From Anaerolineae bacterium (GTDB taxonomy: Bacteria > Chloroflexota > Anaerolineae > Anaerolineales > E44-bin32): a DNA stretch of 64,000 nt. Location: NCBI GenBank assembly GCA_030605795.1, contig JAUWHR010000005.1, positions 338 through 64,337 on the forward strand. The letters run 5' to 3'. This document shows, piece by piece, positions 1 through 64,000 of the stretch (positions within the stretch are counted from its first letter, which is position 1; each line of letters opens with the position of its first letter). The translations under genes and the position numbers were made by a program. The notes under the pieces are model-generated. The model was not told where the DNA came from. It was given only the letters and a program-made list of their open reading frames with translations, and searched no databases.

Positions 1-19
1 AACCAGAAGGAAATCCATC

Positions 20-433
20 ATGAACATGGATGGTGCATTACTTCATGGTGGAAGGTATAACCCTCCAGATGAGTTTGGTGCACTTTACCTATCAGACAGC
101 CCTGAAGCATGCGCAGCTGAAATGAAACGTCGGCCAAGAACACCGCCAGATTATGTCATAGGCGAAATCGAGGTGAAAGCCCAAAAGATCTGTGATCTAA
201 CCGATCCAATCCTCCTCGACCGGCTTGGCCTTGAAATGGATGATTTGTGTACAGATGATTGGGAACTCACGCGCATATTAGGGAACCTGATCCGTGACAC
301 CAACTTTGAAGGAGCGCTCGTGCCCTCCGCGGCTGGACCTTATAAGAACCTCGTACTTTTTCTGGACCGCTTCTCCAGCCAATCATCTCTTGAACTTATC
401 GATGTTCGACCCCTGATCATCAATAGTAAATAA
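20..433 (+). CDS. RES-domain toxin (short form)
   Basis: 137-aa ORF with GGRYNPP..ALYLS..E and distal VPSAAGP, the Arg/Glu/Ser pattern of RES toxins. AAGGA lies 8 nt upstream of the ATG. Any Xre partner would lie upstream of the window. Confidence 0.7.
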   Translation: MNMDGALLHGGRYNPPDEFGALYLSDSPEACAAEMKRRPRTPPDYVIGEIEVKAQKICDLTDPILLDRLGLEMDDLCTDDWELTRILGNLIRDTNFEGALVPSAAGPYKNLVLFLDRFSSQSSLELIDVRPLIINSK

Positions 434-561
434 TACTGATCTTGTGTAATGGCTGGCCCCAGGCACCCCTGAATGAGTTAACAATTATCTCAAGAAGTTA
501 GCAGAGTACGCATAGATACAAGCCCGAGATTTCTTCGCTCGGGCTTCTTCGATTCTCAAGG

Positions 562-1299
562 ATGGAAAAAAGCATGGATAATAATCAGATTACTACTTTG
601 CCTGGATTTGACCTGGAAAAGCAAACTCAGCAATCACAATTGGTCCGAGCGCTCCCGGTTAAAGAGCAGCCAGCTTACCGGGCGATATATTGTGCAGAGG
701 CATGCACAACAACGGAGCTTCTTGCTGCGGTCATTCGTGGACCTGATCAGATTGAGATCGCTTCGGATCTGTCGGCTCGCTTTGGAGACATCCATGGAAT
801 TGCCGCTGCGAATGATGTTGAGCTAAAAGAAACGCGGGGCATTGGAGCGGCCAGGGCCGCGGCTATCAAAGCCGCCTTTGAGCTGGGGCGTCGACTGAAC
901 CAGCCTCCGCCCAGCTTACGGTCCATCCAGAGTCCTGATGAGGCCGCGGCTATTCTCATGCCAAGGATGCAGCATCTCGAAAGAGAGGAGTTTGTTGTCC
1001 TGCTTTTGAACACCCGTAACCATCTGATCGGAGAGCCCATCGTTGTGTATCGCGGCTCATTGAATTCGAGCCTGATCCGCATCGGCGAAGTTCTCAGGCC
1101 CGCGGTTCGATCAAATGCAGCAGCGGTCATTATTGCCCATAACCATCCTAGTGGCGTGTGCGACCCCTCACCCGAGGACGTCGCAGTGACCAGGTCGATC
1201 GTTGAAAGCGGCAGGCTTCTTGATATTCAAATTTTGGATCATCTCATCATCGGTCGTGGGTGCTATGTGTCTCTGAAGTCTAAAGGACTGGGCTTCTGA
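562..1299 (+). CDS. radC: RadC-like JAB/MPN domain protein
   Basis: 245 aa. Helix-hairpin-helix-like ELKETRGIGAARAAAI, then the JAMM motif HNHPSG..PS..D (IIAHNHPSGVCDPSPEDV) typical of the RadC/UPF0758 family. Confidence 0.85.
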   Translation: MEKSMDNNQITTLPGFDLEKQTQQSQLVRALPVKEQPAYRAIYCAEACTTTELLAAVIRGPDQIEIASDLSARFGDIHGIAAANDVELKETRGIGAARAAAIKAAFELGRRLNQPPPSLRSIQSPDEAAAILMPRMQHLEREEFVVLLLNTRNHLIGEPIVVYRGSLNSSLIRIGEVLRPAVRSNAAAVIIAHNHPSGVCDPSPEDVAVTRSIVESGRLLDIQILDHLIIGRGCYVSLKSKGLGF

Positions 1300-2085
1300 T
1301 ATGCCCTGAATCAGGGAAGGAGGCTACTTCAAAGAGCTTCCACATGATCCCGGGATAGCCCAAGCACTTATCTCCGTGCCGCTGACAACACAGCGGCGAC
1401 TTTTACACGAGGAGGTCTTTATAAATGTTGATCGACCGCACCATCCAGATCTTGAACAAAGAGCAGCAAAGCCCTCCGATGTAACGGAGCTCATCCGACA
1501 TCTCCTCTACACCGTACTGCAAACGGCGTCATCCCTGGTCTCGATCGGGGTTGTCGGCCCGGCGATATCGTTCAGCGATGACGGGGCAGGCTGGAGCAAA
1601 AAGGACTTCAAGATGAATTATCCCCTCTACAAGCTCCGGCGCCTTCTCACAAAGCTGGGATGCACGAAGCTCCAGATCGCCTCCAGCCACAGGGACAACG
1701 CCTGGACGACAGGGCCTGATGAGCGTCGTTGATCTCGAAGAGCCGCAATTCAGTGACATCGAGCTGCCCGTTACCGGAACCACAACCGTCTTTTAAGTTG
1801 GTTGCTCAATTGGGGATCTCGACGACCTTGTTCAGCAGGCGCGGGGGGTTGTACCGCTTGAGGTCAAGCTGAATGGAAACACGATTCCGACCCTTGATTC
1901 CTGAGAGAGCTTGTGGTTCGCACTCGACATCACCAGGCCATCAGGTCGATTTGTCCTGAATCAAATCCTTGATAACGGACAACTTGCAGATAGAGCCGGG
2001 TTCTGTTTTCCGGCATGCGGCTGAAACTATGTTACAATAAGCAGAAATACTGAGGGCGCAGAAATACAGACGGCAGGAGGCTGAG

Positions 2086-2364
2086 ATGGAAGAAACTATC
2101 CAAGTTCGAAAGCGGGGTGTGGTGACACTCCCGGCTAAACTGCGCGGTAAATATGGCATTGAAGAGGGTGATACCTTTCGTGTGCTCGATCTGGACGGCC
2201 TGTTCGTGCTGTCGCCGATGGTCCCGATGGTGCCAGAGCTGGCGCGTGAGATCGAAAGTATGCGGCTCGAGGCGGGAATGAGCATTCAAGAACTGCTCGA
2301 GGGCCTGAGAGAGCAACGAGAACGATACTACCGAAAACACTACGCCAATGGCAAAGACGACTAA
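2086..2364 (+). CDS. AbrB/SpoVT-type antitoxin (VapB-like)
   Basis: 92 aa. N-terminal swapped-hairpin signature IQVRKRGVVTLPAKLRGKYGIEEGDTF. Overlaps the downstream PIN gene by 17 nt. Confidence 0.8.
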   Translation: MEETIQVRKRGVVTLPAKLRGKYGIEEGDTFRVLDLDGLFVLSPMVPMVPELAREIESMRLEAGMSIQELLEGLREQRERYYRKHYANGKDD

Positions 2365-2806
2365 GCCGCGGGTCCTCATTGACGCCGACGTACTTTTCGC
2401 TGGAGCGGCTGCACCGAGCGAGTATGGGGCCAGTCTTGTCGTTCTTCGTATGGCCGAGATCACACTGGTTGAGGCCATTGCCTCTCGCCAGGTTATCGTC
2501 GAGGCCGAGTGGAATCTCACAGAGAAGTTTCCGAATGTGCTATCAACCTTCAGGCTACTGGTTGACCGGTGCCTCGACATTGTTGAGGACCCAACACGAG
2601 ACGACTTATCCAAGTATGAAGGATCGGCCGATGCCAAGGATCTCCCAATCTTGGTCGCTGCCATACAACATAAATGCTCGTGGCTGGTAACCTTTAACAC
2701 GCGCCATTTCCAGCCGGGCCATCCGGATGTCACCGTGCTTGAGCCAGGAACCTTTGTGAAGAGGGTTCGTGAACTGCTCGCCTACCTTACTCCTTCGGAG
2801 AACTAG
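2348..2806 (+). CDS. PIN-domain nuclease toxin (VapC-like)
   Basis: 152 aa. N-terminal VLIDADVL acidic motif and distal DAKDLPILVAAI..FNTRHF, consistent with the PIN fold. Paired with the upstream AbrB antitoxin. Confidence 0.75.
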   Translation: MAKTTKPRVLIDADVLFAGAAAPSEYGASLVVLRMAEITLVEAIASRQVIVEAEWNLTEKFPNVLSTFRLLVDRCLDIVEDPTRDDLSKYEGSADAKDLPILVAAIQHKCSWLVTFNTRHFQPGHPDVTVLEPGTFVKRVRELLAYLTPSEN

Positions 2807-3598
2807 GCGGCATCAGATCTGATCCAAAGACCCAAGAGCGTTTTTGCGGTGCCACTCGTCTGCTAGGCCAATGTCTTATTAGTTAGAATTCACCGCGCAA
2901 ATTCCTAGCTCATCCATTAAGTTCCCCATAACTGTAGCGGCTGAACACATTCTGGCGCCAACAAACGGATTCAACATCCCAACGCCTTCGACCCGCGCCG
3001 ATGTGCCCATAAGCCTGCGCAAGATTCGCAGCTCGACTTGTGCGCGCCCGGCCGAGGTTGCGCCGGGATCTCATAGCTCGCTCCGGCTTATCCATCCTTG
3101 AGCTGGAGTCGCAAACCGAGGAGGGAATCGCTGGCGTTGTCGGGGCCGTCCACCACGTTGGCGGTCTCGCGTTAACGGGCAGCGAGCCCCGGGCGGTCCT
3201 TTCTCCTACCAGTGGAAGAGGTTGTTCCTGTGGGGATAGGCATCCATATTCACTTTTCGTACCGGCCTTTTCGTGAAATGACAGGGCTCATTTTTAACCA
3301 GGAGACCCTCGTGGAAACATACTTCAAAGTCATTTCAAGCCACGCAAAAGACGAGCTCGCCTGGTGACTATTCCGGCTACCCGGGAAGGGCTGGCGAGCG
3401 AGTCTTGACCGGGGGGGCGTGCTGCTTCTTGAAAAGGTATGCGAGGCGGCCGATTTAAAGGGGTCGGAGGAGAGAGATTTTATCGCCCGCGCCCGGGAAA
3501 TCGAGTAGATGTTCAACCCCGTGTTTGTGCATGGAATTAGGGACATCCTCACTGGTGACGACAAACTTCGGGATGCAGTTCAAAGCGGTATAACAATA

Positions 3599-3620
3599 AA
3601 GACAACAATATTGTTGTCTT
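3599..3620. promoter_or_regulatory. Perfect 22-bp palindrome (candidate operator) next to a TATAAT box
   Basis: AAGACAACAAT|ATTGTTGTCTT at 3599-3620. TATAAT is at 3625-3630, about 36 nt upstream of the XRE-family gene start at 3666. Confidence 0.5.
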
Positions 3621-3665
3621 ATGATATAATAATATCTGGATCCGGCTAATTATTTGTACGGAAAG

Positions 3666-4382
3666 ATGGCAATGGACGAAATACTGAATGAGCGCCATTA
3701 CTGGACAGCAAAATCAAAGCTGAGGGAATTAAATGCTGAGTTTGAAGAATCTCGAAGCAATCCTGAACGGCTTTCTCCTAAAGCGCAGAAATCCATACTC
3801 GAGTCACTGAACGCGCAAATCATAGAATTAGTCGTAGAGATTTCAGAATATGAGGCGATAAAGAAGTCAGGGGGTATGCGCTTCTATCTTGAATCTTTGG
3901 ATGATCTTCCGCGAGTTTTAATAGGAGCGAGATTATCACTGGGTTGGACTCAGGAGAGACTCGCCGATGAATTGAATATGCCGAAACAGCAAATCCAGCG
4001 ATACGAGGTGACGTTCTATGAATCGGCAAGCTTTCGTCGAATCCTTGAAGTCGCCGATGCTCTCGGAGTAAGTTTTTCGGGTACGGCGGATACGTATTCC
4101 AGTCAAAGAAGTCTGAGTAGGCTTGATCCTGATATTGTCCGTCATACGCTTTCTGGCTTCTCTGCAGCTGCAACTTTCCAGGAAGCCGAAAGTCGTCTGC
4201 GTCTTCGTTCAATGACGGACCATGAAGCGCGTCAGATTTTCGACGATCTTTGTGATACACACTCGCATCTATCCGAAATCCACGAAACCAGAACCATGAA
4301 AAGCAACGTGCTACTTGACCACAAGCTCTCTCAACGGAGAGCTATGGAAGTATTGGCCAGAAAGCGAGGCGATCTCCAGTGA
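3666..4382 (+). CDS. XRE-family helix-turn-helix protein (antitoxin-like)
   Basis: Central HTH LSLGWTQERLADELNMPKQQIQRYE. The ATG at 3666 is preferred over the TTG at 3654. Stop overlaps the GTG start of the next gene (GTGA). Confidence 0.7.
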   Translation: MAMDEILNERHYWTAKSKLRELNAEFEESRSNPERLSPKAQKSILESLNAQIIELVVEISEYEAIKKSGGMRFYLESLDDLPRVLIGARLSLGWTQERLADELNMPKQQIQRYEVTFYESASFRRILEVADALGVSFSGTADTYSSQRSLSRLDPDIVRHTLSGFSAAATFQEAESRLRLRSMTDHEARQIFDDLCDTHSHLSEIHETRTMKSNVLLDHKLSQRRAMEVLARKRGDLQ

Positions 4383-4933
4383 ATCCTCAGATAAAAGCCG
4401 CAATCCTCATGCATGAATTATTAGAAACCCATCAACTGAAGTATGCTGTAATTGAGGGTATCGCTTTACAGTTCTGGGGTGAACCACGGTTTACTCGTGA
4501 TGTTGACATTACTGTCGAGGGTCGTATGGAGCTCCCTGAACTTGTAAAGCTATTCACAGAGACTTATAAATCTCGTGTACCCGATCCTCTCAAGTTTGCA
4601 CAAGCTACCCGGATGATTCTCCTTCAGGTAGAAGAAGTGAATGTGGACATCGCGCTTGCTTTTCCTGGTTATGAAGAAGATCTATTCAGGAACGCGCCGA
4701 TCTTTGAGGTAGAACAGGGGGTGGAACTTAGGATCTGTTCAGCCGAGGATCTTATCATACACAAGGCAGTTGTGGGTCGTCCTCAGGATCTTTCCGATAT
4801 AAAGAGCATTATCTACCGTCAGTCTGATGATCTCGACATTAAATATATCCGCAGTTGGCTGGGCGAGTTTGCAGATGCTCTTTCGGATCCAACCATCTTA
4901 GATCGTTTCGACACTGCATGGGGAGATAGGTAA
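4379..4933 (+). CDS. Nucleotidyltransferase-fold protein (possible toxin partner)
   Basis: 184 aa. YAVIEGIALQFWGEPRFTRDVDITV resembles the G..(D/E).D motif of minimal nucleotidyltransferases. Translationally coupled to the HTH gene. Confidence 0.5.
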   Translation: MNPQIKAAILMHELLETHQLKYAVIEGIALQFWGEPRFTRDVDITVEGRMELPELVKLFTETYKSRVPDPLKFAQATRMILLQVEEVNVDIALAFPGYEEDLFRNAPIFEVEQGVELRICSAEDLIIHKAVVGRPQDLSDIKSIIYRQSDDLDIKYIRSWLGEFADALSDPTILDRFDTAWGDR

Positions 4934-5153
4934 AGGAGTCATTTACATGTGAATATCCGGTAAAGCAAAACAGGACAATCAAATCAAAGCCATCCTGAAT
5001 AGATATTCCAGGGTGGCTTTCTCATTTTGAAAGGAGTTCTATGTGACGCAATTCGTCAATCCTGGAGTGTTGGATATTTCGCGCGAGGCGATTGAGCAAG
5101 AGTCTGGCATACCAGAAATCCCGCTTTAGATCCCTCCTCCAGGTTTCTACCGC

Positions 5154-6551
5154 ATGGATCTGATGCAATGGTTGTATAAGGGATTGCTCATGGATGACCG
5201 AAAACTGTGGGACCGCCCTAGTTGTCTTGCGAAACGGGAAGAACATGGAGATAACTTTCTAGATTGGTCTGTGGAAAACTTTACCTGGGACCAGCTCCTA
5301 GGGGAGATCAACTGGATCTCCAATCGTGAAGCGCTCATGCTTCTGGAGATGATGCTCAAGCGCGACATCCTTCACGAGATGCGAAGGGGCATCCTTCGTG
5401 GGAATAGCATTGAAAACACGCCACGATCTACGAGTCTTCCCGAACTAGAGCGCATGCTCGCCTGGATCCGTGCAGGGAACCGTTGGGCTTGGTGGATTGA
5501 AGCACTGCAGGAAATCCCTGATACCAAATACCATCCCATACCTCGCTTGGATTTTTCTATGCACGGGTCCTACCCTGGTATGGATCGAGTTCGGCGGCAC
5601 ATTGAGGATGTGGGCAGGCTTCTCTTTCGCAGGGGCATTGACAATGAGGGATTGCTCGTGATGGCCGATTACATCCTGTATGCGCTGGGCTTCCTCTCCG
5701 AGCCTCCTGACAATGTTCCTGTGGAGGATTTTAGAGATCTGGTTGTCTCTTTTGATCTCAACCTCTTGTTGCGCTGGCCATCTTCCCATTTCGACATCCA
5801 TCTTTCTGAGAGCAAAATCGGCATATAGGTTGCATTCTTTTCCACCCCGATGAACGTATCGGTCTTCATGTCTGAGATGGTGCATGCAGCTTCTCCCGAT
5901 GATGAGGCTTCAGATTCAGGGGATTCGGTTCTCCAGAGAAAGCGCAAGCTTTGTTCCACGCTTGGCGAGCCGGCTGCCGGCATCGGCAACCTGATCCTTG
6001 CCTCTTCGAACCATCACTGGCTGGGCGGGCCATTCTGGGACATCAATCCATCCACAAAGAAGGTGGGGCGTGCCCAGCTCGCCCAGTAAGCGCCCTAGTT
6101 CTAGCAGTATTACTTCCTTGCACCGCCACCATATGGTTCGCTGGCTGACCCCGAAGAACTGAGGCAGCAGGCTGCAGAGCAGCAGAAGATGTACATCATC
6201 GAACACCAGCGGGCAGTCTACGCCATGGAGGATTGGTCTTGGTGTTTGGTGGAGCGGGCGTTCTCGAGTCCAAACACCTCCGAACAGATCGCACAATACG
6301 AGAAGAGAAATCGTCTGCTGACAAAGGACATTCGGCATCGCGCCCAGGCGCGGAGCACGCGCAAGATGAGGGATCGGCTTCGCCTGCTCAACCATATGTT
6401 GAAATCTGTCCGTACAGAAACCAAGGAACAACCTTCGGAGACCCCCTCCGAAGATGTCTCCACAGAGGCGGCTCTTAGGCCCGACTGCATAAACCTTGGC
6501 TTCCAGCAGGAGTTCCTATTTGAAGCTGCAGAATTCGAGGGAAAGGAGTGA
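5154..6551 (+). pseudogene. N6-adenine DNA methyltransferase-like gene broken by four in-frame stops
   Basis: The track ORFs 5154-5828, 5850-6089 and 6189-6551 share one frame. In-frame stops are TAG 5826, TAA 6087, TAG 6096 and TAG 6102. By eye: FFSTP..V..M (FxTP-like), EPAAGIGNLIL (motif I-like), PPPYG (motif IV-like). Confidence 0.45.
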
Positions 6552-6660
6552 GAACGGAGATTATTTAATCCTGATCATCAGGTCAAAACGAAAGATCGAT
6601 CATGCCTATATGGGACATCTAATAGGACACTTGACGACTAAACGAAAGGGTAATATACTT

Positions 6661-7068
6661 ATGATAGAACTTCAAGCGGATCGAGACAGGAAAACCGTGA
6701 TGGCAGTAGCTTTTGTTGATCAACTCGAACGGGAAACCGCTCGGAAGACGATCGAGGGAGCACGTCAGACCTTCGGTTTGAATTATGTGGACATTGCATC
6801 TGCCTTGGGTGTCGATAGGCGAACTCTTCTACGGTATCGGAAAGAGATGAATACGCCATCGCCGAAGGTTCGTGATCGTCTGGAGGCTCTTCGTCAGATC
6901 TCTCATCTACTGTACTTGATCTACGTAAACCGTGAAGATGGGTTAACCTGGCTCTACACCCCCGTACCTCTCCTGCAAGGACGCCGCCCGATTGACCTCA
7001 TGAGAAGAGGTGAACTTGATGAGGTCCTTTCTGTTCTTGCAGGATTCTATTCGGGCGCTCACATTTGA
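6661..7068 (+). CDS. Xre-type antitoxin with DUF2384-like C-terminus (RES-Xre pair)
   Basis: [19 protein letters not shown], then [31 protein letters not shown], typical of antitoxins partnered with RES toxins. ATG 6661 preferred over track start 6496. Overlaps the RES gene by 4 nt. Confidence 0.75.
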
Positions 7069-7556
7069 GATACAAGGGTAAGGTCTGGCGACATGTCCCC
7101 GCTGGTGCACACCCATTGCATGCCGGTTACATTCTGAGAGCGGGCGGCCGATGGAATCGGCAAGGTGTGTATGGCTGTCTTTATACATCTCTTACCAAAA
7201 GGGGCGCTCTTGCGGAGTTCGCTAAATTCTTCCATAACTTGAGTGATGTTGATTTTCAAAGATGGAACCGCGATCTTGTCTCCATCCTTGTTGATTTGGA
7301 TCCTGTTGCAGATCTCACGAACAAGGCGACTTCACCAATCCCTCCAGACGAACCTTTTCTCACTGGAAATGAACCCAGCGATTTTGAGGCTTGCCGCGCA
7401 CTGGCGGATTCGTTGAGAGCTGCTGGCTACGTCGCGTTAATCACCCCTTCTGCAGCAAGGCCTGGAGAGAAAAATCTGGATATCTATCTAGACGGTCTGG
7501 CAGGAAACATCCAAATCGACGAAGGGGGTGAGCGGATTCCTCTCGAAGCCCCATAG
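7065..7556 (+). CDS. RES-domain toxin
   Basis: 163 aa. [30 protein letters not shown] supplies the R, E and S signature residues. Confidence 0.8.
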
Positions 7557-7656
7557 ATTTCACCAAAGCAACCCGATGGCAAGCTGAAAGCTGATAGTGC
7601 CATCATCATCGCATCCATCTTCCTCAACCAGACAGCATTGCTGTATGGTGTCTCTT

Positions 7657-8316
7657 GTACGCCCGGCATGGGCGATAGCTAGGAGGTGAAAGTCCTCTGC
7701 GGGCGTTGATCCGACGAACCGCTAGCCGACGGCAATTGCGCTGGTGTGAACCAGCGTGGGGACGCTGCGCGGAGCCAGAGTGCAAAACCTGGACTTGATG
7801 GATAAGAACTGCGTAAGGAGGCGTAGAGCGCCGGGTGAGCTAGCAAGTGATAGTGAAGCCCCAAAAGGGTCAAGGCGGCTTTACGTAATCGCAGCGAGGG
7901 CCAGGGGAAAGCTATCATACCTTATCCGGGGAGATCTGCGGCGTGTCTTGGAGACGAGACTGAGGAGATCGAGAGGTCTTCTGACCGCGTCGCAGAAGTC
8001 AGCATAGTCGATGGGGTAACGACCATCCAGGGAGAGCAGAGAAATCTGCTTAGTCCGAACGGCAAACTAGCCTGGAGTGGAACATTAGAGGGACGAGCAT
8101 GGAAGGTAGACTTCCCCAGATAGGGGACCTGCTGGTAGCGCGAAGGCGTTGAAGCCATTGGGATCCAACCAAAGGACCGAGCAGTCCCCGGCATCGACCT
8201 CCAACAAAGGCTAGAGGGCTAATAGATGTCCTGACTTTTGCCGAACCGCCGGATGCGGACCCGCATGTCCGGTGGTGTGGGAGGGGAGAGGTCGTGAGGC
8301 CTCCCCCTACCCCGAT
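7657..8316 (+). ncRNA. ORF-less group II intron-like RNA (5' boundary uncertain)
   Basis: Domain V-like hairpin at 8245-8276: 9-bp outer helix with a G.U pair, CGC at 8247-8249 in the triad position, 2-nt 3'-strand bulge TG, 4-bp inner helix, loop GACC. Domain VI-like helix at 8279-8313 with bulged A8309, 7 nt before ..CCCCGAT (8316). Candidate 5' ends are GTACG (7657) or GTGTG (7744). No RT ORF is present. Confidence 0.5.
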
Positions 8317-8830
8317 TTTTCTTAAAAAAGGAGATCAATATGAAAGCAGTAGGTTTTGCCTCAGTGTTGGACTCTGCGATTCCGAGAGCGCAGAGCTTCA
8401 CGGACAGGTCGCCATATGAAACACATTTGTGGGGGAGGAGCTTTTTTCAAGCGTGGATTCAGAGGTCAATGTTGCCAGATATCTTCCGTATCCTTCGCTT
8501 TCCCTGACCGAACTTCTTGAGGAAGATCTGGAACTCACACAGTCGTGTGCAGAGGCCGTTGAAAACCAATAGCAGGGCCTGTATGTGAACAGATTTATGG
8601 CGGGTATTGCCGGCGAATATCTTCGTCGTCTGATTTTGGGTGAGTTGGTAGTCTTTCAGACCTGGGTGAACTTGTCCAGCTTGGAAATGTCTTCCGTTCC
8701 CGTAAATCAATATCACATCAGCCGGTTATCCCATCTCAGGGAAGAAAGTCAGAGGTGTTCTATGGAAACCGTTAAGGAGATGTTGGCCTAGGAATTAGTT
8801 CGTCCGCGTAAACCATGCTTCCATGCTGAG

Positions 8831-8859
8831 ACAGACCCTTCGTGGTCTGTATTGTTTTT
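8831..8859 (+). terminator. Rho-independent terminator-like hairpin
   Basis: ACAGACC-cttcgt-GGTCTGT followed by ATTGTTTTT. Confidence 0.55.
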
Positions 8860-8938
8860 AGAGGATAAAGACCAAGGCTTTGACTATGGGCTTTGAAGGA
8901 TCGTACTCGATAAACCCCAACGGAAAGGAGAGAACACA

Positions 8939-9982
8939 ATGGCTTCACAAGTCACCGCAAATACATTGGTTGCAGCTGAAGTGCAGGAGGTGAAGGGCCC
9001 TTGGGTGTCTGACATTCAACCCGGGGACGAATTCATTGGCTTCTATGTGGCCAGAAATCCGCGCCTATACCCATACCGCGATCTCCTCCAGGGCAAGTAC
9101 ATGCGACTTTTGCTCTCGGATCGTACCGGTTACGTCCAGGCAAGGATCTGGGAAGAGGCGGAGGCGGCAGCAGAGGAAATCACCAACAGCACGCCGATCA
9201 AGGTGGACGGTGTCGCCGAGCTTTATAACGGCGGTGTTCAGGTCCACATAAGGCGCTTCCGCCTCGCCAGGGAGGGCGAGGTTCAACGAGAAGACCTGAT
9301 TAAGGCATCAAGTCGGGATGTCGAGCAGATGTGGGTGGTCGTCCAGGACGCGATTGACCAGGTGCAGGACCAGCATATCTCTTCGCTGCTGCGCTACTTC
9401 TTTGAAGATATCGGTTTCACGTCCAAATTCCTTGAGATCCCTGCGGCAAGAGTCATCCACCACGCCAATATGAGCGGGCTACTTGAGCACTGCTACGAGC
9501 TCATCCTTCTGGCTCAACCGCTGCTCGATCTCTATCCCGAGATCGACCGTGACCTCCTCGTTGCCGGCATTCTACTACATGACATTGGAAAGCTTGAGGA
9601 GTATGACTATGAATACGATACTTCCATGACGGATGCTGGAAAGCTCATCGGGCATGTTGTCCTCTCCGAGCGCATCGTGTCCAGAGCCATTAGTGCAATC
9701 GGGGGGTTTTCCAAATCGCGAGAAAACGAAATTCTGCACCTCATTGTGTCACACCACGGAAGGCATGAGTGGGGCGCAGCCCGCCGACCGAAATCCCTTG
9801 AAGCGATCGCGCTTCACCATCTGGAAAACCTCGATGCACAGGTCAATCGCTTCAATCAGCTTCTTGAGCATGCTCGGGAGGACGGTAAAGCATGGACAGA
9901 CTATGACCGTCTGCTTGGAAGGATGCTCTATGCCGGCGAACGGGACGGCCTGACGGTCGAGGAAAATAGTTTCGTTGAGTGA
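8939..9982 (+). CDS. OB-fold plus HD-domain 3'-5' exoribonuclease (YhaM-like)
   Basis: 347 aa. N-terminal OB fold (GYVQARIWEE..VDGVAELYNGGVQV). HD domain (HHANMSGLLEH, ILLHDIGK, IVSHHGRHEWG) as in the YhaM/Cbf1 family. Confidence 0.8.
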   Translation: MASQVTANTLVAAEVQEVKGPWVSDIQPGDEFIGFYVARNPRLYPYRDLLQGKYMRLLLSDRTGYVQARIWEEAEAAAEEITNSTPIKVDGVAELYNGGVQVHIRRFRLAREGEVQREDLIKASSRDVEQMWVVVQDAIDQVQDQHISSLLRYFFEDIGFTSKFLEIPAARVIHHANMSGLLEHCYELILLAQPLLDLYPEIDRDLLVAGILLHDIGKLEEYDYEYDTSMTDAGKLIGHVVLSERIVSRAISAIGGFSKSRENEILHLIVSHHGRHEWGAARRPKSLEAIALHHLENLDAQVNRFNQLLEHAREDGKAWTDYDRLLGRMLYAGERDGLTVEENSFVE

Positions 9983-9992
9983 GGGACTGACT

Positions 9993-10115
9993 ATGACTTC
10001 TGTAATTGACCACATCACTTGTCTCCTGTGCGGGAATGAGAATGCGTATTCCGAATATCAAACCCGAAATTTCGAGGGCAGCGTATACTGTTTCGTTTGC
10101 GGGTATCGTGCGTGA
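9993..10115 (+). CDS. Possible 40-aa zinc-ribbon peptide
   Basis: MTSVIDHITCLLCGNE..YCFVCGYRA has CxxC..CxxC. Starts 10 nt after the yhaM-like stop. Below the 60-aa cutoff of the track. Confidence 0.3.
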   Translation: MTSVIDHITCLLCGNENAYSEYQTRNFEGSVYCFVCGYRA

Positions 10116-10416
10116 ACCCAAACATTGATTGATAGAGAGAAATCCGCCGCCGATCCCGAAGGCAGACTCTTCTTCAAGAAACGTCGGAATGGCGGGATCA
10201 TCCAGCGATACTACGAACGGAAAGGATACGGCGCCTGCAGCCTGTACTCGAAGGAGGGGGGTGGAATCCTATACTGCTTCTCTAAGCCCCTTCCTCAAGA
10301 AGCCCGTGAGGAGTTCCGGAGAGTCGTTGAAGAGGGGCAATCAGGCGATCATGAACTCCGACGGGATCTCAGCCACCTGACATGCTGGAACGAAGATCTG
10401 GGGCGAGCGGAGTTGA

Positions 10417-11456
10417 TCGCCGGCACAGTCCGGTGTTGCTGGTCAGATTTTTAGTGATTGGGAGAACTTCGCCCGCTACGGCTTCAATCGAGCGCATGCC
10501 ACCGTCTACGGTGCAGTTCCAGTACATAGGGCCTTCCTCAAAGCCAACTATCCCATCGAGTACATGACCGCTTTGATGTCAGTGTTCCAAGAAGACCCAG
10601 ATCGTACTGCTAGGTACATCACCGACTGCAGGCGCATGGGAATCGGCATTCTAAGGCCCTCTGTCAACAAAAGTGGTCTGGATTTCACCATTGAAGCGAG
10701 TTCTGAGGCTCCTGAAGCGATTTGCTATGGTCTTGGGGGCAAAAAAAACGTCGGTGATGGTGCAGCAGGGCTCATTGTTGAGGCCAGAGGGCTGGAGGGC
10801 GAGTTTTCAGATGTCGTTGACTTCGCGTTGCGGGTAGATCTGCGCAGGGTGGGGAAGCGTGCATTAGAGTCGCTCATCATGGTTGGCGCCCTTGATGATT
10901 TCGGTTCTTGAACCGTATTCCTGGAGCAGGTTGAATCTCTTTCCCGCGACTCTGGGAAACACCATCAGGTCCTTTCTGCGGATCAGATGACACTCTTTGG
11001 CGGAGAGATCAACGGGATTTCCCAATCTGTTCTCCCAACCCGAACCATGGAGGCGTCAAAGCGACGGTGGCTTGCATGGGAGAAAGAAATCCTGGGCGTG
11101 GATGTATCAGATCACCCCGTTGCGTCGAAGATGGCCATCCTCGGTGGCCTCATCTCTCACTAAAGCTCGGAAATCCAGGACACTTCCCAGAACGAGCACG
11201 TGATCGTTGCGGGCGAGGTGACAGACATTCGTAAGATCCTCACCCGACGAGGGTATCCCATGGCTTTTATCCTTTTTGAGGACCTTCAGGGCACGATCGA
11301 GCTGGTGGTCTTCCCAAAGGTCTGGAAGAATACGTCTGCTTGGCTCGAGCAAGGATCGATCGTGGTGGCCAAGGGCAATGTGGACCTGGAGCGGGATATC
11401 CAAAGGTGCTGGCGGATAAGATCACGGATCAGCTCGAGCGGGTGAAGGTTTATTAA
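10417..11456 (+). pseudogene. dnaE: DNA polymerase III alpha subunit C-terminal remnant
   Basis: FARYGFNRAHATVYG..FLKANYPIEYMTALMS, then GALDDFG, EKEILGVDVSDHP and an OB-fold tail (GYPMAFILFEDLQGTIELVVFP). In-frame TGA 10909 and TAA 11161. A -1 frameshift near 11398 restores ..PKVLADKITDQLERVKVY*. The N-terminal ~800 aa are missing. Confidence 0.8.
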
Positions 11457-11530
11457 CCATTATGGTTAAAGCCAAGCATGGGTCGTAGAGGGGGTTTAAT
11501 GGTGGGGCAAATTACGCGTTACTGTAAAAT

Positions 11531-11562
11531 CTGTGGGGTGGAGCTTTGTCTCCATCCCACAG
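11531..11562 (+). terminator. 13-bp stem hairpin downstream of the dnaE remnant
   Basis: CTGTGGGGTGGAG-ctttgt-CTCCATCCCACAG with one G.U pair. A T-run follows only about 20 nt later, so terminator function is uncertain. Confidence 0.3.
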
Positions 11563-11800
11563 TAATTGTGAGCCAGGTCTTTTTTTGTTTAACCGTATTG
11601 TATTGAAAAGAATGTGTACAAGATTATATTGAGGATGTGACAAGCAATATGCGCATAGCCACAATATCTCGACTAAACATATTCTTTGTTTTTCTTGAAA
11701 CAAAAGAGGCTATGCGAAATGGAGGATTGAGGGTTGAAGGCAATCATAGTACAGCGCGAGTCTAAATTCGAGGGTTTCTTCATATTATTGATTCCTGGAT

Positions 11801-12135
11801 TCAACCACTAAGTGCAACAACGGGATGATTGAAGAATACCTGATTTGTCGTCTTGAAGCCAAGACATTTTCTGGGTCTATTGTTGAGCATATTCATAGCA
11901 TAGGCGATCTCCTCACTCATGATGTTTGAGAAATTGCTCTTTTTAGGGAAGTACTGTCTTATCAGACCGTTCGTGTTATCGTTCGTTGCTCTCTCCCAGG
12001 ATGAATAGGGATGGGCAAAGTATGGGTCACACGCAAGGATGGGCATCTCCCGGCCATGCTCTTTCCCACTGGCATCCGGTCGAAGAGGTACCGACGAAGC
12101 GCTGGTAGATGGAATGTCGCCAGTGCGTGTAATCT
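11801..12135 (-). pseudogene. IS30-family transposase C-terminal remnant
   Basis: ..YFAHPYSSWERATNDNTNGLIRQYFPKKSNFS..LNNRPRKCLGFKTTNQVF matches the IS30 DDE C-terminus. The upstream part is cut off exactly at the Tn3-type inverted repeat. Confidence 0.65.
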
Positions 12136-12173
12136 GGGGTTAGTCAAGTAATGGAACGAAAAGTCACGCTATA
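12136..12173 (+). repeat. Tn3-family 38-bp terminal inverted repeat
   Basis: GGGGTTAGTCAAGTAATGGAACGAAAAGTCACGCTATA. By eye it shares GGGGT, TGGAACGAAAA and TCACG blocks with the Tn3 IR as I recall it (GGGGTCTGACGCTCAGTGGAACGAAAACTCACGTTAAG). Confidence 0.75.
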
Positions 12174-12300
12174 TTAGCAGAGTCGGCGGGTAGGCACAGG
12201 CCAGAAGAAGCGCTTCATCGAACGCCTTTGTATGTCATGGAGAGCAACCCGGGCGTTCCTGTGAAAAGAATCTTTCCTATTGAAAAAGATTCTTATCTAG

Positions 12301-14073
12301 GAGCCCGCCCCGCCTGTCAACTTCCTCACCCAACAACAGCAAGCTGTCTATGGGCAGTATGCGGGGGAACCCTCCCCTCAGCAGCTCGCCCGGTACTTTC
12401 ACCTAGATGACACGGATAGGCAACTCATCCTCCGGCGCAGGTCGACTTATAATCAGCTTTGTTTTGCGCTGCAGGTATGCACTGTGCGCTTTTTGGGCAC
12501 GTTTCTTTCCAACCCGCTTGACGTGCCAGAGGGGGCCGTGCGCTATGTCGCGAACCAATTGCCCATTATTAATATGGCCGACTTGTCGAAATACACGGCC
12601 CGCCGCACCACTCGTCACGAGCATGCCAGGGAGATCAAGCAGTTCTATGGCTATCGTGTTTTTGATGATCCGGCCATGCATTTCCAGTTGCTTCGCTGGC
12701 TGTACACTCGGGTCTGGTTAAGCGATGAAAGCCCGTCCATGTTGTTTGACCTGGCAACCGCCTGGCTTGTAGAAAGGAAGACCCTGCTTCCAGGCGCGAC
12801 CACATTGGCGCGTTGCATTGCCCGCATTCGCGATCGGGCTCACCGACGCTTGTGGCGCACGCTGGCCCAACTGCCCAACCCGCAGCAGCGCGAGCGTCTG
12901 CTCAACCTTTTGGTCATCCCTGAAGGGGAAAGCCAGACGCCGCTGGACCGGCTGCGACGCTCGCCAAGCCGGGTAAGCAGTGTTGCACTGCTGAGAACCT
13001 TGGAGCATATGGATGAAGTTCGCGCCCTGGATATTGCCGGTGTGGATCTCTCGCATGTACCTTTCAATCGCATCAAAGCCCTGGCTCGCTATGCCACGTC
13101 CTCTTGGGCTGCAACGATCAATCGTCTGCAGCGCGACCGAAAGATCGCCACGCTGTTGGCCTTTGCCCATGGACTTGAGGCCAAAATCCAAGACGACATC
13201 TTGGATCTGCTGGATCGCTTTTTTGCCGAGAAGTTTGCCACCGCCAAGAGATACGGGCAAAAGGAACGACTTAGAACGCTGGCGCGGTTTGATGCTGCCG
13301 TGTTTCAGCTTCGCAATGCTTGCTTGTACTTACTGGATGAAAGCCTACCGGACCAGGCTGTGCGCGAAGCTGTATTTGCCCGGATTGACCCAGAGGCATT
13401 GCGAGAGGCGCTGGTGGTTGTCAATGAAAAGGCGCGCTCAAAGCCGCCGCATTATTTCAATCATCTGACTCGTAGCTACGGAAGCGTGCGTCGTTTTCTC
13501 ACCAAGTTGCTGCAATCCATCCATTTTCAAGGTTCGCGGGCGAGCAAACCCATTCAGGACGCCTGGCAATTTCTCTACCAAATGGACCACGCAGCAGCGC
13601 CACCCGATCTCCAAGCGGCACCACGTGAAGTTATCCAGGCTGCTTGGCGCTCGTTGGTCATCGATCCCAGTCAAAAAATCAACCGGCGGTATTACACCTT
13701 TTGTGTATTGCACCATCTAATGGAGGCGCTGCGCCGGCGGGATATGTTTGTCTCCCCAAGCAACCGCTGGCATGACCTGCGCAGGAAACTGCTGCAGGGA
13801 AAGCAGTGGGAGTAAGCCCGTCCGAAGGTTTGCCGCACCTTAGGGTGGACGACGGATGGAAAGGCCGAGATCCAGCGTCTCTCCTCGGTCAATCTGCCTG
13901 AGGCGATGCTGGAGATCCATCGCCGCACAGGATTTGCAGACGAGTTCACCCACATTTGTGAAACGAAATCGTACGTGGAGGATTTTTCGATCTCTGTCTG
14001 TGCAGCTTTGCTAGCATAAGCCTGCAACATTGGCCTTGAGCCGGTGGCGCGCCCGGATATCCCAGCGTGTTAG
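12301..14073 (+). pseudogene. tnpA: Tn3-family transposase, N-terminal ~590 codons, truncated
   Basis: DUF4158-like N-terminus (LTQQQQ..LARYFHLDDTDRQLILRRRSTYNQLCFALQVCTVRFLG). In-frame TAA 13813 and TAA 14017 (..LLA*ACNIGLEP). No start codon. The reading frame ends at the IS junction near 14073. Confidence 0.8.
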
Positions 14074-14075
14074 GA

Positions 14076-15507
14076 AAACTTGAAAACTGGACACTTATAA
14101 ACTTCAAAAGTGGACTTGAAAGCCCTGTAAAGGCAGAGAGACAGAGTGAATCATCTTGTTGTTCCACCAAATACGGATATGCATGAGCTTCTTCCCTTCA
14201 TCAGGCACGAGATGGACATCTACATCTTCTCGAAGAGGCACATTAGGCACTTCAATAACATGTTTGAATAAAGAAATTCTGCGGTACCCGTTGACTATCC
14301 TCTTCTCCCGTAAACAGAAAACATCTTTGGCCGAGGTATAGGGTTTGGGTGTCGTGAACTTACGAAAGAGACTATTGCCTTCTTTTCTCGCACTCTCAAA
14401 ACGGATGTTGGGGATCTCACCGGTCGTGGAGTGAACTTGGTTGTTGTTATACCGATTGAGCTCGTCTCTCAAGACGCTTCTGCCATCTTCCATCTCGGAT
14501 ATTTGTCCATAGATACAGGTACGTACGATGCGGTCCTGCAGCCAACGATAGGGGCACTCGACCTTGCCTTTGGCCTGGGGGGAGAGTTCATAGGTGACAT
14601 CCACATTCAGAACGCGCATCATCTTGCGCCACTGAGTCGCAACATCGTCTGTTTCCAGTACATGCTTATGCCAGCCTGTCCTGGACCCTTCGGCAGTCCA
14701 GGGAAGCTGTCCCTTCCCTGGACGAAACGAAACACACGCAAGGAGTCGACATAGTAGCGAAGGGGCAGGCCGTGGGTCTCGATGACGGTCTTCGTTGCCT
14801 GAATATGGGCCCAGGTCGTCTCTCTGGGGAAAAAGTCAGCGAATAGTATCTTCCGGCTGAAATCATCGATAGAAGTGATGAGGGTCCATTTCTCCTTTGC
14901 AAGAGGAGACCAAAGGTGAAGAGAAGCGTCATGCTGTACCAGGGCACCGATGGAAGCGGTCAAGACTTCCCGGTCGTGCACCTTTCTCTTCCTGCGTGGT
15001 TTATGGCAGCCAAGCTTCTTGGCTCGCTTGATGATGGTAGTGACGGAAACATCGACCCCTTTCTTCCTTAGTCGATCCCTCAGTGCTGTGTAGTTGTAGC
15101 CGGAGATGGGTAAGTCGGGATCTTGGACGATTTCTTTCTCCTCCAGCAAAGCCTTCTCGATTTCCGCTTCCACTTCCGCTGACAACCTGTCATGAGATGT
15201 TCTTTTATAGTCAATTGAAAAGGTGGCCGGATCTTGCCGATAGGATTTCAACAAGGCAAAGAATCGGGTCTTGCCTACACCCAACATTTCCTGAACCTGA
15301 GCTCTGCTCATTTTCCCCAAGCAGTAGCTTTGAAGTAGAACTTTAATCTGTTCGTCGGTAAGGCGTCTGTGAAGCTGGTCCATTGACTCCTCCTTTTTGA
15401 AAGGAGAAATCTAACAGGGAAAGGAGTCTCTGCCGTTATCTCAGGTGTCCACTTTTCAAGTTTACATGGTTCACCTTTCAGGTTTAAACAGTTCACTTTT
15501 AAAGTTT
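14076..15507. mobile_element. rve-type IS (ISNCY/IS481-like) with multiple subterminal repeats
   Basis: AAACTTGAAAACTGGACAC (14076) and AAACTTCAAAAGTGGACTT (14099) on the left. Inverted copies on the right at 15445-15463, 15468-15485 and 15489-15507. Encloses the transposase gene. Confidence 0.7.
14104..15383 (-). pseudogene. DDE (rve) transposase split by a frameshift
   Basis: N-terminal HTH, HDASLHLW and IDDFSR acidic motifs, then SPQAKGKVECPYRWLQDR in a second ORF (14104-14622). The frames switch around 14620-14700. A programmed frameshift is not excluded. Confidence 0.7.
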
Positions 15508-15530
15508 ATATGACAATGCGTCGCGAATTC

Positions 15531-15559
15531 TTGACTTGGAGACAATACTGGTGTAGTAT
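15531..15559 (+). promoter_or_regulatory. Sigma70-like promoter upstream of the ROK regulator
   Basis: TTGACT (15531-15536), 17-nt spacer, TAGTAT (15554-15559). Confidence 0.4.
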
Positions 15560-15585
15560 TAAAAAGAGAATTATTTTATAAAGGT

Positions 15586-15601
15586 GAATAATTAATTATT
15601 C
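15586..15601. promoter_or_regulatory. Perfect 16-bp palindrome (candidate operator)
   Basis: GAATAATT|AATTATTC, between the putative promoter and the ROK gene start at 15657. Confidence 0.4.
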
Positions 15602-15656
15602 CTAAGCAATTTTCTTCAGCAAAAGACCAAACCTCTCCCAGAAAAGTTGCAAATTC

Positions 15657-16904
15657 ATGCCAAGAAGGCAGACCCTTGCAGGCAGTAATAGCAGCACCGT
15701 CAAGTCGCACAATCTGAGGGCCATACTGCTAACACTTCTCCAGCGCGAACGTGTTTCGCGCGTCCGCCTAGCTCAAATGACTGGGCTCTCGACGACAGCC
15801 ATCACCAACTTGGTCTCCGAGCTCTTGGGACAGGGTATCGTCGTTGAAGAGGGGACAGAGACCCCCAAGCATCGGAGAGGGGTCGGACGACCCCGAACGG
15901 CACTGCGATTAATGCCGGAAGCCCGTTATGCTGTTGGCATTCATGTTGGCGTTGGCAGTATCCGCGTGGCAGTGACTGACCTGCGCGCTCAGCTTTTGTG
16001 CCACCTTTCCCTAGCTCACCCTTTGGATAGATCACCTGAAGAGGTAGTGGTCGAAACAGCCACACTGGTTCATAAAGCAATCACCGAGAGTGGTGTGGAT
16101 CGCCAGTATGTCGTAGGGGTAGGAGTGGGTGCGTCTGGCTTGGTCGACACGGACACCGGCGTCAACGTGGTGGCGCCTAATTTGGGTTGGCGTGATGTGC
16201 CGATTCGGGATTGGTTTGCCAAGCGTCTGAGGCTACCGGTTTGTGTGGACAACAATGTCCGTGCAATGGCCCTTGGTGAGGCTATGTTTGGTGCCGGGCA
16301 GGATGTTCATTTGCTGGCATTCGTCTATGCCCGAATAGGAGTAGGAGCGGGTTTTGTAGTAGGTGGCCAACTCTATCGTGGCAGTGGGGCAGGGGCGGGA
16401 GAGATCGGCCATACGACGATCATTCCCGATGACGGGGATCCATGCCGGTGCGGCAATACCGGCTGTCTTGAAACCCTCGTATCCGAACCGGCCATCGTGC
16501 GTTTGGCAGAGAAGTTGGTCAAGCGGGATACACAAGGTATCCTGGCATCGTACTGTAGAGGTACTGACGGGATTCGCGTCGAGCAGATCTTCCAAGCGGC
16601 GCGTGCCGGGGATACCGCCGTCCGTGCGTTGCTCGATGAACGAGCCCGTTACATGGGAATCGCGCTAGCAAACCTAGTTAACATCTTCAATCCGGAATTA
16701 ATCTTATTGGGAGGAGTTCTTGCTCAAGGCAAGGATCTACTGTTGCCAGTTATTGAGACAACGATGTGCCAGCGAGCCTTTGCCAACCTGGGCGAACGGG
16801 TGCGGCTGCAGGCAACTAGCTTTGGCCAACAAGTCGGAGTGGTCGGAGCTGCGGCCCTGGCCTTGAACACCTTCTTTTACCAGCAATCTAGCCAGGGCAT
16901 CTGA
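15657..16904 (+). CDS. ROK-family transcriptional regulator
   Basis: 415 aa. N-terminal winged HTH (RVRLAQMTGLSTTAITNLVSEL). ROK sugar-kinase-like body with zinc motif CRCGNTGCLE. Confidence 0.85.
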   Translation: MPRRQTLAGSNSSTVKSHNLRAILLTLLQRERVSRVRLAQMTGLSTTAITNLVSELLGQGIVVEEGTETPKHRRGVGRPRTALRLMPEARYAVGIHVGVGSIRVAVTDLRAQLLCHLSLAHPLDRSPEEVVVETATLVHKAITESGVDRQYVVGVGVGASGLVDTDTGVNVVAPNLGWRDVPIRDWFAKRLRLPVCVDNNVRAMALGEAMFGAGQDVHLLAFVYARIGVGAGFVVGGQLYRGSGAGAGEIGHTTIIPDDGDPCRCGNTGCLETLVSEPAIVRLAEKLVKRDTQGILASYCRGTDGIRVEQIFQAARAGDTAVRALLDERARYMGIALANLVNIFNPELILLGGVLAQGKDLLLPVIETTMCQRAFANLGERVRLQATSFGQQVGVVGAAALALNTFFYQQSSQGI

Positions 16905-16916
16905 GGTAAACGGGTT

Positions 16917-18260
16917 ATGCAATCGACAGATATGAGACTGGGCCTGGTACCACTGGCCAGGAATATGTTCGATATAGCCCTGGCAACGAAAGTGACGGCC
17001 CAGGTGCGCTCTCGATTAGAATCGGTCGGCTTTTCGCTCGCCGGGCCAAGTGCGTTGGTCACCAGCTTGGATGAGGCCAAGAAAGTCGCCCAACAACTGG
17101 CAGACAACCCGCCTGATCTGCTGCTGGTTCTGCAGGCCACCTTTGCCGATAGCACAATGGTAATGAGCCTGGCGGAGATGGTAGACGCTCCGCTCTTACT
17201 GTGGGCAGTTCCGGAAGCCGGCGCCGGTGGCCGATTGCGCCTGAACTCGTTTTGTGGGATTAACCTGGCCGCCCACGCGCTGAGACGGGGCGGCCATCAC
17301 TATGACTATGTGTACGCTGCACCAGACGATCCTGTGGTGGTGGAAAAAGTACGCGCCCTGGCCCTGGCCGGGTGTGCCCGACGTCTGTTGTGTCAGGCCA
17401 GAGTCGGACGAGTGGGCGAAAACCCAGCCGGGATGAATAGCTGCCAATTTAACAAGGAAGCCTTGATACGCCAGTTTGGCCTGGAGGTGGTCCAAATAAG
17501 CTTGGAACAGGTTTTCCAGGCTGCCCGAGCGGCGGATCCACAGGAAGTTGAAGCTGTATTGAAGAGCCTGAGTACAAAACTGGACGGTCTGCATGAGTTG
17601 GACCAGACTGCCCTGCGCAGGACGTTGAGCAGTTACGTGGCCCTGCGCCAACTTGTAGAGCGACAGCAATTGGATGGTTTAGCCGTGCGCTGTTGGCCCG
17701 AGTACTTTACCGAACTGGGCTGCGCTGCCTGTGGTGCGATGTCTATGCTCAGCGATGAACTGACCCCCTGTAGTTGTGAAGCGGACGTCAACGGCACGAT
17801 CACCCAGCTCATCCTCCAATGGATCAGTGGTGAGCCGGCCTTTGGCGCCGATATCGTGTCGATGAATGTGGAACAGGACGCCATCGTCCTGTGGCATTGT
17901 GGGTTGGCTCCACTCTCCATGGCCGATCCGTCGGTGCGTCCCCGGGGGACGATTCACTCCAACCGCAACCTACCCCTATTAATGGAGTTCCCGCTAAAAC
18001 CTGGCAGGGTTACCATCGCTCGTCTGAGTGAGGCGACCGGGGAATATCGAATGGTCATCGGTAGTGGTGAGATGCAACGAACGCCAATGAACTTTTCTGG
18101 CACGTCGGGAGTATTGCGTTTTGACCGGTCAGCCAGCGATGTGCTCGATACCATCATAACAGAAGGGTTAGAACATCACCTCTCTTTGACCTACGGTGAT
18201 CATGTACCAGTCGTTTTGGCCTTATGCAGTATGTTGGAATTGCCTGTTCTACACCTATAG
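16917..18260 (+). CDS. L-fucose/L-arabinose isomerase-family aldose-ketose isomerase
   Basis: 447 aa. MRLGLVPLARNMFD..DLLLVLQATFADS..LLLWAVPE..RLNSFCGINL pattern typical of FucI/AraA-like family proteins (by eye). Confidence 0.7.
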   Translation: MQSTDMRLGLVPLARNMFDIALATKVTAQVRSRLESVGFSLAGPSALVTSLDEAKKVAQQLADNPPDLLLVLQATFADSTMVMSLAEMVDAPLLLWAVPEAGAGGRLRLNSFCGINLAAHALRRGGHHYDYVYAAPDDPVVVEKVRALALAGCARRLLCQARVGRVGENPAGMNSCQFNKEALIRQFGLEVVQISLEQVFQAARAADPQEVEAVLKSLSTKLDGLHELDQTALRRTLSSYVALRQLVERQQLDGLAVRCWPEYFTELGCAACGAMSMLSDELTPCSCEADVNGTITQLILQWISGEPAFGADIVSMNVEQDAIVLWHCGLAPLSMADPSVRPRGTIHSNRNLPLLMEFPLKPGRVTIARLSEATGEYRMVIGSGEMQRTPMNFSGTSGVLRFDRSASDVLDTIITEGLEHHLSLTYGDHVPVVLALCSMLELPVLHL

Positions 18261-18323
18261 GCAAGGAAAGGAGAAGAAGTGGATATTGGAGAGAGAAAGT
18301 GAACTCCCTTATTCGGTGCCAGA

Positions 18324-18339
18324 CTACATTCGAATGTAG
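18324..18339. promoter_or_regulatory. Perfect 16-bp palindrome upstream of the ABC transporter genes
   Basis: CTACATTC|GAATGTAG, 30 nt upstream of the SBP start codon. Confidence 0.4.
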
Positions 18340-18369
18340 CTTGGCTGACAATCATGAGAGGAGAACCCT

Positions 18370-19665
18370 ATGAAAGCGCGTAACCTATTTGTCTTATCAA
18401 TGGTCATGTTGCTGTTGGCTGCTTGCAAGCCAGCTGTAACACCGACGGAGGCTCCACCGCCTGAGGGTGTCGAGTTGCGGTTCACGTACTACGCGGACGG
18501 CAACGAAGCTGATGAGATGCAGACCATTCTGGATCGTTTCATGGCTGAAAACCCCAGCATCACAGTCGTGCTCGACGTCGTACCCTACCAGACAATTGAC
18601 GAACAGTTGCCTGTGCAGGTGGAAACCGGGGAAGGCCCAGACATGGCGCGCATCACCAATTTTGGCGCTTACCGCGGTAAGTTGCTTGACCTGCGTCCAT
18701 ACCTGTCTGACCCAGGCTACTTCGAGAGCAATTTCCCGACGCCTGTGTTGGCAGCCATGCGGGCTGAGGGCGACGCCTCTGGCTTGCACGGCTTCCCGGA
18801 CAGCCTGACTGTGACCGGTCCGTACGTCAATAAGACTCTGTTCGATCAGGCGGGGATTGAGCTACCCGGCGATGCTTCCTGGGAGGAGTGGACCGAGCTG
18901 ACCCAGCAGGTAGCCGAAGCGACCGGCGTGCAGTACGCCATCTCGATCGACCGCACCGGTCACCGCTTCGCCGGCCCGGCGATGAGCATGGGTGCGACCT
19001 TGATCGATGCCAGCGGCAACTTCACGGTCGACACCCCTGGCTTCCGCGATTTCGCCGAAATCCTCATGGGCTGGCACGATGCAGGCATCACGCCGTCTGA
19101 GGTGTGGTTGATCGGCGACAGTCTCAACAGCTGCATCGACTTCTTCAAGAGCGGTGATCTGGTGATGTGCATGTCGGGGAGCTGGCAGATCAACGGCGTG
19201 GCCGGGGATGTGGGCGACGCCTTCGACTGGGTGGTCGTTCCCAACCCGACCGGTGCTGGCGGGAGCACGGGTGTGGCCGGTGGCGCGGGTGTGGTGGCCT
19301 TCGCTGACACCGAGCACCCCGAGGAAGTCGCTATGCTGATGGAGTTCCTCATCCAGGCGGAGAACTACGGCGCTTACTCGGCCGGCACCTTGTCGTTGCC
19401 TGCCCAGACGGAAGTCGCTTCCACCGGTGTGGACTTCGAGACCGACAACGCCTCAGTTCTCGGCGCGTTGTCAGCTTACACAGCGGAGATCCCCAAGCTG
19501 CAAGACCAGGCGGTGGCTTTGAACGTCCACCCGTTCGCCTTCGCCTACTACCGCAACAGCGCCAATCGTATCGCCCAATATCTCACTAGCGAGCTGTCGC
19601 TTGATGAAACCCTGCAACGCTTGCAACAGGATATCGACGACGCGATCGCTGAAGCAGGACAGTAA
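18370..19665 (+). CDS. Sugar ABC transporter substrate-binding lipoprotein
   Basis: 431 aa. Lipoprotein signal MVMLLLAAC. Family-1 solute-binding features (PDMARITNFG, GFPDSLTVTGPYVNKTLF). Confidence 0.85.
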   Translation: MKARNLFVLSMVMLLLAACKPAVTPTEAPPPEGVELRFTYYADGNEADEMQTILDRFMAENPSITVVLDVVPYQTIDEQLPVQVETGEGPDMARITNFGAYRGKLLDLRPYLSDPGYFESNFPTPVLAAMRAEGDASGLHGFPDSLTVTGPYVNKTLFDQAGIELPGDASWEEWTELTQQVAEATGVQYAISIDRTGHRFAGPAMSMGATLIDASGNFTVDTPGFRDFAEILMGWHDAGITPSEVWLIGDSLNSCIDFFKSGDLVMCMSGSWQINGVAGDVGDAFDWVVVPNPTGAGGSTGVAGGAGVVAFADTEHPEEVAMLMEFLIQAENYGAYSAGTLSLPAQTEVASTGVDFETDNASVLGALSAYTAEIPKLQDQAVALNVHPFAFAYYRNSANRIAQYLTSELSLDETLQRLQQDIDDAIAEAGQ

Positions 19666-19675
19666 TCCGATTTCT

Positions 19676-19715
19676 TTTACCATAGGGGCGCATTATGATG
19701 TGCCCCTATGGTAAA
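19676..19715 (+). promoter_or_regulatory. Intercistronic 14-bp perfect stem-loop
   Basis: TTTACCATAGGGGC-12 nt-GCCCCTATGGTAAA directly after the SBP stop. Plausibly an mRNA-stabilising or attenuating hairpin. Confidence 0.55.
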
Positions 19716-19727
19716 GATTATTTGATT

Positions 19728-20750
19728 ATGTCTGTACGCTCACTTTTCCTACCTATCAAATCAGTTGGCACTTTTATCAACTGTATTTTCTCTTCCATAC
19801 TAGATTTCTTCATTTCTGCCTTCGACGTTGTGTTTAGCATCCTGCAAAGATGGATTGGCATTCGCGGCATGCCTTATGTTTTCGCACTGCCGAATCTGCT
19901 CATATTTGGCATTTTTATCTTGTTTCCTATGCTGCTCAACTTTGTATATGCGTTCACGGGTGGCATAGAATTTTTCCCCGATCGGCGACCTTGGGTTGGG
20001 ACGGCTAACTTTGAACAGCTCTTGACCTGTGAAGATTTCATCGATCCAAATACCTGCTACGAGGATTTATTTTGGCGTGCTGTCTTCAACACATCAGGCT
20101 ATGTTATTTCACAAGTCGGTCTTATGGTGATCATTTCACTCATAACAGCACTGGTGCTTAACCGCAATATCAAGGCGCGGGGTTTCTTCCGTAGTGTTTA
20201 TTTCTATCCTGTACTCCTGTCGCCGATTGTTGTTGCACTTATTTGGAAATGGATTTTGCAGGAAAATGGTCTGCTTAACGGGAATATCGCTGGTTTGGGC
20301 TACGACAAGGTGCCCTTTATGGTCAATGCCCAATGGGCTCGTTTTTGGGTGGTGATTATCAGCGTGTGGGCGTTTATGGGGTTCTATACGTTGATTTTGC
20401 TGGCCGGTTTGCAGTCGATTCCATCGGAACTGTATGAAGCCGCTAAAATCGACGGTGCAAATGATTGGCAGTTGTTCCGTTGTATCACTTTGCCGCTCCT
20501 GATGCCCACTATGCTGGTTGTGCTGGTGCTGTCCTCGATTCGAGCAGTGCAGATATTCGACGTGGTATTTGCTTTTACGGGGGGTGGTCCGGGCACTGCA
20601 ACGCTATACCTCGTGCAATACATATATGAAAAAGGGTTCTCCAGCCCGTCGAAACAGTTCGGTCTCGCCGCAGGTGCCTCGTTACTCATGGCTGGGACGT
20701 TGATCGTATTGACACTGATTCAACTGCTTTTACGTCGTGAGGAGGCTTAG
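19728..20750 (+). CDS. Sugar ABC transporter permease (MalF/UgpA-like)
   Basis: EAA loop YEAAKIDGANDWQLFRCITLPLL. Multiple TM segments. ATG 19728 (after the hairpin) preferred over track start 19695. Confidence 0.85.
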   Translation: MSVRSLFLPIKSVGTFINCIFSSILDFFISAFDVVFSILQRWIGIRGMPYVFALPNLLIFGIFILFPMLLNFVYAFTGGIEFFPDRRPWVGTANFEQLLTCEDFIDPNTCYEDLFWRAVFNTSGYVISQVGLMVIISLITALVLNRNIKARGFFRSVYFYPVLLSPIVVALIWKWILQENGLLNGNIAGLGYDKVPFMVNAQWARFWVVIISVWAFMGFYTLILLAGLQSIPSELYEAAKIDGANDWQLFRCITLPLLMPTMLVVLVLSSIRAVQIFDVVFAFTGGGPGTATLYLVQYIYEKGFSSPSKQFGLAAGASLLMAGTLIVLTLIQLLLRREEA

Positions 20751-20756
20751 GTAGAT

Positions 20757-21809
20757 ATGAGCGCAGTTACAACATTTCTAGCACGTAGATGCGGCCACAC
20801 GAAACTAAACATCACAGACATCATCACCTACCTATACTTGTTTTTCGGTGTGGTTATCATGTTTGGACCTATATTATGGCTGGTGTTGTCTTCGTTTAAA
20901 ACTGCAGCTGAAGTCATCAAATTCCCCCCTCGTCTGTTACCCTATCGCCAAGACACCATTGTGGTCGAAGGGTATGACGATCCGCTTCCCTTGTTTGAAG
21001 TCACGCTTGATGACGGGTCCACAATCAAACTGGCGCAGGTGCGCCGCATTGGCCTGGAAGGGCAGATGATTGATCCAGCCAATCCTGGCGAAATCATAAA
21101 AGTCCACATCAACGACCGCAAACCGATCGAGTCTGTCGTCTTTGGTTTGGAAAATTACATTGAAGGCGTGCAAAGTTTTAACTTTGGAAGGTATCTCCGT
21201 AACAGTGTAGTTGTAACTGTATTTGCGACGATCTTGACGCTGCTTATCAACAGCATGGCAGCCTTTGCACTGAGCAAATACCGATTCCGAGGACGTACGA
21301 CGATCTTTCTTATCATGATCGGCACGCTCATGGTGCCCCTCTCTGTTGTTCTTGTGCCCGTGTTTTTGGTAATCACGAAGGTCGGCTGGAATAACAACCT
21401 GTTGGGTGTGATTGTGCCAGGTGCAGCCACGCCCACAGGCGTTTTCTTACTGCGGCAGTACATGCTCACCATCCCTGATGAGTTGATCGATGCGGCGCGT
21501 ATTGATGGCGCTAGCGAGTGGCGCATTTACTCACAAATTATTCTGCCGCTTGCACGCCCTGCTCTGGCCGTGTTGACAATCTTTTCGGTGATGTGGCGCT
21601 GGAACGACTTTCTCTGGCCCCTCATTGTATTAAGTCGTAGCGAGTTCTTCACCCTCCAAGTCGGCCTCAACTCATTCCAAGGTGAACTGAACGTCCAATG
21701 GCATCTGATCCTTGCCATGACGATGCTGACGTTGTTGCCGATTACGGTTGTGTTCGCCTTCTTGCAAAGGCATATCACAACGGGTATTGCCACAACGGGC
21801 TTAAAGTAA
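20757..21809 (+). CDS. Sugar ABC transporter permease (MalG/UgpE-like)
   Basis: 350 aa. EAA loop DAARIDGASEWRIYSQIILPLARPAL. An unusually long periplasmic insert after TM1. Confidence 0.85.
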   Translation: MSAVTTFLARRCGHTKLNITDIITYLYLFFGVVIMFGPILWLVLSSFKTAAEVIKFPPRLLPYRQDTIVVEGYDDPLPLFEVTLDDGSTIKLAQVRRIGLEGQMIDPANPGEIIKVHINDRKPIESVVFGLENYIEGVQSFNFGRYLRNSVVVTVFATILTLLINSMAAFALSKYRFRGRTTIFLIMIGTLMVPLSVVLVPVFLVITKVGWNNNLLGVIVPGAATPTGVFLLRQYMLTIPDELIDAARIDGASEWRIYSQIILPLARPALAVLTIFSVMWRWNDFLWPLIVLSRSEFFTLQVGLNSFQGELNVQWHLILAMTMLTLLPITVVFAFLQRHITTGIATTGLK

Positions 21810-21829
21810 ACGACCATAATCAAAACCAG

Positions 21830-23008
21830 ATGGCAGAAGGCATTTTTTCAAATCCCATTTCCATTCCTGTAGAGACAAAGAACGGCTCATTGTTGGCCGA
21901 GGAGAACCGCTTTATCTGCTTACCTGGGTGTGGTCTCTGCTGTTCCTATCGAGTTCTTCTGACCGAGGAGGACAAGCAGAGGTTGATGGCCGCCGGGTAT
22001 GTGAAGAAGGCATCGGAACTATGGGAGACGACCGCCAACAGCGGAACAGCCCTTTGTCGCACGCCAGATTTTTGTCTCTTCCTAGACCCGCAACAAAGGT
22101 GCGGCGCGTATGACTTCCGCCCGGAACAATGTCGCACCTATCCGTACCTGTGGACCAGTTACCTTCGAAAGGAACTGGATGTGGATTTAAGTTGTCCAGG
22201 GCTGGGGCAAGGTGAAAGTACTCCACTGGCATTGCACCAAATTCTGGGTGAGGGCTCGCCACGACTGTCACCGCTGGATGTAGCGATTGGGGAAATTCAT
22301 GCTTTGCTACGCTCCCATGGTTGCTACGCTACACCGGATGCACTTGTGGCAATGGGAATACAATGCATCGAGGAGCTCACTAAAAGTTGGACATCAAACC
22401 GCCATCGCGGGACAATGAGCCTATATGTGAGCCAACTGTCACCGCTACTCGAGAATGCTGAGAAAGGGGATGTTGCCACTAAACTATGGTCAGGTTTTCG
22501 CGTCATCCCTTGTTCCGTTGAGCAACTACTCGCAGACGCGAACTTCATAGGGCGGCATTTTTCGCGACCGCGCTGGAATACACGGCTTGAAAGCGATGGC
22601 TCGGTTGTGTTGTATCGATTCTGGATCTTGGATGGTATTCTTCATGTGAAGGATCGGGGCGAAACGCAACGGGAAATCTTACTAGCTGAAATCGAGGCGA
22701 TCGCCTGGAAAGCAGAGGCGCTTGCCACCCGCCGAGCATATCTCTATCGCTGGTTGAATCGGCAACTGTCGTTGCGCCTAGCGTACAATATGACTGTGGC
22801 CAACTTGATCCAGGGTAGTCATACAACGCTCTGCTACCTCGAATTCATCCTGGAGATTGACCACCGGCTGGTGGTGCTAGCCTCGGCGTTGGCACGAGCC
22901 GGTGGAAAGGATGAGATAGATCGTGAAGTCGCAATTGAGGCCATCCGCGGCAGCGATGGCTTGTTGCGGGCCTGGTGCGAAAGCGCCCGATTGGGCGTAA
23001 CAAACTGA
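21830..23008 (+). CDS. YkgJ-type Cys-rich (CxxCxxCC) zinc/iron-chelating domain protein with long C-terminal extension
   Basis: CLPGCGLCCSYRVLLTEEDKQRL..CRTYPY resembles the UPF0153/YkgJ domain. ATG 21830 preferred; track start 21698 lies inside the permease gene. Confidence 0.5.
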   Translation: MAEGIFSNPISIPVETKNGSLLAEENRFICLPGCGLCCSYRVLLTEEDKQRLMAAGYVKKASELWETTANSGTALCRTPDFCLFLDPQQRCGAYDFRPEQCRTYPYLWTSYLRKELDVDLSCPGLGQGESTPLALHQILGEGSPRLSPLDVAIGEIHALLRSHGCYATPDALVAMGIQCIEELTKSWTSNRHRGTMSLYVSQLSPLLENAEKGDVATKLWSGFRVIPCSVEQLLADANFIGRHFSRPRWNTRLESDGSVVLYRFWILDGILHVKDRGETQREILLAEIEAIAWKAEALATRRAYLYRWLNRQLSLRLAYNMTVANLIQGSHTTLCYLEFILEIDHRLVVLASALARAGGKDEIDREVAIEAIRGSDGLLRAWCESARLGVTN

Positions 23009-23017
23009 CAAATTGAA

Positions 23018-24211
23018 ATGACAGGAGGTCATCGTAGAATGAGTAATAAAACTATCACACGCCACATGCGCAAGATGAGTGCCTGGGAAAAGAATCTATT
23101 GGGGGTGACTGTCGACAAAGTCCCCACCCTGGTGCCAGGGCTGGTGGCCGCCATCCTACTCGCCTGGCTGAGCATCTGGTTGAGCAAGTTCATCGGTGTT
23201 ACGTTGCTGGATTTCGAAAAGACCCCTATTTCGCCGGTGATGTTGGCCATCCTTCTAGGTCTGATCATCAGCACGGTCATTCCGATGCCCAAGGTGCTTA
23301 AGCTCGGTCTCACCTTTGCCGTAAAAAAGGTCTTACGCCTGGGCATCATCATGCTGGGCATTCGCCTGACCATCTTTGACGTGTTCAAGTTGGGCGTATA
23401 CGGCGTGCCCATTGTCGTCATCTGCATTCTGGGCGCGCTTTTTTTCACTACCCGCATCAACAAGTGGTTCAAACTGCCCGAGCGGATGGGCACCCTCATT
23501 GCCGTCGGCACCTCCATCTGCGGTGTCTCGGCCATTGTCGCCACTGGCCCGGCTATCGAGGCCGAGGACGAGGAAGTGGCTTACGCCGTGGCGGTGATTA
23601 CCATTTTCGGGCTACTGGCGACCCTCGTCTACCCCTACGTCGCCCACGCGATCTTTGCTGGTAACGCGCTCAAGGTGGGACTCTTCCTGGGTACATCGAT
23701 CCACGACACATCTCAGGTGGTCGGTTCTGCGACGGTTTACACCGACGTGTTCTTGGCACCGCTGGCCCTCGACACGGCAACGGTCACCAAGCTGGTGCGC
23801 AATGTATTCATGGCCGCGGTAATCCCTTTCATGGCCCTCTACTACACACGCAAGACACAGGGCGAGTCGGCTGGCAAGAAGACCAACTTTCTCAAGCTGC
23901 TGCCCCTCTTCATCCTGGGGTTCCTGACCATTGCGGTGATCCGCTCCATCGGCGACGCCATGCTCAACACTGGTGGCAATGCCTTCGGGTTGTGGGATGC
24001 CGAAAGTTGGCACGACATCTATACCTTTGTCAAGATGTGGGCAGGATACTTTTTGGTCATAGCCCTAGCAGGCGTCGGGCTGAACACCAATTTCCGCACG
24101 TTCAAGGTATTGGGTATCAAGCCCTTCCTTGTCGGCCTAGGTGCAGCGTTGGTGGTCGGCATTATGAGCTATATCGCCATCTCCCTGCTGGGGAGTTTCG
24201 TGACGCTCTGA
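23018..24211 (+). CDS. yeiH: YeiH/UPF0324-family membrane protein (family often annotated as putative sulfate exporter)
   Basis: 397 aa, about 10 TM. LRLGIIMLGIRLT, IAVGTSICGVSAIVATGPAI and LGTSIHDTSQVVG align by eye with E. coli YeiH (LRLGIILYGFRLT, IGAGSSICGAAAVLATEPV, IGSTVHEVAQVV). Confidence 0.75.
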   Translation: MTGGHRRMSNKTITRHMRKMSAWEKNLLGVTVDKVPTLVPGLVAAILLAWLSIWLSKFIGVTLLDFEKTPISPVMLAILLGLIISTVIPMPKVLKLGLTFAVKKVLRLGIIMLGIRLTIFDVFKLGVYGVPIVVICILGALFFTTRINKWFKLPERMGTLIAVGTSICGVSAIVATGPAIEAEDEEVAYAVAVITIFGLLATLVYPYVAHAIFAGNALKVGLFLGTSIHDTSQVVGSATVYTDVFLAPLALDTATVTKLVRNVFMAAVIPFMALYYTRKTQGESAGKKTNFLKLLPLFILGFLTIAVIRSIGDAMLNTGGNAFGLWDAESWHDIYTFVKMWAGYFLVIALAGVGLNTNFRTFKVLGIKPFLVGLGAALVVGIMSYIAISLLGSFVTL

Positions 24212-24241
24212 CCTAATACGTAAACGGGAAGGAGTTTAGAC

Positions 24242-25258
24242 ATGGTTAAAGTAGGCGTAGTCGGTTTCGGTACTATCGGCGAGCGTATCGCCGACGGCAT
24301 CGCCAAGCAGAAAGATATGGAACTGGTCGGCGTGGTCGACGTGGCTCCTTCGCTACCGGTGCGCGCCTTGGTCGAGTCGGGCCGGGGGTATCCGATTTAT
24401 TGCAGCTTACCGGAGCGCATCCCGACGATGGAGCAGGCCGGTATCCCCATCACCGGGACGCTAGACGACCTGCTGGAGCAGGTGGACATGGTCTGCGACG
24501 CCACCTCGCCGGGCATCGGTATGAGGAACAAGGAGATCTATAAGAAGCACGGCGTCCCGGCCACGTTCCAGGGTGGGGAGAAGCACGAGATCAGCCCCAT
24601 CTTGTTCAGCAGCACAGCCAACTACGACGCGGCCAAGGACATAGATTACATCAAGCTGGTCTCCTGCAACACGACCGGAATCGTCCGGACTGTTGTGGCT
24701 ATGGACGACGCCTTTGGAGTGGAAAAGTCGGTGGCCACCATCGTCCGCCGCGCCGCCGACCCCTCGGAGATCCACAAAGGGCCGATTGACGCCGCTATTC
24801 CGAGCAAGGTTCCCGCGCACCAGGCCACCGACCTGATGCGGGTGTTGCCCCACGTGGACGCGATGGGCTTTGTCATCACTGTGCCCACCACCCACGGTCA
24901 CGTCATCGCCATGCACGTGACGCTGAAGAGCGAGATCACTACCGAGAACGCGCTGGAGGTGTTCCGCCAGGGACGGCGCATCTGCACCTTCCGCATGGAG
25001 GACGGCTTCCTGTCCAACACCCACATCTTTGACTACCTGCGCGACTTGGGCGTTCCCCGCGCCGACATGTACGAAGTCGGCATTTGGAAGGAAACGGTTC
25101 TGGCACGAGGCCGTGACCTGTACTGGATCCACAACATCCCCCAGGAGGCCATCGTCATCCCGGAGACCATCGACGCCATCCGCGCACGGATGGGCATGCA
25201 GGCCGACAAGTGGGACGCGGTGGATGCCACCGACCGCTACTTGGGCATTGCTAAGTAG
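24242..25258 (+). CDS. gap: Archaeal-type (type II) phosphorylating glyceraldehyde-3-phosphate dehydrogenase family
   Basis: 338 aa. VGFGTIGERIADGIAKQKDMELVGV, FQGGEKHE, catalytic VSCNTTG and IVRRAADP closely follow archaeal GAPDH, not the bacterial GapA pattern. Confidence 0.85.
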   Translation: MVKVGVVGFGTIGERIADGIAKQKDMELVGVVDVAPSLPVRALVESGRGYPIYCSLPERIPTMEQAGIPITGTLDDLLEQVDMVCDATSPGIGMRNKEIYKKHGVPATFQGGEKHEISPILFSSTANYDAAKDIDYIKLVSCNTTGIVRTVVAMDDAFGVEKSVATIVRRAADPSEIHKGPIDAAIPSKVPAHQATDLMRVLPHVDAMGFVITVPTTHGHVIAMHVTLKSEITTENALEVFRQGRRICTFRMEDGFLSNTHIFDYLRDLGVPRADMYEVGIWKETVLARGRDLYWIHNIPQEAIVIPETIDAIRARMGMQADKWDAVDATDRYLGIAK

Positions 25259-25281
25259 CAGCCGCCAGCTGGTTGGTTGAC

Positions 25282-26550
25282 ATGAGCCTGGAAGTTCTAA
25301 CCCTCGACGACTTTGAGCTGCAGGACCGGACCGTCTTGCTGCGGGTAGACATCAACTCGCCGGTGGACCGCCAGACGAAGGTCATCAAGGACGACACGCG
25401 CATCCGCCGTTGCCTACCGACCATTCGTGAGCTGGCCGAGCGCGGCGCGCGGACGGTAATACTGGCACATCAGGGGGACCCGCTCGACTACCAGAACTTT
25501 ACCCCGCTGGCCCAGCACGCCGAGTTGCTGTCTCAACTGCTGCAGCGATCGGTCGAGTACCTGGACGACGTGGCTGGGCCAGCGGCCCGCGAGCGCATCC
25601 GCGCCCTGCATGACGGCGAGATCCTCCTGCTCGAGAACGTGCGCATCCACACCGAGGAGACCATCATCTTCGAGGAGGAGGTGCGTCTCAGCCCGGCAGA
25701 ACAGGCGGATACCTATGTGGTGCGCAACCTGGCGCCCCTGGCTGACTTATATGTCTGTGACGCCTTTGCCGCCGCTCACCGTTCTGAACCGACGCTGACC
25801 GGATTCCCACAGGTCATGCCCGCTGCCGCGGGGAGGCTGTTCGAGGAGGAGCTGAGGGTGCTCACCCAGGTGCGGGGTCAACCCGAACGGCCTTGCCTAT
25901 TCTTGCTGGGAGGGGCGAAGATCCTCGACGCCTTCAAGATGATGCGTGCGGCTCTCGAATCGGGCACGGTCGATGGCTTGTTGACTGTCGGATTGACAGG
26001 CGAGATCATGCTCATCGCCGCGGGATACGACCTGGGTAAAAAAACATATGGTTTCCTAGAGTCGAAGAATTTACTTAGCTTTGTTGAACCATCTAAAGAA
26101 CTGCTTGACGCCTTCGGCGATCGCTTGCACTACCCGCTTGATGTGGCTGTAAAAAAAGACGAAGGCCGAGAGGAGCTCCTTTGCGATGGACTACCAGCAT
26201 CCGAGTTGATAGCAGACATTGGGCAACTTACGATCGAGGACTATCGAGCGCGAATCACCGCAGCGCAGACCATCTTTGTGAATGGCCCGGCTGGAGTCTA
26301 TGAAGAGGACCCCTTCGCCATCGGCACCCGCGCCCTGTGGGAGGCGATGGCGGCCTCGGATGCCTTCACTGTCATCGGCGGCGGAGATAGCATTGCCGCG
26401 GCCCGCAAGTTCGGCGTGTTGGATGGATTCTCCTATGTCTGCACAGCGGGTGGTGCTCTGGTGCGCTTCTTGGCCGGGGAGCCGCTACCGGTAGTCATCG
26501 CCTTGGAAGAAGCCGCCGTCCGGCATCGAGGGGAGGCTGGTGCGAGATGA
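25282..26550 (+). CDS. pgk: Phosphoglycerate kinase family, archaeal-like
   Basis: LTLDDFELQDRTVLLRVDINSPV..DDTRIRR..ILAHQGDP is the archaeal PGK N-terminal pattern. C-terminal GGGDS and TAGGA. Stop overlaps the next start (ATGA). Confidence 0.85.
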   Translation: MSLEVLTLDDFELQDRTVLLRVDINSPVDRQTKVIKDDTRIRRCLPTIRELAERGARTVILAHQGDPLDYQNFTPLAQHAELLSQLLQRSVEYLDDVAGPAARERIRALHDGEILLLENVRIHTEETIIFEEEVRLSPAEQADTYVVRNLAPLADLYVCDAFAAAHRSEPTLTGFPQVMPAAAGRLFEEELRVLTQVRGQPERPCLFLLGGAKILDAFKMMRAALESGTVDGLLTVGLTGEIMLIAAGYDLGKKTYGFLESKNLLSFVEPSKELLDAFGDRLHYPLDVAVKKDEGREELLCDGLPASELIADIGQLTIEDYRARITAAQTIFVNGPAGVYEEDPFAIGTRALWEAMAASDAFTVIGGGDSIAAARKFGVLDGFSYVCTAGGALVRFLAGEPLPVVIALEEAAVRHRGEAGAR

Positions 26551-27551
26551 ACAAGCTGACAAGTTGGCCGGAAACACGCGGTTTTCGCATCCTGGGGCTG
26601 ACCTATGGTCTCGCCTCAAACAATGGTGAGTTAATCCACAACCCGGTCCACTTCGAACCAGGTGAGATCTACACTCAGATCACCAACTGGGAGAAGCTAG
26701 AATATATTGATTATGGGCCAGGCATGAATGCCTATTGTCACCTGCTGGATGACCCTGATCTCCCATTCGAGATCATCGCCGATGAAAAAGAGCTATTCAT
26801 CCAGGGTGACCTAAGTCGCCTCGAACGAGATGGCAAGGATAAGCGTTGGAACATACTGGGGAACATTGGTATCTGGTTCCGCTACGCTTTGGCCACCCAG
26901 GAACGGCATGGCATCTATAGTTTCCATGCCTCGTCAATTTACAAGCCACAGGAAAACGAATTGCTGGTGATCGTTGGAAAAGGAGGGGTGGGGAAAACGG
27001 TCTACTTGCTTGAATCGCTTACCCAAAGCTATCAAATCTTCAGCACAGAGATGACTTACTTCCGGTACGTACCGGAGGGTGTGGTTTTCTACCGGGGTGC
27101 GCTGATGGATAACATTCGAGTGGGGAGTTTTTTATACGATTTCCCCGAGGCGGCAGAGCGCCTATGCCTGGATTTGCCACAAGTTGCAAATCCCTGGGAG
27201 GCCAAGATCAGCGTGGATATGCACTCGATAACGACTGCTAAGGATGAATTGCTCAACCCAAAGCTGTCCTTTATATTCCCCCGAATTGAGGCAGGGTACG
27301 AGCACTCGATTATAGAGAATGTAGCCCTTCCGCGAACGTTGACCCGGTTATTGTTTGATAGTGCTTCCGAAAAGATCGGTAGTACGATACTGATGTATGA
27401 GGAATTGCCAGCCGTTGGATTAGACACCCCTGCACTGGCCCAAGCCCGTTGGCAGGCGGTCTCGAGGTTGGTGGCTGCTCCCCAATGGGAAATCAAACAA
27501 GCCAGGAGGATCCTGGCTGGACCAAAATCCTGCATGGAAGGAATTGATTAA
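26547..27551 (+). CDS. HprK-like/PEPCK-like P-loop kinase-fold protein, substrate unknown
   Basis: 334 aa. FHASSIYKPQENELLVIVGKGGVGKTVYLLESL resembles the H-x-S..G-x-G-K-(S/T) core of HPr-kinase-related kinases. Coupled to pgk upstream and comA downstream. Confidence 0.45.
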   Translation: MNKLTSWPETRGFRILGLTYGLASNNGELIHNPVHFEPGEIYTQITNWEKLEYIDYGPGMNAYCHLLDDPDLPFEIIADEKELFIQGDLSRLERDGKDKRWNILGNIGIWFRYALATQERHGIYSFHASSIYKPQENELLVIVGKGGVGKTVYLLESLTQSYQIFSTEMTYFRYVPEGVVFYRGALMDNIRVGSFLYDFPEAAERLCLDLPQVANPWEAKISVDMHSITTAKDELLNPKLSFIFPRIEAGYEHSIIENVALPRTLTRLLFDSASEKIGSTILMYEELPAVGLDTPALAQARWQAVSRLVAAPQWEIKQARRILAGPKSCMEGID

Positions 27552-28353
27552 AATGGGTAAGAAAGCATGGGAAGGCGTGTTCAGCATGCCTCAACCAGGA
27601 CGCAGCATGAAGCCGCGCACCAACGGCTTCACGATGGTGTTGGACAAGGGTCTGGGCCGTTATCAAACCGAGGACCTTATGGCGACCGCCTCTGACTATA
27701 TCGACTTTGTGAAGTTCTCCTTCGGCACGTCGGCTTTCTATGACGAGCAGGTCCTACGCGAGAAGGTCGAGATCGTGACCGGCGCTGGCGTGGGCATTTA
27801 TCCCGGTGGAACGTTCCTGGAAGTGACCGTGTGGCAGGATAGTTATGCTGACTATCTGCGGCGCGCTAAGGAGTTGGGCTTCACTGCGATCGAGGTATCC
27901 GACGGCACATTGCAGATGTCAGACGAGGTGCGCGCCGACTGCATCAAGCGCGCCCTGGATGCCGGCTTCGAGGTCATCACCGAGGTGGGCAAAAAGAGTC
28001 CTGACGAGGAGGTGGCCGTGGCCGAGATGCACCGGCTCATTGCCCACGATCTGGACCTGGGGGCGCTCCTGGTCATCGTCGAGGCCCGCGAGGCCGGCAA
28101 GGGCGTGGGCATCTTCGACAAGTCCGGCGCGGTGAACGAGAGCCAGGTGGATCAGATTATCTCCGGTGTGGATGACCTAGACAAGCTGATGTGGGAAGCG
28201 CCGATCAAGAACCAGCAGCAGTACCTGATCTTGCGCTTCGGCAATAATGTCAACCTGGGGAATATCCCCACCACCGACGTGCTGGCCTTGGAGGCCTTGC
28301 GCCAGGGGTTGCGCGGAGACACACTCAAGCGGGCGTTGCAGCAGGGGTTGTAA
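27544..28353 (+). CDS. comA: (2R)-phospho-3-sulfolactate synthase ComA family
   Basis: Near full-length by-eye match to methanogen ComA: VLDKGL, DYIDFVKFSFGTSA, YPGGTFLE, GFTAIEVSDGT, EVGKK, EAREAGKGVGIFDK, NLGNI, LRQGLRGDT. The start may be ATG 27553. Confidence 0.85.
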   Translation: MIKMGKKAWEGVFSMPQPGRSMKPRTNGFTMVLDKGLGRYQTEDLMATASDYIDFVKFSFGTSAFYDEQVLREKVEIVTGAGVGIYPGGTFLEVTVWQDSYADYLRRAKELGFTAIEVSDGTLQMSDEVRADCIKRALDAGFEVITEVGKKSPDEEVAVAEMHRLIAHDLDLGALLVIVEAREAGKGVGIFDKSGAVNESQVDQIISGVDDLDKLMWEAPIKNQQQYLILRFGNNVNLGNIPTTDVLALEALRQGLRGDTLKRALQQGL

Positions 28354-28364
28354 CCACGTAGTGT

Positions 28365-28404
28365 GTATTGCGTGTTCCTTTACGCAATGTGCACTACGCA
28401 ATAC
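28365..28404. promoter_or_regulatory. Cluster of three TATTGCGT/ACGCAATA motif copies upstream of pfk-like gene
   Basis: GTATTGCGT (28365-28373), ACGCAAT (28382-28388) and ACGCAATAC (28396-28404). The outer copies form an inverted repeat. Confidence 0.4.
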
Positions 28405-28416
28405 GGAGCATAGTTC

Positions 28417-29661
28417 ATGAGCAAACCGTTACCCGACATCCTCGTTGTCGGCCAATCTGGCGGCCCAACGCCGGTGATCAACGCCAGCCTGGCGGGCGTG
28501 ATTAGTGAAGCGCAGAAGCACGATTGCTTCAGCGGCATCTACGGCCTGGTGCACGGTATCGAGGGCGCACTCAAGGAAGAGCTGCTCGATCTGAAGACTG
28601 AAACGGCCGCCAACCTCGAACTGCTGGCCCACACCCCGGCCTCGGCACTGGGATCCTGCCGTCACAAGTTATCCGACGACGACTATGACCGCATCCTGGA
28701 GGTCTTTGGCGGCCACAACGTGCGGCATTTCATCTACATCGGCGGTAACGACTCGATGGACACCTGTCACCGCATCGCGCAAGTGGCCGCTACATCTGGC
28801 TACGATATGCAGGTGATGGGTGTGCCCAAGACCATCGACAACGACCTGGCCTTCACTGACCACTGCCCCGGCTACGGTAGCGCAGCCCGCTTCCTGGCGC
28901 TGGCGACCCGTGATACTGGCCGCGACCTAGAAGCGATGGCGACCTTCGATGATGTGACTATCCTGGAGGCGATGGGACGTAACACCGGGTGGCTGACCGC
29001 TGCTTCTGTGCTGGGCAAGGAAACGGAGGATGAGGCCCCCCATCTTGTCTATGTGCCCGAGGTGCCTTTCGATGAACAGTGCTTCTTGGATGACGTGACC
29101 CGCGTCCACGACCGGTTGGGGTGGGTATTCGTTGTCGTCAGCGAAGGGATCCGGGATGCCGACGGCCAGTTTATCGGACAGCACAAGCTGAGAGGTGGCG
29201 GCAGCGATGCCTTTGGGCACGTCGTCCATTCCCTAACGACCGGTGTGGCTGCTTACCTCACAGACGTAGTCAGGGAAGGGTTAGGCTTACAAGCCCGTTT
29301 TCTACGTCCCAGCCTGATCGAGCGGGCGATGAGCGCCTGCGTATCCGAAACCGATCGGAAGGAGGCATGGCAGGTAGGCGTAGATGCTGTCACACACCTA
29401 GTTGCGGGTCGCAGCGGTTACATGGTCACGCTTGAACGCGTCTCGGATGATCCATATCATTGGGAAACCGGGCTAGCCTCATTGGATGAGGTCGCCAATG
29501 CCGAAAAGCTTCTCCCCAGTGATTTTATAAATAATGCCGGGGATATGCCCACCCAGCGCTTTAGGGATTATGGGCTACCGCTGATCGACGGCCCTCTATC
29601 GCACCTGGCCCGGTTGAGAGGGACACGGGTTCTAAAAAAAGTTAATCAAGGTACAGCTTGA
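28417..29661 (+). CDS. PfkA-family phosphofructokinase (ATP- or PPi-dependent, undetermined)
   Basis: 414 aa. GQSGGPTPVINAS, IGGNDSMDT and PKTIDNDL motifs. Confidence 0.85.
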   Translation: MSKPLPDILVVGQSGGPTPVINASLAGVISEAQKHDCFSGIYGLVHGIEGALKEELLDLKTETAANLELLAHTPASALGSCRHKLSDDDYDRILEVFGGHNVRHFIYIGGNDSMDTCHRIAQVAATSGYDMQVMGVPKTIDNDLAFTDHCPGYGSAARFLALATRDTGRDLEAMATFDDVTILEAMGRNTGWLTAASVLGKETEDEAPHLVYVPEVPFDEQCFLDDVTRVHDRLGWVFVVVSEGIRDADGQFIGQHKLRGGGSDAFGHVVHSLTTGVAAYLTDVVREGLGLQARFLRPSLIERAMSACVSETDRKEAWQVGVDAVTHLVAGRSGYMVTLERVSDDPYHWETGLASLDEVANAEKLLPSDFINNAGDMPTQRFRDYGLPLIDGPLSHLARLRGTRVLKKVNQGTA

Positions 29662-29768
29662 TTAATTAGGAATATCAATGCCTTCTTCTTACTCCCCCGT
29701 TGCTAGGGGTCATATGACCCAAATATAGACCCCCCCTAGCAGAATATAGCAATCGGAGGCAGCTAACC

Positions 29769-30812
29769 ATGTCAACAGAATATTCGCTTGGTGATTACAA
29801 ATTCAACCTGAAAGCTTTCTTCCCCGCTCGCATCTTTGAGATGATCACCGACATCCGAGTGGATAAGCCAGAGATCATCGAACAGCAAGCGCTGACCCGC
29901 AAACGTCGTCCGCGCCTGACGCGGGATGGCAAGCTCACCATTCTGGCGGCCGATCACCCCGCTCGTGGGGTCACTGTTATTGGAGACGACCCGTTCAAGA
30001 TGGGAAACCGTCACCAATACCTGGGGCGCATCCTGCGGGTGCTGATCGCCACCGATTTTGATGGTTTCATGAGCACAGCTGACATGATCGAGGACTTGAT
30101 CATTGTGGATTACCTGGTGCAAAAAGGTGGCGGACCTTCCTTCCTGGATGAAAAGGTGCTGATTGGCTGTATGCAGCGCGGAGGTGTCGCCGGAGTGGTC
30201 GGCGAACTAGACGATCGCTTCGGTTCGTATTCCGCCGAATCCATCGCCCGCTTCCGGCTGGATGGCGGCAAAATGATGTTCCGTTTTGTCCCCGACGACG
30301 AGCGCACACTGTGGCAGATTGACTACTGCTCTAAAGCCATCACCGACCTTTATCGTTATAACCTAGTACCCTTCGTTGAGCCGCTGCGCATGGATTACGT
30401 GGACGGCAAATGGGTCAGCAAGAACACAGCTGACGAGCTGGTCAAGCTGGTCGGAGTGATCGGCGGCATGGGCGATTCGTCACGCTGCACATGGATGAAA
30501 CTCCCCTACTGCCAGGATTTCCACCGGGTCACAATGGCGACAACCCAGCCCATCCTCATGTTGGGTGGGCCTTCCAAGGAGGATCCACGACATACTTATC
30601 GAGACTTTGCTGCCGGCATGGCAACCCGCAACAACGTGCGCGGCGCGCTAGTAGGTCGCAACGTCTCTTTCCCCGGATTTGATGACCCGGCTGCCATAGC
30701 CCAAGCAATCAACGAGATTGTCCACCGGGGGATTTCCGCCGACGAAGCCATTGAGGTAACATTAGGTCACCGGGATAAGAAAATAGATTTCCTGACAAGT
30801 TACATAACATAA
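29769..30812 (+). CDS. Class-I-aldolase-like (beta/alpha)8 protein (Cgl0159/DeoC-LacD-like family)
   Basis: 347 aa. LTILAADHPARG, CMQRGGVAG, ELDDRFGSY, DGGKMMFRF, FVEPL and WMKLPY match my recollection of the Cgl0159-family TIM-barrel pattern. Confidence 0.6.
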   Translation: MSTEYSLGDYKFNLKAFFPARIFEMITDIRVDKPEIIEQQALTRKRRPRLTRDGKLTILAADHPARGVTVIGDDPFKMGNRHQYLGRILRVLIATDFDGFMSTADMIEDLIIVDYLVQKGGGPSFLDEKVLIGCMQRGGVAGVVGELDDRFGSYSAESIARFRLDGGKMMFRFVPDDERTLWQIDYCSKAITDLYRYNLVPFVEPLRMDYVDGKWVSKNTADELVKLVGVIGGMGDSSRCTWMKLPYCQDFHRVTMATTQPILMLGGPSKEDPRHTYRDFAAGMATRNNVRGALVGRNVSFPGFDDPAAIAQAINEIVHRGISADEAIEVTLGHRDKKIDFLTSYIT

Positions 30813-30823
30813 AAGTAGAATGT

Positions 30824-30835
30824 GCGTATTGCGTA
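30824..30835. promoter_or_regulatory. Fourth copy of the TATTGCGT motif, upstream of the GH4 gene
   Basis: GCGTATTGCGTA at 30824-30835, in the 109-nt gap before 30922. Confidence 0.35.
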
Positions 30836-30921
30836 TCTCGAGCTTTACTCAATAAGAAAGGTGGAACTTAAACTAGCGACGAAATCCCGGCGATAAACCT
30901 CACAAACAATCGAGGTGAACA

Positions 30922-32313
30922 ATGGTAAGAACGCCCAAAATCGTCTGTATCGGCGCAGGGAGCGCTATATTCGGCCTGAGCAATATGGCCAGCATCGTTC
31001 GCAGCCCACGGTTGCGCGGCTCGGAATTAGTGCTAGTAGACATTGATGAAGCTGGTCTAAAAACGATGACCAGACTTGCCCAGATAATGAACGAGTCCTG
31101 GGACGCAGAAATGACAATTTCCGGCACGACCGAACGCGAGGAGGCGCTTCCCAACGCCGACTTCGTCGTGGTCTCGGTGCAGGTAGGTCAGCGGGAAGAG
31201 GTATGGGAGTTGGATTGGAAGATTCCCCTCAAACACGGCGTGCGCCAGCCCTACGCTGAGAACTCAGGACCGGGGGCCTTTGCCCACACAGCTCGCAACG
31301 CTCCCCTGATCCTCGCCATCGCACAAGATATGGAACGGCTGTGCCCAGATTCTTGGTTCCTCAACTTCACCAACCCCTTGATCCGGTTGACCTGGGTTGT
31401 GCAGCGCTATACCAAGATCAAGGTCGTCGGGCTCTGTCACCAATTGTTTTGGGCATATGCGATGGCCGCGACGGTGCTGGCAGATCGCTGGGGGCTGCAA
31501 ATTCCTGAGGGTTTTCATGTCCACACCAACTATGACAACGAGGCGAACCTCATTCCGGTGATCCTTGAAGGCCATAAACATATGGACATCAAGGCAGCGG
31601 GGCTAAACCACTTTTCGTGGGTGTACGATATCCGCGACAAAGAGACCGGAGAGGATCTTTACCCGCACCTGCGCGAGAGATGGCTCCAACATTACCGGCG
31701 AGACTTCGAACCACTGACGCGCGAGATGTTCGAGATCTTCGGCTTGATGCCCACCGCGGGCGACGCGCATATGTGTGAGTATCTTCCCTGGACACACGAT
31801 CCCCTCACCAAGCCCTGGGAAAAGTACAACCTAACCTTGCAGAGCTGGGAAGGCAACCGACGACGCCGCGCCGACCGCATTGCAAAGGCAGAAGCCATCG
31901 TGGCCGGGGAGCAGCCGGTGGATCAACTGAAAGATGCCATCAGCGAGGGTGTGCCGGAGATTGTTGAGGCGATCACCTTCAACGACAACCGCTACTACCA
32001 CCAACTTAACCTTCCGAACAACGGCCTGATTCCCAACCTACCCGACGACGCCATCGTCGAGGTGCCGGGCGTGATCTCCGGCTTCGGCATCAAGGGGTTG
32101 GGGGTCCCGCCTCTACCGGAAGGAATCGCCGAGCTCTGCCGTCGCGAGCTGGCGCTCAGCTCGCTTGTCGTAGACGCCGTGGTTCATGGCGACCAAGAGT
32201 TGGCTTTGCAGGCCCTGATGCTTGACCCAATAATGAACGACATTGACCGAGCAAGAGCCATCCTGGATGACTTCCTGATGACTTTCGCCGAATACCTTCC
32301 GCAATTCGCATGA
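30922..32313 (+). CDS. GH4-like NAD(+)/metal-dependent glycoside hydrolase
   Basis: 463 aa. N-terminal Rossmann KIVCIGAGSAIFG, LVLVDID, FLNFTNP and VGLCHQ, as in family 4 glycosidases. Confidence 0.75.
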   Translation: MVRTPKIVCIGAGSAIFGLSNMASIVRSPRLRGSELVLVDIDEAGLKTMTRLAQIMNESWDAEMTISGTTEREEALPNADFVVVSVQVGQREEVWELDWKIPLKHGVRQPYAENSGPGAFAHTARNAPLILAIAQDMERLCPDSWFLNFTNPLIRLTWVVQRYTKIKVVGLCHQLFWAYAMAATVLADRWGLQIPEGFHVHTNYDNEANLIPVILEGHKHMDIKAAGLNHFSWVYDIRDKETGEDLYPHLRERWLQHYRRDFEPLTREMFEIFGLMPTAGDAHMCEYLPWTHDPLTKPWEKYNLTLQSWEGNRRRRADRIAKAEAIVAGEQPVDQLKDAISEGVPEIVEAITFNDNRYYHQLNLPNNGLIPNLPDDAIVEVPGVISGFGIKGLGVPPLPEGIAELCRRELALSSLVVDAVVHGDQELALQALMLDPIMNDIDRARAILDDFLMTFAEYLPQFA

Positions 32314-32319
32314 CCTTGA

Positions 32320-33597
32320 ATGGAGGTCGTGTTGGAGTTCCGCATTCCCTACGGTAAAAACCACTTGAGCTTCCTTCTCCCCGATGGTTTGGAAATCGAG
32401 GTGGTGGAACCAGCAGAGACTCCCGCGGTTCCTGATCCCCTCGGTGAGGTAGAAGCAGCGCTTGCAGTACCAGTGGGCAGCGTCGACCTGATGGCTTTCC
32501 GCGGTGCCCGTTCTGTCGCCATCGCCATAAACGATAAGACCAGGCCGGTCCCCAACCAGCATCTCCTACCGCCTATGCTGGCGCGTCTTGAGGATCTCGG
32601 GTTGACGCCGAAAGCAATCCGTTTTATTGTCGCTACCGGCGTTCATTCCACGATGTCGCCGGAGGAATTTTTTAGCGTCCTCCCAGAGGAAATCCTCACT
32701 CGATATCTTGTAGGCTGTCACGACGCCGACGATCGCGGGAACCTGGTGCATCTCGGCACAACTTCGCGCGGCACTCCAGTGTGGGTCAACCGGTCCTTCG
32801 TGGAGGCCGATCTGCGGATTGTCGTGGGTAACATCCAACCACACCAATTCCAGGGCTTCACTGGTGGGGTCAAGGGTGCCGCCATCGGGTTGGCTGGGCG
32901 CGAGACCATCAATCACAACCACGCCATGATGGTCGATCCTGGCGCACTATTGGGGCACTTCGCCAATAACCCGGCTAGGCAAGATGTGGAAGAGATCGGC
33001 CAAAGGATCGGGGTTCACTTCGCCTTGAATGCTGTTCTGAACCAGGATAAGGAGATCGCGGCTGTCTTCGCCGGGGAACCGCGCGCAGTGCTGTTGAGAG
33101 GCATCCCCGTGGTCCGCAGACTTAGCCAAGTGCCTGTCAGTGAACCTTTCGATCTCGTTATCGCTTCACCCGGGGGTCACCCTGAGGACATAAACCTGTA
33201 CCAGTCGCAAAAGGCACTGGCCCACGCGGCCTTGGTCACCAGAGATGGCGGCACGGTGATCTTGGTCGCGGCCTGTCCCGAGGGGGTGGGAAGTATGAGC
33301 TACGAGCGGTGGGTGGAGGGAATGACCTCCCACGAATCCGTCATCCAGCGGTTCAAGCAAGAGGGCTTCCGCGTGGGACCGCATAAGGCCTTCCAGATCG
33401 CCAGAGACGCTGCGCGGTTGCGCGTGCTGGTAGTCTCCCAGATGCGCGCCAACTTGGTGAGACGGCTGCTGTTGACGCCGGCAAGCAGCCTCGACGAGGC
33501 AATATCCCAGACTCTGGGCACTATTCGGCGAGAGGCGCGCGTGGGTGTAATGCCTCGGTCTAGCGCCACCATACCGACGCTGGAAAAGATAGCGTGA
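32320..33597 (+). CDS. LarA-family (nickel-pincer cofactor) 2-hydroxyacid racemase/epimerase homolog
   Basis: 425 aa. INDKTRPVP, ATGVHSTMSPEE, QPHQFQGFTGGVKG and INHNHAMM align by eye with L. plantarum LarA (SDHTRPVP, ATGFHRPST, ESHFFAGFSGGRKS, MANHS). Confidence 0.7.
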   Translation: MEVVLEFRIPYGKNHLSFLLPDGLEIEVVEPAETPAVPDPLGEVEAALAVPVGSVDLMAFRGARSVAIAINDKTRPVPNQHLLPPMLARLEDLGLTPKAIRFIVATGVHSTMSPEEFFSVLPEEILTRYLVGCHDADDRGNLVHLGTTSRGTPVWVNRSFVEADLRIVVGNIQPHQFQGFTGGVKGAAIGLAGRETINHNHAMMVDPGALLGHFANNPARQDVEEIGQRIGVHFALNAVLNQDKEIAAVFAGEPRAVLLRGIPVVRRLSQVPVSEPFDLVIASPGGHPEDINLYQSQKALAHAALVTRDGGTVILVAACPEGVGSMSYERWVEGMTSHESVIQRFKQEGFRVGPHKAFQIARDAARLRVLVVSQMRANLVRRLLLTPASSLDEAISQTLGTIRREARVGVMPRSSATIPTLEKIA

Positions 33598-33615
33598 AAC
33601 CAAGGAGCACTTCCA

Positions 33616-35127
33616 ATGGCGAAGTACATCGCTGCATTGGACCAAGGGACGACCAGCACCCGCCGTATTATTTTTGATCACGACGGGACGGTGGTCAGCG
33701 TCGCCCAGAAGGAACACAACCAGATCTATCCTCAACCTGGCTGGGTTGAGCACAACCCAATCGAGATTTGGGACCGGACGCAGGAAGTGATACGGGAAGC
33801 GACCGCAAAAGCGGACGTGCTACCTGGCGACATCGCCGCGGTGGGGATCACCAACCAGCGTGAAACAGCCGTCGTATAGAACAAGAATACTGGCCAACCC
33901 TATTTCAACGCAATCGTCTGGCAAGATACCCGTACCAAGAATATCTGCGATGAACTGGCAGCCGAGGGCGGCCAGGACCGGTTCCGCAGCAAGGTTGGCC
34001 TGCCTTTGATGGCATACTTCTCTGGCCCCAAGATTAAATGGATTCTTGACAACGTAGATGGGGTTCGTCAGGCGGCGGAGAGAGGGGAAGCTCTCTTTGG
34101 CAACATCGACACCTGGGAGATGTGGTGGCTGACGGGTGGGCCTGACGGCGGTGCCCACATCACGGATGTGACCAACGCCAGTAGAACGATATTGATGAAC
34201 CTGGAAAACCTGGATTGGGACGACGAAATCCTTGATACTCTGGGAGTTCCGCGTCAAATGCTGCCCCGTATCGTACCTTCCAGTGATCCAGACATCTGGG
34301 GAAACACGCCGAAGAATGGACCATTCGGAGATATAATCCCCGTCTGTGGGGATCTGGGTGATCAACAGGCTGCCTTGGTCGGCCAAACCTGCTTCAACCT
34401 AGGGGAGGCCAAGAACACCTATGGCACAGGTTGCTTCATGCTCCTCAACACTGGCACCTCCCCGGTGCCATCTAAAAGCGGCCTGCTGACCACCGTCGCC
34501 TATGGTATTGCCGATCAACCTACGGTCTACGCTCTTGAAGGCTCCATCGCCATCACCGGCGCGCTAGTCCAATGGCTGCGCGACAACCTGGGCTTGATCA
34601 GCAAGTCGGTCGAAATCGAGGACTTGGCCAGGACGGTGGAAGACAACGGGGGCATCTACTTAGTTCCGGCGTTCTCTGGACTTTTCGCCCCCTATTGGCG
34701 GTCGGACGCCCGTGGTGTCATCGTGGGGTTGACACGCTACGTCAACAAAGGCCACTTCGCGCGCGCTGCGCTCGAGGCCACAGCCTATCAGACACGTGAG
34801 GTGTTGGATGCGATGGAGAAAGATACCGGCGTAGCATAGAAGGCCCTAAAGGTTGATGGCGGTATGGTCTACAATGAGCTACTCATGCAGTTCCAGGCTG
34901 ACATACTGGGTGTCCCAGTCATTAGACCGGAGGTCGCTGAGACTACATCGTTGGGCGCCGCTTACTCAGCTGGGCTGGCTGTGGGTTTTTGGGACAACCT
35001 GGAAGACCTGCGGTCCAATTGGCAGGTTGGCAAGACCTGGGATCCGAAGATGGAGGAGGGGGAGCGTGAGCGGCTTTACCAAAGCTGGCTGAGGGCCGTC
35101 GCCCGCACCTTCGACTGGGTTGAGTAG
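33616..35127 (+). pseudogene. glpK: Glycerol kinase with two in-frame TAG codons
   Basis: [26 protein letters not shown] and [16 protein letters not shown]. One frame throughout. TAG 33877-33879 sits where GlpK has Trp (..ETxVW). TAG 34837-34839 is just before ..LKVDGG. Confidence 0.85.
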
Positions 35128-35434
35128 TTGCGAAAGATCTCAGTAATAACCATTTCCTTCGAGTATTCAGGGTCGTATGAGCAGCCTAACGTGCTCAATG
35201 GAGCGGACCCGAGATTCGGGCGAGTATGTACAAGACTTGAATACAATGCCGAGCTTAAAGGCGGGCTGCTCATCTCGTGGCGTTAGCCAGCGCCTCATGG
35301 TCGTCCGCAGAATGTTATTGACTTATGTATGTGCACACGTGTTTTGAGATAGTCAATTTACCTAACTGGAAGGTTTTACCGTCCTATACAAACAGACTTT
35401 TTGTGCTTTAGGATGGCTAACACAGGAACCGTCG

Positions 35435-35653
35435 ATGCTTGACAGGCTAAGGTGGTGGTTGAAAGACTGGTGGTATGACGCTTGGGGCGGAGGAGGATGC
35501 CTGAGCGACCTTACCTTGTGGGGTCTCATTCTTGGATCCTGCATAGTCGGATATTGGCTATATACCAACTTCGGTCTTGATATACCCGTCTTCATGGTCG
35601 TAATGCTTATCCTGGTTGGTATCGTCTTGCTTAGAGATCGGCTTGATCGTTGA
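35435..35653 (+). CDS. Possible small membrane protein
   Basis: 72 aa with two hydrophobic segments. No recognisable family. Confidence 0.25.
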   Translation: MLDRLRWWLKDWWYDAWGGGGCLSDLTLWGLILGSCIVGYWLYTNFGLDIPVFMVVMLILVGIVLLRDRLDR

Positions 35654-36148
35654 TGACCTTCAAGGTGTATTTTATATTTGATTGCTGATGAATAGACTTA
35701 ATTGGGAATCCAATAAGCCTAATAGCTAGGAGGAGATAATTACATCTGACGATCTGTTGTCCACAGATATTTGGGCACCAGCTACATATGAGTTAGAAAG
35801 TCAAGCTCTGATTTGAGATTCACTGTCAGTTTATTGAGTAGCCTCACTCGCCCGGCCCACCGCCGAGCTATTACTTGAGCGGAGGGATGTTGTCTCTTCT
35901 TCAGTTGCGCCTATCCCGTTTCAGTCCGCAGCTTGCAAATCGGGACGCAGCACCTTGGTAAGGGCATGCCCGGACTAAGCCGTCTGTAAGACCCAGGAAC
36001 ACCGGGAGGCGCCCCCAGCCTGACAAGCTGAACCAGCAAATCTCAACAGCGAGCCGCTGGCAACGCATCTTTCATATGAACATCCGCGACCTGCCATCCC
36101 CCTTTTTCCTCTTGACATAAGCCCTATAAATTGCTGTAAAATATATCG

Positions 36149-36233
36149 TAGATTCAACTCACAAGTGCAACCTTGACGGTTGGAATAAGAGGCCTAGATT
36201 CAACTCACAAGTGCAACATTGAACGTTGGAATA
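36149..36233 (+). repeat. Two tandem ~39-bp repeats, 46-bp period
   Basis: TAGATTCAACTCACAAGTGCAAC is identical at 36149 and 36195. Each copy is followed by a short hairpin-like CAAC(C)-n6-(C)GTTGGAATA. TTGACA is at 36112-36117 upstream. Confidence 0.7.
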
Positions 36234-36356
36234 TGAAGCGAGTAGTGGATATTGAGAAAGCAGGGTTCCACTTGCTATTCGCGCGGGGTTACAGATACCC
36301 GTAGGCTTTCCAACGCGCCAAGAGCTACATTTTGCATCCTACACAATAATAATACT

Positions 36357-37517
36357 CTATTCTCCGGATTGAACTACTTCCTCCCACTTCAGGATCTTCG
36401 TCACATTAGGCTCTGGAGCGTACACATCCTTCGTCGTCTATGCTCGAGCGTGTCCCAGGATTGACTGCACCTCATCGATCGACGCTCCCAAATCGATGAG
36501 CCGCTGGGCGTGCCAGTGCCGGAAAGCGTGCGTATAAAGAAACTGATCACGCTCGGGATCATATCCCGCCTTTTTCGCCAATTCCACAACGATCCTTCGA
36601 ACGGATCCTGGTCCAAGTCAAGCTCCGTAACCGCGACGCCGGCGGCGGTAGGCCTCGGCCGAGATATCCCTTTTTCTAGATGGTGCCCCGGTGCAGCCAT
36701 GCTGGATGAACAGCCAAGGTGAGGCATCGTTCCTTTCCTCTAAATATTCGTCAATTGCAGCCAGCACCGCTTTCCCTAGAACGATGTGTGCCGCAAGCCT
36801 CGTTTTTGCCATCTCGATTCGCAGGTACCCTCCAGTCTGCCAAGCTAGCCTAACATCTGTTCGGGTAAGCGTAGACACATTGCCAGCTCGCAGTGCAGTT
36901 GCCCTCAGGGTACGTATGATCGTCCGTGCCCGAAGAGTCTCCAAGCGGGCCTTCCGCCTTGCACGAGGATCCGAGATATCCTTCTCGGTCGGGAGGGGTA
37001 GGGCGCTTGCCACCTTGAGCATCCGATCTCCGAAGTCAGTTGGGATGTCACCACTGCGTACGTGTACGCGGCGACGCTCATCACGGGATCGTTGGATCTG
37101 AAGCGCTTTGCGGGCTTGTGTCTCCTCCTCTGGGGAAAACGTAAGCCACTCGCGATACCACCAGAAGCGCAGGAGTCTAGATAGTGCCTGCAGTTAGAGC
37201 CTTCGAGTGGAGATGATATATCCCTCCTGGAGCTCCTGGTCGCTCTCGTCGCCCTCTGGCCCGGGACCTGTGTGCGTCGCTGTCTGCATCCAGGCGTTGA
37301 AATCAGCAGAGACACTAGAAGGCAATGCATCGATCGCTGTGTTTGGGGTGAGTTCCTCATGATCCTCGATGAATCTGAGGAAGGCGCGCGCCCCAGAGCG
37401 ATAGGAAAGGCGTGTTCGTTTGCTACCTTCGCCAAAGTCGAAGTCACTGAAGAATGCATTGACAGACTGCTCGATTATGGGGTAGGTATTAGATTCTGAT
37501 TTGTATTGTTCATTCAT
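36357..37517 (-). pseudogene. Tyrosine recombinase broken by three in-frame stops
   Basis: Single frame across 1161 nt with TAA 37194-37196, TGA 36618-36620 and TAG 36438-36440. The C-terminus retains HAFRHWHAQRLIDLGASIDEVQSILGHA..TTKDVY (R-H-R-Y region). Confidence 0.8.
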
Positions 37518-37801
37518 CGTTATAAATTACCTGGATTGTTAGAATTCGTTAGAGAATGGGTATAGGCATTCGCTTTATTGGTCCAGAAGCTGCAATTGAT
37601 AATTTATAAATCTGTACTATAATATTTACAGACTCATCTACCACGCGTAGAAATAGATCATTCGCCGCTCATTAGGGCGGCGATTGCATTCTAATTCACT
37701 CTACGACTGAATTTCTTCCTGAGGTTCCTTCGTTTTGATTCTCCATCAATGTGAAATGCAGATACCAAGAAAACCACTTCTTTATTTCCAACCATTCTCT
37801 T

Positions 37802-38185
37802 TTAGATGATTACTACATAATCCCAGTCTTCTAACCACAGATAAGTTCTTATTCGTCGGTTAGATTCACGATAGTCCCAGGTCTTGACCACACTATCTTT
37901 AGAGTTGTTTATTATAGGGGCGCACCAAGTAAGCCGTTCAGCTCGCCTTGGATCGAAGAGTCTTTCATTTGTGTTGTAATCGAACAGCGTAATGATCTTC
38001 CAAAATCCTTCTTCATACTTACCGCCTTTTTCAATCCGTCGGTTCCAACATACAGGTCTTCCCTCGAACGCACACCCTTTCCTTACAAAATCCTCATTAA
38101 ATATCTCATACAACTTCTCAACCACTTTGTCCCAGTCACCGCCTACCGGAACAATCGGTGGCAACCAAGGAGGGGGAGTGGTCAT
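37802..38185 (-). CDS. Hypothetical protein
   Basis: 127-aa Trp-rich ORF overlapping the DUF3800 gene stop by 4 nt. No family recognised. Confidence 0.4.
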   Translation of the reverse strand: MTTPPPWLPPIVPVGGDWDKVVEKLYEIFNEDFVRKGCAFEGRPVCWNRRIEKGGKYEEGFWKIITLFDYNTNERLFDPRRAERLTWCAPIINNSKDSVVKTWDYRESNRRIRTYLWLEDWDYVVII

Positions 38186-38892
38186 GCATTAATCTCCGAA
38201 GGACGCCAGCGAAATATATTTACCTTTCTCTCGCGGTATAGAGTAGACCTTGTCAGGTCATACCCCGACCTCGCTCTCATTCGATTGACCAATTCCAACT
38301 TTGCTGCACTCGTTGACAGCCCTCGATTAGCATATGATATTGTTCCGGTCAATAGGTCACATAATTGAAGCACTTCGATTTCGTTTGACCGAGCAATTTG
38401 GATCCAGTCAATAATCTTGTAAGAGAAATCGTACATGTTGCTGCTTAGAATATCTCGGAGCTTTGCTACTTTTGCGCCCCCCCGAGTATCTTTTAAGTCA
38501 AGGTATATTCTGTATTTTGCTTCTGGATCTAGAATTGCCTTAAGCATTTCGAAGTACATTTTGTAATGCCATTCGTCATGCGTCTGGTCAAACAGGCCGT
38601 GCTGTAATTTGTATTTGTCCGGGGCAATTAGTGCACGAAAATGAAGTTCATTTACATCGAAAAAGTAATCCATAACCTCAATGTAGTATTGGAGCTTTGC
38701 AGGTGAAACTTTCGTCCACTTCAATTCAAAGTTCGGGCCGAGGTCATGCCGGTCCTTTATCTCTCTCAGCCTTGAATTGATCTCCTTTGAGCTGTCGAGG
38801 GGGCACCAGATAGCGCCCAACACCATTACTTCATGGTGATCCTTTTCCAAGTGACAACTTTCGTCACAGTAGATATTAAACGTTTGGGTCAT
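38182..38892 (-). CDS. DUF3800-family protein
   Basis: FNIYCDESCH N-terminal motif and overall pattern of DUF3800. ATG at 38892 preferred over track start 38961. Confidence 0.7.
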   Translation of the reverse strand: MTQTFNIYCDESCHLEKDHHEVMVLGAIWCPLDSSKEINSRLREIKDRHDLGPNFELKWTKVSPAKLQYYIEVMDYFFDVNELHFRALIAPDKYKLQHGLFDQTHDEWHYKMYFEMLKAILDPEAKYRIYLDLKDTRGGAKVAKLRDILSSNMYDFSYKIIDWIQIARSNEIEVLQLCDLLTGTISYANRGLSTSAAKLELVNRMRARSGYDLTRSTLYRERKVNIFRWRPSEINA

Positions 38893-38981
38893 TACTTCCT
38901 CGAATTGTAGAGTTGATGTATACCACCAAGATCTACGCTCTGAACAATATATTCTTGGCAAGATTAGGTGAACATAATCTG

Positions 38982-40139
38982 CTACAGGGATATCGGGCTG
39001 GTCCTCGCGCCAGCTTCATCAACTTGTCGTTCTGCCGTTTTGGCATAAAGCTGAGTGGTGCGTATTGAACGGTGATTTAGGAATCGTTGCACTTGGTCTA
39101 TAGGAACACCCTCGTTTAACATTTGCGTTGCACGCCAATGCCGAAATTCGTGTGGGTGTATATGAGAAAGACCAAGTTTCTTTGCAGATTGCCGGATCAT
39201 TCTCCAAACAGCATTGGCGGATAGGGGGGCTCCGTGATACTTCGGTCTAGTCTTAGCGTGGCTAACAAATAATGCGGTCGCTCCCGGATCTTTTCTAACC
39301 TTCAAATACTCTCGCATGGCTTGTAGGGTCGGATTTATGAAACGGAGAGTCACTTCCCGACCATATCGGCCTCGGCCCTTCCCGCGGACTCGCACCTGGC
39401 ACACACCTTGTTTGTTCAAGCGTGCGCCACGGATCTGATCTGCGGTGAGTCTTAAGATCTCACTAACTCGGGCTCCGCTATCTGCCAGTGCATAAAGGAT
39501 TGCTCGGTTCCGCAGGGCCTCCAGCTTTCTGCGATGCTGCTCCTTTAAAGGAAGGGAGTCAGGAATAAATGGGGAATCATAGGCATGGATCAGTTCCTCC
39601 AAGCCTTCCGGAGGCTCGATGGCCCCCTCTCGAGCCAAGGTTGCAGGAACATATGTTCTAAGCTGGCGTTGGGCTCTTGCAATGGCCGCTGAAGTGGGAA
39701 AAGAATCGGGGAGGAGCAGTTCATCAGCGAGAAAGTTGAACCAAGTGATCATGGCCTGACCGTAGAGACGAACAGTAGCCGGCTCGAGTCTCAGAACCTG
39801 TGGGGATCTCTTCCCACGCTTTGGGTTGGCGCTTCTGACTTCATGGCCGAGGTAGTTAACAAACCGCATGAGCATGTTTACATCCTGAGGATTTCCACCT
39901 AGGACTTCCAGTGTCTGCTGAGCAGCTTCTTGCCCAGCCAGGGAAAGTGGTTCTGCCATGTTGGACTCTTCAAGGAAGGCGTAGAAATGCCTCAAGGCGT
40001 AGCTGTACGTCTCGAGCGACAACGGGCTCAGGTTGCTCTGTGCACAGAAATAATCGAAAGCCTCTTGAAGTGAATGTTCCTGATCGCTCATGTGCCCCTT
40101 CTCATAGCATAATCCAGATATTGGCTGAAAGCCTAGCAC
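38982..40139 (-). CDS. Tyrosine recombinase/integrase (XerC/D-like)
   Basis: 385 aa. SAM-like N-domain. ADSGARVSEILRL, HPHEFRHWRATQML and FLNHRSIRTTQLYA catalytic motifs intact. Alternative start at 40091. Confidence 0.85.
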   Translation of the reverse strand: MLGFQPISGLCYEKGHMSDQEHSLQEAFDYFCAQSNLSPLSLETYSYALRHFYAFLEESNMAEPLSLAGQEAAQQTLEVLGGNPQDVNMLMRFVNYLGHEVRSANPKRGKRSPQVLRLEPATVRLYGQAMITWFNFLADELLLPDSFPTSAAIARAQRQLRTYVPATLAREGAIEPPEGLEELIHAYDSPFIPDSLPLKEQHRRKLEALRNRAILYALADSGARVSEILRLTADQIRGARLNKQGVCQVRVRGKGRGRYGREVTLRFINPTLQAMREYLKVRKDPGATALFVSHAKTRPKYHGAPLSANAVWRMIRQSAKKLGLSHIHPHEFRHWRATQMLNEGVPIDQVQRFLNHRSIRTTQLYAKTAERQVDEAGARTSPISL

Positions 40140-40153
40140 AAAAACAATATGAG

Positions 40154-40179
40154 TGCAACTTAAGAGTAATTAAGTTGCA
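40154..40179. repeat. 26-bp palindromic motif, copy 1
   Basis: TGCAACTTAA-gagtaa-TTAAGTTGCA, 15 nt upstream of the integrase start. Confidence 0.7.
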
Positions 40180-40543
40180 TTACTTGATCATAGAAAAATC
40201 GACCTTCATGGTGTTTTTAAATAGCCTCCCCTATGAGATCATTTCTCGGGTCTGCTTATAAGTTCTAATAAGTTTTATAATTAGTAATGACACGTGGGAC
40301 CGTTACCCATTTCTCCAGATTTGTAACGTGATACGATAGGCTATTCATGGGGCTCCTCAATAGGATTTAGGGCAGCGAACTGACGATTGGGTTACCCTCG
40401 CCGCCAGCTGCTGAATGGCGCAACGTGTTATCCCCAGAGCATTGCCAGACGGTTATTTGTTCTGTCGGTACAGCGGCCTCACCTCGTATGAGAACGAGCA
40501 GGGATCGGGCACAACCTAAAAGGGGTACTTGAAAGCCGTTCCA

Positions 40544-41839
40544 CTATGGGAGGTCAAGCTCCCAGGGGATTAGCCATGGACCTTCCGGATCCTCAAGTAG
40601 CTTGGTGGCAAAGAATCGATAGGTCTCGTTATCGCTAATGTCCAAGACCTCTTTCAGGTCCTCTTCGAATCCTTTCACGTCTCCGAGTTGATACCTCGTC
40701 AAGGCTCGGTTGAAGTATGCCTCTACCAATGATGAGTCGAGAGCCAGCGCCTTATCGTATTCCTGTATTGCCTTTTCAAACTCGCCTTCTCTATATAGGA
40801 TCGACGCCAAATTGCTGTGGCCTGCTGGGTAGCTTGAATCGATTTCGAGCGCCTTTCGGACATCAGCGCGAGCAGCCGCTAGATCATCCTGGTAGTAGTA
40901 GACATAGCCCCGGTTTAGGTACAGCCGCGCATGCTCAGGATCGAATTGAAGTCCGGCAGTGTATGCCGCAATAGCTTTATTGGGTTCATCAATTTCATCA
41001 TATGAGTTGCCCAAGTAAAAGAAGACAGTTTCGAGTTCCAGGTCGGGCAATTCTCCATTAAGATCGATCTGCTTTTCGCGAATGAAGATGTCGATTGCAC
41101 GAGCGACGGCCAGCGCTTGTTCAAGAGCGGAGATTGCTGTTGTGTGATCACCAACCGAATATGCAAGCTGCCCAACGGTTATGAGGGCCAAGTATTCGAA
41201 CTCCTTGGGAATTCCCTCATTTATGTAGAGACGATACTGCTCGATGTTCTCGAGTCTGCTGGAGAGCTTAGGTCTAGCAAGCCGCAGATTCTCCAGATCC
41301 AAAATGCTATAGTAGACTTCTGCCCCGTATTCGTCGGCCTTCCCCCAAATGACGATTGTCGCCCCACATCTCTCCGCAACTCTAAGGGCCTCTTCATGGG
41401 AATCGATAACAAGGCCCTCGGTCCGGTGAACACGAGCCGGCACGCCCAACGAAGCTGTGGAAATTCGATCCTCGATTTCCCTTTTGATGCTCCATGGCAA
41501 GCCTTGGCTACCGCCGGCAAAGTCAGAGACAATTATCTCGGCTTTGCTTCCGGATAAGGGAAATCTAATGCATTGATACCAAATATATTGCTGAAAGGGT
41601 CCGAAGAGCGCTACCGCTGCCGGGAGCAATAGGCTGAGGAAAGACAGAATAGCGATCTTGGGAAGTCTTGGTCGTATTCTCTCTGACCAGAAACCGCCCC
41701 AATGTTCAGTCTTTACAGCACGTTGCAACCATGACCGCAGCCGTCTTCGCCACAATGTTAGGGCTGCGCCCGGTCTCCTTCTTCTCTTCTTTTGAGCCTG
41801 ATGCTGATGAGCGAGCTTTTCGCGTTTTTTCCTGCTCAT
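40544..41839 (-). CDS. Membrane-anchored TPR-repeat protein
   Basis: 431 aa. Basic N-terminus and one TM. C-terminal tandem TPRs (AIAAYTAGLQFDPEHARLYLNRGYVYY, KALEIDSSYPAGHSNLA, YDKALALDSSLVEAYFNRA). Confidence 0.7.
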   Translation of the reverse strand: MSRKKREKLAHQHQAQKKRRRRPGAALTLWRRRLRSWLQRAVKTEHWGGFWSERIRPRLPKIAILSFLSLLLPAAVALFGPFQQYIWYQCIRFPLSGSKAEIIVSDFAGGSQGLPWSIKREIEDRISTASLGVPARVHRTEGLVIDSHEEALRVAERCGATIVIWGKADEYGAEVYYSILDLENLRLARPKLSSRLENIEQYRLYINEGIPKEFEYLALITVGQLAYSVGDHTTAISALEQALAVARAIDIFIREKQIDLNGELPDLELETVFFYLGNSYDEIDEPNKAIAAYTAGLQFDPEHARLYLNRGYVYYYQDDLAAARADVRKALEIDSSYPAGHSNLASILYREGEFEKAIQEYDKALALDSSLVEAYFNRALTRYQLGDVKGFEEDLKEVLDISDNETYRFFATKLLEDPEGPWLIPWELDLP

Positions 41840-42428
41840 TTCTCGATATCAATCCTTGGCTGCTGACTTCGCCAGAACCGGAGCTTGATCAAGCCGCTCG
41901 AAGGTTGGCTGTTGGCCAATCGGGCAAATAATCATACAGATCACAGGGATAACAACCCACGGATCGTGACACAACGCCTCCGTCGTGTAGATGCCCCCGC
42001 CCTAACAACAAAGATTGCATTGTTCGATGACATGACCCTTCTCCTTGAAATCAGGGTTCTAGACATTGCTACTCGCAAAGAATTATTGGTGAACAGATCA
42101 GAGAAGTCAATTGGCCGCGGCTCTATTTTGGGTATGTCTTGTTGAACGTACCTGGGAGAGTGTGTTTACCCCCAAGATTTAGACGCCATATCGAAGATTC
42201 TCTATGTAGAAACAATATGATTTCTCGTTCTGCTTTGTTGAGCGCCCGGTAACGTCAGTATGATACTACATAAATAAGCGGCGAGGGAGATCCTTTGGGT
42301 TGTCTTAGGCCACTGCCCTCGTAGGGCAGAAAGGAACTCACGCCACGAACTGCATACCAGTAAGTGCATGGATTCAATAGCAACTCGAAGAAGTTTTCCA
42401 AGTTGCCTGGACGGATCAGGAAGAACTG

Positions 42429-42665
42429 GTGACTAAAGTGTTGATGTTGAGTGCTCAACGCTTTACGCAAGAAGCGTTGGAACAAGAAGCAACAGATTAC
42501 CTTGGCCGTGGCCATTACGAACGTCGCGAAGGCGGTGAGGAACACCGTGGCTATCGCAATGGCTATCGGCCGGCTGAGATGGACACTACAGAATGTCGCA
42601 TCCAACTGCAGGTTCCCCAGGTGCGAGAAAGTCCTGAACCCTACCGCTCGGGCACATCGCTGTTG
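42429..42665 (+). pseudogene. IS256-family transposase N-terminal remnant
   Basis: EATDYLGRGHYERREGGEEHRGYRNGYRPAEMDTTECRIQLQVPQVRE matches the conserved IS256 N-terminal block. No remainder of the gene follows. Confidence 0.6.
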
Positions 42666-42783
42666 CCCCTTGTGAAAGGTTCTGGTATAAAAACCGCCTG
42701 GGCGGCCCTTTCTGTTATAGGATGATAGTAAGGCGCTTAATCACGACATAAGGATAGTCTACGACACATAGAGGAGAGTAGGG

Positions 42784-43278
42784 GTGAGCGGGCGGATGTT
42801 TAAAAAAGGACTAGGAATGCGCCGTAATGGTTGTACAAGAGTTGGTCGTTACAAGCGAGGAAAGGACTATTGGAAACAGCTACGGGAGGAATGTGGGCAA
42901 AGAAAATTCATCGCTGCATCAGATTTGGCAAGTCACAAAGAATCATTTCTAGATGATGATGTTTGTCTGGAGTTGTATTACACAGAGGACGTTAGCGGGG
43001 TTGACTTTATTGGATTCCGTATGAAGAAGGGCATAATCTTGATCCACGGAAGTGTAGGTAAATACCTTGGCAAGAAGATGAGCGGGGGACTTGTTGTTGT
43101 AGAGGGTATCGCAGGCGAGGGATGTGGCGAAGGGATGACAGAGGGAGCACTCATTGTTTTAGGTGAGATTAAGGAACCCATGGGGGACAGGAAAGGTGGA
43201 AAGGTGTTTAGGAGCTGGGAAGAGTGGCTGAAGAATAAAAAAGAGAAGGACGATCTGGAGGGAGGGGACCATGGATAA
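42784..43278 (+). CDS. Stand-alone GXGXG-repeat domain protein (GltB C-terminal / FwdC-like)
   Basis: ILIHGSVGKYLGKKMSGGLVVVEGIAGEGCGEGMTEGALIVLGEI shows the repeated G-x-x-G..M..G pattern of the GXGXG beta-helix domain. Confidence 0.55.
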   Translation: MSGRMFKKGLGMRRNGCTRVGRYKRGKDYWKQLREECGQRKFIAASDLASHKESFLDDDVCLELYYTEDVSGVDFIGFRMKKGIILIHGSVGKYLGKKMSGGLVVVEGIAGEGCGEGMTEGALIVLGEIKEPMGDRKGGKVFRSWEEWLKNKKEKDDLEGGDHG

Positions 43279-44497
43279 GATCCAGGGCGGAGTTGTCTGG
43301 GGGTCGAGCCGCTGGCTGGGAAAGTGGTGGGCACATGCTTGGGTTGAGGAAGGAGAGCCATACGACCAGTTAAGGAGTGTGGCCGAGGCATGGAACCGAC
43401 TGACCGAGGAAGAACTAGACCTTCTGGTAAAGAGACCAGAGGAAGTAATCGAGCAACAGATATGGGAACAGGAGATTGTAAGGTATGAGGTTCTCGGGGG
43501 GGATAAAGAACGGATTATTGGAGCGATCGGTCAGAAAGAATGGAGAGAAATCTATTCAGACCTTTGGCCACTGCTGATCGATTTGCTGGTAGTGGAAATA
43601 GAGGAAAGAGATCAGAAGACTGCTGAGTGGGTAAGATACCAGGAGTTCTTTCGACCAAGTTCAAGATATACTGATAAAGTAGCTGAATTTGCTAAGGAAT
43701 TGCTCTGGGATGATTTCCTTGCAGAAGATGAAGTAGTGGCCGTCTATGGAAGCCAGATAAGGTTCATAGGAAAAAAAGGTCTGAGAAGGCTCATTAATGC
43801 AATAATTTGGGGAGGCATTTCCGGAACGTTTAACTTTATCACAACGGATATTGGGAAATCCACGGTGTTGATTCTAAAAGTTTATGGTATAGATCTGCTC
43901 GTACCGATTGAAACCATAAACTTATTAGCAGCGATAGCGGCTGGCGGATTGGCAGGGTTAAGTGTGTGGTTAGTTCTTGCGCAAGATACTTGGAAGAAGC
44001 AGCGTGTATGGGATGAGATGTCTACCGAAAAGAAAGCAACATATGTGATGGTAGATGGGATGGAAAAAAGGGATATTACTCCAACCCATGAGATGATAGA
44101 GAACCAGTATGCAAATCTTAGTGTCGAGAATGTTGTATATGAAATGGAGCGGGAAGGGATATTGGAGGACGTAACAAGTAGAGAAGATAAGGCAAAAAAA
44201 TGGGTACTTACGAATCGATGGTGGCATGATCCAGTACCAGACCGAGTGTCCTTAGATGTAGCAGTAAGTTATATTGCCTGTCGATATTCGAGCGGGAAAT
44301 CGCCAGACATTGTAAAAATATCAAGTATCAAGAAAAGAGTGAATGGATTCAAGAACGAATTGGAAGATGCTATTCATGAACTATTGCTAAAACCAATAGG
44401 CGAGAGAAAAGATGGAAGTAAATATTTTATTCTAAGACCGGGCCCAAACGACGGATTAATTGTAGAGACAGAATTGTTTATGTTTAATCCAAGATAG
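43271..44497 (+). CDS. Hypothetical membrane protein
   Basis: 408 aa. Overlaps the GXGXG gene by 8 nt. Central TM pair (LINAIIWGGISGTF, LLAAIAAGGLAGLSVWLVLA). AT-rich. Confidence 0.4.
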   Translation: MDKIQGGVVWGSSRWLGKWWAHAWVEEGEPYDQLRSVAEAWNRLTEEELDLLVKRPEEVIEQQIWEQEIVRYEVLGGDKERIIGAIGQKEWREIYSDLWPLLIDLLVVEIEERDQKTAEWVRYQEFFRPSSRYTDKVAEFAKELLWDDFLAEDEVVAVYGSQIRFIGKKGLRRLINAIIWGGISGTFNFITTDIGKSTVLILKVYGIDLLVPIETINLLAAIAAGGLAGLSVWLVLAQDTWKKQRVWDEMSTEKKATYVMVDGMEKRDITPTHEMIENQYANLSVENVVYEMEREGILEDVTSREDKAKKWVLTNRWWHDPVPDRVSLDVAVSYIACRYSSGKSPDIVKISSIKKRVNGFKNELEDAIHELLLKPIGERKDGSKYFILRPGPNDGLIVETELFMFNPR

Positions 44498-44526
44498 TGA
44501 CGTAATGTATAGATAGTGTAGGCTTT

Positions 44527-44552
44527 TGCAACTTAAGTGCAATTAAGTTGCA
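44527..44552. repeat. 26-bp palindromic motif, copy 2
   Basis: TGCAACTTAA-gtgcaa-TTAAGTTGCA. The arms and the flanking T..ATTA are identical to copy 1; only the 6-nt centre differs. Confidence 0.7.
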
Positions 44553-44817
44553 TTATTATCTGAAAAAGAGATCTAAGCTAATCCACTTAAGGACGCCCCA
44601 CCCCTATAAGTATACGAAGTCCCGTGACGGTGTGCAGCGACAGATGACATAGGGCTTTCCTTCACCCCATGGCTCGCAGATGTGACTTCGCCTTATCCAC
44701 AGCCGCGCATCCATGCTTGTCAACCAAGTGGTGGCAGATGCGCTCGGCTTCTCGTTATTCGTCATTCTAAGTTGCTAACCCATCTGTCGGCCTGTGTTCT
44801 TATACAATGGATGAGTT

Positions 44818-45258
44818 TTATTGTCGCTTATTCTCACCAAGAGAGTGAACCCACTCCAGCTGTCTTCCAACGGCTTTATAAAGAGGTCCATCCGCTGTCC
44901 AGAACTCCGCGTCCTCTGCTTCAGCCAGGGCGAGGTAGACCGCGTCATACGCGTTGGTCAAGCCAAATTCGGCCGCCAAATGCATGGCCCTGGGGCATAT
45001 ATGAACTTCCGACCTTGGTTCCAGTCCCAGCTGGCCGAGTTCTCCCAAGAGGCGGGCGGCATCACTCGTCTCAAGTTCCCCGGACCGAACCCGCTGATGG
45101 AGCGCGTTGCCCACTTCGGACCAGAGCAACATAGGCGCAAGCGCTGTAATACCCTCCTGCGCCCAACGCTTAGCCAGGGACAAGGCGTCCTCAGACCTCT
45201 CCTCGGGGACAAGCCATTTGACAGCTACGCTTGCATCAACAACAACTGCTCCGGTCAT
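44818..45258 (-). CDS. vapC: PIN-domain toxin (VapC)
   Basis: 146 aa. VVVDASVAVKW, LAPMLLWSEVGNAL, YDAVYLALAE and FWTAD acidic and conserved positions of PIN. Confidence 0.8.
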   Translation of the reverse strand: MTGAVVVDASVAVKWLVPEERSEDALSLAKRWAQEGITALAPMLLWSEVGNALHQRVRSGELETSDAARLLGELGQLGLEPRSEVHICPRAMHLAAEFGLTNAYDAVYLALAEAEDAEFWTADGPLYKAVGRQLEWVHSLGENKRQ

Positions 45259-45795
45259 TTAGCGGCTCTCCCTCACCCTGCGTATAATCTTCGCTGAGTC
45301 TCCCGATAATACCTCGTCGCCGAAGATTTCTTTCCGTAGTAGCTGAAGTTGCTCGATCTTATCCAAGCTCAATGACCCCTTGCCAGGTTCATGTTGTCTG
45401 AGATACCGGGCCGGCTCTTTCAAGAAGGAGGCCAGGAAATCGCGGATCGTCACAATATGCTCTCCCTCAAGATGGGGATACACGTCAACAGGAGATTTAT
45501 CGCCGTTGGCCAGGACCACCAAGGCGGGCACTCCTCGGCCGAAGAAAGTTCCCCCCCGACGGCGAGTACCAAACACCTGGCGAATGGCGTAACGGTTCCA
45601 AACAGACGGAACCACGGCATGACGGCAGTAAATATCGAATAGCTTCTCTTCAGCCAGATCTGCCGTGTCCACGAATTCCGCTCTAGCGCCCACCCGCTCC
45701 AGTCGTTTGAGCAGCCTTGGCACCTCCTCGAGGCCGAGGTTGGCCCGATCTTCCAGTGGCGCATGTTCTGAGGAGTGATAATAGCTGAGTTTCAT
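45259..45795 (-). CDS. 178-aa partner of VapC: unknown N-domain plus antitoxin-like C-tail
   Basis: Its stop abuts the vapC start. The last ~40 aa (SLSLDKIEQLQLLRKEIFGDEVLSGDSAKIIRRVRESR) resemble short VapB-type antitoxins. The N-terminal ~135 aa are unassigned. Confidence 0.45.
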   Translation of the reverse strand: MKLSYYHSSEHAPLEDRANLGLEEVPRLLKRLERVGARAEFVDTADLAEEKLFDIYCRHAVVPSVWNRYAIRQVFGTRRRGGTFFGRGVPALVVLANGDKSPVDVYPHLEGEHIVTIRDFLASFLKEPARYLRQHEPGKGSLSLDKIEQLQLLRKEIFGDEVLSGDSAKIIRRVRESR

Positions 45796-46467
45796 GGTGC
45801 CCTCTAATTTCTAATTAATCCCCCCACTCCTACCCACCCCTCATGATATTACAACTGAATCCACCAACTGTCAAGTCCCTCCTGACAAGCGCGTCTACCC
45901 TGACAATAAGTTAGCATTGCAATGCAGGTGAGGCCTGTGGCACGCTCCAACAACTCACCTGTTGTAATTCGTAGGTTGGCAGATCTGTATGTCCTTATGG
46001 AGCCTACATCCCAAGCGCTATCTGGATGGCGTACCTCGCCGACTCCAGCATCATAAATATAGGGAAGCACTTCAGCCAGCTGAGCCACGTCCACTTGGGC
46101 TATCAGCAGCACCTCACAATGCACCATGTAACGACTGTAGGCGATGATGATCGTCGTCTATGAGGGAATTGTAACTCCAGTGGGGATATTCCAACTAGTC
46201 GAGAACACCTTGCCCCTCTCGATTGCGCATAGCCTCATTTTTCTCTAAGTTTTTACGTGGTTGAGGATTAGAACTATATGTGGCTATGCGCATTGATCCT
46301 TTGAGACATCCTCAACCCTATTGCCGTTTTCAGCTAGACCAATTCCAGAATACTGAGCTGACAAGTATCCATATTTCGTCAATAATCATAAGGGCCGCAA
46401 TCGCGGCCCTTATGGCAATTCCACAGCGCGTTCGATTTCCAATCCTTATCGAGACTGACAGATCACT

Positions 46468-46959
46468 CTATTCCTCAAGAAATCGCAACCTGTTGCAGGC
46501 CACCCATCCTTTGACCGGCCACCCTTGTATCGCCTGGCCTTCCACAAAGCAAGTGCTTCCGTCCGGAAATACCGTCCAAAGCGTAATCTCTGCGCCGGCT
46601 TCCAAATCACCCAGCCATGTTCCCCCCTCGCTCAATCCTGGTGTTGAAAAGATTGGCAGCGTCTTTATCGTCTCATCGGGATCGTAGGGAAGCACTGACT
46701 CGGCCACCCATACTGTCATTGGAAACCATACCTCTGGTGTTTTCGTTGGAGAAGCTTCAGTCCCCTCCCCTTCCCGTTCAACACCATAAAGTTCCAATGC
46801 TTCATCGCCGGTGATCACTCTGGGACCAATTCCACTTGAGGGCGTTCCTGTTTGATCTGATCCACCCTCCCCCCATTGAAAGATTTCCCCAATGGAACAT
46901 CCAAACATAAATAGGCTCAGGCACACTACAACCAGGCCAACTAAGTAATTTCTAAACAT
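46468..46959 (-). CDS. Secreted lipoprotein, possible SH3b-like C-domain
   Basis: Lipobox LFMFGC after a hydrophobic leader. ATG at 46959 lies 2 nt after the upstream gene stop. Confidence 0.45.
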   Translation of the reverse strand: MFRNYLVGLVVVCLSLFMFGCSIGEIFQWGEGGSDQTGTPSSGIGPRVITGDEALELYGVEREGEGTEASPTKTPEVWFPMTVWVAESVLPYDPDETIKTLPIFSTPGLSEGGTWLGDLEAGAEITLWTVFPDGSTCFVEGQAIQGWPVKGWVACNRLRFLEE

Positions 46960-46961
46960 CA

Positions 46962-47594
46962 CTAACCACCCCCAGCCATCAATCCGGGCCATAGCCATAT
47001 ATAGACCATGCCTCCCAGGGCAGCCAACACGCCCCAGGGCATCCTTATAGCCTCCTCATCCGGAGGATCGCCTATGTGTTTTAATACCCACAACAATCTT
47101 TTTGCCCCTTCTGCTATCCCCCCTCTTCTTATTACCGTAAGTAAAATGCCGAGAATAATGGTTCCTCCAAATAAGTACCCAAGAATCCACCAATCACGTC
47201 CTACCGCGATGAGCCCGAAAGCAAGTTGAGCATCCCCTCCCCCAAACCAGCCAAGCCAGAAAATCGCCAACACGTACAACATCCCTGCAACGAAGGGGAG
47301 CGTGGCGAATTCTTCTGCCAGGAGCACAACAGCAATCAGCAAGATAAGTAGCCGCCACATCCCACCTCTGCTTCCCCAAATCGCAACGATGAAGAATAAG
47401 GCCTCAAGCCATAGTGCATCTTTTATAAGGAAGAGAAGACCCAACGCAAGCATGCCAAACCCCGACCCGTAAGGAATTATCCCCGACTTGAGGTCGCTTA
47501 TTGCGCCCCACATGAGGGCTGCACTCACCAAAACCGATAAGATCAGCATAAGACACATCCACCTCTTCTGCTGTTGGGCATAAAAGCACTCCAC
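46962..47594 (-). CDS. A24-family prepilin (type IV leader) peptidase-like membrane protein
   Basis: 210 aa, polytopic. ISDLKSGIIP and FGGGDAQLAFG supply the two Asp motifs of A24 peptidases. Confidence 0.6.
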   Translation of the reverse strand: MECFYAQQQKRWMCLMLILSVLVSAALMWGAISDLKSGIIPYGSGFGMLALGLLFLIKDALWLEALFFIVAIWGSRGGMWRLLILLIAVVLLAEEFATLPFVAGMLYVLAIFWLGWFGGGDAQLAFGLIAVGRDWWILGYLFGGTIILGILLTVIRRGGIAEGAKRLLWVLKHIGDPPDEEAIRMPWGVLAALGGMVYIWLWPGLMAGGG

Positions 47595-47636
47595 TTAAAA
47601 GGCAGTCACCTGCTTGAGATTCGTATCGACATCCGG

Positions 47637-48725
47637 CTACTGCAATTCGCTTTGTTTCGCCTGCCGGATGTCGTCCCTCTCAGCCTGCCAGCTTATCTCC
47701 TTCCCTACAGGCATCCCCCGTGGCTCGAACCAATAGGCAGCACCGTGATAACGATGCTGGAACTCCAGGTTGCTCACACCCCTTCGATTCTTCTCAACAG
47801 CCCAACGCACAACTTCGACCCCGTCCTTACCCCAACCATCTCGATTAGCTATTATTGCAAGATCGGGCTCATATTGCATGATGGCGTTTCCCCAGAGATT
47901 CTCCAGGTGAACCCGCCCTCTTCTTAACCCCTCACCATCGGCCGCTCCTACCGCAACGACGGATAACACGATCCCCTCTGATGTCTTCCGTATTGCAAGT
48001 CCCTTCAACCCGGCCAATACTCTTTCTATCCGTTCCTCGGCTTCAAGTGCCCGTGAGGGATCAATAACCGGCACACGCTGGACATAGTCCACAAATAATA
48101 CAATCCTTTTATTGCCGTAGTGATCCACGGCCAAGTCGATATATTTCGACAGCGCTTCAAGATCTGTGTTTACCCCATCCCCGGTTACCAACCATATATT
48201 CCTCATCCTCGCCGATAAACTTGCCCATGCTTCTATGCCTTTGGGAATTCTTGCGAGCACTTCATCCATCATGTGCAATTTGTGCTCGCCGTCCTGCTCC
48301 TTTAATCGATCCCGCTCACTGATCGTCTCGATGTAAGCATCCCGAAGCAAGTCAGTCGTGATGTGGGTTGAGGTTCCATTCTTGAACGAGCTCTGGCAGA
48401 TCAATCGCTCCCACAAGGTCACCGTGCTGTGCTCATAACAAACGACAATCGCTAGGGCTCCGGTGCCAGCGATGTGGTTCGCCCACTGCAGGATCAGGGC
48501 TGTTTTGCCAATATTCTGAACTCCACCTACTATATTCAAATCACCGGAGTGAAGCCCTCCCCCGGTCAACCCATCAACTGTCTCGAATCCCGTTGGTATG
48601 GGCCAAAAAGCATCCTTATTTCCTTCTTCCAGATTCCGCTCAATCTTTAGAGCAACCTCCTCAAGATCCTCTGGATGCATCACAAACGGCGGTAAATGGA
48701 AACCTCTCGGTGTTTCAGGCATCAA
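47637..48725 (-). CDS. DnaB C-terminal-like / RecA-fold ATPase (RepA/KaiC-like)
   Basis: 362 aa. FETVDGLTGGGLHSGDLNIVGGVQNIGKTALILQ (Walker A) and IVLFVDYVQ (Walker B), as in DnaB_C/AAA_25 proteins. No DnaB N-domain. Confidence 0.7.
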   Translation of the reverse strand: MMPETPRGFHLPPFVMHPEDLEEVALKIERNLEEGNKDAFWPIPTGFETVDGLTGGGLHSGDLNIVGGVQNIGKTALILQWANHIAGTGALAIVVCYEHSTVTLWERLICQSSFKNGTSTHITTDLLRDAYIETISERDRLKEQDGEHKLHMMDEVLARIPKGIEAWASLSARMRNIWLVTGDGVNTDLEALSKYIDLAVDHYGNKRIVLFVDYVQRVPVIDPSRALEAEERIERVLAGLKGLAIRKTSEGIVLSVVAVGAADGEGLRRGRVHLENLWGNAIMQYEPDLAIIANRDGWGKDGVEVVRWAVEKNRRGVSNLEFQHRYHGAAYWFEPRGMPVGKEISWQAERDDIRQAKQSELQ

Positions 48726-48896
48726 ATTAATCCGTTCCCTGCACGGTCCCTCACGCTTCTTCTCTATTACTATCTTCTATTCGTCTTTTCTTCCCACGCA
48801 CTCGTATCTAGAACGAGTAAGTAAAAGGATCCTTCTTAGGCAAATACCTTCTGTATCCCTTTATACTTGACCTTCTCGACAAACAACATTCATCGC

Positions 48897-49652
48897 TTAT
48901 TCTTCTAGAAAAATGACCTCTGAGGACAGCCTATAATTTGGCCCTCCGCGTCTCCCTCCACGTAATACCTCCAGGATGTCAACCCCAAGGTTCTTGCCCA
49001 ACACATGACGCATCTTCCTCAATCGCTGCCCATAAGCCATAGGGTCAGCATCCAAGTTCTCTCCCCACACGTATGTCACCACCTGGGCGCGATTTACGTA
49101 GCTCCACCCATCCTCGTCTCTAGCCGACACAAGAATTTCGATCAGCTTTGATTGGGTGCTTGTAATAGTTGTTTCTCTGTTTCCTGCCTTATAAATACCT
49201 TTTTCCATATCGAGCACCCCATCGCCGATTTTTAACTTCACGCCGCTCTCATGTTTCAGTTCAACCCCCTCCATCCGCGCTCTAAGCGCCTCCATTTGCA
49301 TCAGCAGTGCTTTAGGCCGGTACGGCTTTCGCAGATAGAGGTCCGCTCCCCTTGATAGCAGATCATGCTCTGGATAATCCTCAAAATAACCGGAAAGAAT
49401 GATTATGAAAACCTTGTTCCCGTACTTTTCTCGTATTAATGGGACCAGATCAGATGCGTTGCCATCCTCCAAGTTCAGATCCAGGATCAACCATCCCGCT
49501 GTTGTCTCCTCAAGCAGATTCATCACTTCCGACTTCAGTTTCGTCCCTCGGACATCATAGGTTCCTATCTGTTCAAAGATCTCTCGCATTTCCCTCGCCC
49601 GCGCCATATCATCTTCGGCCAGGATAATCCGATCGTAATTATGCATTGCCAC
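48897..49652 (-). CDS. OmpR-type response regulator
   Basis: REC domain (ILAEDD, LILDLNLEDG, LRKPY) plus a C-terminal winged helix (LTSTQSKLIEIL..YVWG). Confidence 0.8.
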   Translation of the reverse strand: MAMHNYDRIILAEDDMARAREMREIFEQIGTYDVRGTKLKSEVMNLLEETTAGWLILDLNLEDGNASDLVPLIREKYGNKVFIIILSGYFEDYPEHDLLSRGADLYLRKPYRPKALLMQMEALRARMEGVELKHESGVKLKIGDGVLDMEKGIYKAGNRETTITSTQSKLIEILVSARDEDGWSYVNRAQVVTYVWGENLDADPMAYGQRLRKMRHVLGKNLGVDILEVLRGGRRGGPNYRLSSEVIFLEE

Positions 49653-51144
49653 GAGAACTATCCTCCTCAGCCTTGATATCTTCCGGGTCAGCCAATGGAA
49701 GGACTACCTCGAACAGCCCACCTGATTCTTCTCGGTTGCTGTGACAGCGCAACTCACCACCATAAGCCCTGGCAATAGCTCTGGATACTGTCAATCCCAC
49801 GCCCATACCGTAATCCACGCGTATTCCAACTTTCCTATCTTCCCGCATGCTCTCAAGTGGTGCAAATATTTTGTCAACGTCATCGGGATCAACTCCTGGT
49901 CCCTCATCCTCCACATATACCCTGGCAAATTCACCATCTTCCTGCACTCGCACCTCGACGCTTCCTTCCATCGGGGTAAAAGAAGCCGCATTATGCAACA
50001 TGTTCCTCAATATCGATCGAAGGTGGTGATCTCCCACCACATTGATTTCATCACCCGCTTCTACGATAAACATTACATCCGGCCACGCAGGCCTGACTTC
50101 TTGCAATGTCTCTCGCAGAACATCACTTAACGATACGACATTTCTCTCAAAAGGAAGTACATTATCAGCGAGAAAGGGCGCTTCCCGCATGAGATTGGTC
50201 CAGTACCCCGCCCGCGTGAGAAACGGCCGAAGATACTTTACCATGCTGGCGTCCGTTGACGATGTTTTTTCGCTCTGCGCATCCATACAATTGAGTGCGC
50301 CCTGCAATTCGTTGTTTAACTCATGCGCCAGCACTCGCATGATCAATCCCAGGTTCTCAAAACCCAGACCCTCTCTCCGTTCAATCACCTCCATAAGGAT
50401 GCTTCCCATTCGCTGGACGATCATGCCCAGTCCTGTTGTGAGGGCCTGGATGATCAGGTTGTCTTTTCGCCATTTTCCAACCGTCAGAGCGATTGCAATC
50501 CCCGCGGATATATCCCCTGATTTGGTGTGAGAGGTCCAACAAATCAACGGCCTTTTGGAGCCATCACTGTCTGTAATATAATCGATTACACCGGGCAACC
50601 CCTGCTCTCCTTCCATTAAATCCTTCAGGAAGTTCTCAGCCCAGCTTATGTTCCATCCGCCTTCTAGATGCTCAGACATTACTGGCAAGTAACGCCGGCG
50701 CTTTACCTCCCCACGGATAAGCAATCCTGGCGCCCTTATCCACATAATCCATCCGGCGTTGCCCGGGAATAACTCAGCTATCCTGGCGCCCGCAGGATAT
50801 AACTTCTCAGAATTTAATGGTGAAGATAGATCTGCAAGCAGATTGTCCAGACCGCGCAGCCAGTCGAACAGCTTCACGACCACCATTTCGCGCCTGGATG
50901 CATACATGAGCAGCAGTGCCACCAGCGCTCCAAAGAACGCCACTGCCAAATTGGGAAAGATCTCAATCCACCACAGCTTGCCTCTTGAAGCTGGAGATAG
51001 CAGTACCGACGCAACCAATATGCCAGTGACAAAGAGCAACCCTATCCCTGCATGATAGAGATAGAAACGCCCCCTCAAGGACTTGATCCGTCTCCACAAT
51101 CTTCTGATCATTAGCTTTCTGCCTCCAGGTTGTCGAGCATCCAT
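49639..51144 (-). CDS. Sensor histidine kinase
   Basis: Two N-terminal TMs. H-box RVLAHELNNELQGAL. HATPase_c N, G1 and G2 boxes (NMLHNAASFT, VEDEGPGV, GMGVGLTVS). An alternative start at 51111 gives a TAATG overlap with the upstream gene. Confidence 0.75.
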   Translation of the reverse strand: MDARQPGGRKLMIRRLWRRIKSLRGRFYLYHAGIGLLFVTGILVASVLLSPASRGKLWWIEIFPNLAVAFFGALVALLLMYASRREMVVVKLFDWLRGLDNLLADLSSPLNSEKLYPAGARIAELFPGNAGWIMWIRAPGLLIRGEVKRRRYLPVMSEHLEGGWNISWAENFLKDLMEGEQGLPGVIDYITDSDGSKRPLICWTSHTKSGDISAGIAIALTVGKWRKDNLIIQALTTGLGMIVQRMGSILMEVIERREGLGFENLGLIMRVLAHELNNELQGALNCMDAQSEKTSSTDASMVKYLRPFLTRAGYWTNLMREAPFLADNVLPFERNVVSLSDVLRETLQEVRPAWPDVMFIVEAGDEINVVGDHHLRSILRNMLHNAASFTPMEGSVEVRVQEDGEFARVYVEDEGPGVDPDDVDKIFAPLESMREDRKVGIRVDYGMGVGLTVSRAIARAYGGELRCHSNREESGGLFEVVLPLADPEDIKAEEDSSRGNA

Positions 51145-52391
51145 AAAGCACCTTCAGGCGTCAGTCCTGGCGATTTGGCCATGAATTCGAGGAAAGAACG
51201 GAGTATCTCTCCCGTTCGCCTCTCTGTGCGACTTCCTCGCAGGAACTCTTTCATCTTCCCCTGGAATACCTGCGACGACTCGATCTGAGCCATGAGAGGG
51301 GGGTTAAATACATCCATAACTCCTGATTCTGAGAAGCACAGTATCCGATACTCGCAATCTCCGCATGCTTTCCACCCACAAACCATCCTGGGGACGTAAG
51401 CCCCGCCCCTTACACCTGTAATCACAGCTCTGGCCAGAGACTCTAAAATGTCTGACCCATCACCAATCTTCGGATGGAAATCCTGTCGCTCACCCGAGAA
51501 CAAGTGCCTTACAGCAACAGCTTCTACTGCAGTCTTATCCGATCCGAAGTCGAGTCCGTCCGGAACGGCCTGCCCCAGCGCAAGCACCCTCAGATCCCGC
51601 GCCAGGCTATAGGGTGGCGGCAGGACTTCATCGAAGAGAAATTGTTCGTATCCGAGCTTAATTATCTTCGCGGGCTCCCCACCGTCTTTCCTGGGCCTCC
51701 CACGCCTCTTGGACACACCCTCCCTTGTAACGAGGTCGGCACGACAGAGCATCCGGACGGAGGGAAGTTCTACAATCATCGGGACATTAACCCCCACCAC
51801 CGACTCCCGCTCCGGCAATTCGAGCTTATTCGCGATGTCCATCGAGTTCGCAAAAGCATCTGCCAATCCTATGGGCGCCTGGTAATACTCATCATCCGTA
51901 ATCGTCAGCTCCCCCAGCCCAATTTTCCTTTGTTGGCTGTCTATGCTTTTCCGAAGACTTGTAAGCCCACTGGACTCAGCCATCTCCCGCCAGAAGCGGG
52001 TCCACATAGGCCGCTTGTATCTTTTTCCCTCCCGGTTGGTAATCTGGCCATCTTCGAATCTGCTCAAGATAGAGCGCCGGCGCTGGTGATAGTCAACAAG
52101 CGCCTTCGCAATACCTGCATCAATCTGCCACCCATCCAACCATCTCTTCCACACCAGTCCAAGAGATTGGCCAAAGTTGTATTTTTGCTCCTTCCCGTTA
52201 AACCGGTAATAGATCTTGGTTGCTGTACGGATTGATTCCCGAACCAGCTGATCGCCTGTGCGCTTCCCTTCAACCTCAGCCACATCGGGCGCCAGACCGG
52301 TTCTCCGCCACCAAACTCTTAGCGGGCAAAACGCCCAATCCCAGATGTCATCCAGCAATATTTGAAGTTTCTTTCCTTTCGCTTTATCCAT
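51111..52391 (-). CDS. Cas4/RecB-like PD-(D/E)XK nuclease with Fe-S cysteine cluster (putative)
   Basis: 426 aa. N-terminal WAFCPLRVWW cysteine plus C-terminal CGWKACGDCEYRILC (contains CX2CX5C), the arrangement seen in Cas4/AddB-type nucleases. Confidence 0.5.
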   Translation of the reverse strand: MDKAKGKKLQILLDDIWDWAFCPLRVWWRRTGLAPDVAEVEGKRTGDQLVRESIRTATKIYYRFNGKEQKYNFGQSLGLVWKRWLDGWQIDAGIAKALVDYHQRRRSILSRFEDGQITNREGKRYKRPMWTRFWREMAESSGLTSLRKSIDSQQRKIGLGELTITDDEYYQAPIGLADAFANSMDIANKLELPERESVVGVNVPMIVELPSVRMLCRADLVTREGVSKRRGRPRKDGGEPAKIIKLGYEQFLFDEVLPPPYSLARDLRVLALGQAVPDGLDFGSDKTAVEAVAVRHLFSGERQDFHPKIGDGSDILESLARAVITGVRGGAYVPRMVCGWKACGDCEYRILCFSESGVMDVFNPPLMAQIESSQVFQGKMKEFLRGSRTERRTGEILRSFLEFMAKSPGLTPEGALWMLDNLEAES

Positions 52392-52426
52392 GGCCCTTCA
52401 GTCGACTGGCATGTTCCCAGCAATGC

Positions 52427-52852
52427 TCACAACTCTTCTTGTTTGACCTCTTTCTGGTCCGGCCTAACCTCCCATTTCAACACGCTTCCGCTTGTTAATT
52501 CGCCCAAATGATCTTGATGGATTTCTAAAATAAAACAAGCTGGTTTCGATGAAGCGTAGTAGGGCCTCCATGGTTTCGCCAGCACGGAATGCACCACGCA
52601 CCCTTCTTCATCCAGCCATGCAACAGCTATCGGAAACCTCATTCCAAGCATGTGAATAGAAGTAAGGAACCCTGATTTACCTTGCCTGCCCCCTGGCATC
52701 TTCATCAGGATACCTTCATCCAGACTGAGTTCTTTTCGTCCAAGCAACCCACCCCGGCGCGGAGCCCCCGACTGGCAGTAAAAAACCTTGCGTGCCAGCA
52801 CCCGATCGCCTATGTACAGAATCAGCCTGTCCCCATCTTTAATATCCTGCAT
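52427..52852 (-). CDS. DUF192-family protein
   Basis: 141 aa. GLLGRKELSLDEGILM..MLGMRFPIAVAWLDEEGCVV..ILEI pattern of DUF192 (COG1430). Confidence 0.65.
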   Translation of the reverse strand: MQDIKDGDRLILYIGDRVLARKVFYCQSGAPRRGGLLGRKELSLDEGILMKMPGGRQGKSGFLTSIHMLGMRFPIAVAWLDEEGCVVHSVLAKPWRPYYASSKPACFILEIHQDHLGELTSGSVLKWEVRPDQKEVKQEEL

Positions 52853-53241
52853 GGCCGCTATTCCTTGCTACGTTGCTTTTTAGCCAGCTCGTACTCCTCC
52901 CTGGCCATCTCCATATCTTCTATGCAATGTGTCATGTGATAAAGGAGCGCCAACACAACCAACGTAATACAAGTAACGATTTATCAGAATCTTCGTAATT
53001 GCCGATAGTCCTCCCAAGTTATATATGCTGGCGCCGACCACCCCACGTGATCTGTATGCCAGTCATATCGCATCGGATTATTCAGGTCGAACCGGATAAC
53101 CCACCACCTGACCCAATAACCCCGCCTTCCCTCATCCAAAGAGACGGGACTGACCTGTCCCAAAACGCCATGCAATAATATTCACCGCGACCGGCAAACA
53201 GACCGAACAGATACCTCATATACCTTTTATCATGCGCCCGT

Positions 53242-53529
53242 TCATCTGAAAGTTCGCGTCAACACCATGAAAAACCATATGCCTATCACAACATCGAATA
53301 ACACCATCGCGATCAGCAGAGCGTTTGCCAACCCTGGTTTTCTTTCCTTCAAGCTTGAGCGAATTCCCATGGTCAAAAAGAAAATTCCTACCACAAGCGC
53401 CAGAACTCCTAAGAGAAAGGACCACGCCACAGTCGCAGTCATGATAATCAGTAGGCCGGCAATGCCGAACACAAAACCCAGCGCTAATAGTCTAATGTCC
53501 CTGCCTGCATATTTTCCCTTTGTTATCAT
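53242..53529 (-). CDS. Small polytopic membrane protein
   Basis: 95 aa with 3-4 hydrophobic helices. The antisense ORF 53267-53536 is judged a shadow. Confidence 0.45.
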   Translation of the reverse strand: MITKGKYAGRDIRLLALGFVFGIAGLLIIMTATVAWSFLLGVLALVVGIFFLTMGIRSSLKERKPGLANALLIAMVLFDVVIGIWFFMVLTRTFR

Positions 53530-53699
53530 TACTTAGCTCCTCTCATTGTTCAGTCCTAGTAAAAACCTGTATTGTGTTCATGATCTTCAAGTATTATAGC
53601 AACTCGCATTTGAAACTAATTTATGTTCAATCACCATGTAGTTTCCGTTCAACATTCGTCTGTGCCATAGCTACATAATACCTTCGAAGAAACGAGGTG

Positions 53700-55286
53700 C
53701 TATGTGCGCCCTTCCTTGCCCTGGCGCTTGCGGCCTTCAAGTTCCGCAAGCACCAACCTTGCAAGACCCTGGGCTCTTGTTGGAACAGCTCCTGCGTCTT
53801 TATCTGGGTCTCCTCTTGGATGCGGCCTTACGTATGTCGTTCCTGGAGCCAATATCATTCCCTTACCGCGGGCCAGCTTTTTAGCCCTCCAGCTCGCTCT
53901 CTTCCCTGCTGTAAGTCTTCTTACATGTCCTCTTACCTTATGAGCTTCGCGTCTTATGCAATCCAGATCATGGTCGCTTCCCCACTTTATCCTCCCATGG
54001 AAACTTATCTTACCAACTCTACCTGTTGTTCCCACTTCCTCCTTTTGAAGAGGTTCCTCTGAAAGCATCACGTTTTCCCCACCCACCCGTAAATCTCGCC
54101 AGAGCGCTGCCAGTGTTGCATGTACTGCAGGTATGGTTTGCAATGACAGGACCCATCTGCTCACATGGGGTCGCTTCGTTTTCCAACGAAATGAGAACCC
54201 GGGCTTATCTCGCTTTTCAAGCGCAACCCACATACCCTTTTCAGGAATGAGCCATATACGAAGCGCTGTAACCCCCCATTCGCGCAGCGGTGTGCCTTCT
54301 GGCAGATCAACACGAAAAGACCCGCAGGGATTGCATATGGCCTTTTCGATCGCCTCTTCCATTAATGCAATACTCAATCGTGCTGCCTGCTCGGGACGCA
54401 AATTCGACCACTTCGGTTTTTCTGGCTTTCGACAGGCAAGATTTACCGGCAGGTCAAGGTAAGGTATCTCCGATCTATAACCTGTCAGGTAACGCAGTAT
54501 GTTATTTCTTACCCCCCCACCCTCCCACTCCAAGACCTGTGGCCACGCAATTTCTCTGGCAGGTCCTGTTGCTCGCAAACTAACTCCCGATACCTTGATC
54601 CTGAAATCTGGTTTCAGTTCCAGCCACGCAGCTGCTAAACGCGCTAGCAGGGCATAATATCTGATGTCCAGAACCTGTGGCGCAATTTTTCTTCGAACTT
54701 CTGGATCCCATAACGCTTTGGCTAAAGAAACCCAAAACCTGGCCGCATCAGTGGCGCTCGCATTTACCCTGGGGAAATCCCCACGATCGAGAAAAACGTC
54801 AATGAACTTTCCAACCTCGTGGGCCAACTCTTTCTCGCTCCAATGACTGTTTGAGATGTCCGTTCCCGCGTCTGCCAGTCTGGCAAATAGAGCCGACGCC
54901 TTCCTTACCTCTCTTGATCCCTGTTTTGACGCCTCGCCCACCGCAAGTACAGCTGCAAATACGGCTGCAGGAATACTATTGCCGAGCCCTTGTTCGTGCA
55001 TTTCTATTTCGCGCAAAGCCTCCACCACAGGTAGCCGGTGTTTGATAACCAACTGGATCTTTTTCCCGCTTTGTTTGTTCAAACCGCGAATAATGACCTG
55101 GTCCCCTTTTTTCCCTCCTTCTGATGAATCCGTTCGCTCTGCTTCCCAAACCATTCCCGGGTCGGAGGCAATTGACTTGCCTTCATCGAGCGTTGCGATT
55201 CCTGATACCATCGACGCTGAAATATCAATCCTTTGCCAACTCACTGATCCAAGAATGCAAACATGGCCTGGCGGCAGGCGCCTCAC
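53700..55286 (-). CDS. Hypothetical 528-aa protein
   Basis: Long ORF in the operon with protein-like composition. No motif recognised. Confidence 0.5.
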   Translation of the reverse strand: MRRLPPGHVCILGSVSWQRIDISASMVSGIATLDEGKSIASDPGMVWEAERTDSSEGGKKGDQVIIRGLNKQSGKKIQLVIKHRLPVVEALREIEMHEQGLGNSIPAAVFAAVLAVGEASKQGSREVRKASALFARLADAGTDISNSHWSEKELAHEVGKFIDVFLDRGDFPRVNASATDAARFWVSLAKALWDPEVRRKIAPQVLDIRYYALLARLAAAWLELKPDFRIKVSGVSLRATGPAREIAWPQVLEWEGGGVRNNILRYLTGYRSEIPYLDLPVNLACRKPEKPKWSNLRPEQAARLSIALMEEAIEKAICNPCGSFRVDLPEGTPLREWGVTALRIWLIPEKGMWVALEKRDKPGFSFRWKTKRPHVSRWVLSLQTIPAVHATLAALWRDLRVGGENVMLSEEPLQKEEVGTTGRVGKISFHGRIKWGSDHDLDCIRREAHKVRGHVRRLTAGKRASWRAKKLARGKGMILAPGTTYVRPHPRGDPDKDAGAVPTRAQGLARLVLAELEGRKRQGKEGRT

Positions 55287-55933
55287 CTACCTGCTCCTTC
55301 CCTCAATCAAGCGTCGGTTTCATCGCCGCATGGCTCAAAGAACCATTCCCAGCCCGGGCCCCGCCCCTTCTTCGCGATGCGTTCGCCCAAGCAATAAAGC
55401 TACCAATGCATGAACTCGCCATACAGTTCCAGAAGACTTCCAGCATTCCCCATTATGCATAGAATGCCAGACTTTCTGTTGCCGCCTCCTCTCTCGCCGG
55501 CCTCCACATACCTTATTCAGCTAACTTGAAATGCTTCCATCTCCACTAAAAAACCGCCGTGCCCAACCCCGCTCCTCATTTTCCGTGCCTCGCTTATTAC
55601 TTCCGCGATTACGGTGTTACACATAGAGCCACCAAAAAATCACAAACGCTATTCCGCCCAAAAGTAATGCAAAAAAGGATCCCGCAATTGGATATCCCCT
55701 CATAAACCCGGCGATGCCTCCGCCGTGTGGCTGAATTTGCTCGGGAACGTTCGCACTTGACGCTGCCCTGCCTTTTTTTTCGATCGGACCAACCAGGATT
55801 GGTCGTCACCCATGCTCGATCCGATTGTGCACGTTCCTGGGCTATCCGTTCCACAAAATCCTTTTCATCCATGGTCTAAATTCCTCCCATGGGCTTTGCT
55901 TCATCCACATTACGCGATTTCTCCACACGAGCA

Positions 55934-56152
55934 CTAATCCTTCCGGTTGGGCACCTCAAGGTTACCCATATCGAGTCCTGCGTCGTGAAGTATTTGAGCT
56001 CCCTCGTCCGACTTCTGTGTTTCAGCCCCTTTCCCTCTCCGGATCCTTTCAATAATGCCCTTTGCTACTGCATCGTTCGGTTTCTCAGGATCGACATTTC
56101 CTCGTTCGTCTCTTTTGCTCCTACTTACCATCCGTTTTCCCGGATCACTCAT
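55934..56152 (-). CDS. Small charged hypothetical protein
   Basis: 72 aa. Its start overlaps the stop of the upstream gene by 4 nt (ATGA), suggesting coupling. Confidence 0.4.
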   Translation of the reverse strand: MSDPGKRMVSRSKRDERGNVDPEKPNDAVAKGIIERIRRGKGAETQKSDEGAQILHDAGLDMGNLEVPNRKD

Positions 56153-57879
56153 CGTCCCTTGTACCTTATCCTCTCTCGATCACCCCTCTTCCTCAGACTG
56201 CGTCTTAGCTCTCTCTTTCTCCACGGCTGCTCGCCTAAAAAAGGACGATCGCCAATTTTTCCGGTGCATTTCCATACCTCTCGCCAGGGCGCCATCCCCC
56301 CAATTGACTCGTATCCGAGCCCCACAGTATATTTTGCAGCAGATAATCTCGCCGGTGCATTGACCAGCCACCACTCGTGGCCTCTAGGGAGTATCAATCG
56401 GTCCAACAGAACAGTCCATCCGTCGATGTGACGGTCTCGCATCAACTCGAGTAGCTTGCTTTCCCTGTATGGGGATCCATCGATAACCCATACAAGAACA
56501 GGCTTAGCCGATTTCAAAGACTTCCACAGCTTCGCGTAGCTATCTAATCTCTTACCCAGCCGCGTGATCGGCATCGTTGCTCGATCGATTTCAACTAATA
56601 ATGTGTTTTCAACAAGCGGTCTATCAACCAGGGTTGTGTCGCCGTCAAGCCATCCGTGATACCAGATCGTTGCTTTTACCAGAGCATCGGGCATCACGAT
56701 ACCAGTCCTTCCAGTCCTCCCAGAAATATGATCCCGATACAACAGCCTGCTTCCCACAGTGGTTGTCATCTCAACCTGCGCTCCCCCGATCAGATTGGAT
56801 ACACACCTGGCCCCATATAGCAAGGACAGAGCGAACTGCCTGACCAATCGCTGGTGGTCCCCCAGATTGCTCAGCCACCTGAGGGAGTACTTCGTCTTAC
56901 CTCTTATCTTGCTGTCTGGTTTCTGCGGCCAGGGTTGGAAGCGTCGCATGTAACCGGGCTTTGTCCCCCAATATCCGGCCAGCATTTCAATCGCCAAGGG
57001 GGTGATTATTTTGCGATCCTCGAGCTGATCCCTTGCTATGGGCGATCTTCCTGTTTCAATCAAACCTGATTCTTCCATTCCTTTGATTCGATCTATCCTG
57101 GCCCGCATGTCCCTGCCATCGTCAGAAAAGAGGTAAGCAAGCTCGTAGGTCGTCAGCAGAGGATTATTCCCTGCTTCAACCAGTAATTCCCAGTCCTCCA
57201 TCGACAATTTGCCTGCGATCCTGCCGAGCGCGCTTCTACGGTGGTCCCCCCTGTGGCGGATACGGATATGTGCTTCCAGCTCTCTTCTCCCGTATGGCTT
57301 CCATTTGATTGTGGCAGATGAGCGCCTCTTGGGCCTCGCCACACGGCGTTTGCCGGTCCCCACAAGCCATACATGAATCTTCCACCCCCCACCCCAATTG
57401 AGCTCAACCTGATTAACCAGGCTGTCCAGTCGATCCTGATCACCGGTGAGTATGATGTCCCGAACACCACCGCCGTATTCCTTCGGTGGTTCGCGAATAA
57501 ATCCCAGCGCCTCAGGTGCACACCCCCCGAGATCAACCCACAATCTCCACCACCTGTCATCCCAGAGAAATTCGCCGTCCGCTTCGAAGCCAGGCGATAG
57601 ACCTGCCCGGATAGCGTCTTCCCCCATTACTTCGAGGGCGAAGTTCCGTGCCACCTCAAGCCTGCATAGATCCAGCAAAACGCAGGCCGGCTCCTTTCGA
57701 TCTGCATAACAAACACCTGACCCCTTCACCTCATAGCTCCTCAGCCGCCCCCCTTCCTCATGCAGGAGCCTGCCCACAACCATCTCGCCAAATACCCTAT
57801 CCAGAAAACCTCTGCTGCTGTAGGGCATGCGCCTCAGGAAGTCGACCAGGGTATCTTCCCGATCGCTGTTACGACTCAC
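56149..57879 (-). CDS. Replication-relaxation (Replic_Relax)-like protein
   Basis: 576 aa. Winged-helix-like LLTTYELAYLF..MEESGLIE, then GDHQRLVRQFALSL..IVMPDALV..LLVEIDRATMP..YAKL, resembling the H..PDA..E.DRGT pattern of the family. Confidence 0.55.
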   Translation of the reverse strand: MSRNSDREDTLVDFLRRMPYSSRGFLDRVFGEMVVGRLLHEEGGRLRSYEVKGSGVCYADRKEPACVLLDLCRLEVARNFALEVMGEDAIRAGLSPGFEADGEFLWDDRWWRLWVDLGGCAPEALGFIREPPKEYGGGVRDIILTGDQDRLDSLVNQVELNWGGGWKIHVWLVGTGKRRVARPKRRSSATIKWKPYGRRELEAHIRIRHRGDHRRSALGRIAGKLSMEDWELLVEAGNNPLLTTYELAYLFSDDGRDMRARIDRIKGMEESGLIETGRSPIARDQLEDRKIITPLAIEMLAGYWGTKPGYMRRFQPWPQKPDSKIRGKTKYSLRWLSNLGDHQRLVRQFALSLLYGARCVSNLIGGAQVEMTTTVGSRLLYRDHISGRTGRTGIVMPDALVKATIWYHGWLDGDTTLVDRPLVENTLLVEIDRATMPITRLGKRLDSYAKLWKSLKSAKPVLVWVIDGSPYRESKLLELMRDRHIDGWTVLLDRLILPRGHEWWLVNAPARLSAAKYTVGLGYESIGGMAPWREVWKCTGKIGDRPFLGEQPWRKRELRRSLRKRGDRERIRYKGR

Positions 57880-57884
57880 CTGGT

Positions 57885-60821
57885 CTACTCATCGTCCTGC
57901 TGATGTCCTTCATCAGGGTATATATAATCAACATCGGCTAAGAACTCCTCTTCCCACCCATTCTTAATCTCCCGGCCCATGAGAACCTCACTCGCCTCAG
58001 CAGCCGCATCTCCGTTTGGGGCTGTAGAACGGGCATCACCTTCAACACTCCATGGAAGGTCCACTTCGCCGACCGCCTCCTCAAAACCGCTTCTCTCTTT
58101 AGAGCCTCCCAGCAATACACCAGCTGCCTGAGAGGACGAAGCAGATGCAGACAACCGCGAACCAGATGATGTAACTCCACTGCTCAGAACGGTCGCTCCA
58201 TATTGATCGAAGTATGTGAGCATTTCCATGGCCCTTTGCCTGGCAACTTCGTGCGGCAAACTGTACTCCGCCCTCATCGCCCTCACCCTCTCAGCCATCA
58301 TTTCATCCTTCTCCGGAGGGGGTTCGCTCTCAAAGTAAAAAGGTCTGCTCAGCCGCCCATCCTCTCGCTCAAGACGTACGTAAGCCTTATACGGTTCTAA
58401 GCTAATGAGTGTGTCTGCCCCCGGTCCGCCTCTTTCCCGACTAAGTTCCAGCCTAGAAATGTAATCCGCATCATCACCATTTATATTGAAGGCGAACAAG
58501 GAGTACACACCGCTAAGGATGATCTCGGGTATATTTATGTCCTGCTTCCGCAGGCTCGCCAATGACTGTGTACCCAGGATCATCCGTCCGCCATATTTAC
58601 GCATTTGCTGTATTAGTTCCGCCCACGGGACGCCTGTGAAAGTTTGGAACTCGTCTATGACCACCATAACCGGCACCCGGCTATCTGCAAATCTTTCCCC
58701 CTGACGCACAAGTTCCCTCAACAGGACGTTTATCATCAAGGAGCCAACAAAATCGCTGATCTCCGACCCATATTTGCTCATACCGGTGTTGATCACTAAC
58801 AGCTTCCGTTCCCTGATCACCTCCGCAATGTCTAGCTTTGACTGAGGGCAACTGAACAAGGCCAACATTGGATCTTCTTCAAACCTGTACGCTTTCGAAA
58901 GCACGGGTTGAATCACCTGTTCCCTGAAATGACGGCTGAGCGTTTCGTAGTCATCCAAAAAGTAGTGGGCTAATTTCATCCTGTGCTGACTGCCCTCAAG
59001 TTCGGTCCGAATGAAATTCTTTCTAACATCTGGATGTGCGCTCAGGATTGCAGATAGCTGCGACAGACCCAGACAATCGTCATCAGGCCGCTGTTCATTT
59101 GCTGCTACAAGGAGCTGAACTCCCCGCTTTAGCGGAATCTGCATTCGTGGTCCCCAATAATCCGACCACAGCGCCTTTCCAATATCCACAACCGAGTTTG
59201 TGACTTCGATAACTCCCCACCCTACACGATGGACGTCCAATGGGTTGAATGTGAGGGTATATTCTTGATCTCCCACATCTAGTATCCTGACCCGCTCAGC
59301 GTCCTCGGGGTCGATCGCTCCGATAAGCTGGTTGACCAGGTCTCCGTGTGGATCAATAACAATAACCGCCGGGTTTTCTTCGTCCCTCATCCCTGCCAGG
59401 GAAAGATGCAGCATCAGTGTCGATTTCCCCACCCCAGGTTTCCCAACGCAAAATAGATTGTGCTGCATCGCTTTCGACGATATTCGAACCGGCTTCTCAC
59501 CGCCATCGGCTGTGAAATACTTGCCAATCTGGTAGAACCCCTTCACGTCCTCTGGATCCGGCGATCGCATCTCCACACCACGGACAGGGACGAGTCCGGG
59601 TGAGACCCGGCCATTAACCATCGGGGGGTGCCACAGGCCGGCCACTTCATCGGGCCCAAGCCACATCCATCCCTCTTGGCGGTCAATAAAATGTACCGGC
59701 CATGTTCCAATCCCTTCGAATGGATCAACTGCGATTTGGAAGCGATTCCCGCCCGCAAGCGAATACTGCGCCATCGCACTATCCAGACGTTCGGCCAACG
59801 CTCTTGCCTTATCGAGTGTCGCCGCCCATACACTGGCGCGTACAGCCACCTGGTAGAACATGTCCTGATGAACCACCTTCTGGCGGACCAGGGAGAGGTC
59901 CGCTCCATGCCAGGGATCGTCGTCTTTGCTGACGAAACGCAGCAGTATGCCGCCTCCCGCGATCACAAGAAGAGACAATAATATAAATGGCAGCCACTTT
60001 TCCTGGATGGCGAAGAGGATGGCCACGAGGGCTATCAATATCACCATCAAGAAAACGCCGCCCTTTGCCATAGACAGGCTTTGCGGCATTGGAACCTGAG
60101 AGAAGGTTGGCGTCGTAGTTGCAGTTAACCCGTTGGCATTTACGGTGTACCCGCGCTGTGCCTCAAGCTTCAGGCGGCGCTGTATAGCCTCTAACCAGGG
60201 AGGTTTACCCTTCCTCGCAATGAGGAATTGGAGCCAGACTTTCTCATCTGGCATCAATCCAAGAGTGGTTGCCAGCAATGTATGAACCGGATCCCCGTGG
60301 CGAAAGGACATCCAGGTACGTATAGGTAAATATGAAGCAGCCCCGAGGGTGAATGAGAAATTAAAACGGCTTATCGATTTATGTCCCCCGTTCGATTGCA
60401 TCGGATCCTGGTCTAGAATGCGCAAAACAGCGCTTGGCCACAGGCTTTGAACCTTGCCTGCCATGAATTTCAAGCTGTCTTCAGTCCCTCTCACAAGCAT
60501 GACCCGTCGATCCCCGACGCCGTAAATTTCGAGCGATATGGGTAACGGCATTGAAGTGATGAACTGCCCCACAGCTTCTTCATCTACTTCGTTATGCGCT
60601 GGTAGCTGCAGCTCAGCTACCTTTTCTTCATTGATAGCGCCAGCTCCGGATACCGCTGTACCCGGGTTCTTGGTAATCGAGTCAAATATCCATTGGCTGT
60701 CTATTGCTCTCAGGGTGGCCCCACAGTGGTGACATCGCATTCCCTGGGAAGCCCCTTCTTCAAGCGTGCAAGTTGTATGACCATGGGGACATGCGACCTT
60801 CGGCTCAGAAAACATAATCAC
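57885..60821 (-). CDS. TraD/VirD4/FtsK-like P-loop NTPase with N-terminal zinc ribbon and TM pair
   Basis: 978 aa. CPHGH..CHHCG ribbon. Two TMs (VFLMVILIALVAILFAI, PFILLSLLVIAGGGILL). Walker A FCVGKPGVGKST and Walker B VMVVIDEFQTF. Acidic Ser-rich tail. Confidence 0.7.
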   Translation of the reverse strand: MIMFSEPKVACPHGHTTCTLEEGASQGMRCHHCGATLRAIDSQWIFDSITKNPGTAVSGAGAINEEKVAELQLPAHNEVDEEAVGQFITSMPLPISLEIYGVGDRRVMLVRGTEDSLKFMAGKVQSLWPSAVLRILDQDPMQSNGGHKSISRFNFSFTLGAASYLPIRTWMSFRHGDPVHTLLATTLGLMPDEKVWLQFLIARKGKPPWLEAIQRRLKLEAQRGYTVNANGLTATTTPTFSQVPMPQSLSMAKGGVFLMVILIALVAILFAIQEKWLPFILLSLLVIAGGGILLRFVSKDDDPWHGADLSLVRQKVVHQDMFYQVAVRASVWAATLDKARALAERLDSAMAQYSLAGGNRFQIAVDPFEGIGTWPVHFIDRQEGWMWLGPDEVAGLWHPPMVNGRVSPGLVPVRGVEMRSPDPEDVKGFYQIGKYFTADGGEKPVRISSKAMQHNLFCVGKPGVGKSTLMLHLSLAGMRDEENPAVIVIDPHGDLVNQLIGAIDPEDAERVRILDVGDQEYTLTFNPLDVHRVGWGVIEVTNSVVDIGKALWSDYWGPRMQIPLKRGVQLLVAANEQRPDDDCLGLSQLSAILSAHPDVRKNFIRTELEGSQHRMKLAHYFLDDYETLSRHFREQVIQPVLSKAYRFEEDPMLALFSCPQSKLDIAEVIRERKLLVINTGMSKYGSEISDFVGSLMINVLLRELVRQGERFADSRVPVMVVIDEFQTFTGVPWAELIQQMRKYGGRMILGTQSLASLRKQDINIPEIILSGVYSLFAFNINGDDADYISRLELSRERGGPGADTLISLEPYKAYVRLEREDGRLSRPFYFESEPPPEKDEMMAERVRAMRAEYSLPHEVARQRAMEMLTYFDQYGATVLSSGVTSSGSRLSASASSSQAAGVLLGGSKERSGFEEAVGEVDLPWSVEGDARSTAPNGDAAAEASEVLMGREIKNGWEEEFLADVDYIYPDEGHQQDDE

Positions 60822-61506
60822 CCCCGGTTCTTATCCAAGAGAGTGGGCTGGTACGTTTCACAATAGCCGCGGAATGCGGTGGGGAAATTAAATAAGATGA
60901 GGCATGGTGACCCGCGCGCATCGTTTCGCAAACCATTCCCAAATCTTGTATTCCTCCAGCGGTGTTAAAACCGCTTAATTTGGAGCCTTTTATTCGATTG
61001 TACGAGAAAAAACCACACATGAACGTGACCAAAGTGTCCACGAAAGTGTTACCTTACCGTTCCCTTCCATGCGAGGTTATCTTCCACGACCTCGGCAATC
61101 TGGAATTGTGTCCACCGCCAAACCGATGGATGACGACGTCATATGTAATGTTTGAAAGGGGGAATTAACTATCTTGGTGGGTTAGAAGGTGTAGTGTGGT
61201 TTTTATTGTGTAAATACAGTCTTGATTAAAGTACGAGACACAAGAATTGTTCCTTGATGGCGAAGCTCACAGGATGACCCTGGAAGGAGATTCTGATATC
61301 TCAAATTGAGGATACTTTTACTGGATTGAACCCGCCGTAAGCCATAGCCGTGGCCATCGTCTTTGCCTCATGGGCTGGTTGGTACCGCCGTCAAAGCGCC
61401 CAGCCGAGGATGACCGGGTGCTGCGCCTCTTCGCGGGAGCGGTTGAGGTGATGAAATTTCACCACCGCGCTTATGTGCTGCAATCGCTCCACCATCCTGA
61501 TCCCAT

Positions 61507-61791
61507 TTAGTTCAAGCTTGGATCTCGGGTAGGCAGCTTGCCCAGCGCGCCCTCGCTGGCAGCGAGTATCTCCGCCGTCAACTCGCCGGGCAGTTCTGCC
61601 ACAAGTCGGCGGAGGTTGTGGCGGTAAGCTGTGAGACAGATACATCGAGCAGCCGACTCGATCCACCCAAAGCCGCCGGTATGCTCTGCTACGGCCTCCA
61701 GTGCTTCCACGGCCCTCACCAATGAGCGACCGTGCGCTACGGCGTTGGCCAGCACATCCGGCGAATCGGTTTTCATCATCTTACACCTCAC
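61507..61791 (-). CDS. Hypothetical helical protein
   Basis: 94-aa ORF. A second overlapping frame (61391-61666) may be its frameshifted continuation. No family recognised. Confidence 0.25.
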   Translation of the reverse strand: MRCKMMKTDSPDVLANAVAHGRSLVRAVEALEAVAEHTGGFGWIESAARCICLTAYRHNLRRLVAELPGELTAEILAASEGALGKLPTRDPSLN

Positions 61792-62319
61792 ACAACATTA
61801 TCCTGTAGTATGGAAAAACCCAATCCGGATGGATCATGCGGCAAGCCGGTAGTAGTCATTGACAATTCCCCCGAGTACATCTCGCCGTGCGACGGATCCT
61901 GTCCCATTAGGTCTCATAATGGGTATTGGAGTCCTGTGATGGCCGAAAATGTACATCCGTTCTAGAAAATGTGCCAGAAAATAATCTGAGCGATACGATC
62001 ACGGTCCTGAAATCCCGAAAGGAAAGATTGACCCTTGTTTCATTCTACAGAACCCCTCCAGAGCATCATTATCGGACTCGCATGTCCAGAGTGAAGCGTG
62101 GGAACCTCAGGATCCAGATGTTCTTTATTGGAATCCAGTAATCGAGGGTCCGGATAGTAAGGCTGAATTAGTGTGGGCGACCATTGAATGCACCTACGTC
62201 CTCCCAGATGTCAGGGTTCCCTCTATTCCTTTTGGGTCTAAGAAAATGAATTCAAAGATTTGAAAAGCCTGACAGTCTACGTTTCGTCCGGGGGGCTGAA
62301 ATTCGGAGTTCAAGAGCAA

Positions 62320-62366
62320 GGCTCATAACCCCCAGGTTACAGGTTCTAATCCTGTACAAGGGGGCT
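62320..62366 (+). other. tRNA-like 3' fragment (anticodon loop CTCATAA to acceptor)
   Basis: CTCATAA-CCCCC-AGGTT-ACAGG-TTCTAAT-CCTGT-ACAAGGG. The T-arm folds, but no 5' half pairs with the anticodon or acceptor stems. Confidence 0.4.
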
Positions 62367-62376
62367 TGGAAGAGAA

Positions 62377-62398
62377 AAGGCACCCTTTCAGGTGCCTT
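62377..62398 (-). terminator. 8-bp perfect hairpin between the two tRNA fragments
   Basis: AAGGCACC-ctttca-GGTGCCTT. On the minus strand it is followed by TTTTCTCTTCC. Confidence 0.5.
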
Positions 62399-62400
62399 AA

Positions 62401-62444
62401 GGTAGCGGGGCTCAGATTCGAACTGAGGACCTTCAGGTTATGAG
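62401..62444 (-). tRNA. tRNA-Met (CAT) 3' half only
   Basis: Reverse complement reads CTCATAA-CCTGA-AGGTC-CTCAG-TTCGAAT-CTGAG-CCCCGCT-A-CC. The sequence 5' of the anticodon loop (TAGTA) cannot pair, and the D-arm and acceptor 5' strand are absent. Confidence 0.65.
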
Positions 62445-62672
62445 TACTAACCCTAAAAAGGGTACCTTGGACCGTCAGGCTGGTGTCCAAGGGTGGCCTT
62501 GCGATTTTCGACTACTCGGAACCCAGCGAGCATTAGTTTCAATTATCCTACACGCGGAGAGTCAATCTAGCAAGTGCAGCCATGGTATAGGACAGGAACG
62601 TCAATAACCTCACCTTCATTCCTCTGTGTTGGACTTGCAAGTTGAATCTGCGATCTCCAATAAGTATCCTTC

Positions 62673-63956
62673 TTAAGTATTCTCTAGTCTCCTTATCTTT
62701 CGGTTCCGCCAAGTCCACAAGGCGAGCACTGAAATCATTAATCCAGAGATAATAAAAATCAAGCCAATTCCCCTACTATCTCCTATTCCAATAATGGAAA
62801 CAACGGTTCCTGCCAATTTTCCATTTACTTTTAGGAGAGGATTAAAAACTTTATCTGCCAGGAAACCAGCTACAACAAAAGCCACAATAGAACCAAGGTA
62901 AGTAATTGTCGAAATAATCGACCAAACACGTCCTTGTTTTTTGTTATCAATATTTTTTCGAATCAAAACTTCGATTGATGTATTAACAAAAGGTAAGACG
63001 GCGAAGAACATGAAACCCGCCATGGTAATAAAGATGATGCTTGTTGAGAATCCGAGATTCGCAAAAAATAGACCAGCCAAGAATAACGAAATGGACAATG
63101 CTTTCACGTGTTTACTTTTACTACCAAACAAACCGATGAATAAACTCCCAATTATCATACCGGATGCGCAGATAGACTGTGTAATCCCCGCAGTTTTTGT
63201 ACTGGATAATGAAAGAAGCATAGGAACAAAGAGTGATTGCAATAACCCTACAAAAAATAAAACGATCATTGTGATACCAACTAGCCAAACGACACCTTTG
63301 TTCTTAGAAAATTCATAAATACCTTCTTTGAAGTCGGCAATAAAGGTTTGTTTTGGTTGTTCTGTTTTGGTTGTTCCTAAAGTTTTTCTTATCCAGATAA
63401 TAATAACACTAGCAATCAAAAAGGTAGAGATATCAATTATAAAAATAGATTTAATATCAATTATCGTTAGTAAAATTCCTGCCAAAAATGGTGAAATCAG
63501 ATATTGAGCTGAGCTGGCTAGTTGCATTAAGCCACTGGCTTTAGCATATTGAGCCTTGGGAATTAGGTCGGTAACCAAAGCTTTGTAAGCTGGCTCCTGA
63601 AAAGCAGAAAATATCGAACTTATTGCAATTCCGAAATAAATATGCCAGAGATGAATATTACCTTTTAGCATCATAAAAAAAATAAAGAGTAAACCAAGCG
63701 TTGCCCCCAGGTCACCAATCAGCATCATTAAACGTCGGTCATAACGATCCGCCAAGATACCACCTAAAGGTTTTAGCAGAAATGGCGGTAGAAAAACACA
63801 AAGAAGTATGAAAGTGTAACTTGAAACCGCATGAGTCTGTTGATAAACATATACCCCCAGGGAGAAGATAGTAAGACCACTACCGATCATTGAGATAAAT
63901 TCTCCAAACCAAATGAGGAGAAATGTTGAAGAAAGATTCTTTGATTTGTGTTCCAT
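62673..63956 (-). CDS. MFS transporter (EntS/Mef-like subfamily)
   Basis: 427 aa, 12 TM. GGILADRYDRR motif. Visibly AT-rich compared with the rest of the window. Confidence 0.85.
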   Translation of the reverse strand: MEHKSKNLSSTFLLIWFGEFISMIGSGLTIFSLGVYVYQQTHAVSSYTFILLCVFLPPFLLKPLGGILADRYDRRLMMLIGDLGATLGLLFIFFMMLKGNIHLWHIYFGIAISSIFSAFQEPAYKALVTDLIPKAQYAKASGLMQLASSAQYLISPFLAGILLTIIDIKSIFIIDISTFLIASVIIIWIRKTLGTTKTEQPKQTFIADFKEGIYEFSKNKGVVWLVGITMIVLFFVGLLQSLFVPMLLSLSSTKTAGITQSICASGMIIGSLFIGLFGSKSKHVKALSISLFLAGLFFANLGFSTSIIFITMAGFMFFAVLPFVNTSIEVLIRKNIDNKKQGRVWSIISTITYLGSIVAFVVAGFLADKVFNPLLKVNGKLAGTVVSIIGIGDSRGIGLIFIISGLMISVLALWTWRNRKIRRLENT

Positions 63957-64000
63957 TATATTTTTGGCTCCTTGCTATTTCTTGTCGATAAGTTGTACTT

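Follow-up and report, generated by a model that had tools for sequence, protein, structure and literature searches.

The dead genes of a mobile-DNA island in an uncultured member of the Anaerolineae (Chloroflexota) are interrupted by in-frame stop codons far more often than by small frameshifts, and their ancestral codons, together with the decay of one of them in a relative, indicate that they are probably young pseudogenes decaying by ordinary spontaneous mutation. A preliminary description had raised the possibility of a G:C to A:T-biased process such as deamination. Judged from the sequence, however, the cause is probably ordinary random decay, and a special DNA-editing process is unsupported.

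The window analysed here is a stretch of 64,000 nucleotides (GCA_030605795.1, JAUWHR010000005.1:338-64337). Between 5 and 43 kb, the assembled sequence of seven dead genes contains 18 in-frame stops (9 TAG, 5 TAA and 4 TGA) within about 3,000 codons, against two one-base frameshifts. The features of this region are as follows.

5059..6551, plus strand: pseudogene of unknown function, with stops TAG 5127, TAG 5826, TAA 6087, TAG 6096 and TAG 6102 and no indels.
7600..8320, plus strand: group II intron without a reverse-transcriptase ORF (Rfam RF02001 at 7740-7919, 90 bits; RF00029 at 8244-8316).
10345..11460, plus strand: what is left of a DnaE-type polymerase gene, some 350 C-terminal codons out of about 1300, with stops TGA 10378, TGA 10414, TGA 10909 and TAA 11161.
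12301..14070, plus strand: remnant of a Tn3-family transposase gene (tnpA) without a start codon, with stops TAA 13813 and TAA 14017, cut off by an IS.
14104..15383, minus strand: IS transposase-like gene inserted in tnpA, with one reading-frame change at about 14620-14700 (three-frame translation).
15657..33597, plus strand: series of 15 intact genes separating the dead ones, free of internal stops (ORF map and coding-potential profile).
33616..35127, plus strand: glycerol kinase (glpK) pseudogene of 503 codons, like its homologues, with stops TAG 33877 and TAG 34837 and no indels.
36363..37517, minus strand: tyrosine recombinase pseudogene of 385 codons, with stops TAA 37194, TGA 36618 and TAG 36438 and no indels.
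42273..42683, plus strand: IS256-family (Transposase_mut) remnant, about 137 of about 400 codons, with stops TAG 42306 and TAG 42378.

All of these stops except 5127, 10378, 10414, 42306 and 42378 had been named in the preliminary description, and all 13 of those named, three of them on the minus strand, were confirmed in frame; both of the frame changes it reported, in the dnaE tail and in the IS transposase, were likewise seen. Its statement that decay proceeds almost never by indels holds for indels of 1-2 bp only, since large lesions are also present in these genes, namely an IS insertion, a 58-codon (174-bp) in-frame deletion, a lost start codon and truncations. Where gaps in the stretch were still unaccounted for, six-frame searches with Pfam revealed no additional hidden pseudogenes. 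The group II intron is another decayed mobile element of the same stretch.

The gene at 5059-6551 had been taken to begin at 5154 and to be methyltransferase-like. Its actual start is GTG 5059, which adds the fifth stop, TAG 5127, and the label finds no support in Pfam, NCBIfam or PDB; the intact homologues, of 502 aa and 75-80% protein identity, have no Pfam domain. The dnaE remnant, recognized by Pfam HHH_6 and by alignment to the DnaE of seven relatives (46-51% identity), reaches further upstream than first read, with about 800 N-terminal codons missing. Its stop at 10909 lies opposite an invariant Arg and that at 11161 opposite F/Y/T/L, and the change of frame, read directly, reflects a GGGG run at about 11393-11396 that is now one G short. 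The identity of tnpA rests on Pfam DUF4158, a tblastn match to plasmid Tn3 transposases at 44% identity and alignment to two 1001-aa transposases; its in-frame deletion lies at about 13885, and the last 400 or so codons are gone. The gene inserted in it has a weak HTH_32 match as its only domain match. In the IS256 remnant, which matches positions 25-85 of the Pfam Transposase_mut profile, both stops, confirmed by codon check, lie opposite Lys in a paralogue on contig C75 found by self-tblastn.

Pfam FGGY_N and FGGY_C extend across both stops of glpK, and its alignment to 11 homologues (79-84% identity) is free of gaps, with Trp and Leu at the stop positions; a second glpK, on contig C70, is intact and more distant. 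The recombinase aligns equally without gaps to its homologues (n = 120, best 80% identity), and its PF00589 match has stops inside it; relative to the nearest homologue, the three stops of the gene derive from TAC>TAA, AGA (or CGA)>TGA and CAG>TAG. Intact homologues of the same length exist for 5059-6551, glpK and the recombinase; for tnpA and dnaE the comparison was with relatives of full length.

Signs of relaxed selection accompany the stops. In 5059-6551, 45 codon changes on the window lineage are missense and 20 are synonymous; under neutrality a ratio of about 2.7 would be expected. The glpK pseudogene has 17 private missense changes at columns invariant in the 11 homologues and two stops, where about 1.5 would be expected; an excess of stops relative to the number of missense changes, suggested by more distant homologues, vanished with the closer homologue set. 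The recombinase is less clear, with six private missense changes at invariant columns, from which about 0.8 stops are predicted against the three present. The dead genes other than 5059-6551 would also be evolving neutrally.

DNA searches of same-genus and same-family genomes uncovered no close relative of the region, an exact-protein look-up of a neighbouring gene, aimed at the same strain in other assemblies, gave no match, and there was no near-identical public contig. The relative used here, L044, came from a metagenome scan only; it is a contig of an independent assembly from another metagenome, with 87-93% identity to the stretch and matching gene order. A three-way DNA alignment of 5059-6548 with L044 and an intact homologue (P0121) allowed the changes in this one gene to be assigned to lineages. 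The window lineage acquired 59 substitutions (39 transitions and 20 transversions), five stops and no indels, the stops exceeding the 2.5 expected, though not significantly (p = 0.11), while the L044 lineage acquired 46 substitutions (31 transitions and 15 transversions), two stops and two one-base indels. None of the lesions in this gene is common to the two copies. GC>AT changes outnumber AT>GC changes by 36 to 16 in the window lineage and by 28 to 13 in L044, a share of 61% in each.

These data bear on whether a cytosine-deaminase- or RIP-like process has written stops into foreign or mobile DNA. In its favor, mobile or horizontally acquired genes make up most of those affected, four stops arose by CAG>TAG or TGG>TAG, and GC>AT accounts for most of the lineage-assigned substitutions. 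The spectrum, however, matches that of the sister lineage, which gained frameshifts: C>T/G>A changes make up 26/59 (44%) in the window lineage and 20/46 (43%) in L044, and CpG sites contribute comparably to the C>T changes of the two (12/27 and 9/25). The 5' neighbors of the window-lineage C>T changes are scattered (T 10, A 7, C 6, G 4), and the plus-strand ratio of C>T to G>A, 18:9, is not significant, so that neither a fixed dinucleotide context nor a strand preference was found in 5059-6548.

The ancestral codons point the same way. Sixteen stops have an inferable ancestor, among them the five of 5059-6551 (GAG>TAG, CAG>TAG, TAC/TAT>TAA, TGG>TAG and a double change, ACG/GCG>TAG). Four are secure transitions (CAG>TAG and TGG>TAG, twice each), at least seven are transversions (GAG>TAG, TAY>TAA twice, TTG>TAG, AAG>TAG twice and probably TCA>TAA), three could be of either class and one is the tandem double change. 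Enumeration on these genes shows that 30-65% of nonsense mutations are expected to be transitions, and that 3.5-4.8% of random substitutions would create stops. With 4-7 of 16 stops arising by transition, there is no transition bias at the inferred ancestral codons, and several of the transversions (TTG>TAG and AAG>TAG twice) change A:T pairs. The earlier remark that at least one site is compatible with TGG>TAG is borne out by two secure cases, but it is uninformative about cause: the genetic code dictates that all stop-creating transitions (from CAA, CAG, CGA and TGG) are G:C>A:T, so compatibility with G>A carries no information, and transition-derived nonsense cannot alone indicate deamination.

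Fungal repeat-induced point mutation and APOBEC-type editing yield C>T/G>A changes almost exclusively, and in a set sequence context. The stops described here resemble their products in lying in mobile or foreign sequence without indels, but differ in that at least about 45% (7 of 16) are transversions and in that a sister lineage has an equal spectrum. Moreover, the foreign operon that lies intact among the dead genes has been left untouched. Matches to the deaminase families PF14437 (MafB19-type) and PF14428 (DddA-like) were absent from the host genome (81% complete), although the PF14428 result is uninformative, as this profile matched none of the control genomes either. Contradicted by the spectrum, targeted editing is highly improbable as the source of these stops; if true, it would amount to a novel form of bacterial genome defence, but the evidence says otherwise.

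A further possibility is that the genes are alive and their stops are read through or recoded, by a suppressor tRNA, selenocysteine, an alternative code or regulatory leaky stops. In-frame stops have been reported to be widespread in prokaryotes, being over-represented in the 'mobilome' and next in carbohydrate metabolism, and many stop-bearing genes have been argued to be read through under purifying selection (Belinky et al. 2021, PMC7918605). The stops described here, in transposases, a recombinase and glpK, fall into similar categories, and the genome does encode a tRNA-Sec, with TGA opposite Cys at C81:24367 and C32:20982 only, both outside the window. Within the window, by contrast, the stops lie opposite Q, Y, W, E, R, S, L and K but never Cys, all three stop codons are used, with up to five in one gene, and the 31 tRNAs found include no TAG or TAA suppressor. 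Truncation affects several of the genes as well. Unlike the read-through genes of that study, those of the window have multiple stops, none of which is conserved in L044, and a near-neutral ratio of missense to synonymous changes. It is thus scarcely credible that these genes are still translated in full.

Some or all of the stops might alternatively be assembly or consensus errors, base miscalls being likelier than indels. The host genome is a MAG of 98 contigs, and a study of spurious pseudogenes, from whose scope MAGs were absent, found that MEGAHIT gave the most pseudogenes and that the chief effect of low coverage and of poor read quality is to introduce spurious internal stops (Cooley and Wright 2024, PMC11017572); errors in a short-read assembly would, as here, give more stops than frameshifts. 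Unlike such artefacts, however, the stops of the window are clustered with other signs of decay. The adjacent 18-kb operon has none, and none was found in about 60 ABC-ATPase domains of intact genes, which shows the stops to be concentrated in dead genes rather than scattered as errors. The changes in 5059-6548 also look biological, with transitions and transversions at 2:1, a GC>AT bias and a CpG effect, and the same gene is decaying independently in the separate assembly L044. Sequencing or assembly error is, in view of this, a distinctly unlikely origin.

The skew toward nonsense lesions is real and, at 18:2, stronger than was claimed, but it does not distinguish the window from the rest of the genome, where about 19 stops and 8 frameshifts were tallied (Fisher p = 0.15). 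This tally combines a self-paralogue tblastn census (14 stops and 7 frameshifts), Pfam searches (3 and 1) and comparison with a complete genome of the same genus, G004 (2 stops). The tblastn census was filtered by best coding frame and stripped of repeat queries; unfiltered, it consisted largely of antisense shadow ORFs and of hits to a non-coding repeat translating as 'HVTPSS...'. The reference census, which covered a 400-kb sample with 328 usable ORFs at a median identity of about 60%, contributed a single extra pseudogene (on C32, with two TAA). A homology-free census based on hexamer coding potential was rejected, its 25-40 codon windows being too noisy and known stops such as 33877 missing its thresholds; a first version had over-called frameshifts at operon junctions (553 calls). 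Frameshift pseudogenes do occur elsewhere in the genome, as in a transposase on C75 that has two frameshifts and no stops. The census detects frameshifts less readily than stops, since recognizing a frameshift takes two alignment pieces that are both significant; even with this bias in mind, nonsense lesions are more prominent in it than in published censuses.

These observations raise the question as to whether the lineage has an unusual mutation or retention regime, in which small indels are rare or deletion bias is weak and full-length dead genes fill with stops. Published censuses are usually dominated by frameshifts: in the pseudogenes of the M. tuberculosis complex, frameshifts are found in 66.5% and internal stops in 16.1%, the rarity of stops being credited in part to high GC content (PMC9676053). 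Here the order is reversed, both in the window and elsewhere. In addition, three full-length pseudogenes (5059-6551, glpK and the recombinase) contain 10 stops and no indels in about 4.1 kb, and stops interrupt 3 of 9 integrase-domain matches in the host genome, the corresponding count in 25 same-family genomes being 4 of 106. It also speaks against ordinary decay that 18 stops, read literally, correspond to about 400 substitutions and hence, at the rates estimated here, to 8-20 small indels, where two were observed; the deficit is smaller only if the first stop of each gene is counted as ascertained and higher estimates of the substitution-to-indel ratio are used.

Yet a 128-bp MITE family of this genome, with 67 full-length copies, has an ordinary rate of one indel per 9-15 substitutions overall; two thirds of its indels lie within A6/T6 runs, and outside runs of at least five bases the rate is one per 17-48 substitutions. 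The longest homopolymer in each of the three indel-free pseudogenes is at most five bases, and all five genes counted hold just three homopolymers of six or more. The L044 copy of 5059-6551, moreover, gained its two indels within 46 substitutions, and many remnants elsewhere in the genome are short fragments, from which it follows that deletion is active. Given also the small numbers and a census that favors stops, an unusual regime is unlikely, if appreciably less so than the preceding alternatives. A mild genome-wide excess of nonsense lesions is possible.

Ordinary decay, the preferred reading, would account for the window as follows. The stretch at 5-43 kb would be a graveyard of mobile and horizontally acquired DNA, whose dead genes (transposases, a recombinase, part of a polymerase gene, a surplus and redundant glpK, and one gene of unknown function) were presumably released from selection. 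They are probably young, at about 1-4% neutral divergence, and with so few long homopolymers only a handful of small indels would be expected. Base changes showing the familiar GC>AT bias, at about two transitions per transversion, would already have given each gene one to five stops, with the IS insertion, deletions and truncations adding to the decay. The 18:2 ratio would then be the upper end of a modest genome-wide nonsense excess (about 2-3:1), sharpened by small numbers and by unaided reading of the sequence, which recognizes, and so over-samples, dead genes that remain in one frame.

Such a history resembles neutral pseudogene decay in other bacteria, with several independent lesions per gene, a near-neutral missense to synonymous ratio, lesions unshared with a relative, and IS insertions and truncations beside the point lesions; it differs from decay in the M. 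tuberculosis complex in that stops outnumber small frameshifts. A mild nonsense excess is no discovery by itself. A lineage with few indels or a weak deletion bias would, if real, be a natural exception to the frameshift-dominated, deletion-biased decay of most bacteria. What the stretch does offer is a well-documented set of young pseudogenes within a mobile-DNA island.

Translation of the five genes in which the preliminary description had placed 13 stop codons found every one of them in its frame, and both of the frameshifts listed with them are likewise present. Across seven dead genes, the window holds 18 in-frame stops (9 TAG, 5 TAA and 4 TGA) against 2 one-base frameshifts, and its stop-rich decay is thus both confirmed and extended. 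The accompanying statement that these genes decay almost never by indels stands for indels of 1-2 bp, but not for larger lesions, since tnpA has suffered a deletion, an IS insertion and a C-terminal loss, and dnaE and an IS256 remnant are truncated. In the remaining gene-poor gaps of the window, Pfam scans in all six frames revealed no further pseudogenes.

Two neighbours of the first dead gene are of separate note. The ORF pair at 6496-7556 is no frameshifted gene but an intact toxin-antitoxin pair (an Xre/MbcA/ParS antitoxin and a RES-domain toxin, with overlapping genes) lying between two decayed elements. At 7600-8320 there is a group II intron, in which only ~325 nt separate the Rfam D1-D4 match (7740-7919) from domains V-VI (8244-8316), and the reverse-transcriptase ORF is therefore absent.

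Homology places the start of the first gene at GTG 5059 rather than at the ATG at 5154 assumed earlier, and adds a fifth stop, at 5127, to the four already noted. Comparison of this gene (5059-6551) with two outgroups assigns its stops to GAG>TAG, CAG>TAG, TAC/TAT>TAA, TGG>TAG and a tandem double change, ACG/GCG>TAG. The last three of these, together with CTG>CAG, amount to four codon changes in eight codons at 6084-6104, a local mutation cluster that is not readily predicted by a uniform process.

The dnaE remnant extends upstream to ~10345, which adds TGA 10378 and TGA 10414, and keeps ~350 of ~1300 codons; its frameshift reflects a GGGG run that has become one G shorter. Homologues have an invariant Arg at 10909 and F, Y, T or L at 11161. 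Of 81 genomes in the order, 79 contain a match to the remnant (10345-11460), mostly within an open DnaE-type frame of ~1200-1400 aa. In the metagenome-assembled genome studied here (2.66 Mb, 98 contigs, completeness 81%, contamination 1.2%), this type was found only as the broken remnant, and an intact copy may lie in the unassembled 19%. Contig C43 encodes a different DnaE (~1057 aa, 32% identical).

The Tn3-family tnpA lacks its start codon and 58 codons present in two 1001-aa homologues; an IS splits it, and ~400 codons are gone from its C-terminal end. Its homologues have Ser or Val at 13813, where the stop probably arose by TCA>TAA, and Gln or Glu at 14017. In glpK, position 33877 is Trp in all homologues compared (TGG>TAG), and 34837 is Leu in all except one distant homologue with Ile, indicating TTG>TAG, a transversion. 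For the tyrosine recombinase, comparison with the closest homologue at DNA level gives TAC>TAA, AGA (or CGA)>TGA and CAG>TAG. The seventh dead gene has Lys at both stop positions (AAG>TAG):

42273-42683, IS256-family remnant, fragment of ~137 codons, with TAG 42306 and TAG 42378

In total, the secure transitions number 4 and the transversions at least 7; 3 changes could belong to either class, 1 is a double change and 2 stops lack an inferable ancestor. Enumeration of every single-base change in the dead genes examined, under a range of spectra, showed that 3.5-4.8% of random substitutions give stops, of which 30-65% are expected to be transitions. Given the layout of the genetic code, every transition able to create a stop (from CAA, CAG, CGA and TGG) is G:C>A:T. 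Therefore, the one site compatible with a G-to-A change, which had been offered as a hint of deamination, carries no information on that process.

A degenerate-pattern scan of metagenome contigs identified a relative with the same gene order, L044 (Ga0209986_10007096, 8975 bp, JGI), which is 92.8% identical to the window over 1-2011 and 87.5% over 3299-7550. Its organism is an uncatalogued relative, with DNA identity of 87-93% across 1-7550; among the species representatives in the family of the genome studied here, none matches the region at this level. Rooting with the intact homologue P0121 assigned 59 substitutions to the window lineage over 1.49 kb (39 transitions and 20 transversions; GC>AT 36, AT>GC 16). 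Of its codon changes, 45 are missense and 20 synonymous; it gained 5 stops but no indels. In the L044 lineage, 46 substitutions (31 transitions and 15 transversions; GC>AT 28, AT>GC 13) were accompanied by 2 stops and two one-base indels. The two copies have no lesion in common. Gene 5059-6551 is thus being lost separately in each lineage with the same spectrum, and only that of L044 has gained frameshifts. CpG sites account for 12 of 27 C>T changes in the window lineage and 9 of 25 in the other, beyond which C>T showed no context or strand preference. With mixed ancestral codons and a spectrum equal to that of the L044 lineage, the special G:C-to-A:T mutagenesis proposed earlier is not supported. 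The window lineage has 5 stops against 2.5 expected (p = 0.11) and 0 indels against 1.2-3.3 expected (p = 0.04-0.29); the difference in indels between the lineages is not significant (p = 0.20).

The remaining full-length genes permit an estimate of age. glpK aligns without gaps to 11 homologues of 503 aa; at columns where all 11 agree it shows 17 private missense changes, with 2 stops against ~1.5 expected. The recombinase, also aligned without gaps, shows 6 such changes over 166 invariant columns and 3 stops against ~0.8 expected, a weak excess. These alignments imply a neutral divergence of roughly 1-4%, at which few indels would be expected in ~4 kb. A 128-bp MITE family provides a neutral indel rate: 67 full-length copies show 9-15 substitutions per indel overall. 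Roughly two thirds of these indels fall within A6 and T6 runs, and outside runs of at least 5 bases there are 17-48 substitutions per indel. In the indel-free, full-length genes (5059-6551, glpK and the recombinase) the longest base run is at most 5, and the five genes counted contain only three runs of at least 6 bases (two in tnpA, one in dnaE). The MITE has a GC-rich hairpin core and ~126 copies in all, at least 67 of them full-length, on many contigs, for example:

C24:2003-2142, MITE copy
C18:35279-35422, MITE copy

For the rest of the genome, all credible ORFs were searched by tblastn, with a true-coding-frame filter and a non-coding repeat left out. Outside C27, the contig that carries the window at 338-64337, this census gave 15 in-frame stops (one a TGA at Cys) and 7 frameshifts. 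A Pfam search of the genome added:

C69:37108-37602, second dead integrase, two stops
C93, DDE transposase, one stop
C75, IS256-family transposase, two frameshifts (one new to the census) and no stops

A 400-kb sample taken from a same-genus genome served as a further reference and yielded one more remnant, with two TAA. The total outside the window is ~19 stops and 8 frameshifts, from which 18:2 does not differ significantly (Fisher p = 0.15), although numbers are small and stops are detected more readily than frameshifts.

Dead mobile-element genes also cluster at C69:32600-37700. One integrase there is broken by TGA and TAG, and an integrase fragment by TAA and one frameshift; a third gene, of 129 codons, contains a single TGA and shares 94.6% identity with a paralogue on C77. 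The excluded repeat, which translates as 'HVTPSSAAARSLHATN...' and imitates stop-containing ORFs in tblastn, is tandem on C91 (spacing ~89 bp):

C91:29317-29668, non-coding repeat
C5:25600-26935, non-coding repeat
C68:8116-8322, non-coding repeat
C32:3091-3271, non-coding repeat
C9:17676-17999, non-coding repeat

Some stops may be consensus errors of the metagenome assembly (PMC11017572). However, ~60 ABC-ATPase domains in intact genes contain no stop, and only two loci of the family are broken; the stops therefore cannot be put down to scattered base-calling errors. Recoding was rejected: the window uses all three stop codons, none aligned with Cys, and no TAG or TAA suppressor occurs among the 31 tRNAs found. 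The genome does have a tRNA-Sec gene (C32:21534-21629), and at two sites, both outside the window, TGA stands where homologues have Cys. One, C32:20982, is at the first Cys of a CxxC in a thioredoxin-fold gene ~550 bp from tRNA-Sec, and the other, C81:24367, is in a hydrogenase-delta-like gene; both genes probably encode selenoproteins.

Separately, the minus strand of 46000-61000 holds a gene block with a strongly negative GC skew of ~-0.25 over 14 kb. It codes for a 980-aa TrwB/TraG-like type IV coupling protein, a Replic_Relax protein and a DnaB-like helicase, and resembles an integrative conjugative or mobilisable element that is still intact.

Nonsense lesions are the majority genome-wide, whereas published pseudogene censuses are usually dominated by frameshifts (PMC9676053). 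This difference, together with the share of integrase-domain matches that carry stops (3 of 9 here, 4 of 106 in 25 same-family genomes), raises the possibility that a real lineage-level tendency to nonsense lesions may exist; yet the census favours stops and the numbers are small, and the lean towards nonsense remains modest and unproven. Enrichment of in-frame stops in mobilome and carbohydrate-metabolism genes has been described before (PMC7918605). Overall, the dead genes of the window are best read as mobile and redundant acquired genes undergoing ordinary, fairly recent neutral decay.

Follow-up and report, generated by a model that had tools for sequence, protein, structure and literature searches.

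A candidate Anaerolineae operon for sulfoquinovose catabolism, with predicted desulfonation through a sulfolactate kinase and reversed ComA

Sulfo-EMP2, one of the described routes of sulfoglycolysis, is defined by a FucI-family isomerase (SqvD/SftI, PF02952) together with a PfkA-family kinase (SqiK, PF00365) (PMC9594981). A locus found in the 64,000-nt stretch of DNA analysed here (the window) encodes both of these hallmarks, which corrects the statement in a preliminary description of this DNA that no hallmark of the described routes is present. Judged from its sequence, the upper half of the locus reads as a sulfo-EMP2 variant, and its only novelties there are a Cgl0159-like aldolase and a GH4 glycosidase, where sulfo-EMP2 employs the class II aldolase SqiA and GH31. 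On genomic evidence, we place at roughly 0.6 the probability that the locus is an Anaerolineae catabolic operon for the plant sulfosugar sulfoquinovose or its glycosides that desulfonates through a kinase and a reversed ComA. Comparative-genomic support for a sulfosugar locus with a ComA-lyase lower branch is strong.

In the proposed pathway, an ABC system would take up sulfoquinovose or a sulfoquinovose glycoside, and the GH4 enzyme, a predicted sulfoquinovosidase, would free the sugar. An SftI/SqvD-type isomerase is predicted to convert sulfoquinovose into sulfofructose, which a PPi-type PfkA-family kinase, a putative sulfofructose 1-kinase analogous to SqiK, would turn into sulfofructose-1-phosphate. 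The Cgl0159-like TIM barrel, as a predicted sulfofructose-1-phosphate aldolase, would yield DHAP and (2S)-sulfolactaldehyde. A type II GAPDH homolog (phosphorylating sulfolactaldehyde dehydrogenase) and a PGK homolog (ATP-forming sulfolactoyl-phosphate:ADP phosphotransferase) are predicted to take the aldehyde through an acyl phosphate to (2S)-sulfolactate with one ATP, and a LarA-type (S)/(R)-sulfolactate racemase would invert C2 to give the 2R acid. A P-loop kinase, with ATP or PPi as the possible donor, would phosphorylate the 2-hydroxyl of sulfolactate, and the coenzyme-M enzyme ComA, reversed into an enolase-like lyase, would split 2-phosphosulfolactate into PEP and sulfite. Sulfite would probably leave the cell via YeiH, and PEP would go to pyruvate plus ATP. 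If this scheme is true, desulfonation would be ATP-neutral and all six sulfoquinovose carbons would be used.

ORF listing together with Pfam and NCBIfam scans delineated a single + strand array of 16 co-directional ORFs (15657-35127), with a widest intergenic gap of about 110 bp and overlaps of 4-8 bp at two junctions, PGK/kinase and kinase/ComA. One co-directional, tightly spaced locus was thus borne out, and the profile-HMM scans agree with the families first named; the original count of fourteen genes holds only if the ABC importer is taken as one. The same arrangement was found again in many independent metagenome contigs, and is therefore not due to chance. The comparison covered 103 related loci, where the kinase-ComA pair recurs and the flanking modules swap.

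The kinase-like protein (26547..27551) belongs to an unnamed family, with no Pfam or NCBIfam match in profile scans. Its Walker A motif is GKGGVGKT; H127, K150 and R301 are invariant, and some family members give weak PEPCK_ATP and Hpr_kinase_C matches. The best Foldseek matches of its AF2 model (pLDDT 82, pTM 0.84) are ATP-PEPCK (5e-8) and HprK/P (2e-4), enzymes that move phosphate onto O2 of a C3/C4 acid or onto a hydroxyl, and this modelled PEPCK/HprK-like fold is consistent with a predicted sulfolactate 2-kinase. The next gene encodes a member of the ComA, or (2R)-phospho-3-sulfolactate synthase, family (27553..28353; PF02679, 1.9e-91; TIGR03849, 348 bits vs a cut-off of 280) that matches M. 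jannaschii ComA 1QWG at E 1e-65. Wherever there was room, that is, at least 300 bp downstream of the kinase-like gene, ComA lies directly downstream of it (90/90 loci; median gap 9 bp), its start overlapping or abutting the kinase stop codon. Two clades keep this pairing: a close one from Anaerolineae (57-98% identity) and a distant one (39-47%) with Deltaproteobacteria MAGs among its members. The two clades share only 40-45% identity, and the entire family comes from uncultured organisms. A kinase beside ComA is sensible only where sulfolactate is the source of phosphosulfolactate.

In Anaerolineae loci the pair comes after YeiH: of the 14 loci of that clade with room, 13 have YeiH at most 3 kb 5' of the kinase. 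The window YeiH (23039..24211; PF03601, 6e-67) matches TIGR00698, the 'YeiH family putative sulfate export transporter' model, below cut-off (140 bits), and is predicted to transport sulfite (or sulfonate). Directly 5' of it, as also in L001/L007, L004 and L100, stands a CxxCxxCC (YkgJ-like) protein (21830..23008), whose PF03692 match (4e-10) covers the N-terminal part only and leaves a C-terminal part of about 240 aa. Further upstream, the CUT1-type importer (18370..21809) comprises a lipoprotein solute-binding protein (SBP; 18370-19665; SBP_bac_1/8), followed 3' of its stop codon by a hairpin with a 19-bp stem (19675-19716), and two permeases (19728-20750 and 20757-21809; BPD_transp_1); the trio recurs in L004, L010 and the P0035 locus, and no ATPase gene for it was found among the 16 ORFs scanned. 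The array begins with a ROK-family regulator carrying an N-terminal winged HTH (15657..16904; PF00480, 1.6e-59, plus HTH_24), the likely repressor of the locus, which is Mlc/NagC-like with scores under the equivalog cut-offs in the NCBIfam scan; a copy with 61% identity adjoins SftI in L014.

The modules that swap around the pair indicate what it may be fed with. The slot expected to serve sulfolactaldehyde oxidation in sugar-linked loci holds GAPDH2 and PGK in the window, L004, L006, L100, L108 and the P0035 locus. L014 and the P0092 locus have an SSADH-like aldehyde dehydrogenase (Aldedh) there, and L010 has an aldehyde:ferredoxin oxidoreductase (AOR). Among sugar-linked loci, C-C cleavage falls to PFK plus Cgl0159 or to a small transaldolase (TAL), and the glycosidase is GH4 or GH31; a LarA of malate-racemase type is usually present. 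Such swaps match expectation if sulfolactaldehyde and sulfolactate are intermediates, and thus count in favour of desulfonation.

The archaeal-type GAPDH homolog (24242..25258; NF003251, 400 bits vs a cut-off of 185; TIGR01546, 342 bits, likewise above cut-off) retains the catalytic SCNTT motif and matches P. horikoshii GAPDH 2CZC at E 5.5e-86 (292 bits). The archaeal-like PGK homolog (25282..26550; PF00162, 4e-111), with P. horikoshii PGK 2CUN as its top PDB match, is always accompanied by GAPDH2. One conserved motif is changed in each of three enzymes, at positions where, going by the E. coli and yeast enzymes, we expect the C3/C6 phosphate of the usual substrate to be bound, and these changes count for the proposed pathway. 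They are HH to HQ in GAPDH2 (archaeal PSHH, in 4/4 PDB entries, becomes P[SA]HQ in the window and all locus copies), R/K to D in the PGK basic patch for 3-phosphoglycerate (HLGRP/HQGKP becomes HQGDP in the window and 6/6 other covered copies), and Asp at the position of R162 of E. coli PfkA in the PFK. The HQ and HQGD variants extend to a broader clade of bacterial GAPDH2/PGK, found alongside LarA and without ComA, and are therefore not sulfonate-specific; GAPDH2-PGK-LarA is a pre-existing three-gene module. The predicted use of sulfolactaldehyde by this module draws on context, with nothing sulfonate-specific in it.

Passing curated family models with catalytic residues kept, and sharing their motif changes with homologs outside sulfonate contexts, GAPDH2 and PGK might instead serve ordinary lower glycolysis on GAP from the DHAP (or fructose-6-phosphate) branch, with kinase-ComA desulfonation real and sulfolactaldehyde oxidised by an enzyme encoded elsewhere. 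This is rather unlikely, since the two genes lie 3' of YeiH and 5' of the kinase, where loci without them have Aldedh or AOR, no TPI, mutase or enolase accompanies them, and no further gene for aldehyde oxidation is present in the window. The Asp in PGK replaces an Arg/Lys that presumably binds the 3-phosphate and would disfavour 3-phosphoglycerate. Furthermore, LarA accompanies the pair also in loci without a sulfonate context, which points to a module from 2-hydroxy-aldehyde to 2-hydroxy-acid and not to glycolysis.

LarA itself (32320..33597) is of the malate-racemase LarAH5 type (NF052595, 549 bits vs a cut-off of 462), and malate differs from sulfolactate solely in bearing COO- for SO3-. 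The stereochemistry of sulfoquinovose leads to the 2S acid, and EC 4.4.1.19 (ComA) handles the 2R form. The candidate motifs ATGVHS and PHQFQGFTGGVK, read off the sequence, may hold the catalytic His/His/Lys of LarA. LarA lies 3' of ComA in 7/17 close-clade and 5/26 distant-clade loci with room. LarA requires LarB, LarC and LarE, and their absence from the window counts against the proposed pathway.

We infer the direction of ComA, which is predicted to run as a lyase and which to our knowledge is known only as a synthase. By rough estimate the lyase step is uphill by about +20 kJ/mol at standard conditions and needs low sulfite and PEP; on paper, reverse flux from PEP, sulfite and ADP to sulfolactate and ATP is also feasible. 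In the distant clade the neighbours of the pair speak for the proposed pathway: TTT (TctABC) uptake systems, and three enzymes that use up PEP and pyruvate, namely PPDK, pyruvate:ferredoxin oxidoreductase and ADP-forming acyl-CoA synthetase. Conversely, ComA could make phosphosulfolactate from PEP and sulfite, the P-loop protein using its phosphate to make ATP from ADP (or PPi from Pi) and YeiH exporting sulfolactate, in a sulfite detoxification or sulfolactate synthesis that conserves the PEP phosphate. ComA is indeed a bona fide synthase-family member, phosphorolysis is established as possible in HprK/P relatives, the overall reaction is exergonic by rough estimate, and L052 has next to the pair a PPDK, which is a reversible enzyme. 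Minimal loci, with nothing but YeiH, kinase and ComA, account for about half of those in Anaerolineae; they lack catabolic neighbours and give no information on the sugar. We nonetheless judge this direction unlikely, because it leaves without a role LarA, the sulfolactaldehyde-oxidising enzymes encoded after YeiH and before the kinase, the same operon's importer, isomerase, sugar kinase, aldolase and glycosidase, and the TTT systems of the distant clade. The biosynthetic partners ComB, ComC and ComDE are also absent from the window, and secondary phosphate esters do not readily hand their phosphate on to ADP.

Sulfoquinovose as the substrate is favoured by the isomerase (16917..18260; PF02952): its sole NCBIfam match is NF048012 (SftI; 2e-94, model positions 6-440 of 443), and homologs occur in L010 and L014. 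Its 317 bits lie below the equivalog cut-off of 700, which counts against sulfoquinovose, as does an SBP without particular likeness to any single solved sugar-binding protein in a structure-database comparison. The PFK (28417..29661; PF00365) carries GGNDS and PKTIDND motifs and exceeds the PRK14072 cut-off (482 vs 273 bits), so the original PfkA family call stands and its type is corrected to PPi. It co-occurs with Cgl0159, and the two were never together with TAL in the surveyed loci. The Cgl0159-like protein (29769..30812; PF22649, 5e-65) matches the uncharacterised protein 3FOK (E 1.3e-49), gives weak matches to class I FBP aldolase and ADH synthase, and has no detectable similarity to YihT; its aldolase role is suggested because it adjoins PFK and swaps with TAL. 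The NAD+/Mn2+-type GH4 glycosidase (30922..32313; PF02056 and PF11975) has as nearest solved structures LplD alpha-galacturonidase 3FEF and 6-phospho-glucosidases, whose substrates have an anionic C6. GH4 is present in L004, L005, L006, L098 and L100; L010 has instead a GH31 in which two of the three residues that bind the sulfonate in YihQ are missing, a further point against sulfoquinovose. The last gene, glycerol-kinase-like glpK (33616..35127; FGGY_N and FGGY_C on three ORF pieces), had been assigned the glycerol that GH4 would release; its single frame, without frameshift, is broken by amber TAG codons at 33877-33879 and 34837-34839, and as it reads it would be a pseudogene unless these are read through.

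A non-sulfonated or other anionic sugar, for instance in a uronate- or inositol-derived route to malate by GAPDH2-PGK-LarA with kinase-ComA-YeiH as an unrelated inserted module, would accord with the formal malate-racemase family of LarA, the galacturonidase nearest to GH4, UxaC and UxaE nearby in L004, and GAPDH2-PGK-LarA beside malic enzyme and Iol-like genes in L105. It is very improbable given that kinase-ComA lies within the operon, joined by overlapping reading frames, and keeps this position in many contigs, that SftI is the isomerase's only match, that sulfoglycolysis typically shows such a transaldolase/PFK swap, and that malic enzyme or any other malate-consuming gene is absent from the window. 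Biosynthesis of sulfoquinovose from PEP and sulfite by reversible PPi-PFK, aldolase, PGK/GAPDH and ComA is hardly credible: these central enzyme types are all reversible in principle and ComA would keep its known direction, but the SBP-dependent importer, glycoside hydrolase and ROK repressor are catabolic features, variant loci have irreversible aldehyde dehydrogenases, the kinase would run against ATP, and all known synthesis proceeds via UDP-sulfoquinovose synthase (PMC12890257).

The interpretation first put forward is supported in part. Its core idea, that sulfolactaldehyde is oxidised, inverted by LarA, phosphorylated by the orphan kinase and then split by ComA, gains strong comparative support from the invariant pairing and the swaps; the points on hallmarks, glpK and the GAPDH2-PGK-LarA module call for revision. 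The exchange of PFK plus Cgl0159 for a transaldolase has its counterpart in the known alternatives sulfo-EMP2 and sulfo-TAL, and 'extended' sulfo-TAL clusters of Chloroflexi bear SuyAB at the equivalent place (PMC9594981). Pfam scans found no SuyAB-family gene among the 16 locus genes, and no description of desulfonation by a kinase and reversed ComA was found in the searchable literature. Most likely, the lower branch, in which sulfolactate would be phosphorylated and ComA reversed, is new, and the upper branch is a variant of a known route.

The locus comprises 16 co-directional open reading frames on the + strand (15657-35127), separated by gaps of no more than about 110 bp and with two short overlaps in the ORF listing. 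They encode, in order, a ROK regulator, a FucI-family isomerase, a solute-binding protein (SBP), two permeases, a CxxCxxCC protein, a YeiH-type transporter (PF03601), a type II (archaeal-type) GAPDH homolog (GAPDH2), a PGK, a 334-aa protein with no family hit (26547-27551), ComA (27553-28353), a PfkA-family phosphofructokinase (PFK), a Cgl0159-like TIM barrel, a GH4 glycosidase, a lactate/malate-racemase superfamily protein (LarA) and an FGGY glycerol-kinase-like gene. Pfam and NCBIfam profile-HMM scans bore out all the family names of the preliminary description. The closest contig, Logan SRR25383458, is 98-99% identical. For the glpK gene the FGGY assignment stands and intactness does not, as its single frame, free of frameshifts, is broken by TAG codons at 33877-33879 and 34837-34839, the first at what we take to be a Trp position by analogy with E. 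coli GlpK. The orthologous GH4 gene of an independent contig (L100, one of the related loci, denoted L or P, that were compared with the window) carries an in-frame TAG (14595-14597) where the window has CAG. These codons may stem from recent nonsense mutation or from errors of sequencing, or they may be amber codons that are read through.

A perfect-looking hairpin with a 19-bp stem (19675-19716) abuts the stop codon of the SBP gene and is probably an mRNA-stabilising or attenuating element. Because it overlaps the first ATG of the permease ORF, the permease start was placed at 19728. Apart from this hairpin, a promoter and terminator scan gave no useful excess over shuffled expectation. Mobile-element genes flank the locus (562-1299, 7740-8316, 12484-13815, 38982-40139, 47637-48725 and 56149-60821), comprising RadC, group II intron RNA, a truncated Tn3 transposase, a tyrosine recombinase, a DnaB-like helicase, a relaxase-like protein and a T4SS coupling protein. 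GC skew is strongly negative over 46-60 kb of the window, and in L100 SSB and RadC genes lie just downstream of LarA. The pathway may be carried on an integrative conjugative element.

The protein directly upstream of ComA is a P-loop protein (Walker A motif GKGGVGKT), here called the kinase. The linkage of comA and yeiH to the pathway, put forward in the preliminary description, gained support from a neighbourhood survey of 103 loci with kinase relatives, of which 13 came from species-representative genomes (all Anaerolineae/Chloroflexota MAGs), 80 were metagenome contigs retrieved with a profile of the distant clade, and the remainder were obtained through exact-protein look-ups. ComA follows the kinase on the same strand in all 90 loci with at least 300 bp of downstream sequence, at a median gap of 9 bp. 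This pairing extends from the close clade of Anaerolineae relatives (57-98% identity to the window protein) to a distant clade that includes Deltaproteobacteria MAGs (39-47%), and in the close clade YeiH is found within 3 kb upstream of the kinase in 13 of the 14 loci with room for it. Such invariant coupling has no easy explanation unless the two proteins share phosphosulfolactate, as product of the kinase and substrate of ComA or the other way round. ComA itself lies above the curated cut-offs of its family (PF02679, 306 bits; TIGR03849, 348 bits against 280) and matches the M. jannaschii enzyme (1QWG) at E 1e-65. Genes for ComB, ComC and ComDE are lacking in the window, and only a few of the related loci have a gene of the ComC family. 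Gene context suggests that ComA acts here in the lyase direction.

One database has 252 homologs of the kinase and a second has 134 representative clusters of them; all are unnamed, lack Pfam domains and derive from MAGs or metagenomes of uncultured organisms, mostly Anaerolineae/Chloroflexota with some Deltaproteobacteria. Its exact protein sequence has no record in the contig index, and a PDB sequence search returned P-loop noise only. An AF2 model built from 25 homologs was confident (pLDDT 82, pTM 0.84), and Foldseek against the PDB placed ATP- and GTP-dependent PEP carboxykinases (PEPCK) on top (E to 5e-8; TM about 0.5 on the query), with HPr kinase/phosphorylase (HprK/P) also matched (2e-4). 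The window protein gave no match to PF07475 or PF01293, and weak Hpr_kinase_C and PEPCK_ATP matches appeared in three and six of 23 family members (best E 2e-3 and 7.5e-4). The earlier label "HprK-like kinase" is therefore apt for the fold and fails as a Pfam assignment, the protein belonging to neither HprK nor PEPCK. Members only 23-45% identical all keep H127, the Gly and Lys residues of the P-loop and R301; K150 and K276 also rank as invariant. The kinase shares with PEPCK and HprK/P both the fold and the constellation of a His, the P-loop Lys-Thr and an acidic residue, but it is only about 10-12% identical to them, has half the size of PEPCK and passes the threshold of no Pfam model; unlike HprK/P, it has no HPr or regulatory context, and its family is unnamed and known only from MAGs.

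Around the YeiH-kinase-ComA core, the parts vary among the Anaerolineae loci that carry sugar genes. The slot between YeiH and the kinase, or just after LarA, holds GAPDH2 and PGK in the window, L004, L006, L100/L101, L108 and the P0035 locus (and also in L001/L007, where sugar genes are absent), an SSADH-like aldehyde dehydrogenase in L014 and the P0092 locus, and an aldehyde:ferredoxin oxidoreductase in L010. ComA is followed by PFK and the Cgl0159-like barrel in the window, L005, L006, L100 and L108, and by a small FSA/TalC-type transaldolase in L004, L010 and the P0035 locus; in the P0092 locus, PFK and the barrel stand upstream of YeiH instead. The glycosidase is GH4 in most loci and GH31 in L010. 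L004, L010 and L014 again contain SftI-like isomerases, ROK regulators and the same set of ABC components, and LarA comes next in nearly all sugar-linked loci. The published sulfo-EMP2 and sulfo-TAL pathways differ from each other by just these alternatives, namely the SqvD/SftI isomerase (PF02952) with the SqiK kinase (PF00365) or the SqvA transaldolase (PF00923) (PMC9594981). That three unrelated aldehyde-oxidising systems interchange at one step points to the conversion of sulfolactaldehyde to sulfolactate as the step in question. The GH31 of L010 (6544-8715) resembles the alpha-xylosidase YicI more closely than YihQ and fails two of the three positions of the YihQ sulfonate triad (W304 -> F, Y508 -> F), so it cannot establish specificity for sulfoquinovosides; it may represent a sulfoquinovosidase of another type or have some other glycoside as its substrate.

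GAPDH2 (NF003251, 400 bits against 185; TIGR01546, 342 against 233) retains the catalytic SCNTT, and PGK (PF00162, 372 bits) keeps its other Arg-containing motifs intact; both pass curated family models and are closest to Pyrococcus horikoshii enzymes. Each is altered at a motif that we take to lie near the substrate phosphate site of the textbook enzymes. Four of four solved archaeal GAPDHs have PSHH where P[SA]HQ stands in the window and in every other locus copy with the region covered. For PGK, the motif is HLGRP in the bacterial enzymes and HQGKP in that of P. horikoshii, and it has become HQGDP in the window and the six other locus copies with the region covered; the Arg/Lys of H-x-G-R/K-P is presumably part of the basic patch for 3-phosphoglycerate. 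P[SA]HQ is likewise present in 116 of the 116 best GAPDH2 homologs with a readable motif, including those of Moorella, Lentisphaerae and Omnitrophica. The idea that the HH-to-HQ change is specific to the locus was rejected, since it is common to all of these, ComA-less ones included, and since HQ and HQGD variants occur outside ComA loci, the motifs are no evidence for a sulfonate as such.

Two genes found among the HQ-variant homologs lie in a GAPDH2-PGK-LarA trio without ComA. In Moorella glycerini (GCA_002995805.1; L104, 10001-13560) GAPDH2 (HQ), PGK (HQG[DG]) and LarA stand without kinase or ComA and are followed by a PDH-like E1 alpha/beta-E2(-E3) complex (13577-18261). In L105 (8674-15455) the same trio, again without kinase and ComA, sits among Iol-like (inositol-type) genes, a split transketolase and malic enzyme, and its substrate is plausibly malate semialdehyde. 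A PDH-like complex also comes right after ComA in L001/L007 (L001, 11995-15318), which hints at a dedicated 2-oxoacid dehydrogenase tied to these modules. The two ComA-less trios suggest an undescribed ATP-yielding route from malate semialdehyde through D-malate to L-malate. The trio may be read as a pre-existing module that oxidises a 2-hydroxy-aldehyde with an anionic group at C3 to the acid with ATP gain and then inverts C2, and by context its substrate in the window would be sulfolactaldehyde. Among the competing explanations, the one that survives best is that GAPDH2 and PGK are ordinary glycolytic enzymes, that desulfonation by kinase and ComA is real, and that sulfolactaldehyde is oxidised by an enzyme encoded elsewhere. 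This is unlikely, as aldehyde dehydrogenases replace the pair in other loci, the pair is linked to LarA elsewhere, and an Asp occupies the conserved Arg/Lys position; the trio data support a non-glycolytic role for GAPDH2 and PGK.

Sulfolactaldehyde and sulfolactate derived from sulfoquinovose are 2S compounds (D series), whereas the substrates of ComA (EC 4.4.1.19) and SuyAB are 2R compounds, so an inversion at C2 is needed. Sulfolactate corresponds to malate with a COO- exchanged for SO3-, and LarA of the locus belongs to the malate racemase model LarAH5 (NF052595, 549 bits against 462). Its ATGVHS and PHQ...GGVK motifs, seen by eye, are presumably candidates for the catalytic His/His pair and the NPN-tethering Lys; genes for synthesis of the LarA cofactor are absent from the window. 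The word "sulfolactate" does not occur in the LarA literature found, nor does any "sulfo-" term in PMC11770544.

For the upper part of the pathway, the FucI-family call for the isomerase (PF02952) can be made more precise, as its sole NCBIfam match is the sulfoquinovose isomerase SftI (NF048012, 2e-94, full length), at 317 bits and thus below the equivalog cut-off of 700. PFK (PF00365, 5e-48) belongs to the PfkA family as described earlier, but its subtype is the PPi type (best subfamily PRK14072, 482 bits), with GGNDS and PKTIDND residues that we take to be diagnostic of PPi dependence; it has an Asp where E. coli PfkA has R162, presumably a ligand of the 6-phosphate. The Cgl0159-like barrel (PF22649) has the uncharacterised 3FOK as its sole structural match, with weak matches to class I aldolases, and a single-sequence AF2 model reached pLDDT 34; its position suggests an aldolase role. 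Its placement in the YihT aldolase family was unsupported, hhalign of Cgl0159 orthologs against E. coli YihT aligning only a 9-column GxLxGR motif at a probability of 0.2%. Both domains of GH4 are present (PF02056, 5e-50; PF11975, 3e-41), and among solved structures it is nearest to a galacturonidase and to 6-phospho-glucosidases, all of them with anionic-C6 substrates. The SBP showed no particular relation to solved sulfoquinovosyl-glycerol binders, its PDB matches, none better than E 1e-11, being sugar SBPs of a generic kind. YeiH, whose NCBI family name is "putative sulfate export transporter", may be a sulfite exporter or a sulfolactate importer. Directly upstream of YeiH, a CxxCxxCC (YkgJ-like) domain is fused to a region of about 240 aa without family match (21830-23008), an arrangement kept in four loci, L001, L004 and L100 among them.

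In the distant clade, the kinase-ComA pair is accompanied by TctABC-type uptake systems, D-2-hydroxyacid or ComC-family dehydrogenases, LarA and aldehyde:ferredoxin oxidoreductase, together with neighbours that consume PEP or pyruvate: pyruvate phosphate dikinase (PPDK; directly upstream in L052), 2-oxoacid:ferredoxin oxidoreductase subunits and an ADP-forming acyl-CoA synthetase. Such neighbours would be expected if a C3 sulfonate were taken up and PEP carried on to acetate. The surroundings of the pair in L052 (1-15500) comprise an altronate-dehydratase-like C-terminal domain, enoyl-CoA hydratase, CoA-transferase subunits, a MaoC dehydratase, aldehyde:ferredoxin oxidoreductase and PPDK, and could represent a CoA-dependent route feeding sulfolactate, e.g., from 3-sulfopropionate. 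Somewhat less probable still than glycolytic GAPDH2 and PGK is a role of ComA as a synthase in sulfite detoxification, with a phosphate-recovering partner, which accounts for the minimal loci but has no use for LarA, the aldehyde oxidisers, the importer or the sugar enzymes. A non-sulfonated substrate and a biosynthetic pathway run in reverse are both unlikely; the distant-clade context does not fit coenzyme M synthesis.

The most far-reaching view of the data is that kinase and ComA constitute a widespread, hitherto unrecognised means of sulfolactate C-S cleavage in anaerobes, by phosphorylation and an enolase-like elimination to PEP and sulfite, joined in Anaerolineae to an upper pathway of the sulfo-EMP2 type and an ATP harvest from sulfolactaldehyde by GAPDH/PGK-like enzymes; we give it a probability of roughly one half. 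In the scheme favoured for the locus, drawn from sequence and gene context, a glycoside would be imported and cleaved by GH4, and the sugar would be isomerised to sulfofructose, 1-phosphorylated and split by aldol cleavage into DHAP and (2S)-sulfolactaldehyde. The latter would pass through an acyl phosphate to (2S)-sulfolactate with gain of one ATP, be racemised by LarA to the 2R form and be phosphorylated at the 2-hydroxyl; ComA would then eliminate sulfite, leaving PEP, and the sulfite would be exported. Pyruvate kinase or PPDK would render the desulfonation branch ATP-neutral, so that the sulfolactaldehyde branch would net one ATP and the sugar yield would about equal that from glucose. According to a rough thermodynamic cycle built from the hydrolysis energies of PEP and 2-phospho acids, the lyase step would be uphill at standard conditions and feasible at micromolar sulfite and PEP; because reverse flux is also feasible on paper, the direction is taken from gene context.

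Sulfoglycolysis excretes a C3 sulfonate, and sulfoquinovose breakdown is therefore usually described as a two-organism process. If the proposed scheme is true, one organism would ferment sulfoquinovose with the carbon and ATP yield of glucose, by a new desulfonation chemistry that needs no oxygen, glycyl radical or SuyAB. It would give ComA its first catabolic role, explain the many bacterial "ComA" genes unlinked to coenzyme M, provide a first function for a family annotated only as "hypothetical", and propose new candidate activities for the type II GAPDH/PGK pair, the LarA racemase, GH4 and the Cgl0159-type barrel. Anaerolineae and Desulfobacterota are abundant in anoxic sediments, where the kinase-ComA pair could serve as a simple marker of sulfolactate-derived sulfite production. 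Sulfoquinovose production amounts to about 10 billion tonnes a year, and a January 2026 review of its catabolism lists no such route (PMC12890257). The full-text literature within reach, to which most subscription journals do not belong, contained no account of the route; it mentions neither a sulfolactate kinase nor phosphosulfolactate as a catabolic intermediate, and it does not connect sulfolactaldehyde with GAPDH/PGK.

Compared with known systems, the upper half represents a sulfo-EMP2 variant (SqvD/SftI, SqiK and SqiA; Bacillus urumqiensis and Megamonas), with predicted intermediates alike from sulfoquinovose through sulfofructose and sulfofructose-1-phosphate to DHAP and sulfolactaldehyde (PMC9594981) and with the isomerase (PF02952) and kinase (PF00365) families in common, but with a new aldolase and glycosidase. 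The class II (Zn) aldolase SqiA (PF01116) is absent from the locus and the Cgl0159-like PF22649 stands in its place, GH4 replaces the GH31 YihQ, the sugar kinase looks PPi-dependent, and neither SqvB nor a YihR mutarotase is encoded. Sulfo-EMP2 also excretes the C3 sulfonate, whereas the locus is predicted to desulfonate it. The "extended" sulfo-TAL pathway with SuyAB, from Chloroflexi and Thermotogae, is alike in phylum (Chloroflexi) and in logic, converting sulfolactate to sulfite and a C3 central metabolite with all carbon used (PMC9594981), and its transaldolase also occurs in L004, L010 and the P0035 locus. No domain of the altronate/galactarate dehydratase family of SuyAB is found among the 16 locus genes; kinase and ComA stand in its place, C-S cleavage is predicted to follow phosphorylation and to yield PEP instead of pyruvate, and LarA-type racemisation takes the part played there by a pair of dehydrogenases. 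The ComA step of coenzyme M synthesis and Bacillus YitD share the family and the metabolite, (2R)-phosphosulfolactate, but the predicted direction is opposite, the partner is a kinase rather than the ComB phosphatase, and the setting is catabolic, in non-methanogenic bacteria. The scheme is a step-by-step chemical analogue of lower glycolysis, with a sulfonate replacing the 3-phosphate and GAPDH and PGK homologs in use, and it mirrors the sequence of aldehyde, acyl phosphate, acid plus ATP, 2-phospho acid and beta-elimination to PEP. It departs from glycolysis in that the 2-phospho acid would come from an ATP-costing kinase and no mutase, C2 inversion is needed, the leaving group would be sulfite and not water, and the elimination would fall to ComA and not to an enolase-superfamily protein. 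The new content would be one enzyme family and one reversed enzyme role within sulfoglycolysis and sulfolactate degradation.

Follow-up and report, generated by a model that had tools for sequence, protein, structure and literature searches.

An Anaerolineae operon predicted to degrade sulfoquinovose through GAPDH- and PGK-like enzymes and a ComA proposed to run in reverse

Catabolism of sulfoquinovose yields (S)-sulfolactate (PMC10762992), and for SuyZ, a member of the PSE transporter family found in the sulfolactate sulfo-lyase cluster, sulfite export has been proposed (PMC11582611). Characterised ComA enzymes, the phosphosulfolactate synthases, all act in the biosynthetic direction, in CoM pathways. 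Two 2026 reviews of sulfoquinovose catabolism mention neither ComA nor phosphosulfolactate nor GAPDH. In the literature searched we found no report of a sulfonate route using GAPDH/PGK homologues and a reversed ComA, and a full-text search with terms such as 'sulfolactate kinase' and 'sulfolactyl phosphate' returned nothing.

The window, i.e. the whole stretch of 64,000 nucleotides analysed here, comes from an Anaerolineae-type Chloroflexota bacterium. Between 15657 and 35127 (~19.5 kb) it holds 16 genes, all on the + strand and separated by gaps of at most 109 nt, that form a single operon with a four-gene set (GAPDH-like, PGK-like, orphan P-loop protein and ComA) mid-way:

15657..16904, +, opening the cluster, ROK-family transcriptional regulator carrying a winged helix at its N-terminus (PF00480, 202 bits; HTH_24, MarR_2)
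16917..18260, +, putative sulfoquinovose isomerase (aldose to ketose), SftI homologue (NF048012)
18370..21809, +, ABC importer: solute-binding protein 18370-19665 (SBP_bac_1, SBP_bac_8), permeases 19695-20750 and 20757-21809
21830..23008, +, cysteine-cluster protein, CxxCxxCC domain (PF03692, 40.6 bits)
23018..24211, +, YeiH/PSE-family membrane transporter, putative SuyZ-like sulfite exporter (PF03601, 226 bits)
24242..25258, +, type II GAPDH-like dehydrogenase, 338 aa (NF003251, 400 bits; cut-off 185)
25273..26550, +, PGK-like kinase, 425 aa (PF00162, 372 bits)
26547..27551, +, orphan P-loop protein, 334 aa, with a predicted PEP-carboxykinase-like fold (no Pfam or NCBIfam family matched)
27553..28353 (alternative start TTG 27544), +, ComA, phosphosulfolactate synthase family (TIGR03849, 348 bits, cut-off 280; PF02679, 306 bits)
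28417..29661, +, phosphofructokinase (PFK)-family enzyme, PPi-dependent subfamily (NF010675, 482 bits, cut-off 273; PF00365)
29769..30812, +, Cgl0159-like aldolase (PF22649, 220 bits)
30922..32313, +, GH4 NAD-dependent glycosidase (PF02056, PF11975)
32320..33597, +, LarA-family nickel-pincer racemase (NF052595, malate racemase of the LarAH5 family, 549 bits; cut-off 462)
33616..35127, +, glycerol kinase gene with two in-frame TAG codons, last gene of the cluster (FGGY_N and FGGY_C pieces)

An earlier note on this DNA had singled out the four central genes. Their ORFs and the five motifs it named are in place (FQGGEKHE, VSCNTTG and IVRRAADP in the GAPDH-like protein; RVDINSPV and ILAHQG in the PGK-like one), profile matches bear out the ABC-transporter and ROK context, and the tight coupling is confirmed: pgk overlaps the next gene as ATGA at 26547-26550, and the stop of the orphan gene (TAA, 27549-27551) lies one base before the comA ATG at 27553, itself preceded 9-16 nt upstream by GGAAGGA. 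The likelier start of the PGK-like ORF is an in-frame ATG at 25282. That earlier reading took in neither the sulfoquinovose context nor the racemase LarA nor the exporter.

With moderate confidence, we read the operon as encoding the complete catabolism of sulfoquinovose, a sulfosugar of plants, or of sulfoquinovosyl glycerol, with a reversed ComA in the lower branch. In this route, all of whose substrates we infer (the upper part from homology, the lower part from anatomy and comparative genomics), the ABC system would import the substrate, the GH4 enzyme would remove the aglycone, and the SftI-like isomerase would yield sulfofructose. The PFK-family enzyme, a putative sulfofructose 1-kinase, would produce sulfofructose-1-phosphate, to be cleaved into DHAP and (S)-3-sulfolactaldehyde by the Cgl0159-like protein, a putative sulfofructose-1-phosphate aldolase. 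The GAPDH-II-like enzyme, a putative NAD-dependent phosphorylating 3-sulfolactaldehyde dehydrogenase, would turn sulfolactaldehyde, NAD+ and phosphate into 3-sulfolactoyl phosphate, from which the PGK-like enzyme, a putative ATP-forming sulfolactoyl-phosphate:ADP phosphotransferase, would release (S)-sulfolactate. LarA, as a putative sulfolactate racemase, would convert this to (R)-sulfolactate, and the orphan, a putative (R)-sulfolactate 2-kinase, would use ATP to phosphorylate its 2-hydroxyl. Finally, ComA, working opposite to its known direction as a putative 2-phosphosulfolactate sulfite-lyase, would split (2R)-2-phospho-3-sulfolactate into PEP and sulfite, and the YeiH/SuyZ-type transporter would export the sulfite. 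This last cleavage can be likened to the enolase step, except that what leaves is sulfite. As a whole, the route would replicate the Embden-Meyerhof pathway in full, the sulfonate standing in for the sugar phosphate, and, if true, the sulfonated C3 half would not be excreted but turned into 1 net ATP, 1 NADH and pyruvate.

The first enzyme gene of the operon encodes the isomerase, whose sole NCBIfam match is SftI, over its full length (E 2e-94); its 317 bits are well under the equivalog cut-off of 700, which counts against our reading. Homologues of it are found in related loci L010 and L014. The ABC importer set is kept in L004, L010 and L014 (76-84% identity), and no ABC ATPase gene lies within the operon. 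The PFK-family and aldolase genes are kept in L005 and L006, and the GH4 gene in these two and L004. The aldolase is presumably kin of the DeoC/LacD type. We know of no GH4 sulfoquinovosidase, and the enzyme is here a candidate for that role on sulfoquinovosyl glycerol. In the GH31 enzymes of sister loci L010 and L013, a sulfonate-binding signature like that of YihQ is not clearly present; this, like the want of a known GH4 precedent, counts against our reading. The surroundings look like an import and cleavage set for sulfoquinovose, and it is this context in combination with the LarA racemase and the exporter that suggests the substrate. The ROK regulator, with homologues in L014, L018 and L022, has Mlc and NagC as top NCBIfam matches, both under cut-off.

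The earlier description of the GAPDH- and PGK-like proteins as archaeal-type agrees with their best solved matches, which are Pyrococcus and Methanothermus enzymes; the PGK-like protein scores 312 bits with P. horikoshii PGK and ~230 bits with bacterial PGKs. A recent archaeal import, though, is not what we find: the window GAPDH shares no more than 38-44% identity with archaeal enzymes of solved structure. Its subfamily is bacterial (source-named members are from Chloroflexota, Lentisphaerota, Bacillota and Omnitrophota), all members listed being at least 51% identical to it. Judging from the alignments, each of the two proteins falls in a bacterial subfamily in which residues for phosphate binding and for the cofactor have undergone fixed changes. 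The GAPDH-II subfamily (n=114) retains both catalytic residues, Cys and His, as well as the two Arg that bind the anionic group of the substrate (S141, C142, N143, T144, R169, R170, H193 and H220 in the window protein). Compared with four solved archaeal GAPDHs, K33D, H194Q, L218H, M219G and H300P are fixed; L218H and M219G adjoin the catalytic His, position 33 is tied to NADP preference, and H194 is the inorganic-phosphate site (PMC12041015). In the PGK subfamily (n=126), the equivalent of Arg65, which binds the 3-phosphate (PMC7729029), is Asp in 125 of the 126 members, and the remaining substrate and catalytic residues are retained, with equivalents of Arg122, Arg170, His62, Asp23 and Asn25 present in the window protein.

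These data also bear on an unlikely alternative, in which the orphan, ComA, LarA and YeiH degrade sulfolactate, GAPDH-II and PGK are ordinary glycolytic isozymes that process glyceraldehyde-3-phosphate and 1,3-bisphosphoglycerate from the DHAP half, and sulfolactaldehyde is oxidised by an enzyme encoded elsewhere. Both proteins are above curated family thresholds with their catalytic residues and substrate-binding arginines (Arg169/Arg170; PGK Arg122 and Arg170) in place, and Arg65 mutants of yeast PGK reportedly stay active. Since they pass these thresholds and keep most phosphate-binding residues, they may have an activity on glyceraldehyde-3-phosphate, residual or real, which counts against our own reading. 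Against this alternative, the phosphate-site His and the cofactor determinant are changed in all 114 GAPDH-II sequences and Arg65 in nearly all PGKs, and the operon lacks triose-phosphate isomerase, mutase and enolase. In favour of our reading, none of the known sulfolactaldehyde reductases or dehydrogenases is encoded in the operon, and the GAPDH-like enzyme is the sole candidate for that step.

Comparison of ~20 related loci argues in the same direction. Their constant core is the YeiH/SuyZ-type exporter, the orphan and ComA, mostly with a LarA-type racemase as well; the first three are adjacent in all Chloroflexota loci with enough flank, L002 included, and the core linkage recurs in the divergent lineages L016, L018 (Lentisphaerota), L022 and L023, YeiH being nearby in L016, L018 and L023. 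GAPDH-II and PGK form an optional pair, inserted after YeiH and before the orphan or placed elsewhere, and present in the window and L001, L004, L006, L016, L018 and L022; in L001, L016 and L022 it is tied to orphan-ComA with no sugar-cleavage genes within reach. The same core has beside it a non-phosphorylating GabD-like aldehyde dehydrogenase in L014 and an aldehyde:ferredoxin oxidoreductase in L009 and L010, so that the oxidation step appears interchangeable. The idea of a four-gene module acquired as a unit does not hold, the conserved unit being YeiH-orphan-ComA. Upper modules vary too: PFK and aldolase in the window, L005 and L006, transaldolase and GH31 in L010 and L013, and an aminotransferase with a ComC-like dehydrogenase in L009. 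Such variety around one constant core makes sulfolactate the likely hub. Given that active-site changes are fixed in both enzymes and that linkage to sulfonate genes recurs, they most likely serve a shared, special series of substrates, as the earlier note had suggested, rather than housekeeping glycolysis.

The need for a racemase follows from stereochemistry: sulfoquinovose gives (S)-sulfolactate and the ComA substrate, as named in Pfam, is (2R)-phosphosulfolactate, so an inversion is required. LarA genes lie near orphan/ComA in the window and in L001, L004, L005, L006, L009, L010, L013, L018, L023 and L024. The closest characterised relatives of LarA act on malate, an analogue of sulfolactate, and its top solved match is the malate racemase Mar2; having passed the NCBI malate racemase threshold, its true substrate may be malate, which weighs against our reading. 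A sister clade of the GAPDH-II/PGK pair (L019, L020), bearing the same subfamily signature, sits with LarA and malic enzyme, and not with glycolysis genes, which again disfavours glycolytic isozymes. Together with the LarA score, it lends something to a quite improbable explanation in which GAPDH-II, PGK and LarA process a non-sulfonated, carboxylated analogue (e.g. malate semialdehyde to D-malate to L-malate) while ComA and the orphan play an unrelated role. But malic enzyme is absent from the window and from ComA-linked loci, four divergent lineages show the pair linked to ComA, and ComA (above its equivalog cut-off), the YeiH/SuyZ-type and TauE transporters (the latter in L018), the ComC-like dehydrogenase and the SftI homologue all point to sulfonates.

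The orphan, at least 252 close homologues of which were found, belongs to a previously undescribed, putative kinase family of only 170 clusters at 50% identity among 1.84 billion representatives. Its invariant motifs are GKxGxGKT (P-loop), TExT and RGAxxDNIRxG. The earlier note had guessed a kinase from the P-loop, and structure prediction now backs this: the AlphaFold2 model (pLDDT 83.5) has PEP carboxykinases as its only Foldseek matches in the PDB (E 1.8e-8) and a viral library (E 1.6e-9), and an invariant His aligns with PEPCK His232. The gene adjoins ComA in at least 17 loci; identity falls to 37% in L022, and in L018 only profile comparison detects the orphan. ComA, in line with the earlier note, is nearer to the M. 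jannaschii enzyme (1qwg, 225 bits, EVGKK lysine kept) than to that of B. subtilis.

Another view of these two enzymes is that ComA runs in its known direction. YeiH-orphan-ComA would then trap sulfite on PEP, the kinase-fold protein would convert phosphosulfolactate to sulfolactate (possibly making ATP) and YeiH would export it, as a sulfite-detoxification or sulfolactate-biosynthesis module beside a sulfosugar operon. We deem this improbable, although the precedent of all characterised ComA enzymes speaks for it and against reverse running. Roughly estimated, the addition of sulfite to PEP is probably favourable, and running it backwards would take high phosphosulfolactate with sulfite and PEP both very low; the overall conversion of PEP + sulfite + ADP to sulfolactate + ATP could also be favourable. 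The trio also stands alone in L002, L008, L012 and L015, part-annotated loci where no homologues of the window sugar genes are seen. For our own reading, a secondary-alcohol phosphate ester is unable to drive ATP synthesis, and the kinase should hence work toward phosphosulfolactate. Against the other view, the window lacks the partners ComB, ComC, ComDE and XcbCDE, and its genes sit in a single-strand catabolic operon with importer, glycosidase, kinase and aldolase. LarA, linked in at least 10 loci, would be useless if (R)-sulfolactate were merely exported; linkage to sulfolactaldehyde-oxidising candidates and, in L001, to downstream pyruvate dehydrogenase genes fits breakdown; and SuyZ, a relative of YeiH, serves a sulfite-releasing pathway.

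The cysteine-cluster protein falls outside the proposed route, and counts against it. It has 8 invariant Cys in the alignment and no match among PDB sequences; its ORF is listed from 21698, and ATG 21830 is the start clear of the permease stop. The gene occurs in 7 of the 8 distinct loci holding GAPDH-II with orphan/ComA or cysteine-cluster genes, is missing from malic-enzyme and Moorella loci, and adjoins GAPDH-II in the window, L001, L004, L016, L018 and L021. At the end of the operon, the two pieces of the glycerol kinase share one frame with TAG codons at 33877-33879 and 34837-34839, and the gene is probably a pseudogene.

The operon at 15657-35127 comprises 16 genes, all on the plus strand, and no intergenic gap exceeds 109 nt. 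From 5' to 3' they are:

plus strand, ROK regulator
plus strand, SftI homologue (putative sulfoquinovose isomerase)
plus strand, ABC solute-binding protein
plus strand, two permeases
21830-23008, plus strand, cysteine-cluster protein
plus strand, YeiH/PF03601 transporter
24242-25258, plus strand, GAPDH-II-like enzyme
25273-26550, plus strand, PGK-like enzyme
26547-27551, plus strand, orphan P-loop protein
27544/27553-28353 (alternative starts), plus strand, ComA
plus strand, PPi-type phosphofructokinase-family enzyme
plus strand, Cgl0159-like aldolase
plus strand, GH4 glycosidase
plus strand, LarA-family racemase
33616-35127, plus strand, broken glycerol kinase

The earlier note had singled out the GAPDH-like, PGK-like, orphan and ComA genes as a translationally coupled module of archaeal type. 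All four reading frames are where it had put them, every peptide motif that it quoted is found in the translations, and the ATGA overlap of the PGK-like and orphan genes is present at 26547-26550. The TAA that closes the orphan gene (27549-27551) ends one base ahead of the ATG at 27553, upstream of which lies a GGAAGGA ribosome-binding site for comA. A promoter and terminator scan of the operon gave counts close to the shuffled expectation, and no transcription units were drawn. Directly 3' of the solute-binding-protein gene, a perfect-looking hairpin with a 19-bp stem (19675-19716) overlaps the first permease reading frame at its listed start; it may stabilise the mRNA or serve as an attenuator, and so set the ratio of binding protein to permease. 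The G+C content of the orphan gene is 50%, against 60-62% in the GAPDH-like, PGK-like and ComA genes; that of the permease genes is 46-49%.

The GAPDH-like protein belongs to the type II family (NF003251, 400 bits, cut-off 185; TIGR01546, 342 bits, cut-off 233), and the best solved match of the PGK-like protein is the archaeal enzyme of P. horikoshii, with 312 bits compared to about 230 bits for bacterial PGKs, so that "archaeal type" holds as a family label. The best 120 homologues of the GAPDH-like protein are 51-99% identical to it and bacterial where named; its identity to the four solved archaeal GAPDHs is no higher than 38-44%. Residues S141, C142, N143, T144, R169, R170, H193 and H220 are invariant in all 114 full-length members of the subfamily. 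By a 2025 review that draws on the M. fervidus structure (PMC12041015), His193 and His194 lie in one phosphate site, the arginine pair binds the substrate phosphate, and a lysine of the N-terminal domain goes with NADP use. Five substitutions absent from the four archaeal enzymes (K33D, H194Q, L218H, M219G and H300P) are fixed in 114/114 members: the inorganic-phosphate site is thus incomplete, His194 having become Gln, and the NADP-linked lysine is lost, Lys33 having become Asp, while all four solved archaeal GAPDHs keep both residues. By this pattern, the enzyme retains what it needs to form a thioester, carry out phosphorolysis and bind an anionic tail, in a partly remodelled pocket. Judging from these residues, the enzyme probably uses NAD.

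A corresponding change is seen in the PGK-like enzyme, a clear member of its family (PF00162, 372 bits). Its nucleotide-site and hinge residues and the ligands of the 2-hydroxyl are kept, and D26, N28, R43, H66, R124, R170 and K216 are invariant. In PGK the 3-phosphate is bound by three arginines, Arg65 among them (PMC7729029); the equivalent of Arg65 is Asp in 125 of the 126 subfamily members, which leaves an incomplete set with the equivalents of Arg122 and Arg170 (pig-muscle numbering) retained. The subfamily also gains a new Arg at position 188 and carries the motif HQGDP or HQADP in place of HLGRP or HQGKP. The constant association of the GAPDH-like gene with the PGK-like gene only makes sense if an acyl phosphate forms and yields ATP.

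The orphan protein matched no Pfam family, even at E values up to 10, and no NCBIfam family, and a profile search of the PDB returned generic P-loop noise only. Close homologues number at least 252, with 63-98% identity among the 120 listed; none of them has a name or a Pfam domain, and those few whose source is named belong to Anaerolineae or Chloroflexota assemblies. Since a search of 1.84 billion representative proteins gave only 170 clusters, the family is small and unannotated. Its alignment has three invariant blocks: a P-loop GKxGxGKT (144-151), TExT (167-170) and RGAxxDNIRxG (183-193). A confident AlphaFold2 model built from 27 sequences (pLDDT 83.5, pTM 0.85) matched, in a Foldseek search of the PDB, PEP carboxykinases only, over its full length (E 1.8e-8, probability 1.0); in the viral library a giant-virus PEPCK was the single significant match. 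Aligning the family with E. coli PckA by hhalign gave a weak local match (42 columns, 21% probability), used solely to map the histidine and the P-loop: invariant His127 aligns with PEPCK His232, and the P-loop with residues 248-255 of PEPCK. The likeness to the PEPCK/HPr kinase fold is thus in the full-length model match, the P-loop and the histidine that precedes it; it is one of fold only, as the orphan is about 200 residues shorter than PEPCK, 11-13% identical to it, and has no Pfam, NCBIfam or PDB sequence-profile match to that family; the oxaloacetate/CO2-site residues of PEPCK were not recovered in it either.

Because of the fold match and the placement of His127 and the P-loop, we regard the orphan as a putative kinase of small molecules with the PEPCK fold. 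The phosphate acceptor in PEPCK is the C2 oxygen of a short (C3/C4) acid with an anionic group on C3, and several PEPCK crystal structures, by their PDB titles, hold sulfopyruvate or sulfoacetate as analogues. We also considered the orphan as a desulfonating PEPCK acting on sulfopyruvate, and rejected this reading, which is implausible on chemical grounds and would give ComA nothing to do; nor did we see evidence of carboxylase chemistry in the orphan.

ComA itself is an equivalog-level assignment (TIGR03849, 348 bits, cut-off 280). The protein aligns with M. jannaschii ComA over 236 residues, and the EVGKK motif, whose lysine we take to be the proposed catalytic residue, is conserved. None of ComB, ComC, ComDE and XcbC-E is encoded in the window, so that the coenzyme M set is incomplete there, and a ComC-like gene occurs in only some sister loci (L005, L009 and L025). 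Sulfolactate is the sulfonate analogue of malate, and the LarA protein scores above the malate racemase model (NF052595, 549 bits, cut-off 462), is closest to characterised malate racemases and has Mar2 as its best solved match. Two surveys of the LarA superfamily do not mention sulfolactate. For the isomerase, SftI is the sole NCBIfam match (full length, E 2e-94), at 317 bits against an equivalog cut-off of 700; the identity of the sugar rests on this below-threshold match together with the sulfonate-specific genes. The cysteine-cluster protein has a CxxCxxCC domain with eight invariant Cys, and gave no structural or family clue past its N-terminal domain.

We compared 25 related loci from metagenomes and reference genomes. 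YeiH, orphan and ComA genes are adjacent in L001/L007, L002, L004, L006, L008, L009, L010, L012, L013, L014 and L015, and in the window this core is split by the GAPDH/PGK pair. Divergent orphan homologues lie beside ComA in L016 (48% identical), L022 (37% identical), L023 and the Lentisphaerota contig L018 (97% hhalign probability), the last of which additionally carries a gene of TauE, a sulfite-exporter family. A LarA gene is close to the core in at least 10 loci, and pyruvate dehydrogenase genes follow the L001 cluster. The oxidation step varies: the GAPDH-II/PGK pair is found in a subset (the window, L001/L007, L004, L006, L016, L018, L022 and the edge of L005), a GabD-like aldehyde dehydrogenase lies immediately upstream of YeiH in L014, and an aldehyde:ferredoxin oxidoreductase stands beside the core in L009 and L010. 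So do the feeders, with a phosphofructokinase, Cgl0159-like aldolase and GH4 enzyme in the window, L005 and L006, a small transaldolase and a GH31 enzyme in L010 and L013, and a transaldolase in L004 and L018. The two GH31 proteins show no clear YihQ signature, and we do not count them as support: the alignment has a gap at the Arg301/Trp304 region, and the Tyr508 position is Phe in one of the two. The cysteine-cluster gene adjoins the GAPDH-II-like gene in the window, L001, L004, L016, L018 and L021.

A fixed core with an interchangeable oxidation step and interchangeable feeders suggests sulfolactate as the common intermediate. Gene neighbourhood points to YeiH-orphan-ComA(-LarA) as a candidate machinery for sulfolactate disposal, and lends support to the suggestion of the earlier note that the four genes would serve a shared substrate series rather than housekeeping glycolysis. 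In L009 (11687-21001), the genes 3' of the core encode an aspartate-type aminotransferase, the aldehyde:ferredoxin oxidoreductase, a LarA and a dehydrogenase for which L-sulfolactate dehydrogenase is the best model; with this set, cysteate or sulfopyruvate would fit as a feed to the core.

A sister clade, whose GAPDH-II is 52-54% identical, has GAPDH-PGK-LarA clusters with malic enzyme (L019, 9001-14455; L020, 9001-13915), accompanied in L019 by transketolase halves and inositol-type genes. These clusters favour the idea that the module is a general one. The pair in these two loci carries the same active-site signatures as the subfamily, which suggests a putative ATP-yielding oxidation of a carboxylated 2-hydroxyaldehyde to D-malate, followed by racemisation and decarboxylation; a carboxylated series from malate semialdehyde through D-malate and L-malate to pyruvate would fit. 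In Moorella glycerini (L017, 5515-16261), GAPDH-II, PGK and LarA genes are joined by a full pyruvate-dehydrogenase-type complex and preceded by a weak homologue of the orphan family (hhalign 91%), a short-chain dehydrogenase, a cyclase and split PEP-utilising proteins; this cluster has no ComA. Neither the malic-enzyme loci nor the Moorella locus has the cysteine-cluster gene.

From the observations on which genes are present, how they are ordered and coupled, what families they belong to, which substitutions are fixed, the fold of the orphan and which genes co-occur, we infer the substrates and direction of the following route. Sulfoquinovosyl glycerol or sulfoquinovose would be imported, deglycosylated, isomerised, phosphorylated and split to DHAP and (S)-sulfolactaldehyde. 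The GAPDH-like enzyme would convert sulfolactaldehyde to sulfolactoyl phosphate, from which the PGK-like enzyme would form (S)-sulfolactate and ATP. LarA would then invert (S)- to (R)-sulfolactate, the orphan would phosphorylate this to (2R)-phosphosulfolactate, and ComA would eliminate sulfite to give PEP, YeiH taking the sulfite out. Phosphorylation leaves the CIP priorities unchanged. The inversion is needed because sulfoquinovose yields (S)-sulfolactate (PMC10762992), while ComA, by its Pfam name, handles the (2R)-ester.

The ATP balance would be that of glycolysis, with two investments (the sugar kinase and the sulfolactate kinase) and four returns. Since SuyAB catalyses the same net conversion of sulfolactate to pyruvate and sulfite, the bypass as a whole is thermodynamically equivalent to it. 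Under standard conditions ComA would probably work uphill and depend on the pull of pyruvate kinase and on low sulfite, and this need would account for the constant presence of an exporter gene.

We therefore put forward, tentatively and at slightly less than even odds, that anaerobic Chloroflexota and some Lentisphaerota have a complete sulfonate EMP route, and that the GAPDH-II/PGK pairs of a widespread bacterial subfamily act on non-phosphorylated acidic 2-hydroxyaldehydes. The components of the route would be a phosphorylating sulfolactaldehyde dehydrogenase, making ATP jointly with a sulfolactoyl-phosphate kinase, a nickel-dependent sulfolactate racemase, a new family of PEPCK-fold sulfolactate 2-kinases, and ComA as a C-S lyase. 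In its broader form, the substrate of the GAPDH-II/PGK pair would be sulfolactaldehyde here and a carboxylated analogue in the malic-enzyme-linked clade.

As in sulfo-EMP (E. coli YihS, YihV, YihT and YihU) and the sulfo-EMP2 of Gram-positives, an isomerase, a 1-kinase and an aldolase would lead to DHAP and sulfolactaldehyde. The sulfo-EMP2 kinase, SqiK, is a phosphofructokinase-family enzyme, like the one in the window. The sulfo-EMP2 isomerase is of the SqvD/SftI type (PMC12890257), to which the putative isomerase here has its below-cut-off match. The window differs from these pathways in its aldolase, which is Cgl0159-like and neither YihT nor SqiA, and in its glycosidase, which is GH4 and not a GH31 sulfoquinovosidase; it has neither a YihU reductase nor a SlaB dehydrogenase, and the operon holds no beta-hydroxyacid dehydrogenase or aldehyde dehydrogenase at all. 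Whereas those pathways excrete the C3 sulfonate as DHPS or sulfolactate, here it would be fully degraded with a gain of ATP.

The SuyAB/SuyZ route of Paracoccus and Chromohalobacter likewise passes from (S)- to (R)-sulfolactate and desulfonates it to a C3 acid and sulfite, with a transporter of the PSE family (YeiH/SuyZ) encoded alongside (PMC11582611). However, no SuyAB is found in the window, where 2-phosphorylation and ComA would give PEP instead of pyruvate, and inversion would fall to LarA rather than to the dehydrogenases SlcC and ComC. With coenzyme M synthesis in methanogens and the sulfolactate pathway of Bacillus spores (YitD, YitC) the operon shares the ComA family and the intermediates phosphosulfolactate and sulfolactate; in contrast to coenzyme M synthesis, the partner of ComA is a P-loop kinase and not the ComB phosphatase, ComC and ComDE are missing from the window, the context is catabolic and the direction would be reversed. 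Lower glycolysis shows the same chemistry at each step, with thioester oxidation and phosphorolysis, transfer of the acyl phosphate to ADP, a 2-phospho-acid and a beta-elimination to PEP. In the proposed route, however, the C3 substituent is a sulfonate, a racemase and an ATP-dependent kinase replace the mutase, sulfite and not water is eliminated, and the enzymes carry fixed active-site substitutions.

Two reviews of sulfoquinovose catabolism from 2026 mention neither ComA, phosphosulfolactate nor GAPDH, and in the literature searched the one paper that joins sulfoquinovose with phosphosulfolactate synthase cites ComA in its reference list only. The terms "sulfolactate kinase" and "sulfolactyl phosphate" were absent from the literature searched, which left out most subscription journals. 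To our knowledge, complete breakdown otherwise needs oxygenases, SuyAB-type lyases or the glycyl-radical enzyme of a partner organism. If the proposal is true, this route would use neither oxygen nor a radical enzyme, as read from the enzyme families, and the second C3 half of the sugar would be captured with a gain of ATP. It would add a new C-S bond cleavage (2-phosphorylation followed by ComA-type elimination) and four new enzyme activities, one of them from a protein family without any annotation. Anaerolineae would become candidate mineralisers of plant sulfolipid, and sulfoquinovose is made at about 10 billion tonnes a year. Labels such as "type II GAPDH", "phosphoglycerate kinase", "malate racemase" and "phosphosulfolactate synthase" in bacterial metagenomes could then mislead.

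As to origin, the idea that the four genes were acquired from archaea as a unit is not supported by the comparison: the GAPDH/PGK and orphan/ComA pairs are separable in their distribution, the orphan family is bacterial within present sampling, and both glycolytic homologues sit in old, widely spread bacterial subfamilies. Transfer of the whole operon is plausible, given the mobile-element remnants on both sides. Upstream lie group II intron RNA domains (7740-7919 and 8244-8316), with no obvious intact reverse transcriptase, an N-terminal DUF4158 fragment (12484-13815), a domain that we take to be a Tn3-type transposase, and an IS-like HTH protein (14619-15383). Downstream are integrase fragments (one at 36618-37022), an integrase (38982-40139) and a conjugative-element-like block. 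The operon thus lies between mobile-element remnants. We define no island borders, since no direct or inverted repeats of at least 13 nt were found between 10000-15700 and 35100-40600 and no tRNA gene was found.

The last gene of the operon, for glycerol kinase, is a single frame with two in-frame TAG codons, at 33877-33879 in a Trp position of its relatives and at 34837-34839 in a Leu position, by comparison with the GlpK sequences of E. coli and B. subtilis. Reassignment of the stop codon was discarded, for TAG ends the GAPDH-like gene and three further genes of the operon, and the two TAGs replace different amino acids. As TAG terminates other genes of the operon in the normal way, the gene looks like a recent pseudogene and not a case of recoding.

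Further downstream, the interval 42000-45000 has a strong positive GC skew (+0.25 to +0.27) and includes a reading frame of 408 aa (43271-44497) that matches no Pfam family. The block at 45000-61000, on the minus strand, has a strong negative skew of about -0.25 and encodes a DnaB-like ATPase, a histidine kinase and response regulator, a replication-relaxation protein and a TraG/VirD4-type coupling protein; with the integrase and the integrase fragment at 36618-37022, it looks like an integrative conjugative element beside the operon.
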